A DNA stretch of 63,834 nucleotides, the filler included, from Reclinomonas americana ATCC 50394 (taxonomy: Eukaryota), in the NCBI GenBank assembly GCA_048213135.1. It is 16 parts of 16 records of this genome, joined end to end, with 100 filler letters (N's around TTAATTAATTAA, not from the genome) between each part and the next. Parts side by side here need not be neighbours in the genome. Positions count along the whole stretch, not along the records: positions 7,963 to 14,049 come from AFZH01018779.1; positions 14,150 to 18,539 come from AFZH01018781.1; positions 18,640 to 21,198 come from AFZH01018782.1; positions 21,299 to 31,219 come from AFZH01018784.1; positions 31,320 to 33,148 come from AFZH01018786.1; positions 33,249 to 37,017 come from AFZH01018787.1; positions 37,118 to 39,897 come from AFZH01018788.1; positions 39,998 to 47,876 come from AFZH01018789.1; 8 more parts are not named here. The stretch is one strand, 5' to 3'. Below, one piece after another: positions 1 through 63,834 of the stretch. Position numbers and translations under genes: made by a program. Below the pieces are notes generated by a model that saw only the letters and a program-made list of their open reading frames with translations, was not told the DNA's origin and ran no database searches. Position 1 is the first letter of the stretch. The number at the start of each line of letters is the position of its first letter.

Positions 1-3000
1 CGATCATCTCCACCACCCCCTGCCCCCCTTCCGCCACTCACCAAAAACTCGAAACGCCGACGTCGGCGAGATGTCATACAACGACACATCGTCGACCTCT
101 GGTGTCACCTCGAACACATAATCGGTACCACTCTGCAGTCTCAGCCCACTGGCACTCGTGGACAGCGTCAGCGCAGCCGTGTTGGTGCCGTTCAACGCAC
201 GAGCCAGCTCGGCGGCCGTGCCGCTGATTGCATCACGCGACGTCGAGACCGTGGAGCTGGCACCAGCAGTACACGCGCCGAGCACGTGCGTCGCCACACG
301 CCCAAGTGACACGAGCGAGCCGCCAGAGCTGGACCGTTGTTGCAGCTGCATCTTGTGTCAGTGCTGGCTGTCGCTACTCTATCGGATGGCCGTGCAAGAC
401 TCACACTAATGGTAAAGTTGGTGGCCTTGGGTGGTCCGTCACAAATCCACGTGACAAACAGCGGCTCACTGATCGACGCTGGTTCCGTCTGAGTGGCCGA
501 TGCACGACTTGCAATGCTCGGATCTGCAACGGTGAAAGAAATAGTGAATGTGCAGTCAATCGCTCGATGCCTTCCTCTTCCCATTGAGCAACTATGCTAC
601 TCTTGCTCTCCTGCTCCGTTCACGTTCCGCACAATCTCACAGTCGACTCTCCGTTTCTTGCTCTGCGTACGAATCCGCTGGCATGTCTCTTTCTCTGTCT
701 TCATCTTTCCTCCCCTTTAGTCCTCGCACAGTCTATGATGACACTCTATATCTCAGCTTTCGAGACCCTGTTTAAGCTCTCTCTGATTCTCTGATTCTCT
801 TTTTGTGCTTTCACTCATCAATTCTCCCTCTCGCCTCTCTCTCCTCTGCCACTAAACTCCTTTCTCACTCTTACTTTCTGTCTCTCTCTGTGTCTCTGTC
901 TCTCATCGTCCTCTCATTTCTCTCTCGCCACTGCCACTAGACTCCTTTTTCACTCTTCTGTTTCCTGTCTCTCTCTGTGTCTCTGTCTCTCTTCGTCCTC
1001 TCATATCGATATCTCTCTCTCCTCCGCCATTAAACTCCTTTCTCACTCTCTTACTTCCTGTCTCTCTCTGTGTCTCTGTCTCGCATCGTCCTCCTCCCCT
1101 CGCCCTCTCTCTTCTCTTTCCTGATCTTAATGCCACTACGTTTCTGCACTTTCTCCCTTTTCTCTTGTTAACCCACATTCTCTTCCACAAGTTCCCGCCT
1201 CTTTCTCCACTTCCTTTCTACCCCTCTTCCCCCCTTCCACTTCCGCCTTTCCCCTTCCCCTTTTCACCCTCACATTTCAGCATAAACGGATCCGTCAACC
1301 CCACCACCGTGCCATTCGTCGACGCCTCCGTCACCACAACTCGAAGCGTGGTGCTCGACGACACCAAGCCTCTCACCGCCTTCAGCGACGCATCCAGCTC
1401 GGCGGTCGACAATGTGCTGTCCACTCCACTGGCCAATTCTGCTTGTTTTACAAAGGTGCCTGGGACGCGAAAGGATGAGAAGTTATTCTGAACCACGATG
1501 CCACGGCTTGTGAGCAACACGCACCATTCACAAGCACCCACAGCTCCACGTTGACCTTCGTTGTCATCACGGCAGAAGAAAGCCAGTTGACCGAGTTGCC
1601 CGAGTTGGCATACACCACACTAGTGGCCAGCGTTGTGGTGCCGGAGGGAACACTTGTTGCCACACCGGGAGCGAGAGAGACAGAGGGAGGAGGCGGAGGC
1701 GGCGGTGGTTCTGTTGGTGCGTGAGTGTCACGTTTAAGCACATCAGCACGATCTCCATCACAAGGAGGAATCAGGTAACCTATCCCTCTAAACCTAACAC
1801 ATACACATCAACAGGCTTTTCCTTTCCGTGATAATCAACAGACAAGCTTCTTTCTGCTGCGTACTTTGTTGTTCTCATCTCCTCGTGCTGTATTTCCTCT
1901 CACACACTCATCCTACTTTGGCACAGTGTCAGCACCTGCATCGCCGATCGCTCACTCTCACCTCGTCTTTCCCCTCCACAATTCTCATGCACTTTGCCTC
2001 CTTTCCCTCTCCAATGCCCTCCCTTTGTTCTCTCTCCCTCTCCAATTTCCACCCTCTTCTCTCCCCTCTCCTTGCCCTCCCTCTCCTCTCCGTCCCTCTT
2101 TCATCCCTTTCCCTCCCTCTCCTCTTCCTTTCCCTTTCCCCTTCCCCTCCCTCTCCTCCCCTCCCTCCCTCTCCTCTCCCTCTCCTCTCCCTCCCTCTCC
2201 TCTCCCTCTCTCTCCTCTCCCTCCCTCTCCTGTCCTATTCCCTCTCCTCTCCCTCCCTCTCCTCTCCTATTCCCTCTCTTCCCTCTCCTCTGCTTCTCCC
2301 TCTCCTCACCTTCTCCAATCACCAGCGTGCTGTTCACCCGACCACCCTGCCCGTCATCCACCAAGATCACCACCTCCATNNNNNNNNNNNNNNNNNNNNN
2401 NNNNNNNNNNNNNNNNNNNNNNNTTAATTAATTAANNNNNNNNNNNNNNNNNNNNNNNNNNNNNNNNNNNNNNNNNNNNCCCACTGCCCGACAAGCGATC
2501 CACATTCACCCTCAGCTCCGTGGTAGCAATGTAGAATTTGTCCTGCGGCGCGCATGCCAAAGGTCAGCGATCTTTATCACCACAAACGAACAAGCAAACA
2601 GCAGCAGAGGGCAATGAAGAACCTGAGCAGCGCCGCCAACCAACGTAAATGTGTGCGACTGACAGCAGTTGGCGTCCAGCGCACGAAGACGCCCCACCAG
2701 TCCATTCCGCGACGCCGGACCCTTGAACAGCAGCGGTTCAATCGCCACCCCCACCGGCACCGCGTTCGCTGTCATGACAGGCATTGATGAGCGGCAGAAG
2801 TGGTATCGACAAGCATTCGTCGCATTGCACTCACCCTCCATGATGGAAAAGGTCTTCTCCAACCACAAGCCGCCCGAATCCGATGTGCGCACCGTTACCT
2901 CCAGCGGCTGGCCGCCAATATTCTCCTTCGTGAAGCGCAGCTTGTTGCCAGCAATGTTGAACAGGGCCGCCTGACCGCCTCCTCGAATCGAATATGTGAA

Positions 3001-6000
3001 CGAATCGCAGCAGTTGGCGTCGGCGGTCGTCAGCGTGCCGACAACATAGTTGGGTGTCAGCGTGCGTGGCACGTAGGTGGTGGCCGAGAGGGAAAGTGTA
3101 CTGGGTGCGACGGCCTCTGCAAAAGGAAAGCATGCACATGTCCGGTGAGTACCATGAGTGGCAGAGGAGCGCACACAGTGGCAGATGCAAAATCACCTTC
3201 GGAAATCAAAAACGTCTTCTGCAGCACGCCACCCTGCTGGTCGTCGGTCTGTATTGCCACCTCCAGATTCACGCCAATGAGTGGAGACACATCTGACACC
3301 AGCTTGTCTCCTTGGATGCGGAACTTGGTCTGCAAACGCACATATGGCGTGAGAGCCGAGAAGACCAACGAAGAAGAATATGCACGAAACACGAACCGCA
3401 TCCGCCCCTCCAACAATCGAATACACCAGGCTGACACAGCAATTCGGATGGGCGGTGTGCAGGGTTGCAATGGTACCGCCGAGAGCGAGTCCCAGTGGGA
3501 AAGTGGTGCGATTCATCGTCAGTGCCAGGGGCATCAAATGCGCTGTGCAGGATTGAGAATAACGCACGATGAACTGGCAAGTCGGGTTTCCTTCAACACA
3601 CCCTCGCCGATCACAAAGAGCTTCGTGAACGTGTTTTCTGTTGAATCCGTGACCGTGATCCTCACTCGCAGCGTCCCCGTGTCACCAACCTGCGTCATCA
3701 CCAGCTGGTCGTCGGTAACGTCAAAGTGCGACTGCGGGAGAAACAGAGATTTGAGTGTAACACACCGATACTGTCTCACTTCTCACACAACGCCAACCCG
3801 TCAGTCACTCTCCCTGTCGCCTCTCTTGCACTTCCCGTGCCCTATTTCTCACTCACCACATTCTAACTGCAGCACTACTGCTTCCTTCATCTCCCTCAAC
3901 ACATAGAAATCCTATTCTCTTGCAAAACGTCTTTTGTCTTGCTCTCTCACCCTCGTCCCTAGTATTATTTTGCAGCCAGCTCGGCTCTAAATCGTCGCCC
4001 TCCCTTCTTCATTCTTCTTCCCCCATTTTCATTCTCTCACACAGTTTCTGTTGTCTTGCCCTCTCACCCTTGCCATTTGATCAACTACTCTTCCTCTCTT
4101 GTAGAAGTCTTGCAGCCAGTTCGACTTTCTATCGTCACCCTCCCTTCTTCTTTCTTCTCCCCCACATCCATTCTCTCGCACAACATCTGTTGACTTGCTC
4201 TCTCACTCTTGTCACTTGATCAACTACTCGTCCTCCTTCAAGAGTTCTTGCAGCCACTTCGCCTACCTTTCGTCGGTCTCCCTTCTTCTTCTTCCATCCC
4301 CCACACTCACCGCATCCTTTCCCGGCACAATCTCATACGTGAACGTGTCCTTGGTGTTGCCGTCCACTGCCGACAAGATGCCAACCAGCGTGTTCACCAG
4401 GGCAACAGGTGGCGTATACACGGCATTCGACAGCACAATGTCCGTCGGCGCGACAGGCACTGTCCAGATAGATAACGATCAGCAAAGCACACATCCACAA
4501 ATCACAAAAGCACGTGAACGCCAAACCGCACACCATCGGTGATAGTCAGGACTTTGTCCAAGAACGCCCCTCCCGAGTCCGTCGAGCGCACAGTGACAGT
4601 GAACCGGGCGCCGCGTTGTTGCGCATTGCGCAGCGCCAACGTCGAGCCATTGATGATTCGGAAGAGGGAAGCAGAGGGTCCACCCAGCAGCGTGTACGTG
4701 AATGTCTCGTTGGTGTTGTCGTCATCCGTGGCCAGTGTGCCAATAACCGTATTGATCGTCACAGTCGGGGGCGTATAGGTTGCGTTGGGAAGCAGCTGGA
4801 TGTCCGACGGAGGCACGTTGACTGCATGCAATCACATCATTGGCGAACAGTGTGGCACCCCCGCTTTGGATCATCGAGACACACCTTCGTTGATCAGGAG
4901 CGTCTTGTCAAACACAAGACCAGCAGCATCCGTTGTGCGCACCACAACCTCGAGTCCATTGCCGGTGACGTTGGCCGGCACGAGGAGCAGCTTGTTGGAA
5001 TTGGTCACTGTAAACTGAGCCTGTGCCGCACCGCCGACCACCGCATACACATGATCCTGTCCGACATTGGCGTCCACCGTCGAGAGCGTGCCGATGATCA
5101 TGTTGCCGACGGCGCTCCGCGGCACATACGTCGATGATGAGAGCAAAATGTCCGTCGGTTGCACATTGGCTGTGACAGATGGAGAGCAGGAGCGTGAGAT
5201 TGCAGAAGACAACAAAGGATCGTCTCTTCTTCTTTCCCCTCCACCATCTCTGACGTGCCATCACCCATCTCTCGAACGCACCTTCCGATATGGTGAACGA
5301 GCTGACGCATTGCCCACCCAGTCCATCGCTCACTTGAAGCTGCACTTGCAGTCGCGACACAATCGTCGTGTCGTAGCGTAGATACAGCATCGAATCCGAG
5401 CCAACGTAGAACCGCATGGCATCGATGCCGCCGACCACAGTAAATGTGAATGTCTGACAACAGTTGTCGTCGACAGCCGTCAGTGCGCCGACAACAACAA
5501 TGGCAGTCGTGCCAGGCGGCACATACGACGTGTTGCTAAGTTGCACCGCGGTGGGGAACACATTCCCTGAATGTTGGGAAGCACAAGAGAGAGAGAGAGG
5601 TCAGCAGAGTATGTTACTGCAACAAGCTCTGGCTCGTCGAGTCACGAAACTCTCATCCAGGGTGAATGTCCGCGTAATCACATCGCCGCTGGCCGCACAC
5701 GTGCCAGTAACTTCAACAACAAGCCTGTTCCCGGTGACGCGAGCCACACGAGTGACCAGTGAGGAACCATTGATCGTGAAGCTCGCAGCATCGGCGCCGC
5801 CGGTGACACTAAAGGTGTACGTGTCGGCAATGTTGGCGTCGGTCACTGACAGCACACCGACAACCAGGTTGGGAAGGGGCCAGTTGGGCGTGTAGACATT
5901 GGTCGACAGCGCCAAGTCGGAGGGCGGAACGTTGGCTGTACGGGGCGAGGATGAAGGTGAATACAAGGCACATTTGGCGATGAAACGAGTGAGCAGCAGG

Positions 6001-9000
6001 AACCGAACAACAAGGAACAAATAACAGATGAAAGCTCAACACATGACGGAAGTGGCCATGGAAGGGAGAGGAAGGCCAGGGAGGGGAAGGGAGCGAAAAT
6101 GGGAGACAGCTATACAATACATACGCCCACCAACATCACATCAACGAGCAGGAACACCATCAAGTAATAAAACAGGAAATGTACAGCACGATACAACCAA
6201 ACAACACTCGAACACCAGATGCATGAAGAGAGAGAGAGAAGCGAATGACAGTACAACTTAAATACACCCACCGAAACCCATATCAACAAACGCGAGCAAG
6301 AGAAAGAAAGGATGAAGACAAAATCATACAAGGCGGAAACCGTAATTCCTCCCTCTCTCACTCTCTCTCTCTCCACTTTCCACTCTCCCCTCTCCCCACT
6401 CTCCCCTCTCCCCTCTCCCCTCTCCCCTCTCCCCTCTCCCCTCTCCCTCTCCCTGCTCCCTCTCCCCGCTCCCTCCCTTCCCCTCCTTCCGCACCATCAT
6501 TCACGGTGAACATCTTGTCGAAAGTGACGCCAAATCGATCCGCGGTACGAACAACCACACGGAATCCATTGCCCACCAGTCCCACCGGCAAGAGAGCCAG
6601 CTGATTGTCGTTGACAATCGAAAAGTACGAAGCCGCAGCACCGCCAACAACCGAGTACGTGAACGACTCGTTGCTGTTGCCGTCCACCGTCGACAGCGTG
6701 CCGACAATGACGCCAGTCATCGCAGTCGGCGGTGCGTATGTGTTCGACGACAGTGTAATGTCAGTTGGTGGCACATTGACTGCATGCGAGTATGGTGAAT
6801 AAGCATACATCAAACGCGAAGTTCCACAACCAGACAGCTCACCTTCGTTGACACTAAACGATTGTTGCATCGAGAGCGCAGGCATGGCATTATCGGTCGA
6901 CTGAATGATGATTGACAAGTTGCTTCCACGCTGACCGGCAAGGCGCAGCACCAATTGGTTGCCGTTGATAATGTCGAACAGCGCAGCGTCAGCGCCACCG
7001 GCAATCGTGTACGAAAACAATTGACAGCAGTTGAGATCCACAGTGGACAGCGAGCCGATAAGTTGATTGGCGGCCGCCGTTGGCGGCGAATATGTCGCGG
7101 CAGAGAGCACGATGCGAGTGGAGGGGATATTCACTGCGTTACCATCGGCAAGAGAATGTTAGATTGGGAAGCATTAAACGAGAGAGCAATGGAAAGGGGC
7201 AGCTATCTAATATCCCTCGTCTCTATCGCTGAGTTTCTCATACAGTGTCTCATTCTGTCATCTCTCTCTCTCTCTCGCTGTCTCATTCAATGCCTCACTC
7301 TGTTTCTCTCTCGGTTTCATTTCTTTTCTCTCACACGCTGTGTGCGTCAATCTGTCTCTCCCTCCTCTCAGTCTCTCCTTCCCTTGTTGCCTCGTGCAAT
7401 GTCTCATTCTGCTATTACTCTCTCTGGTTTATTCAGTTTGCTCTCTCACAAGGTACAACACCTAATCACTGTTTCTCTCATCCTCTGTCTCAGGCAATGT
7501 CTCTTTCTGGTTTCTCTCCTCGGATAATTTTTGTTTCTCTCTCACGCTGTACGCTTCTATCTGTCTCTCGTTCCCAAGATGTCTCATTCGATGTCTCATT
7601 CTTTTTTCTCTCTCACACTGCCTTTGTTTGTTAATCTCTGTCTCTCTCTCTCTCATAAACTCTGCAGCTTAAACCACGAAAGTAATTTCACGATTTCACC
7701 CCCTCTCCTCTTTCCCTCCGTCTCTCTCTCCCCCTCTCCCTCTTCCCCCTTTACCCTTTCCCTTATCTCCCCCTTCTCCGCCTCGCACCTTCGTTGACCA
7801 CAAACGACCTGACCTGCGTCCCTCCAGCACCGTCCGCCACCTCCACGCTCACTTGCAACCCTNNNNNNNNNNNNNNNNNNNNNNNNNNNNNNNNNNNNNN
7901 NNNNNNTTAATTAATTAANNNNNNNNNNNNNNNNNNNNNNNNNNNNNNNNNNNNNNNNNNNNGTGCCCGTGAGTCCGCCAGCCACGTTGCTGCGCAGCTG
8001 ATTGCCCACAATCGCAAACTTGGCCTGATCAGCGCCACCCACCAGCCGGTACGTCAGCGTCTGGCAGCAGTTGGCATCCGTGGCCGAAAGCATGCCAACC
8101 ACGGAGTTCAGGGCCAGCGGCGGGCGATAGTCAGTCGGAGAGAGTGTGAGACCCGTAGGCGGGAGATTGGCTGCGGTGAACAGAGACAGAAAATGAGTAT
8201 TTTAGGAAAAACAAGAAGCACGCTGCCATGAGCCGGACTCACCAGCATTGATGGTAAACAACTGCATGAAGGAAAGCGGTGGCGTACCACTGTCTGTAGC
8301 CTGGATGCTGACGCTGAGTGGCGCGGTTGTCTCGGTAGCACTGCTGATGAACAGCTGATTGCCGTTCGTCACTCGAAACAGAGAACCGTCGCCAAGGGGG
8401 AGCACAGTGAATGAGCACGACTGCCCCGTGTTCACGTCGGCACAGCTGAGTGTGCCGACCAGTGCCAGAGGCAGTTGTGTCGGATCATATAACAACGACG
8501 ACAGTGTGATACTGCTCGGAGCCACGTTTGCTGCGCGCATGACAGGCGAGTTGAGAGTCGTGCACGATCTTATCATCGCATTCTGAAAATCGTACATACC
8601 TTCGCTGATGGAGAACATTGCGCTCACCGTGCCGCCCGCCCCGTCACTCACTTGCACCGTCACTTGCAGATTGTAGCCCGTCAAGCCCCCCACATTGCTT
8701 CGCAGCGACGAGCCGCTGATGTTGAACAGCGCTGCATTGGTGCCGCCGGTGATGCTGAACGACAGCATCTGTCCCGTATTCGGGTCGACAGATGACAGCG
8801 CGCCAATCACGCCATTCAGCGGCAGGGGTGGCGCGAACAGGTTGTTTGACAGAACAGGAGCCGTCGGCAGCACGTTCACTGCATACAAACACACACCAGA
8901 GATGAGTGCAACGATATGCTCGAGCAACAGCCTGCCATGAGACTCACCCTCACTGATGGTGAACATGGAACTGGCGACTCCACCTGCGCCGTCGCTGACG

Positions 9001-12000
9001 CTCACTGATACTTGCAGACCATTACCGGTCAGCCCCGCCACATTCGAGCACAGATTCGAGCCGATAATGACAAAAGACGCCTGATTCGCGCCACCCGCGA
9101 TCGAGAACACAAGCGTCTGACCAGTGTTGGGATCGCTCGATGACAGTGCTCCAATGATGCCATTCACGGCGAGAGGTGGAGTGTACAAGCTGGTTGACAA
9201 CGTCGGTGCCGACGGTATCACGTTGCCTGCTCATTCTTGTCAGCCACACGGTAGGTACGCGACAGCATTTTCGTGATGCACGCAACTCTCAGAAATCGAA
9301 AACGCGCTGCTGGCCGATCCACCTGCTCCATCGCTCACCAGCACCGCCAACTGCAAGCTGTTGCCGGTGAGGCCGGCCACGTTGGAGCGCAGCGTCGTGC
9401 CGCTGATATTGAACGAGGCTTGACTTGTGCCACCAGTGATTGTGTAGGTCAGCGTCTGACCCGTGTTGGCGTCGGTCGACGACAGAGTGCCAATCGTGCC
9501 GTTGAGGGCGAGCGGCGGTACGTACAAGGCAGAGGACAGAGTTGGCGCAGAGGGGTTGACGTTTGCTGCGCAACAGAAAACATGAGTCATCCAGCCACAA
9601 GATGTTGTTGACGAATGAAGTCGCCCACCTTCGCTGATTGTGAACGTAGTATTGGCCACTCCACCGGCTCCGTCGCTTACGCGCACAGTCACTACAAGTC
9701 CGTTTCCTGTGAGGCTAGCCACATTCGACCGCAGACTGGTGCCACTGATGTTGAATGAGGCCTGATTCGTGCCGCCCGCGATTGCAAAAGTCAGCGTCTG
9801 TCCAGTGTTGGGATCCGACGACGACAGCGTGCCGATGACGCCGTTCAGCGCCAGCGGTGGTATATACGCGGTGGAAGAAAGGAGCGGCGCAGTGGGCACG
9901 ACGTTGGCTGCAGGAAAGGTGAGTTGGTGCCAAAGAAGGGCGACAGTCACACACAAACGCACCTTCGCTGATGGTGAACATGCTGCTGGACACGCCGCCG
10001 GCTCCGTCGCTCACTTGCACGGTGACTTGCAGTCCGTTTCCGGTCAGCGCAGCCACGTTCGACCGCAAGCTCGAGCCACTGATGTTGAATGACGACGCAT
10101 CGGTGCCGCCGACAATGGTGAACAGCAGCGGTTGTCCAGTGTTGGGATCCGTCGAAGACAGCGTGCCAATCACGCCATTCATCACAAGCGGCGGTATGTA
10201 GGTGGACGTGGAGAGAGTTGGTGCACTGGGGGACACGTTGACTGGCACAACGAAAAAAGCAGAAGTGAGCAACTCACAGTATCACACACGCAATAACGAG
10301 ACCCCTTCACACCTTCGCTGATTGAGAATGTACTGCTGTTCGTTCCGCCAGCTCCATCGTTCACTAGCACGGTCACTTGCAGCCCGTTGCCAGTCAAGCC
10401 CGCCACATTGGAGAGCAAGCTCGTGCCACTAATGTTGAATGAGGCCTGGTTCGTGCCGCCCGTAATGGTGAACGTGAGCATCTGGCCAGTATTTGGATCC
10501 ACCGATGACAAAGTGGCAATCACTCCGTTCAGGGCCAGCGGTGGAATGTAGGCGGACGTGGAGAGTGTTGGCGCAGTGGGTATCACGTTTGCTGGTGAAA
10601 GGTGGAATAGAATGTTAATAGAACAACAAGATCCATGGCAAGCACAATAACATTCTCACCTTCGTTGAGAGTAAACGTTGTGCTCGCAGTTCCACCAGCT
10701 CCATCGCTCACTCGTACAGTCACCTGCAGCCCATTGCCCGTCAGGCCAGCAACATTCGACAGCAAACTTGTGCCACTGATGGTGAACGAGGTCTGGTTCG
10801 TGCCGCCAATGATGGTGAACGTGAGCGTCTGGCCAGTGTTGGGGTCTGTCGAAGATAGCGTTCCGATCATGCCGTTCAGCGCAAGCGGCGGTATGTAGGT
10901 GGACGCGGAGAGAGTCGGCGCAGTGGGTACCACATTGGCTGGCAGGATGAAGAAGCAGGAGTGAGTTTGAAACTCATCAAACACGCAGCTCAAGAGTACA
11001 ACAATCTTTCACACCTTCGCTAATGGTGAGTGCCGTGTTTGCCGCGCCACCTGCTCCATCGCTCACTTGCACGGTTACTTGCAGCCCGTTGCCCGTCAGC
11101 CCCGCCACATTGGAGCGCAAGGTGGTGCCACTGATGTTGAACGAGGCCTGATTTGTACCGCCACTGATGGTGTACGTCAGCATCTGCCCGGTGTTTGCAT
11201 CTGTCGACGCCAGCGTGCCAATCACTCCATTGAGGGCCAGCGGTGGCGTATACGTCAACAAGGAGAGCGTTGGCGCCGTGGGCAACACATTGGCTGTCAC
11301 CAACAGCAGAGAAGGTGAGAAGCAGGACTAGGACAAATAAGCGGCGCACAGCGCACCTTCGCTGATGGAAAACGTGGTACTATTCGTTCCTCCTGCACCG
11401 TCACTCACTTGCACCGTCACCAGCAATATGTTGCCTGTCAATGCAGCAACATTCGAGAAAAGATTCGTGCCACTGATATTGAAAGAGGCCTGATTCGTGC
11501 CGCCGATAATGGTGAACGTGAGCGTCTGACCAGTGTTTGGATCCGTCGAAGACAGCGTGCCAATCAAGCCATTCATCGCCAGCGGCGGCGGGTATGTGGA
11601 CGAGGAGAGTGTTGGCACAGTTGGTGTCACGTTCGCTGTGAGGCAACACGAGTAGCGTCAGCCGACGGAAACGTTAGTGTGAAGAGACGGATGGAGGGTG
11701 TAGATCAGTGCACCTTCGCTGATCGAGAACGTCGCACTCGCTGTTCCACCAGCGCCATCGCTCACTTGCACCGTCACTTGCAGCAGATTTCCGGTCAGTC
11801 CCGCCACACTGGAGCGCAGACTTGTTCCGCTGATATTGAACGAGGCCTGACTTGTGCCACCCGTGATGGTGTAGGTAAGCGTCTGGCCCGTGTTGGCATC
11901 GGTCGACGACAATACGCCGATGATGCCATTCATAGCCAAAGGCGGAATGTACGTCGATGAAGACAGAGTCGGTGCCGTCGGCAACACATTGCCTGTCAAC

Positions 12001-23546: not shown

Positions 23547-25210
23547 ATGGGACTTTCGTTGTCCCCCATCACACTCACACAATGGCCGGCCGAAGCAGCG
23601 AGTACCACTACTACCGACGACGACGACGATGAAGACGAGGAGGAGGAGGACGAGGAAGAAGAAGAGGAAGTCGATGCCGTGAAGCGCCACCAACAGCAAG
23701 TGTACGCGATGCAACAGCAACAGTACGCACGACAACAACAACAACAACAACAGCAGCAGCAAGTCGTCCCGCAGCAACGCGTCTCTGCGCCTGCACCTGC
23801 GCGTGCAGCTGCGCGTGGCGATGATGACGATGAGTACGGCGACGACAATGAGGACGAGGAGGAGTACGACGAGGATGATGACGATGACGACGATGACGAC
23901 TCAAGAAAAGGCAGCAGCAGCAGGAAGAAGAAGAAGAGCGCGGGTGCGTCGCGACGAGGCGCATCGGCGGCCGCGCCTGTGGGCTACGCGCATCAGCAGC
24001 AACAGCAGCGGAGAACGGCTGGTGCGTGCGTGTCTGTCTGTCAATTGTGTCTGGTTGTTCCTTGCGTGTGTGTGTGTGTCTCACTTTTGTGTGTGCAAAG
24101 ATGATGCCGCGGCTGCGCATCAGTTGCGGCTACAACAGCAACGAGAGCAGCAGCAGCTGGTCGATATGATGCTGCAGCAGGCGCAACAGGGCGACATTCT
24201 TGAGTTGCTCGGCACCAGCAAGGTCCGAGGAGGGTTTGCCTTGCTATCAACCCTTTGTTGTCTTTTTTGCTCACTCTCAAATGGCGCGAATGATGCAGGA
24301 TATCGTGTTTGTGCGCGACTTCCCTGGCTTTGCAGAGGAGTACTGGCCTTGCCAGGTGTGTGCGTGTGGCTCGATGCGCGCCGACATGGCGCGCCCAATG
24401 ACCGACCAACGCAAACACGCTCACTCGTGCCTTTTCTTTTTGACGCGTCTGCGGTGATGCAGATCATCCGGCAAATGACGGGCGTGCCTAACAACTTGCT
24501 GAAGCAGAAGCATCATCCCGACGATGTGCTGGTGCTTCCCTTTGAGCGGTTGCGTTCCCGCCATTTTTCGCATCAACCAATCACGCTGCGCTAAAGTGGG
24601 GAGAGACAGGTGGGAGCAGAAGAGGTGGGTGGCGGGAGCAGCGTGCGAGCAGTTCCCGGTCAAGTATCGTGAGTTCAAGTCGATGCCGGCGGGAGCGTTC
24701 TCCAAGAAATTCTGGGATGCCACCAACGAGGCCAAGCGCATTTACAATCAGCTGCTGGAGATTCAACGATCCGAGCGTTGCTACAAGTTGCGCCTCTCGG
24801 TTGTCATGCAGGTAGATCGAATAAGAGTTGAGGACTAAACCGTATCGGCGATGCAGCTGCGGAAAGGGCGATCGGGACGATCTGCTGTTGTTGTGTGAAA
24901 AGTGCAGTCGCGGATGCCACACGTATTGCGACGATCCACCGTTGCGTAGACAGCTGCTGCCGCTAATGGTGGTGCACCAAGAGTGCGGAGCTGATGTGTG
25001 TTTCTCGTGTGCAGACTGGCGCAAGTTCCGGAAGACGACTGGTTCTGTTTCAAGTGTCGCGATGGACCGGTGCGTGTGCCGATCATCGCCACTCCTTTGC
25101 ATGTACCGCTCATTTTGCATCTCGTGTGTGTGTGCGCGCAGTACAACCGCAAGCGACCAGGCGATGGAGAACTGGAGAAGCCTGGCAGTGTGAAGCGCCA
25201 AAAGACGTGA
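23547..25210 (+). CDS. PHD-finger protein with acidic/poly-Q N-terminus
   Basis: Spliced C4HC3 motif CSCGKGDRDDLLLLCEKCSRGCHTYCDDPP|LAQVPEDDWFCFKC. D/E tracts, poly-Q and RKKKK (NLS-like). Start codon uncertain (23547 or 23582). Confidence 0.85.
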
Positions 25211-25460
25211 GAGCCCGACTCCTCTTTCGCTCCTGTTTCTCCTCTTGCCTTTTGTGCACAATCTACTCTTTTTCCCTTCTCGTGCGCGGCGAGGCGCTGC
25301 TTTCACGCCCGATATCAACTTTTCACTTTTTCGTTGCCACTTGACACTCTCTTTCCCTTTCTCATCTCCTTCCTCACGGCTTTCTGCTGTAATCACCACC
25401 AATCCACAACCACACGCATGTTTGAGCATGAGATGTCGTTTATGGTCGTCTTGTATATCT

Positions 25461-28126
25461 TTAGTAGAATCCAGTGAGCAGCGCCTTGGAGACGTGCAAA
25501 CTGAGCGCGCGTCGCAGCAGCTCAATCTTGGCAGTGGGCAGCGGCTGATGTTGTGGATCGACCCAGTTGTGTGGCAGTGTTAGCGTATTGAGGATTCGCA
25601 ACAGCTCGGCAGCCTGAGCGGGCGTGAAGAGGAGTGTGCCGCTTTCGGTGGCCTGCAGCAGTGGCACACCCTCCAGCAGGAGGCCGAGCCAGAATTTCCG
25701 AGGCACGGTTCTGCAGTGCGTGAGTGAGCGCGAGGATATGCGGGAGACACGAATCTTTTTTTTCGACGCACCCGCTGGCCAACAGCTCGAACAGAATGGA
25801 GGCGGCCCTCTCACGCGCCTCGACAGTTGTGGCCGGATTCGTCACATCCAGGCGCTTGAAGTCCGCCAGTCTGCGCACAAGAGGAGGATCAGCATTGCCC
25901 CTACATGGAGGGGGCGGCCGCGACGCGACGCAACAGATTCACGAGGGTGAGGCGATCGCCGAGCTCCTGCAAATCGATTTCGTGGAACGAGTCGGCCACT
26001 GCAAACAAACTCGACGTGTCCCTCGTTGCAAAGTAGGATTCCTGCGGGAATGAGTGAGATCGGCGGCTGAAACACACAAAATCAACTGCACGGCAAAGCC
26101 ACAGTACCACAACGAGGTCGGCCACCTCGGCCACTTTGTCATAACATTGTCCGCGGACCAGCCACTGCAACGCCGGCACGTACCGCCGACACCGGATCTG
26201 CACGAGGACGGCATGAGAAAACGGCAGGCAAGAGACTTCCACCCATTCCGCGGACGCAACATATCGCTCGCCCACATCACGACACAGCTGATCGGCCACT
26301 GGGAAGAGCGATACCTCACAGCAGTATTGATACAAGCGGAGGGCTTTGGACTCGCTCGTCAGTCTCTGTGTGCGAATAATCTGCGAGCGACACCCATTCA
26401 GTCAGTGCACGAGCGGATTAAACTTGCACGAATGCATCTCCGCACCTCCTCTGCCAGTCGGGTGGCAAGCGGACTACCACACAGCCGTGCATACTCGGCA
26501 TTGACTCTCCACAAGTCGGGGCACGCAACCTTCAGTGCGTCGACGTATTTCTTCATAAAGTTGTCGTGGAAACTCTCTGCGAACGTGTGCGATTATGAGC
26601 GAAGCAGGAGACACGCAAGTGCTCACGACAAGCAGACGCACCACTGTCCGCGCCCAGATCCTCCACGAATCCAGCCGGTGTCAAAATGTCAGCCAAATGC
26701 GCCGAGAACCACGTGAAGAGGAAGCCCAATTCGGCCGAGTCGCCAGACGCCATGCGAGCCATCTCCGAGCAGCGGTGAAGCAGCGCTGTCACCGTGCCGT
26801 CAAAGACCTTGGCGAAGAGATCCGAGATTTTCTCGCTGTCGGCGAGGACGGGTTTCAGCCGGCGAGCCTCCTCCGCTGCCGGCGCCAAATCCTCAAAGCG
26901 GGACAGCGGCTTGCTGTGCAGCAGGCGCGCAATGGCCAACTCTCGCCAGTCCTGTGCGTACGCTTGCAGTGTTTCCATCTAGCCCCCCCCGCTCACACCG
27001 TCAGAGATGCGTCTGTGCATGGAGATAGAGGTAACGCAACTTGGCCCTCCAGAATGAGCAGGATCTCAAACAGCGGCGACTGCGACGGGGCACGCTGTCG
27101 CACTTTGCTGACGCCGTCTCGCCACAGTCGCCAGTTCGACTCGAACTGACGAGCGGCCACACGCGGGCGCACCTCGGGGTACTCCTGCAGCAGGCGAATC
27201 ACCTCGTGCAACAGCTGAAACACGCCAGTCAGCAACCCTGCCTGGCGCTCCACTCGTCCAAACACACATGTACACGCACCTCGAGTCCTTCATGCGTGTC
27301 GGACTCGTAGCGGTGGCTCGGATGCGCGCCAAGCAGTCGCAGTGCCGACGAAAAGAGACTCTCCCCGTCGCGTTTCGTGTCACCGAGCAGCACAAAGTGT
27401 CGCAACGCCTGCACGCCAACAGATCAACACACAACACAAGTCACACAAAGACAGACAGCAAGACAAACGTGCCTCCCAGTACGACAAAGGCAGCTCTTGC
27501 TCTGTAAGCGCGCTCTCCGCAGCCAACAACGCAGATGACAGGCTGTGTAAGACGGGCGTGTGTGTGAGAGTGAGAGAGAGAGAGAGCATGACAAGGGAGT
27601 CGCAAGAAGAAGAGGGTACCTCGCCGGTGCATCCGCCTGACTGTGCACCCAACGCAGCAAGTGCGGCAACACATACGAGTCGCCACTGCTCACACACACG
27701 GCCTCACACAAGTGCCACAGGCTAATGAAGAGATTCATGAACTCGACCAGACGATGTGTCTGTCGCGCGTCGAGACCATCCGCGACGAATCCTTGACCTG
27801 AGCGCAAGAGTGTGTGTGAGAGAGACAGTGTGCATGTGAGAGACAAGAGACTATGTGTGCGTTCACCAGAGACAACAGCGCGTTCGAGAGACAAGCGCGC
27901 AGTCTCCATCACTGAGCGATATGCAATCGACTGCGAGAGGAGTACATCGCCACTCACACGACCCTCTGCGAAAAGAGTGAGAGAGTGACAACAACAAGAG
28001 TGCCATGGCGCGCGCGCACACACACTGACCGCGGTCAAGCGCAGCCTGTGTGGATGCAAACACGGAGAATGCTTCTTGCACAAGCGCACGCAGTGGGCCA
28101 CACAAACGATGCGCACTTGCGGCCAT
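25461..28126 (-). CDS. NUP85: Nucleoporin Nup85 (Y-complex)
   Basis: LRALVQEAFSVF, LWHLCEAVCV..LLRWVH, SYWEALRHFVLLG, WRELAIARLLHSKP, WFSAHLADIL, VPRKFWLGLLLEGVPLL and the C-terminal LLRRALSLHVSKAL occur in the order expected for Nup85. Confidence 0.85.
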
Positions 28127-28157
28127 TTTCTCAACACCGACTGGGACTTTCTTTCAC

Positions 28158-30062
28158 TCATGACACGACGTTGCTGCTGCTGTCACGCTGACATGCAAGC
28201 GCGCTGGCCAGTCGATGCGCTCCGTCACTGTCTGCAAGCAGTGCGCGGATGCCGACTTGCACGACCGATCCAGCAACCGCAGTGCATTCCCATGTCAACA
28301 GCAGCGACGTTGACGGATCGTTCCAGCGTATGCGCGACGACGTGCGCAGCAGCGGGACCATGGCGTGCAGTGCGCGTAATGCACGGGCGACGAGCTGGAG
28401 CTGCTCAAGCGAGCGCTCGGGGGCGGTGTGACGTAGGAGACCGCTGCCGGTGGGCAGGCCGAGGTCGTTGCGCAGCGATTTGGTCCATCGCTCAATGTCG
28501 CCACTCGCACGTCGCACGCTGCTTTGCATGCGGCGGATCTCTGGCAGGAGACGCCAGTGACTTCGAAAGAAGGCCGACATGTCTTCGGCGGTAGCTGCCG
28601 CGTCGATGCACAGCAGGTCGACCAGGCGCTGCTCGCCGCTGAAACAACCGAATTCGCGACTCAGCGTCAACTCGAGGCCGCCGACGCCGCAGCCTTTCAG
28701 GAGCACGCGCATGTCCATCAACTTTTCCACACAGCTGCGCGCAGCTCAGGAACAAGCAAGTTTCGAGTTCGGTGCACTCACCAAGCCATCACGCACCTCG
28801 CCACATCCTTTGTGTCGCACCGGATGTGCACGTCTTCCAGATGCAGATGCGTCTTTAGCGTCGAGCACAGCTCCGCGACCTGCTTCACCTCGGCATTGTG
28901 TGCCGCTCTGGCCACACGCACTCTGTAGGCAATGCAGTAAGCAAAAGAACACCCAACAAGGAACGAGAGAGGAGAACGAGAGACGGCACAGCTCACCGAT
29001 CCGCCTGTAGCTGCAATGCGGACCGAAACACTCCGACTGTGGCGTTGCACGGCACGCGCACAAACAGCTCGGACTGCTGCTTCTCACTCTCGCCAGTGAC
29101 CAGGATCGGTACACCACGCCACAAGGATTCGTCGACTTGCGGAAGCCACTGCGCGAGCCCGGCAAGAAAGCGCCCAAACGCCGCCTCGCTCACCGCATCG
29201 GTCTTCACCAGCAGTCGCTGCCGGACCAGCTCATCCGCCAACACACCCCAGTCGACTGGCATGCCAACCCACCGCACGTATGAGAGACCAGCGAAAGTCA
29301 CACGGCAAGGGCAATGACACGCACGCGCGAACCACTATCGCCTTGCATCGTGCTGGCCTCGCGCTCTGCAAAATACTCGCGCAGTCGTGCTTGCAACTCC
29401 TCCCGCAACGACACCGTGGAGCGAGACACCGACTCGGCACCAGCTGCGCCACGTGGATGCTGTCGCAGCGCCCACAGTGCATCGACTTCCGCTCGTGGCA
29501 ACTCCACGCGCGCCTCCTGCTCAACCAACATCATCAACAATCCACCGCAAGAGGACAACCCCACGACAGCCGCAAACCAGCAACATCTGTGCCACACTGG
29601 CCATCACAAAAGAGCGCACACGACTCGCTTGCGCAGTTCCGCTGGCGACTGCGGGTGGATACTCGTGGCGGAACTCAAACGGTGTCCATCGCTCACCGCG
29701 CTGTGTCTCCGACTTGCTCAGGAAAAAGACAAAGTCCAACGCAGCCGGCGGTCGTCCATTGGCCGACCCGCCAACCCACGACAGCACCGCGTTGAGGCGC
29801 TTGAGAGACTCCTCATTGACTTGTCTGCGTGCATGCGATCAACATGTGTCGCTCAGTGAGAGAGAGAGAGAGTGTGTGTGTGTGTGTCCACGGACCTTTG
29901 CCGGGGCTGTGAGAAGAAGCGATCGGGGTGCACTTGCAGGAAGAAGCGACGCAAGGCACTGCGCAAGTGCGTCGACGCATCGTTGTCGACAGACGCGGTC
30001 GCACGACTTGCAAACAACCTCGACAAAGATGCACGTGATACCAACAGCAACCGGCTCGTCAT
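28158..30062 (-). CDS. TCAIM: TCAIM-like (DUF4460/DUF4461) mitochondrial protein
   Basis: Arg/Ser/Leu-rich presequence MTSRLLLVSRASLSRLFASRA followed by LRSALRRFFLQVHPDRFFSQPRQR|SVNEESLKRLN (DUF4460 HPD motif). Multi-exon to a stop at 28158. Confidence 0.8.
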
Positions 30063-30270
30063 CAGTCGACACGGTGGCGTGGTTAACACACAGACGAAGG
30101 AGGGGCCAAACATGCAATTTCATTTAACAACTAACTATCATCAAGAAAGAGAGCAAAACACCTAACATGCTGCAACAAACAACAAAGAAAACACACACAA
30201 AGAATAACTATAGAACCACTCACCACCCACAAACATAAACAAAAAAGCCAATCCCGGAAACCTGCACAAA

Positions 30271-31091
30271 TTACTGTCGATTCAGATCGTCGCGAATGCT
30301 CGCCAACCGAGCCAACGGCAGCGGTGGAATCACGACACCGGCTCCTCGCGGCGACGATGGTGCAGATGCCGAGCCGCCACCCTGTCCACCACTCAACCCG
30401 GCAAGTCGCAACGGAGGAACCATTGGCACACCCGCAGTGCGCGCACTTCCCGGCCGCAGTGCCATGAATCGCGCGTCTGCCGGCGACAGGGCATTGAACA
30501 GATTCTCGTCCGCTGCACCATCCGCAGGCACATGTCGCGGCACCGGTGGCGGCCGCGGCGACAACTCGTTGAACATGGGTGGGGATGGTGGGCGGCCCTG
30601 AGGAATCGGAGGCGGAGCATGGCGCGGTGGTGCGAGGCGCGGAGAAGACAGAATGGGCGAGCTTCGCGGTATCACAAGCACCGGAACCGGTGGAACGCTG
30701 GGGTATGCTCGCGAAGTCACCAGCTGCGCAATGCTCGGCGGCAACAGCGCAGCCGGCGGCGGCGTCAGCGGCATGGGCCCCAGTCGCGCACTATTGTACG
30801 CCCCGCCACCGCTGTTCATCACCGACGCCAGCAGCTCCAGGTTCAACTTCGGGATCCGCAGCGGCACTGGCGGCGACAAGAATTCCATGGGCTCGGCCGC
30901 CATGTCATCCACCTGCAGCACCCGTCGTCGACCATCGTCATTGTCGCGGTCGTCCTGCGGCACTGCCAGCATTGACCGCAAAGCCGGCATCTGGTGCTGT
31001 GCGCTCGGCGCATTGACTGACACATTCATGCCACTCTGTTGCTGAAGTCCGCTGACCGGCAAAACTCGACGATCTTGCACAGTCTCGCCGC
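30271..31091 (-). CDS. Terminal exon of a hypothetical protein, Pro-rich and disordered
   Basis: Acceptor GTGTAG| at 31091, then ~273 open codons to TAA at 30271. Repeated (V/I)PxLxL and S(P/A)R motifs. The 5' part is lost in gap 31220. Confidence 0.7.
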
Positions 31092-31155
31092 CTACACACA
31101 TGCACATCTCATTTTTCAGCACCACTCGTCACAATACATAAACAAGCAATAACAC

Positions 31156-31219
<64 letters not shown>

Positions 31220-31455
31220 NNNNNNNNNNNNNNNNNNNNNNNNNNNNNNNNNNNNNNNNNNNNTTAATTAATTAANNNNNNNNNNNNNNNNNNNNNNNNN
31301 NNNNNNNNNNNNNNNNNNNTCCCCCTCTCGCTCTCCCCCTCTCGCTCTCCCCCTCTTGCTCTCCCTCTCGCCCTCCCTGCTCCCATCCCTCGCCGTCTTC
31401 ATTACAAATTCATTGTGATCCCTCTCTCTCCCTCTCCCTCTCCCCAATAACACAG

Positions 31456-31846
31456 CTTCGAACCGTGCCTGCGCCATCAAGGTTTGACCTTTGCTGCTTT
31501 GTTTACTTATGCTTCCATCCTCTCAATCTTCCATGTCCCGTCATCCCTCACAGGTCCACCAGTGGGGTGTACGTACACGCTGATCCTTCTCTTGCATGCT
31601 TCTTCTCTCTTCCCAACATTGATTGCTCACTGCATGCACACCCCCTATGACTACTCGCTCAGGGCAACACCTGGAAGGTTTGTTATCCTTGTCTCTTCCC
31701 TTTGCACATTCCCTTACCACTCACCCATCGCATTACCTTTGCAGTACTGGAGCACTTGCAGTGCGGTGCGTCACTCTTGCGTGCCTGCTCATTGACTCAT
31801 TTACTCACCGTCCACACAACAGTGCGGCTGCTGCGGTAAAAAGTAA
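31456..31846 (+). CDS. 3' end of a small lysozyme-like (SLT/c-type-like) protein encoded by five micro-exons
   Basis: Exons 31456-31481, 31554-31568, 31663-31677, 31745-31765 and 31823-31846, all with AG/GT borders, splice to xSNRACAIK|VHQWG|GNTWK|YWSTCSA|CGCCGKK*. Confidence 0.7.
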
Positions 31847-32283
31847 CCTGGCGCTCCAGCCCTTTTCCCCTTCCCTTTGCCGTTTGGCGTTCCACTCTTG
31901 CGCACTGCTGCCGATGGTGCAGTGCGCAAGTGCAATCCCAAATGAATCCCCCTTTTGCTTGATTCAACAACGAGGGACAGCAGTTGGCATATCTTCGTCT
32001 TGGACCTGTGGACCAAGGCTAGCCTGTGCCCTCCACCGTTGACCCGTGGCAAGACAACAAGGAGGTCACGGTTGCTCAACACCCTCCAGGCAGCAGGCCC
32101 TTCAACCTTCGCGCTCGATCTCTTGCATTCACACTGTGACGGTTAGCACATAATTCGATCTGCTGCACATCGTCGCTCGCTTGTTCAGTGGTATGCCTTG
32201 CCGTGGCCGTGCACCGACGTCGACAGCAGCTCGCGTCCTTGCGCGTCCTGCAACGGTCGCAAATCGAACTCGTCAGCCACGCG

Positions 32284-32932
32284 ATGGCCTCGCACGATCT
32301 CTCCTCGCACCTCATGATCCTGGTGCACAAACTCTCTGACAAGGATCACGTGGTGCGTCTCCTCTCCCTCTCACACTCAAAGAGACACAAGAATATCACA
32401 CAATCATTCATGCACTCTCTCTCTCTCTCTCTCTCCCACTCGCTCACTCACTCACTAACACACACTCTCTCTCACTCTCCACTCACTCGCTCTCTCTCTC
32501 TCTCTCTTTCTCTCTCTCACTCTCTCACTAACTCACTCACTCACTCTCTCATTCCCTTCCCTCCTCCTTCCCCTTCCCTCCCCCTTCCCCTTCCCTCCTC
32601 CTTCCCCTTCCCTCCCCCCTCTCACCCACTCTCTCTTCTCTCACACCACAGGATCGCGTGACAGAGGACGCCCGCCACCTTCTCGCTCAACACTGCCGCG
32701 TTCTCTCCTCCTCCTCATCGCCCGACCCGACGACACCCACCTCCTCGTCTTCTCCTCCTTCCTCCTCCTCGGCTGTCACGCTGACTGTGGTGGCCACGCG
32801 CGAAACCATTCATTCAGTGCTGCTGGTGCTCTTTCACAACTACGAGCAGGCAGTGGTGTGCTCTCGCAAGGCGCGCCTGCGCTTGTTGCATTACTGGAGT
32901 TGCGTTGCGAGAGGGCAAGGCGTCAGTCGATC

Positions 32933-32965
<33 letters not shown>

Positions 32966-35900
32966 CGATCTTGCACCGGAATACCTGGTTCTTGCCGTCT
33001 CTGTCTCTCGCGATGCGCTTTTACGTTGTTCTTTGGTCGGCAATTCTCTCTCCGGCTCTCCTCTCCTCTTCCCCCTTCGATGATTGCTTGGTACTTGTCG
33101 TCACTGTCAATCGCAAAGTCTGCTTCTCGGTTCCTGTCGCGCACTTTTNNNNNNNNNNNNNNNNNNNNNNNNNNNNNNNNNNNNNNNNNNNNTTAATTAA
33201 TTAANNNNNNNNNNNNNNNNNNNNNNNNNNNNNNNNNNNNNNNNNNNNGTTGTTCTTTGGTGGCAGTTCTCTCTCCGGCTCTTCTCTCCTCTTCCCCCTT
33301 CGATGATTGCCTGGTACATGTCGTTACTGTCAATCGCAAAGTCTGCTTCTCGGTTCCTGTCGCGCACTTGTCTCGATCTTGTTGAATCGTCTTGTACAGC
33401 GTTTTACACATCTCCCTCTCCCTCTCCCTCTCTCTCTCTCTCAGTGCCTGCTTCTTGACGCATCGTCGCAATGCTCGTTCTTCGCTGATCGTTCTCGTAC
33501 GCCCTGTGGCATTCACAATCACCGTTCTCGCTCGGTATCTACAGCCGACATACCTGCTTGTTAGTGTCACTCGCGATGCACAAAGATTGCTCCTCTGTTG
33601 CCTTTTTCTGCGATCGCTTGCTTCTTGTTGTCTGTCTGTCTGTCTCCCATTCTCTCTCTCGCGAAAGACTTCAATTCTCGTCTGTCGTTGGCTTTCTCTC
33701 GCCCTTTCGTCGCCCTCTCCGGTTTGCCCACTCATCAAATCCTCATCAAGTCACTTGGTCACTCTTTGGTTCACGCACTCAGTTCACCTCCGTCAATCGC
33801 GAGGGATCTAACGATTCTCACTTGTCGCACTCGTGAGTTCTGTCGATCGTTATGCAGTTTCTGCGTTGCCTCCATTTCTCTCTCTGTCTGTATCTCTCTC
33901 CTTTCTCACCTTTCCTTATTTCTCATAGCCTTCCCCCTTCCCTTCCCCTTTCTTCCCCCATTTCTCACATACTCCCCCTTCCTCCCCCTTTCCTCCCCCT
34001 TTCCTCCCCTTCCATTCCCCCTCTCAGTCTCCCTCCTCGGCGTGGGCCTCCTGGAACACGTCGGCAGCATTGTGAAAAAACTGCTGGCCAACACGCGAGA
34101 ACGCGACCGCCCCACCCGCGAGGAACTCGCCAAGGTCTTCCACGCACTCACCGAGCTGGTGGTGTGCGCTGCCGTGGACCACCAGCCCTCCTCCAGCGCC
34201 GAGCATGGAGTGGTGGTGGTGGTGCTGCTGGTGGAACCGCTGATGAAGAAGTTGAGCACGCGCAATGTGGACACGCAGCGCACCGTGTGCATGTGTCTCG
34301 ATCACGTGTTGCAGGGTCTCTCGGAGACGGTGGTGGCTGCGGCCGGTGACCAGTTGCTGGTGGCCGTGCGCACGTTTCTCCAGCTTTGCAGTTGCGTGCG
34401 CGAAGTGAGTGGTGGTTTTTTTGTGATGATCGTGATGACTCACTTGTACGGAACACACGCACAGCCAAGCACATTCTCACCTGCACCGAACGGTTCGCGG
34501 TGGCGCAACGCATGGTCGAGGTGTTGCGCATGCACCTCACCGAGCAGCACGTGCACATCCTCATCGATCACTGCATTCAGACGTTGGCGGTATGTAACAA
34601 CTGACACGCACGTACACACACACGCACGCACACGCACACACACGCACACACACACACACTTACACAACTCTTGAGTATCATGTATGTGCATATATGTGTG
34701 TGTGAGAAAAAGAATGAGAGAAAAGCAAGTGCTGCAAGATGCCTTCTTTCTTCAACCAAATGATTCGTCTGATATGTCGATGCGCAGCCACCCTCGGGCT
34801 TGGCGGCCACGGTGGCAGGTTCCGCGAGTGCGCTTGCGGGCTCCGCTGGCACCTCTGCGGTTTCGGCGCAGCTCACTTCGGAATGGGACGCACAACACGG
34901 GGCACTGGAGACGCTGTACACACTCTGTTTGGGGCTGCCACTGACGCAGCTTAGTAGGGTTCGTGTGTCCAGTCATTCACTCCCGAGCCAGTTGCCCAAT
35001 CTCATTAATGTTGCAGAGTTCGTCGTCAGCACCACCATCGCCGTCGCTCGCCATGCGCGCCTTGCAAGAGCGGTCATACGACATTCTGACCGAGGGCAAC
35101 CGGGCGCGGCATCACAAAATACGCAGCGTGCGGGAGACGGCCGCACAACTATGCGCAGCATTGTGCGAGGTCTATGCTTGCGGAAGTGATGTTTGTGGCA
35201 GGCAAGCAGTTGACTGAATCACTCAATCCCTTCCTCGTGGTGCAGATGTTTCCGCACTTGGCCGTGGGTGAGGATGCGGGGCTGTTGGACACGCTGGATC
35301 CGTTGCCTGCACGGCGGCGTTCGTTGGGCAAGGTGTGAGGCATATTCAACAGGGAGGTTGTGATGCTCTCGTCCTGAATCTTTGCTTGATCCCCACAGAG
35401 CAAGTCACCCTCGAGTGGTGGCCGACGAGTCAAATCGGCCGACGTGGAGATTTACGTGCCCGGCCGTCACGATCCACTCCATTTCGACGCGAGCAAGTCC
35501 TCATCAACGACCACCACTGCCGCCGCCGGCGGCGATCATGCCCTCGAGAAGGCGGTGTTTGGGACTGGTCCCGAAACGCCAGCTGCACAGGTGGCGGATA
35601 TCGAGGCCACTGCGTTGACTCCGGTCTCGTTTCAAGTGGACGGCGCCGAAAACGGCTCACCTCGCGCACTCACGCCGTCACACGCTCGCTCTCAACCACC
35701 TGCCGCTGCATCGCCACCACATCCAGCACCTCCTGCACTTCCCGCCAGTGCACCTCCTGTTGCCGCCTCTCGACCGCAGCCTGTACACGCACCTGTGTCA
35801 CCACCACCACCACCCATCAGCAGCGAGACGTCGGCGCTGTCGAGCGGAATCATCACGGCGGCGGCGCATGGCAAGTTCCAGGTGCGTGTGCCTTCTCTGC

Positions 35901-48723: not shown

Positions 48724-51700
48724 TCACTGTGCCAGAGGTGGAAAAGCATTATAATCACACGCAAAATCAAGCTTGTCTTCCTTCCACACGTACCCGTCCA
48801 GATGCGTTCGCTGCGACACCTCCATTCGTCCCACATTCGCCTCAATGCCGGCTTCGTAGCGGAACTTGGCGAGACCAGTGGACACGCGTCGACGCACCAG
48901 ACCCGATTCGTGAACGTATCGCACCGACGGCGCCAGCTGCACGACACGACGTTAAGTCAATAACAGGAGAAAGAAAGTACACAAACCAGGCAGACGCGCA
49001 GACCATGCTGCCGAGCAGACTCTTGACCGCCGTGGAGACGACACAAAACGGGATCAGCGCCTTCAGCTCTTGCAGTGTCGGCTTGAGTGAGGCAGGCAGA
49101 CGGCGTCGAAGAGAACGGCCGCGCCACCAGCTCTGAATGCGAGTGGCAGCCAGCTGCTCCTGACGCTCCTCGGCGTCGTCGCGCACCTCTTCCAACTCAG
49201 CCAAACTGTCACGACAGTGAGTGCCACGCGGCTACAATGTCTCTCTCTCTCTCTCATGCAAACCTGAGCATTCGTTCGTCCACCACGCGGAGCAGCAGCA
49301 CCTTGAGCAGTGTGCCAAACTTGACGCGATCAACCTCCTTGGCGGGATCCACGTCGGGAATGTGCACTCCTGTGGCGAATGATAAGAGAGGCGCGTCGAG
49401 GCGATACAAGGAACGCCACACACTGTGCGTTACCTGCAGTCTCGCCCTCTCGTGCTGTCAGCAAGTCGCGCACGTGGTGGAGAAGGCGCAAATCGCGTTT
49501 CAATGTGGACACGGCAGCCGTGCGGACTTGCCACATGACGCTCTCCACCTCCCAGTAGGGTGTCTGTTTGGGGGAGAAGTGATGAGAGAGGAGGAATCCT
49601 CGGTCGGCAGTGTCACTCTCCAAGTACATCAGTTTCCACGAAAGCGTGAAGAACAAAGAGTTTCTCATCCTTCCAATCTGCAACCTCCCCACTACCGATC
49701 TGATCTTAAGTGCATAAGTCTCTATAGAGGATGAAACTGATGAGTGCAGCTATGCAATGCACTCTTCTCTCGTCTCTTTCCCTCTACACTGAGAAACAAG
49801 AGAGGCCTCTCCTCCTCCTCCTCCTTCTCCTCCTCCTCCTCCTCCTCGCCCTCTTTCTCCTTCTCCCCCTCCCTTCCCCCTTCGCCCCTTTCCCTACATA
49901 CCTGTCGAGTAAAACCCAGGGGCTTGCCGATGCGGAAGAGCAGCCGTCGCACGTCGTGGAGACGAATCTTGCCAGTGGAGCGACGATCAAACTCCATCCA
50001 CACGGTTTGGAATCTGTGCGAGGCGCCAAAGAAATCAGTTGGCCAACCCTGCGCGTCACGCACCAGCAGCAACAGTGTCGCCGCGCAACGATTTCAGAAC
50101 AGACAGCGGCACAATCATTTCAGCGTCGGCTCGAGCGAAAGCACGCGAAAAACGTTCCAGCAGCACGGCAATGAACAGATTGAGGAAGACAAACGTGCCG
50201 AGAAACGTGAACGTCACCCAGTACACGTACGGCCTGCGAATGATCACCAGGAGAACAAGTCAGTGCGACGCGGCGCTCTTGACGACAGCATAATGAATGC
50301 GACGCAACGCCACAGGTACACCGCAGTGTTCCGGATCGCAGTACGGGTACTTGACGGCGGTCTCGTGCATCAACGTGTTCCACGATTCACCGGTGAGACA
50401 ACGAATGAGGGCAAAGAGCGCCTGTGGCGACAGAGGATTGAGGGCACTAGAGCACAATCAATGATCCATCGCACATACCAATACTCACCCGAGGGAACGT
50501 GCGGAAATTAGTTTGGCGCGACAGAATGGCCTGGTCGCGCACCGAGCCAAACAGTTCCATTCCGGCCACCGCGTACATGTAGAGCAGGAGGGCCAGCAAG
50601 GCCGTTACGTTGAGGCATGTCGGGATGGCACCACTGCAGAGAGAGAAGGGAGAAAGAGTTGGTGAGCAACTGAGCACAATTGTTGGCAATGAAATGGAGA
50701 ACGCAACAGCAGCACATTGAGCACACGACGGAGGCGACGCGAACCACGGAAGGCACGGAACAAGAAACCGAGTCGGAAACAGCTGAGCACCGAGATGGGA
50801 GAGCCGGCCAGCTCCAGACCTGCGGAAGTGACTGATTCAGCAACAATATCTTCACAATAGACGGAGAAATAGCACTGCTTTCCATTTCTCTCACTTCCAC
50901 TACACTCTACTTGTAACTTTGGAGCTCTTGTATCACACACCCAGGGCTGCATAGCGACACCTTCTGTAACACCTCAGCTCTTGCTTCACGCGACTCTCAC
51001 TTCCAACACGCTCTGTTCTCAGCCACATCAAGAGCGGCCACACACTCTCTGATGCCGCGCGCTCCCTATCCCTCTGTATCGTGGTATCTTTCCTTGCCAC
51101 ATGTCAGGGCATCAGCTCACACACGCGCGCGCTCTCTCTATCTGTCTTGTTGTCAGACAGATCGCCCTCAGTGCGTACATGTCTCACTCTCTTTTTTGCC
51201 CTTCCCAGTTGTGGTAAAGCACAGTTCTACCTCATCCACCTCGCACTGTGAGCACATCCCACTTCTCAACCACATTATCAAGTGGCCACATTGCAAGCAC
51301 GCACTGACACACGCAAGTCCATGGGAGTGAATTGCTCCACCTCATCCATCTCTCACTGGATCACATCCTGCTTCACCCCCTCCCTTCTCCTCTTTCCCCT
51401 CCCTTCCCCTCTTCCCCCTTCCATCCCTCTTTCCCCTCTCTCCTCCCTTCTCCTTCTCACCGGACGCCACAAACGAGAACACCAGCAGCACCGTGTCGAC
51501 AACATTCCACATGTCGCGGAAGAAGGCCTGCGATCGCAACGCCAGGTACCGACAGACCAACTGCGAATCGCGACACACTTAGGGGAACGGCACCAAAGCT
51601 ACTTTTGACCGATCATGCATCTCACCTCCGCGGCAAACACGATCTGAAACAGACAGTACAGCACGTAGCTGGCCGTTGTAAAGGCCGGTGGCTGTTCGTT

Positions 51701-54700
51701 CACTTGTAGGCACATGAGCACCGTCAGCAGCAGCAAGTTGGCGTAAATGGCCTGCACACAAACAAGCGAAACCGGTGAGTGTCTGCTCCGAACTTCCTTT
51801 GAGGTCTATTCCCGCCATACCTGCTCAAACACCGGGTGCGCCAGCAGTTCGATAAAGTACGCTCTCCGATACCGCGAAGTGCCATGCAAAAGGCGCGGAG
51901 GTCGAATCTGCTCGGCGATCTGCTGCAACGACACCCACGCTTTCTGGCTCTCTGTGAGGAGCGCCAGGCCGCCGACGTTGCTGAACGCGTCGAGAATGAC
52001 ACCGAGAAACTGCGTCTCGCACCGCGTGAGCTACATCACACACGAAGGAGCTCATGAGAGGTGCGAAACGCACCAGTTGCAGGATGAAAAAGGTGCCGAG
52101 GACCATCAGTGTAACAAAATAGAGCTGAAAGTAGTACGAATGGTCGCGCTTTGGCTGCAGTCCGCGTCCACTGATATCGGTCGCCGACAACATGACGTCG
52201 CTCCAGCCTGCGCACCAAAAAAAAGATTGCTGAGAACCACTAGATGCTCCAAGGCATCTAAAACAGAATCCAGGCAAAAGCTCTACCCGCTTATCGACCA
52301 CTGCTTCCATTCGACTGTGCGCGACTTTCTCTTCGCACACACATTCACGCTTGCTGTCTGCGCACTATTAACTCTCCACTGCTGCTGTCATCGTAAATGC
52401 CGATGGCACTCTCACGCTCACATCTGTCTCATGCTGCTTCTTTTGTTGCTGTAAAACTGTTACGAAACCACCATTCGTCGCCATCAGCAACCTGCTGTCG
52501 CTCACTTTTCCCTCTCCGTCAATGCACAGCACACAAAAGTGTCGCTCTTCACCGCACTAGAAAAGATACACACGTATCCGCACACTCAATAGCCTTTCAT
52601 CGCTACTTCTGTGCACTACATCCGAATGCGACACTCTCTCCTCTGTCACTCATTTAACCTCGCCCTTGTAGCGGTTCCCCTCCACCTCCCCCTCGTATCC
52701 TTTCTCTCTCATCCCTTCCCCCTCCCACCTTCCACCATCACTCTCATCCCTTCCCCCTCTCATCCCTTCCCCCTTTTTCACCTTCCTCCGTAATGCACTC
52801 CCAGCACGTGAGAATGGCATTGGCAATCGAGTCAAACGTCTCGTACGGCACCGTCCACGCCCGCGGCATTGCCAATCCGGTGTTGGGATCCATCACTGTT
52901 CCCACGCACTCATCTTGCGTGCCGACATCGTCGTTGCACGAGGCGAAGCGACCGCGGAAGAGGAGAACGCCTAGTGCGGCCATGCCAAGGAGGAAGAGCA
53001 AGAAGAGCATCATCAGGCGAACAATGGCCGGCAGTGATGACAGCAGGCCTTGCAGCACTTGCTGTGGAGGGGAAGTTGCATGAGTATTCACATTAAAATC
53101 AATTGCGAAAGAAAAAACACAACTCTCATTCCCGTGGCGCGGCGAATGAGTCGCAATGCGCGCACAAAGCGAATGACACGGAGGAATCCCGTCACTGGAG
53201 TGTTCACCAGTGCCACGTCGAGCAGGTAGATCTGGTTTTGCACAAATACGTGAGTCTTCGTTACTCGGGCGCTCGCCGCGACAATCGTTCAACGTCACCA
53301 GTGCCACCACCGTATCCAGTCGATTCCACGGATCGCCAAAGTATCGATACCAACCGACAGCAATCAGACGCAGCAGAATTTCCGCCCAGAAGAGCGCCAT
53401 CAAAATCGCATTGCAGATTTGGAAGATTTGGCGTTGAGAGGGATCTGCGCAAACATGTAAATGAGATCAGGTTGTCGACTCGCAGACACCGGGAATGAAG
53501 GCATACACAGACCACTGCGCGATGCCTGCGTCTCGAACGGCAACACGAGGCAGCTGAGGACAATGACGACCACCACGCACATGTCGAACCACGGTCTCGA
53601 CACGATGCGATCAATGACCCACGCGCGTAAACTGCGCCATCGGCGCACCGCCTTGGGCCAACAGAGGGCATGCTGACCAGCTACACGAGTGGCAATTGAG
53701 ATGGATTATGGACTCAGCACAGCACGTGCTGCTCGACAAACCTCTGCAGAAGCGATACCAGCTGCGAGCGCACGAACCCTCCGGCAACGCCATCGACTCC
53801 AGCGTCTCATCATCGTCGTCCGAGTGCATGTCAGTGTTACAATCGACAGTATGCAGTTGACCACCGGCGCCCGACTGCATGCACGACCACGAGCCCACGA
53901 ACGTCAGCGCAGGACACTCACTTGGCAAGTACGCGGCAATCGTACGTACCCTCCACCCGGCCTCCAGATCCGTCAGCGAGAGTGGCTCACGCGGACTACC
54001 AAGCAGCGACTGCGAGGCATGCGACTGGTCGCTCATGGCGGGCGACGCCACACTGGCCGGCGATTGCACAGAGCCAGTGGGCGGTGACGCGGCAGATGCA
54101 CCTGGCGCGAGCGGCGACGCGACAGGAGGGGATGCAGCAGCAGCAGCAGCAGCTGACGAGGGCGGCAATATTGCAGCCCTTGGAGAGCCACGAGCAAAGG
54201 CAACAAGCGGCGAGCGTGGCGATCCAGTCGGCGACAGTGACAGCGCGGCGGAGCGAGCCTTCGGAGATCCCATGTCTGCAGCGCACAGCAGGTGAGTGGC
54301 CCAACTGACTCACATTAAAGTAAAATTCGCTTCGTCCCAAACACACCATCGGCAAATCGAACGGCCACGGGTGCAGTGGAGGTCGGCATGATATCGACCA
54401 CTGTTCGTGATCGTCGCCGACCACCACCCGCTGCCGTGGGCGACGTGGGCGAGTCACCGACTTCAGGAGCAGGAGTAGCTGCGGCTGCCACGGCCGCCGC
54501 GGCGACCTCCTCCTGCCCGAGAACTGGACATGAAAGGGCGAGTCAGCACACACATCTCCCACCTGCTGTATCGCATCATTTACGCAACTCGGCTCAAGAC
54601 GACGAGCGCCACTCGCCAGACTCACGGCACGACGGCGCCCACCGCCGCCAGTCGACGGAACGATTGTTGGTTGCAGTGGCGCATTCGTGCGCAGTCCTGT

Positions 54701-56401
54701 GGCACAGATCGTGAGCAGGGAGAAACGAAGCACCGCTCATGCACCGTGTGCCAACACACCTCCCAACAAGACAGCACGACGCAGACGCGCTGCCAAGCTG
54801 ACGGTGTTCGACGTCGGCGACAGTGCAGAGGCACCCGGAGCTGGTGCCGCCGGTGCACCACTGGCGCTGGCAGCTGACGAGGCAGACGAATCGGTTGCCG
54901 GCGGCGAAAGTGCGCGAGCGGCAAGGCGCGCCGCAAGTCCCTTGCCGAGTGTCGACGCGCGAGTCCACGGCGATGCACCCTCTTGCACAAGTGCCGAACG
55001 CACCGGAGAACCCTGCAGAATATTGGATGAGCGGATGAAGCAAGGACTGTCGTAGAGAGAATGCAACTGCAGCTGCCGACGACGCCGGCGCGCTCGACTC
55101 TTCGGGCGACATTGGCGGTGCCGCGCTCTTCAGCGTCGGCACGGAGAGCACCGATGGACCGCGAATGTATGACAGCAGTGCATAATTGCCCTGCTCATCA
55201 CGCGCAATGCCCAACTTGCGCAGTTTCATGTGCTTCACGCCGAGCTTGTCGACTGCGTCGTCCATCAGCGACGCATCCGTGCTGTTGTGGATTCACACAG
55301 TTAGCAGACACCCTTCCCTCACACTCGCCAATCATCACACACCGGAAACTGCCGTTGTTGGAGCGCAGCGACTGATTCATCCACATGTTGCTCAGTTGTC
55401 GCAGAGTGTCTTGTTCGCGCTTCTCTGTCATCAGCGACTCCAGCGTGAGGCCGCGTCGAATCTGCTCGTACTGCTCGGCTTGCTTCTGCAGCTTCACACG
55501 CTCCGACAGCTCCAGACCCTCCATGATGACGGCGATAAAGACCGTCAACAGCACATCTACACGCACGAACCCATCAGTTACCAACCGCGAAAGCGCGAGA
55601 GTGGCGAAGACATGAGCCACGCAACAGTTGGTAAAGGCGAACACGAGGACAAAGTAGGCCGGAGCGAGGATGGTGGACGACGACACTGTGGCCGAGGCCA
55701 GCACGAAGTTCCATCCGTCACCCACCAACAGCACAAAGACGGTGGTGAGACCACCGTAAAAGGTGTCAAAGTTGAAGCGTGCCGAGTCGCCATTCTGCGC
55801 GAATCAAGTCAACTCATGCTGCACGCAAATTACACACACGCCCCGAGCGTACTCACCGCCGCCTGAAGATCACCACCAAACAATTGCATGCCAAACAAGG
55901 CCGCCACAACAATCATAAACAACGCAAACAGCAGCAGGCGAGCGCAGGCGGCCAACGAAATGACCACGGTTTCCTGCACGGCGTGTTACTCCAATATCAT
56001 GACAAGCATGGACACTTTCCTCACTCACCAGCACAGATTCTAGGAACGGCAGCTCCAGCGCCAGTCTCGCAATGATCAGCACGCGAAACATGGTCAGATA
56101 CCAGTACTGGATACAGAAGTGAGCGCGTGCACATTAGAAACGACAATGGTGATTGAAGTACGCACATTATCTCCACCGCCGACGGCGAGACCCGGTAAGC
56201 AGAGTACCAACAGGACAAACTCGAAGCGTTGTTTCTCTGCGCCCCCACCAACACATATGCCGCGGTGAGCCTCATTGTAGAAGGCGCGACGAATGCAGCA
56301 CACGCAACGATGCCGAAAGTACTGCCGGAAACCGCGTCGAGCAATCACTTTCAGGACCAGCTCCACCCCGTAGATCGCGAAGAGGATGCGCTGGCAAATC
56401 T
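48724..56401 (-). CDS. Four-domain voltage-gated Ca2+ (Cav/Nav superfamily) channel alpha subunit, domains II-IV plus EF-hand and IQ; domain I missing (gap)
   Basis: S5 FGMQLFGG, LGVLLFRGRFASCND and AGMELFG. P-loops RFNFDTF..LLVGDGW, FDSIANAILTCWECITEEGW and LIRCLTGESW. S4-III FLRVIRFVRALRLIRR, S6 FLNLFIAVLL, EF-like WMEFDRRSTGKI..GKPLGF and IQ AATRIQSWWRG. Confidence 0.93.
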
Positions 56402-56627
56402 CTGCGTACTCGGCAGTGAGCAGAGGAGGAGAAAGGTGGGAATGAAGGAGGATAAGGAGGAGGGGAGGAAGAGGAGGAGGAGGAGGANNNNNNNNNNNNN
56501 NNNNNNNNNNNNNNNNNNNNNNNNNNNNNNNTTAATTAATTAANNNNNNNNNNNNNNNNNNNNNNNNNNNNNNNNNNNNNNNNNNNNCTATTTTGCGTGC
56601 TGGTGGCTCACGTTTTTGTTCTCACAG

Positions 56628-59600
56628 TTGTTGGTGTGCCGCTGGCATTGTCGGAGCTGCATGTGCTTGACGCTCCGTCTACTTCTCCTCCTTCTTTGTC
56701 TCCCGTGCCGGCGCCAAAGCTGCGGCGGACGGCGGTCCGTGGTGTCATGCTGCGTGGCAATCCGGTGGACATTGTGTTCAAGTTGGTGAGACACTCGCGT
56801 CCCCTTTTCTTTTCATTGCTATGTGTGTGCGTGTTCTCATCGGCGACGCAGTCGACGGCCTCGGCGCTGGACACCGGCTTCAACCATCTCGACCCGCACG
56901 TGCGACTGGTGTTGTCGGCGACGGTCACTGGCGCGGTGCCGGCTGATGCGACATTATCATGGCGTGTCACGGCGCTCGGTAAGGCCGCGCACCTCTCTCT
57001 TTCTTGTCATGGTGGCTGGGTTCTCATTGCTTGCGCAGACGGAACGCCTGTGCCGGTGCAAGTGCCGAGTGCGTCGATTGAGTTGGTCCCGCAAGGCAAG
57101 AAGCAGCCGCCGGCCTTGGTGGCGCAGGCAGGCGCCTTTGCCGGCGGCAAGTCGTACAGCGCGCAGCTTGTGGTTGATGACGAAGGTATGCATTCTGATC
57201 CTTGAGTGTGGCGCACAACTCAGACTCCTTCTTCTCCCTCCCTCCCTCCCTTGTTGTGCGTACGCATTTTTCGCTGCTATTTCTCTCCCTCCCGGTTCTT
57301 CCCCTCTCGCCTTTTCTTCTCTCTCTCTCTCTCCATCTCTTTCCATCTGTCGCCCTTGCCTATTCCCGTATCTCTGCGTTTTCTCTCTCACTTTCTCTCT
57401 TTCTCTCTTCCCCTCGCTTCCCCTGTCTCCTCCTGTTTTTTCTATCTGTTCCTCTCGTCCTGTCGCGTTCCCATTCTTTCACTGTCACCCAAATCTCCGC
57501 GCGCGCTCTCTCTCTTCCTTCTCTCTGTCCCCTCCCTTCCTCCTCCATTCCTTCTCCCGTTCCTCTCCCGTTCCTTCCCCTTTGCTCTCCGTTCCTCCTC
57601 CCGTCCCCTTTCCCCCTCCCTTCCCCTCGCTTCCCTCCCTTCCCCCTCCCTTCCCCCTCCCTTNNNNNNNNNNNNNNNNNNNNNNNNNNNNNNNNNNNNN
57701 NNNNNNNTTAATTAATTAANNNNNNNNNNNNNNNNNNNNNNNNNNNNNNNNNNNNNNNNNNNNTGGCGAGCTGTCGACAGAGTTCACATTCAAGGTGGAC
57801 GGCTACACGGACGCCGATGGCCCCCGTTGCGTAACGTGCACGCAAGGCGATGCTTATTTCTTTCTCACCCTTTACCCGACTCTGGCAGTGTCGTTTTCAT
57901 ACTTTTTCGTGGAGCCGTCGACGCAGCTGATGGTGAGTATGGCGGGAGAGAAACCGCGCCGGGAAATGGACGCCTCTTTGCCCAACCCCCCTTCGCCCCA
58001 CTTTGTGCAGTTGACACTGGAGGTCTCGTCTCAGCGGACCAGTCGACTGCATACTCTCCCCGCTGGCAAAACTGGCGATGCGTATCAGCTCACCGTCGGC
58101 GTGATTATCCGCGACGTTTATCAAGCCAGGTTTTGGTCGTGTTGCATTTTTTCTGCTGTCCCCCACTCCTCACTCCGCCTCGTCAGCTTCACCGTCACCT
58201 CCACAGTTGTCGTACGGCCTGTTATTGTGTCGACGGGCGATGTGGTGGGCGCCATGGTCATGCAAACCGATGTAGTCGTCAGTTTGCTGCGCACCCGATT
58301 GGCGACCGACATTGTTGTCGCCGCCGGGCGCATGTCTGTGCTTGCCAGCACGCTGTGGACCCACGCTGACCTCGCTGTGTCGCAGCCGGGCACGAGCGTC
58401 AGTTGCGTGGTGGGGTTTCTTTCATTTCCCCCCCCCCCCCCGTCCTCTGATGATCTCACTCGCGGTGCTGCAGGTGATGCATTGGACAATGCAGTCATGT
58501 ACATGGCCCAGCAGCTTGTGCAGGTGGCCTGGGCCGTGCCCACTCGCCAGTTCCCCGACAGCGTGCCCACCGTGTTTGCGGCCTGCATGGCAGTGGTCGA
58601 GTTTCGTTGCTGATTTGCGCCATTTTCCTTTCCTGAGTCGTAATTGACTCTTGTACACACACGCAGTGTGGCGGCCAATCTCACGCCGCGCTCCGTGTCA
58701 CGGACCAATGCGCTCCTGGCGGTGTCCCTGGCTGCCAACGCCCTCAAGAATGTCAGCCAATTCATCCCAACCTCGGTGGTGTCGGTACGTGTGGATCGTA
58801 TTTTTCTCAGCAGCGCTCCTTCCAAACAATGTGCATCGCAGACGGTCATTCACTCGGCGGACAAGTTGGTGGCGTTAGCGGCGCGAGATCGCGTATTGGA
58901 TACGTGGGGCTACGCTCGTCTCCTCCAGCAGATTCGCGACACGCTGAAAACGCTGGTGGCCGGCATGGTCGCGCTCTTGGTGAGTTTTGCGCAACGAGGC
59001 TTGTNNNNNNNNNNNNNNNNNNNNNNNNNNNNNNNNNNNNNNNNNNNNTTAATTAATTAANNNNNNNNNNNNNNNNNNNNNNNNNNNNNNNNNNNNNNNN
59101 NNNNCCACCGCAGCTTCTCTCTGCTCACACCGCGTGCCACACTAGAGACCAATCCGTATCGCGGCATTAGCGACTCGCGCAACAAGTTGTCCGCCCCAAT
59201 TGAGTCAATGGTGGTGAGTAGCGCGACAGCGGGCGAGGTGCACAAACTCGAGGAGCCGTTCCTGCTGGAGATTGGATCGCAGAATCCGGAAAACTATCAT
59301 CTGCTGGTGCGTCTCTTCATTGCCTCTATCATGGCCTCCTTTTGTTTCTTGTGGCTCACTCGTGCATCGGTGCGCTCAGCGGGACGCCGTCGAGTACGTG
59401 GAAAGCTGTGGCATGCGCGGTAGTTCGTCTGGCCCGCGCATCACAGCTGAGGATCGGCTCGTGCGCCTGGAGCCGCAGCCTAGCTGCGCCGGCTTGCGAC
59501 CAGCCAATTACACCAAGCCGATTGACGATCTCCGCCTGTGTGTCTACTGGTTGGAGGTCGAGCGCACCTTTGGCACAGACGGCTGCACGCCGATTCTGCG

Positions 59601-60781
59601 AGTGCAGGGCGGCACCGGCAACGTCACCTCGGTGTTGTGTGAGTGCAATCACCTCACGGACTTTTCGGTGGACTTGAAGGCGGTGTTTGCCGTTCAGTTT
59701 CTCTTTGTCAGGTTTGGAGTGAGTGCTGCCTGTTTTTTGCAGAATAGACTTCACTAATTGGTGCGTACAGTCCGGCCGACATCGGTCTGCTGCTCTCCAG
59801 TCGCTTGTGGAATTCAATGTTGGCGTGGTGGATAGGTGAGATTCTGGGAAGGAGAGGAGAAAGTTGCTTCTTTCGGTGTGTCTCACTGCACATATGCAGT
59901 CGTCGTGTACGTGGCGTACATTTCGACCTTTGTCGTCAGCGCCGTGATGGACTATCGCGACGATCGAGTGCTCCGCGCCGGTGCTGTTCGTCGGCACCTC
60001 GCAATCCTTGATGCGGTCTGTGTTGTCCCTCCCAAAAGGCAACTTGATTCTCGCAGTCACTAACAACAATCTTCATTTACAGTTGCCGCCGTTCCGCGCA
60101 GTGTTCACGCTCCGCGAAATAGTGGAACTGGTGACTGCCAAGGTACTGTGCACCTTAGAGCGCGACTCTTGTCTGTGCAAAGAATACTCATAATCTTTCG
60201 CGTGCAGAAGAGACCGCAATCCGCCATTAGCATGGGAAGGGGTCCGATTGTGACGGCCGACATTCGCTTATCGTCGCGCAACTCATCGCGCTCGGATATT
60301 CATGTGGATTCAGACGAGGAGACGGCGACCCCGACTGCAGATGGGCGGCGGCGACTGCGACGCGAGAGTGGTGCCACTGGTGGCAGCAGCAGTGCGACTG
60401 ATTTGCATACCATGGACGCATCGCCAGCCCATCTCGGTCGGTTTCTCTCAAGTTCACTCAACGCACGAACTATCTCACCGCTCTGGTGCGTTGCAGTTCC
60501 CGACAAAATGCGCCTGGAGGCAGTGGAGCACTTGCGCATCATCGGTAGGTTCCGGGAGCTGGTGTGGCGAGTGATGGAAAAATTGCGTGAGCGGCCAGCG
60601 TGGCGGCGTTTCCTGGATGGACTGAAAGTCAGGTGCGGGGCGAGTGAGAAGTTGCGGGGTGAAGGATGGTAACTTACGCGACTTTACAGGTTCAAGGACG
60701 AGCATAGTTGGATTGCGACGGTCACGGGGCCGAGGACTGCCAGTTTTCGGCGGACGCAGCGGGTGACCGTGTTGTGGGCGG
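56628..60781 (+). CDS. Polycystin-1-like REJ/GAIN(GPS) membrane protein; partial at both ends
   Basis: REJ-like FTFKVDGYTDADGP|LSFSYF and LPAG...LTVGVIIRD. GPS CVYW..FGTDGC..CECNHLTDFSV. TM VVVYVAYISTFVVSAVMD, then LK|DEHSWIATVTGPRTASFRRTQRVTVLW (PKD1-type H.W..FTR.QR motif). Confidence 0.82.
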
Positions 60782-61809
60782 GTAGGTGGAGGGGAAGGGG
60801 GGCGAAGGAGAGGGAGGGTAAAGGAGAGGGAGGGTAAAGGAGAGGGAGGGAGCAGGAGAGGGGAAGGTGGAAGAGGGNNNNNNNNNNNNNNNNNNNNNNN
60901 NNNNNNNNNNNNNNNNNNNNNTTAATTAATTAANNNNNNNNNNNNNNNNNNNNNNNNNNNNNNNNNNNNNNNNNNNNAGAAGGGAGATGGAAGGGGGATG
61001 GAAGGGAGAGGGGGAGGGGGAAGAGAGTGTGTGAATGTGAGAGCGGATGAAGAGAGGACATCAAGGGAGAGAGAAAAAGAAACGGAGTGAGAAAATGATT
61101 GAGATGGGAGGGAGTGCGTCAGCAAACGATAGAAAGTGAGAGGGGAAAGGGGGAATGAGACGGAGTGCAATCGATTGCGTGTGTGTGAGTTTGTTTGTGT
61201 GTCTACGAGTGCGTCTGTGAACGAGTTAGGGAGAGAGAGGAGAGAACGAGGGGGAGAGGAGGAGAAAGAGACAGAGTGAGAAACGATTGTGATGCGTTCA
61301 CTATTGTTTCTCACTCTTTGAGAGGAGCAGGGAAGACAATGAGAAAAGTAGATCCATTGAGTGACGTCTGTGCTCGCGCGAGAGGGCGGGAGGCGGAAAG
61401 AGGGAGCGAGAGACTGATGGAGTGATTTTTCGCCTGTGTGATTATGTAAGTGATGAGAACAGGAAAACGAAGAACGCGAGACTTTGGGAGGCCTCTCTTT
61501 ATTGTGCATGAAATGCTCAATATTCTCCACTTATCGCAGGTCGCGGACGTGGTCCACCCAGCGGCGGTCCCCCACGCCGGTAGAGGGAGAATCCAGTGTT
61601 TGCGGACGGACGGCTTGAGTCGGGAGAAGAGTTTGTCTGTTTGTGAACCGAATCGAAAGAAAAGTAAGAACAACTGCGGTGATGTAGATGTCGGGATGCT
61701 TAAAAAGGGGTGGTGCGAGACGTGAGGGATTGCGGATGAGCGGATGCAGTCAAAAGGATTGAGAGAAAGGTGAGGCTGAGCTTCTTCCAAGGAGTGGAGC
61801 ATGTTGCTT

Positions 61810-62273
61810 CACTGTCTATGAGATTGGAGAGAGGAGACGAAGAGGACTTGAGGCATCATCTTCCGATGCGCGGGAAGCCGATTGAGATTGCATAGAGTTT
61901 TGCGAGATGTGGTTGTTTACGGTTCTGAGTTGCGTGTTTTTAATCACTGTCTGTGAGTGAGGAGGAGGAGACGAAGAGGACTTGAGGCATCATCTGCCGA
62001 TGCGCGGGAAGCTGACTGAGGCTTGCATAGAGCGAGATGTGGTTGTTTAAGGTTCCGGAATGCGCGTTTTCATCACACAAGCATCTCGATCAAGCTCACC
62101 AGAATCGGAAACGACTCATGCCACTTTCCGCCTCCTCCTTCTCTTCTTTCACGAAGAGGGACACACATCCCAGTACCCAAGGCAATCGAGTCCCGCAGCG
62201 CTCGGTGCAAGCAAGCTAGCCAGCATTAGCCAAATCCTAACGCCGCTTTAGTCTCCTCCTCACTCACAGACAG
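61810..62273. repeat. Direct repeat pair (~135-bp period) plus a ~23-bp inverted copy
   Basis: GAGGAGACGAAGAGGACTTGAGGCATCATCT..CGATGCGCGGGAAGC occurs at ~61831 and ~61965. CTGTCTGTGAGTGAGGAGG(AGG)AGAC at 61947-61972 is inverted at 62251-62273. Confidence 0.75.
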
Positions 62274-62682
62274 CTTGGATGCCTGCTTTTTCACTGTCTG
62301 CGACAATTTTCGAGGGGAGGAAACAGAGAGTTTTGAAGCACCGGCCAGTTTTGGTGAGCTTGAGTGACGATGCTGGGTCTGCGTATTTGTCGACTGCATT
62401 GGAGTGGAGCGAGCTTCATTGCGGAGGTAGGTGAGGATGGTAGAGGGCAGAGATTGGCACGAGACATGCTGACAGCACTTCTGAAAATATCGGCCGTGAA
62501 AGAGTCAGCTGTACACGATGCTAGTTGGGTTACATTGTTGTGCCGTACGCGTTTAAAGTAGGAAAGAGAGTGGAGGAAAGTGNNNNNNNNNNNNNNNNNN
62601 NNNNNNNNNNNNNNNNNNNNNNNNNNTTAATTAATTAANNNNNNNNNNNNNNNNNNNNNNNNNNNNNNNNNNNNNNNNNNNN

Positions 62683-62723
62683 AGTGCGAAGACTGCGAGT
62701 GCAGGCGGCGAGGTGCGTGAGAG

Positions 62724-62767
<44 letters not shown>

Positions 62768-63834
62768 GTGAGAGAGGAAGGGAGGGGGAGACTTTGCTTA
62801 TGTTCTCTCTTTGTACCCCTGTCCCTTTCCTCCCTCTCCCTCCTTCCCTTCTTTCCGCGGCATGCGAAAAGCCAAGCCAGAAAAATTCTTGCTCGCCTCC
62901 TCACAGTTCTGCTCTACGCATCTCACTCCATTTCTATTTACTCTCTCTTTCATATTCGTGTTCTGTTTTTCGCCTGAGTCCGTTGTCCTCGCCGTCTTCT
63001 TCTTTTTCGCTTTCTCTTCTCAGTGTCCGTCTCTTTCTGTGCGTGTGAATGCGCTACCAGAGAGTTACAGTCAGTCGCGCGAGAGCCAGACAGGCTTGAA
63101 GAAGTGACTGAATCCCTCTTTCCCCTGCTGACTCTTTCCGCAGCTCGACCCCGAGGAACGCGACGCCTGCTGGCAGGAGCTCACTCTGATCAGCTTCCTG
63201 CGCGTGCTGACCGCCGTGTACGTGCTGGTCCTCGCCCGCACGGGCCTGGCCGTGCAAATGGCACTGCAGGGCAAATTCATGATGGAGGACGCTGAAGAGG
63301 TGTGCCACCCTCTCCCGTCTCGCACTTTCTCGCACCTCTCACCCCATGTGCGACTCAGGAGTACCGTCAACACGCAAACGGCGTGGATGGCGCCGCCCGC
63401 CCGCCACTGACAGTGGCCGGCGAATCCGACGACTATAGTCTTCTGCGCGCCACGCTGTCCTCGGTGTACCGTGGCGAGCGATTGATGCGCGTCGTGCAGA
63501 CTGTGAGGGGATGTGTGGAACCGGTGCTGGCCAAGTTGCGAATGCATTTAAGTCACACCATCCCACCGCATCTTGACAATGTTGCGCAGTGTTTCCGTGC
63601 GCGAGCAGTACACGCTGAAGCAGTTCTTGGAGCTGCTGTTCTCCATGCGCAAGGCCGTGGAGGGCACACTCCCACGTGGACAGGACGGTGCGGTGCACAG
63701 CTGTCCCCTCATCGTCCTTTCTATTCTCAGCCCTTCATTTCCGCAGACCCCGGCGTGCCTTCGGCCATGGACTTTGTGGCGCTGGTGGTCCCCGATCGGG
63801 CCAGCATGCCGCGCGGCGACGCGGCCCTCGATCG
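62683..63834 (+). CDS. PEX3: Peroxin-3 (peroxisomal membrane biogenesis); partial at both ends
   Basis: LDPEERDACWQELTLISFLRVLTAVYVLVLARTGLAVQMALQGKFM matches the PEX3 W.ELKI.SF.R....Y...L....VQLN..G motif. Later exons include YTLKQFLELLFSMRKAVE. Confidence 0.78.

Follow-up and report, generated by a model that had tools for sequence, protein, structure and literature searches.

Genes and introns of the window

The window, a stretch of 63,834 nucleotides from Reclinomonas americana ATCC 50394 (GCA_048213135.1) in which 16 parts are joined by fillers of 100 N, contains two cadherin-like tandem-repeat genes, genes for SAHH-like, Nup85-like, PHD-finger and channel proteins, a giant fn3 gene, and a REJ/GPS gene. 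Introns of these genes are predicted by a donor-agnostic parse, which requires only GT..AG and uses acceptor, branch, length and codon models, and by a two-class parse seeded from the donor-agnostic one and not from the 24 donors claimed in a preliminary description. The introns and donors of the class that begins with GTTGCG or a close relative, here called offset, are listed below, with the bar marking the cut.

5567..5650, minus: variant A|GTTTCGT intron, repeat-exon boundary of the second cadherin-like gene; donor-agnostic parse
7965..14048, minus: tandem Ig/cadherin-like repeat gene, one domain per exon, an internal control with 14 boundaries (13 ordinary, 1 offset)
9227..9286, minus: offset intron A|GTTGCGT, 60 nt, repeat-exon boundary of that gene
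15266..15326, plus: offset intron GTTGCGA, 61 nt, phase 0, SAHH-like gene; frame restored, recovered
15799..15864, plus: offset intron GTTGCGC, 66 nt, phase 1, SAHH-like gene; recovered
18792..18798, minus: claimed GTTGCGT donor, motif only; intron reaches a gap
18859..18922, minus: offset intron GTTGCGT, 64 nt; recovered
20742..20815, minus: claimed GTTACGC donor whose end is uncertain; carries the motif, with CTGAC...AAAAG as candidate acceptor
21539..21606, minus: offset intron GTTGCGT, 68 nt; recovered
24941..25014, plus: offset intron GTTGCGT, 74 nt, inside a PHD finger; recovered
25871..25934, minus: extra GTTGCGT intron, not claimed earlier, 64 nt, Nup85-like gene
26979..27040, minus: offset intron GTTGCGT, 62 nt, Nup85-like gene
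34391..34464, plus: offset intron GTTGCGT, 74 nt; recovered, frame restored
38978..39051, plus: offset intron GTTGCGT, 74 nt, giant fn3 gene; donor-agnostic parse
39175..39239, plus: offset intron GTTGCGT, 65 nt, fn3 gene; donor-agnostic parse
39726..40234, plus: claimed GTTGAGT donor; motif, acceptor cgcag at 40234, N runs of an assembly gap inside
41769..41848, plus: offset intron GTTGCGC, 80 nt, fn3 gene; donor-agnostic parse
43844..44253, plus: offset intron GTTGCGT, 410 nt, fn3 gene; donor-agnostic parse
47606..47612, plus: claimed GTTGCGT donor, motif only; acceptor lost in a repeat and gap
48278..48343, minus: offset intron G|GTTGCGT, 66 nt, the sole claimed site with G at -1; donor-agnostic parse
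50234..50308, minus: offset intron, 75 nt, channel domain IV before S6; recovered
50634..50707, minus: offset intron, 74 nt, channel domain IV S4-S5
53062..53123, minus: offset intron GTTGTGT, 62 nt, channel domain III S4-S5
54524..54588, minus: extra GTTGCGT intron, not claimed earlier, 65 nt, channel gene
55557..55625, minus: offset intron, 69 nt, channel S6
56237..56308, minus: offset intron, 72 nt, channel S2-S3
57826..57888, plus: offset intron GTTGCGT, 63 nt, REJ/GPS gene; recovered
58402..58473, plus: offset intron GTTGCGT, 72 nt, REJ/GPS gene; donor-agnostic parse
58601..58666, plus: variant A|GTTTCGT intron, 66 nt, REJ/GPS gene; donor-agnostic parse

All 24 claimed positions carry the motif ascribed to them on the strand ascribed to them, namely GTTGCG at 21 and GTTGAG (39726), GTTACG (20815) and GTTGTG (53123) at one each. 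The two-class parse recovers 19 of the 24, and the next parse adds 56308 to give 20; the other four stay putative, namely 39726, 47606 and 18798, whose introns reach N gaps, and 20815, which is recovered by no parse. Several donors that the preliminary description did not include look equally real (54588 and 25934 on the minus strand, and the GTTTCGT variants at 5650 on the minus and 58601 on the plus strand), and the class amounts to about 30 of the 128 introns predicted in the window.

The position of seven junctions is settled, either by gap-free homology or by paralogous repeat exons. Specifically, 13 sister-repeat introns, each beginning G|GT, share the phase-1 position of the 9286 junction, and four sister junctions, each G|GTG, share that of the 5650 junction; the two tandem-repeat genes thus place the class at the phase-1 codon position of ordinary sister introns, which fixes its boundaries. 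In the channel gene, the 53123 junction lies in an ungapped 65-residue alignment to 8 of 10 homologs that scores 51 bits, against 36 bits for the rival donor at 53165; alignments cross 50707 (to P0001, P0009 and P0010) and 56308 (to P0001 and P0006) without a gap, and cross 50308 with a one-residue gap in a loop. The 55625 junction aligns ungapped to P0008 and P0004, and its codon encodes the Y of the conserved N-Y pair, which bears out the earlier argument from conserved S6 residues.

Around 27040, the upstream exon matches positions 184-250 of the Nup85 profile with one residue left over, and the downstream exon matches 256-353 from its fifth residue, coordinates that imply contiguity of the two exons. 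At 24941, the Pfam PHD match stops at the exon end and the phase-2 splice continues W-x-C-x2-C, while at 15799 the end of the upstream exon aligns with I294-V295 of PDB chain 3g1u_A and the spliced continuation retains, ungapped, the N..H spacing of that chain's C-N-I-G-H. Conversely, the SAHH Y|N argument put forward for 15266 does not discriminate: the residue stands opposite D in the PDB alignment, and a cut one base later would supply D; the SAHH-like protein has diverged at neighbouring positions anyway.

Enrichment and composition of the donor motif

GTTGCG shows no overall excess in the window (57 matches versus 55.4 expected from shuffles), so that any signal must come from context, and it is as an intron start that the hexamer is specifically enriched. 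In the donor-agnostic parse, it is the top donor hexamer at three stringencies (10/60, 7/36 and 5/24 introns), against a background of 57 among 8145 GT hexamers (0.7%; binomial P=1.5e-11 for 10/60). The same parse of the reversed sequence yields seven introns, none of which starts with GTTGCG, despite 56 copies of the hexamer. Among the donor-agnostic introns, both couplings proposed in the preliminary description are present: T at +3 is associated with G at +6 (15/18 versus 7/42; P=1.6e-6) and with a base other than G at -1 (G in 4/18 versus 35/42; P=1.1e-5).

The consensus of the class is (C)(A)|GUUGCGU(G). Positions +4 to +8 of the 24 sites (G 23, C 22, G 24, T 20, G 12) mirror positions +3 to +7 of ordinary donors (G, any of A/C/T, G, T, G), in agreement with the initial view of an ordinary motif moved one base downstream, and G is found at -1 in 1 of 24, again as described. 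C at +5 (22/24) exceeds C at the equivalent ordinary +4 (35/91; P=1.9e-6), where the ordinary set is the output of our own parser and includes some false positives in (GT)n tracts. Moreover, T at +7 distinguishes claimed from unclaimed GTTGCG copies (18/21 versus 10/36; Fisher P=2.8e-5), and exon bases C at -2 (14/24) and A at -1 (10/24) are each above the exon background (P=0.005 for both). In other respects class introns are like ordinary ones: the median length is 72 versus 64 nt, a CTNAY branch-like motif is present in 19 of 21 and a CAG acceptor in 17 of 21, and the base after the acceptor is A in 8, G in 5, T in 4 and C in 4.

The offset donor class is real and unusual. Judged by their sequence, its members are true GT-AG introns of the major type; their donors make up a second, common class, which standard gene finders would probably misplace.

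Recognition of the offset donors

The sequence itself establishes the introns and where they begin and end, as well as the one-base offset and the statistical couplings; how the motif is read is a matter of graded probability. We give an even chance to recognition in a register shifted by one base towards the intron, with the cut staying before GU. Intron G+1 would stand in for the exon G-1 of ordinary sites (G|GUGNGUG), U+3 for U+2, and G+6 and U+7 for G+5 and U+6, leaving as the sole mismatch the position equivalent to ordinary +1; cleavage would still occur before GU, one base upstream of what the recognition register alone would set. The reader of the motif may be the 5' end of U1, either ordinary or lineage-specific, and U6 would later have to accommodate one extra nucleotide. 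In the shifted register, the U1 end given in PMC4856993 would, at its positions 11 and 10, find partners in exon C-2 and A-1, and extended pairing to that end, where ViennaRNA predicts it (11/24 sites), is in this register. Three observations count against such a reading or against a standard U1: whatever the register, a standard U1 5' end is predicted to pair only very weakly with the class (mean -1.65 kcal/mol versus -6.44 for ordinary donors), C at +5 is near-invariant though A would pair better, and the G deficit at -1 is deeper than the shift predicts (P=0.006). GTTGAG is used 0 of 40 times by the donor-agnostic parse.

The near-invariant C+5 and the very weak standard pairing make it possible, if rather unlikely, that a dedicated variant U1-type snRNA or other guide RNA, with a 5' end exactly complementary to CAGUUGCGU, reads the class. 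Ordinary U1 would then serve G|GUGNGU, and the major spliceosome would have two parallel 5' splice-site readers. This would suit a class motif (G+4 23/24, C+5 22/24, G+6 24/24, T+7 20/24) far tighter than the ordinary one, in which +4 is free among A, C and T, and would give partners to C+5 and U+2, which the standard U1 end leaves unexplained. Duplexes with that end are predicted to be near zero, and the co-evolved snRNA reported for Entamoeba (in the available text of preprint 10.1101/2022.06.08.495308) is a precedent. However, direct support is lacking, as an Rfam search of the window returns no snRNA gene of any kind; the proposal accounts for the motif by construction, its exon-side pairing is loose (A at -1 in just 10/24), and an ordinary U1 end, shifted, also explains every conserved position but +2 and +5.

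Looping out of one U at +2/+3, with U1 (and U6) in the ordinary register on both sides, is doubtful. The class motif is indeed ordinary GUGCGU plus one U, and two adjacent U's make a degenerate bulge, the energetically cheapest kind. The register also exists in human, with 68 predicted sites, 54 after curation, in the available text of PMC4856993. A bulge, however, retains the exon G-1:C pair and would keep G at -1 at the ordinary level of 55/91, whereas it is found in 1 of 24 (P=8e-9), so the one-base shift fits better. The shift is likewise favoured because T alone serves as the extra base: the donor-agnostic parse uses 10 of 57 GTTGCG copies versus 0 of 196 GTAGCG, GTCGCG and GTGGCG copies (P=1.7e-7). 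Lastly, when the 24 sites are paired with the U1 end in ViennaRNA, the bulged register is never chosen.

It is very improbable that the junctions are mis-set and that both cuts, read in the ordinary register, belong one base further on, at G|UUGCGU for the 5' and at CAGN| for the 3' side. The frame is kept and so cannot separate the two readings, the mRNAs are identical when G follows the acceptor (9286, 39175, 50308 and 58402), and at 15266 the alternative gives the D of SAHH chains. Nevertheless, it requires introns that start with UU and end in CAG plus any base, whereas the GT-AG reading puts CAG exactly where ordinary introns have it; at 55625 GT-AG gives the conserved Y and the alternative C, and a version with the AG left in the exon would gain a residue, at odds with the repeat length at 9286 and with the gap-free alignments across 55625, 56308 and 53123. 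Least credible of all is an artefact of assembly indels (an extra T in GTGCGT), of chance motifs in long random ORFs or of mobile-intron copies: the draft is gapped (15 spacers, 30 N runs), with microsatellites at several gaps read, and in this GC-rich DNA about 13% of any dinucleotide gets through ORF-bridging alone, but an inserted T would keep G at -1 at its ordinary level, the enrichment arises in a motif-blind parse and is absent from the reversed control, and 25 introns share nothing past their first 9 bases except chance matches of 10-15 bases.

Comparison with known systems

The ordinary class of the window (G|GTGNGT, CTNAY branch) resembles the green-algal type. The offset class shares with U12-type introns the status of a minority class with a 5' motif much more rigid than that of the majority within the same genes; unlike them, it has the branch region and acceptor of ordinary introns and is far too frequent here, and the U12-type donor motif is unrelated to it. 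In Entamoeba, a transformed donor consensus has a co-evolved snRNA, according to the available text of preprint 10.1101/2022.06.08.495308, and the likeness is that an altered snRNA may accompany an altered consensus. Such rigid or transformed-donor lineages have one consensus each, whereas here two forms offset by one base occur within the same genes, even in sister repeat exons.

Human sites of the bulge +2/+3 register (Roca et al. 2012; Tan et al. 2016, PMC4856993, in its available text) also look like an ordinary donor with one U after GU, but that register should keep exon G-1, whereas here G is found at -1 in 1 of 24 and the extra base is never other than T. Similar too are the shifted (+1) mammalian sites that Roca and Krainer described in 2009, in the summary given by Tan et al. 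(2016), which also have GU at +1/+2 and the remaining consensus one base downstream, with G at +6 and not +5, are cut at GU though U1 pairs one base off, and do without exon G-1. The differences lie in the motif, GUUGCGU with a near-invariant C+5 here versus an A-rich form in human; in predicted U1 pairing, on average -1.65 kcal/mol versus -6.5 for the human test site tabulated in PMC4856993; and in frequency, as such sites are rare in human, where all validated non-canonical registers together make up 3119 of 201,541 5' splice sites (1.5%) in that source, versus about 30 of 128 predicted introns here, a share that makes the class mainstream in the window.

The offset donor class

Beside ordinary donors of the type G|GTGNGT, the window holds introns that start with GTTGCGT or a near relative of it, and the observation of this offset class, put forward in a preliminary description that listed 24 donors (named here by coordinate), is confirmed and, if anything, was understated there. 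The motif is present at 24 of the 24 claimed coordinates, and the class introns are intermixed with ordinary introns in the same genes. The window DNA is eukaryotic, with a G+C content of about 56%, and its gene content was obtained from Pfam on stop-free ORFs and exons.

Genes of the window (Pfam)
4302-7149 and 7965-14048, minus strand: two adjoining tandem Ig/cadherin-like repeat genes (weak Big_9 and Cadherin matches)
14.2-16.5 kb (14200-16500), plus strand: divergent SAHH-like gene with many short exons
38.5-47 kb, plus strand: giant fn3 protein
48-56.4 kb, minus strand: four-domain voltage-gated cation channel with GPHH and IQ
Plus strand: GPS-motif protein
Minus strand: Nup85-like gene
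PHD finger

Position counts bear out the description of the class as the ordinary motif set one base further into the intron, as well as the statement that all but one of the claimed sites lack G at -1 (G in 1/24). The ordinary donors used for comparison come from a parse that left the exon positions unscored, and the set is contaminated with (GT)n tracts.

Base counts at claimed and ordinary donors
Claimed sites (n = 24), exon: -2 C 14; -1 A 10, T 7, C 6, G 1
Claimed sites (n = 24), intron: +3 T 24; +4 G 23; +5 C 22; +6 G 24; +7 T 20; +8 G 12
Ordinary donors (n = 119): G-1 80; G+3 101; G+5 109; T+6 80; G+7 54
Ordinary donors (n = 119), +4: A 35, C 44, T 39, G 1

Two proposed couplings were recovered in the introns of a blind parse, which requires only GT..AG ends: T+3 goes with G+6 (15/18 vs 7/42, P=1.6e-6) and with a base other than G at -1 (G-1 in 4/18 vs 35/42). 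In the same set, T+3 goes with the absence of G+5 (G+5 in 2/18 vs 33/42). The offset motif tolerates less variation than the ordinary one. The extra base is T only, since the blind parse used GTTGCG as a donor at 10 of 57 occurrences and GTAGCG, GTCGCG and GTGGCG at 0 of 196, while GTTGAG was used at 0 of 40; C occupies +5 in 22 of 24 class sites, against C at the corresponding ordinary +4 in 35 of 91; and T+7 follows 18 of 21 claimed GTTGCG, against 10 of 36 unclaimed copies. Among ordinary donors with G+5 outside the repeat genes, G-1 is present in 55 of 91. Within the ordinary class itself, G at +3 is far above A (101 vs 12) and A, C and T are about equal at +4, where G occurs once in 119, a profile that is unusual if the standard U1 end reads those positions.

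As a plain word, GTTGCG is not enriched in the window (57 copies vs 55.4 expected), and the class emerges from its use as a donor. ORF-bridging is passed by 1110 of 8145 GT sites (13.6%), and eight other dinucleotides pass at rates of 12.6-14.2%; with such similar rates for any dinucleotide in G+C-rich DNA, it is worthless as an intron test, and a parser was therefore written. The blind parser scores codon usage, acceptor, branch-like motif and intron length, and ignores the donor from +3 on; for its 3' models, 13 repeat-gene introns served as the training set, that of 9286 among them. GTTGCG was its top donor hexamer at three stringencies (10/60, 7/36 and 5/24 introns), with P=1.5e-11 for 10/60 against a background of 57 in 8145 GT hexamers, 16 of the 60 introns lying inside the training gene. 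The reversed sequence, despite its 56 copies of GTTGCG, gave 7 introns and no such donor. When donors were scored by a matrix with independent positions, GTTGCG stood at 9 of 72 introns, and in a two-class parse, which took its seeds from the blind parse rather than the claimed list, it ranked first with 23 of 128 introns.

The two-class parse retrieved 19 of the 24 claimed introns, and 56308 was added in the next run, bringing the total to 20. Four (39726, 47606, 18798, 20815) were never recovered by any parse; the first three were missed because their introns enter N gaps, which are forbidden to the parser. Strictly defined (GTT, no G+5, G+6), the class has 30 members among 128 predicted introns, or 29 among 160. 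The parser errs in places: it chose a wrong donor at 53165 and a wrong acceptor at 27040, and mistook (GT)n tracts for donors. Parses relying on codons alone had too little power, and an over-permissive intron score, which gave more than 1000 introns, was discarded.

Copies of GTTGCGT at 26529 (minus strand) and 36029 (plus strand) are read through as the codons V-A-C and M-L-R, with ordinary donors following, and the exon base preceding the motif at 26529 is G. On its own GTTGCGT is insufficient for a donor, at any rate where -1 is G. GTTGCA(T) was likewise taken as a donor by the parser, each time without G at -1, at 55067 (minus strand), 58141 and 15487 (both plus strand); with A at +6, these sites may represent weaker forms of the class.

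Junction positions and encoded proteins

The tandem repeat genes allow the two classes to be compared at equivalent boundaries. In both, the domains measure about 92-94 residues and occupy one exon each, followed by a phase-1 intron, and in the gene at 7965-14048 every such exon ends with the same I-S-E codons. Thirteen of its 14 boundaries read G|GT(G/A)... and one, at 9286, reads A|GTTGCGT at the identical codon position. The neighbouring cadherin-like gene repeats the pattern, with four boundaries of the form G|GTG... and one, at 5650, of the form A|GTTTCGT in the same place.

Homologous proteins support six further junctions. At 55625, 50707 and 56308 the spliced channel peptides show gap-free alignment with distant Cav homologs, which are only 22-39% identical; at 53123 the gap-free alignment crosses the junction over 65 residues with 51 bits, against 36 bits for the donor preferred by the parser, while at 50308 the homolog alignment has a one-residue gap, located in a loop. 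The exon end at 15799 falls opposite I294-V295 of PDB 3g1u_A, and the spliced continuation retains the N..H spacing of that chain; at 27040 the Nup85 profile coordinates are contiguous between the two exons. Leaving the AG in the exon would add a residue and disrupt the gap-free alignments. Of the residue arguments made previously for cutting at the GT, the one drawn from channel segment S6 stood, as the GT-AG cut at 55625 yields the conserved Y of the N-Y pair. The SAHH 'Y|N' argument failed: at 15266 a cut one base later would give D, which matches SAHH chains, a match given little weight because most of the positions nearby also depart from SAHH. Compared with adenosylhomocysteinase PDB chains, most positions around the substrate-binding stretch differ, and the SAHH-like protein may, judging from its sequence, be catalytically inactive.

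Two SAHH-like exons had no matches in word-based protein searches, a Nup85-like exon gave four weak matches in a full HMMER search, a metagenome scan with a repeat exon found loci only 30-42% identical, and generic fn3 clusters were all that the ESM Atlas returned. Rfam at the gathering threshold found no family and no snRNA gene in the whole window. A predicted multi-exon gene at 18804-21196 (minus strand) encodes a product ending in a membrane segment that contains G-M-N, which we take to resemble CorA-type magnesium transporters. The fifteen spacers across 2380-62682 are identical, N44-TTAATTAATTAA-N44 (30 N runs), and genes run on across at least one of them, so that they represent scaffold gaps rather than joins of unrelated contigs. 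Microsatellites such as (CT)n, (GT)n and (GA)n lie beside several of the spacers that were read, e.g., 14050-14149, 18540-18639 and 39898-39997.

Intron type and recognition of the motif

Apart from the donor, the class introns are ordinary in length, branch region and acceptor. The 21 with defined ends are all GT..AG and their removal restores the reading frame; CTNAY occurs within the last 40 nt in 19 of the 21, and its A precedes the 3' end by a median of 20 nt (19 nt in ordinary introns), in keeping with the branch-like motif and pyrimidine-rich tail expected of the major type. These features mark them as predicted major-type (U2-type) GT-AG spliceosomal introns. The minor spliceosome uses characteristic, rigid U12 donor and branch motifs; the U12 type was rejected, the donor here being GTTGCGT and the branch region carrying the same CTNAY as in ordinary introns. 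Introner-like mobile introns, whose copies resemble each other throughout, were likewise discarded, as a blastn comparison of 25 class introns trimmed of their first 9 bases returned matches of only 10-15 bases.

As for recognition, U1 reading the class in a shifted register stands at about an even chance. The recogniser would pair as though the exon ended one base later, with G+1 replacing the exon G-1, U+3 replacing U+2, and G+6 and U+7 replacing G+5 and U+6, and, as the chemistry would still require GU, the cut would fall one base upstream. Such a register renders G-1 dispensable, demands T as the extra base and predicts enrichment of C-2 and A-1. Both exon bases are enriched (P=0.005 each); on the U1 end given in PMC4856993 their pairing partners are positions 11 and 10, respectively. 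The ordinary class in the window has no preference at -2 or -3 for comparison. In duplex folding against the standard U1 end, shifted-register pairs formed at 11 of 24 sites.

A dedicated variant snRNA of the U1 type, with an exactly complementary end, is rather unlikely as the reader of the class. Speaking for it are the feeble predicted pairing with the standard U1 end (-1.65 vs -6.44 kcal/mol for ordinary donors), a near-invariant C+5 unlike what standard U1 would select, and a deficit of G-1 deeper than the shift alone predicts (P=0.006); these three points leave some probability to a variant U1-type RNA, or to a contribution of U6 or a protein. In its fullest form, of low probability, the major spliceosome of this lineage would recognise 5' splice sites by two systems working side by side, with ordinary U1 reading the loose G|GUGNGU. 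A second U1-type snRNA, whose 5' end would be the exact complement of CAGUUGCGU, would then read the rigid class, which would make up about a quarter of all introns and have its scissile bond one base off the usual place in the guide-target helix.

A bulged U with the ordinary register kept is distinctly improbable, since it would preserve the expected G-1, which is found at 1 of 24 class sites against 55 of 91 ordinary ones (P=8e-9), and the bulge was chosen in 0 of 24 foldings against the standard U1 end. Very improbable, even taken jointly with an artefact, is a cut one base later at both ends (G|TT...CAGN|), which preserves the frame equally well but would let the intron end in any base (A8, G5, T4, C4) and would swap the conserved Y for C at 55625.

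Significance and comparison with known registers

The class is of clear interest for splicing research and for the annotation of this lineage. If it is a main pathway, it would offer a natural system for studying cut-site choice where the recognition helix and the GU disagree, and the handling of an extra nucleotide by U6, and would provide a test of the co-evolution of splice-site consensus and snRNA. Donor models of the position-weight kind, when trained on ordinary sites, give GTTGCGT low scores and would probably miss or misplace about one in four introns in the window, and misplaced introns would break large multi-exon genes, including those of the four-domain channel and of the fn3, cadherin-like and REJ/GPS proteins.

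The top-ranked matches of literature searches held no GTTGCGT-like donor class, although mentions confined to sequence logos, supplements or the organism's own genome paper could escape them; near the topic, only work on human registers, tunicates, diplonemids and Entamoeba turned up. The diplonemid donor, given as G/GTATG in PMC12621601, does not fit the class. Shifted and bulged 5' splice-site registers are established in human cells, with minigene work (Tan et al. 2016, PMC4856993); there, 3119 of 201,541 sites (1.5%) use validated non-canonical registers, and the +2/+3 bulge has 68 predicted sites, 54 after curation. In contrast to these human registers, the class described here comprises about one in four predicted introns, follows another and stricter motif, and is found together with the ordinary class among sister repeat exons.
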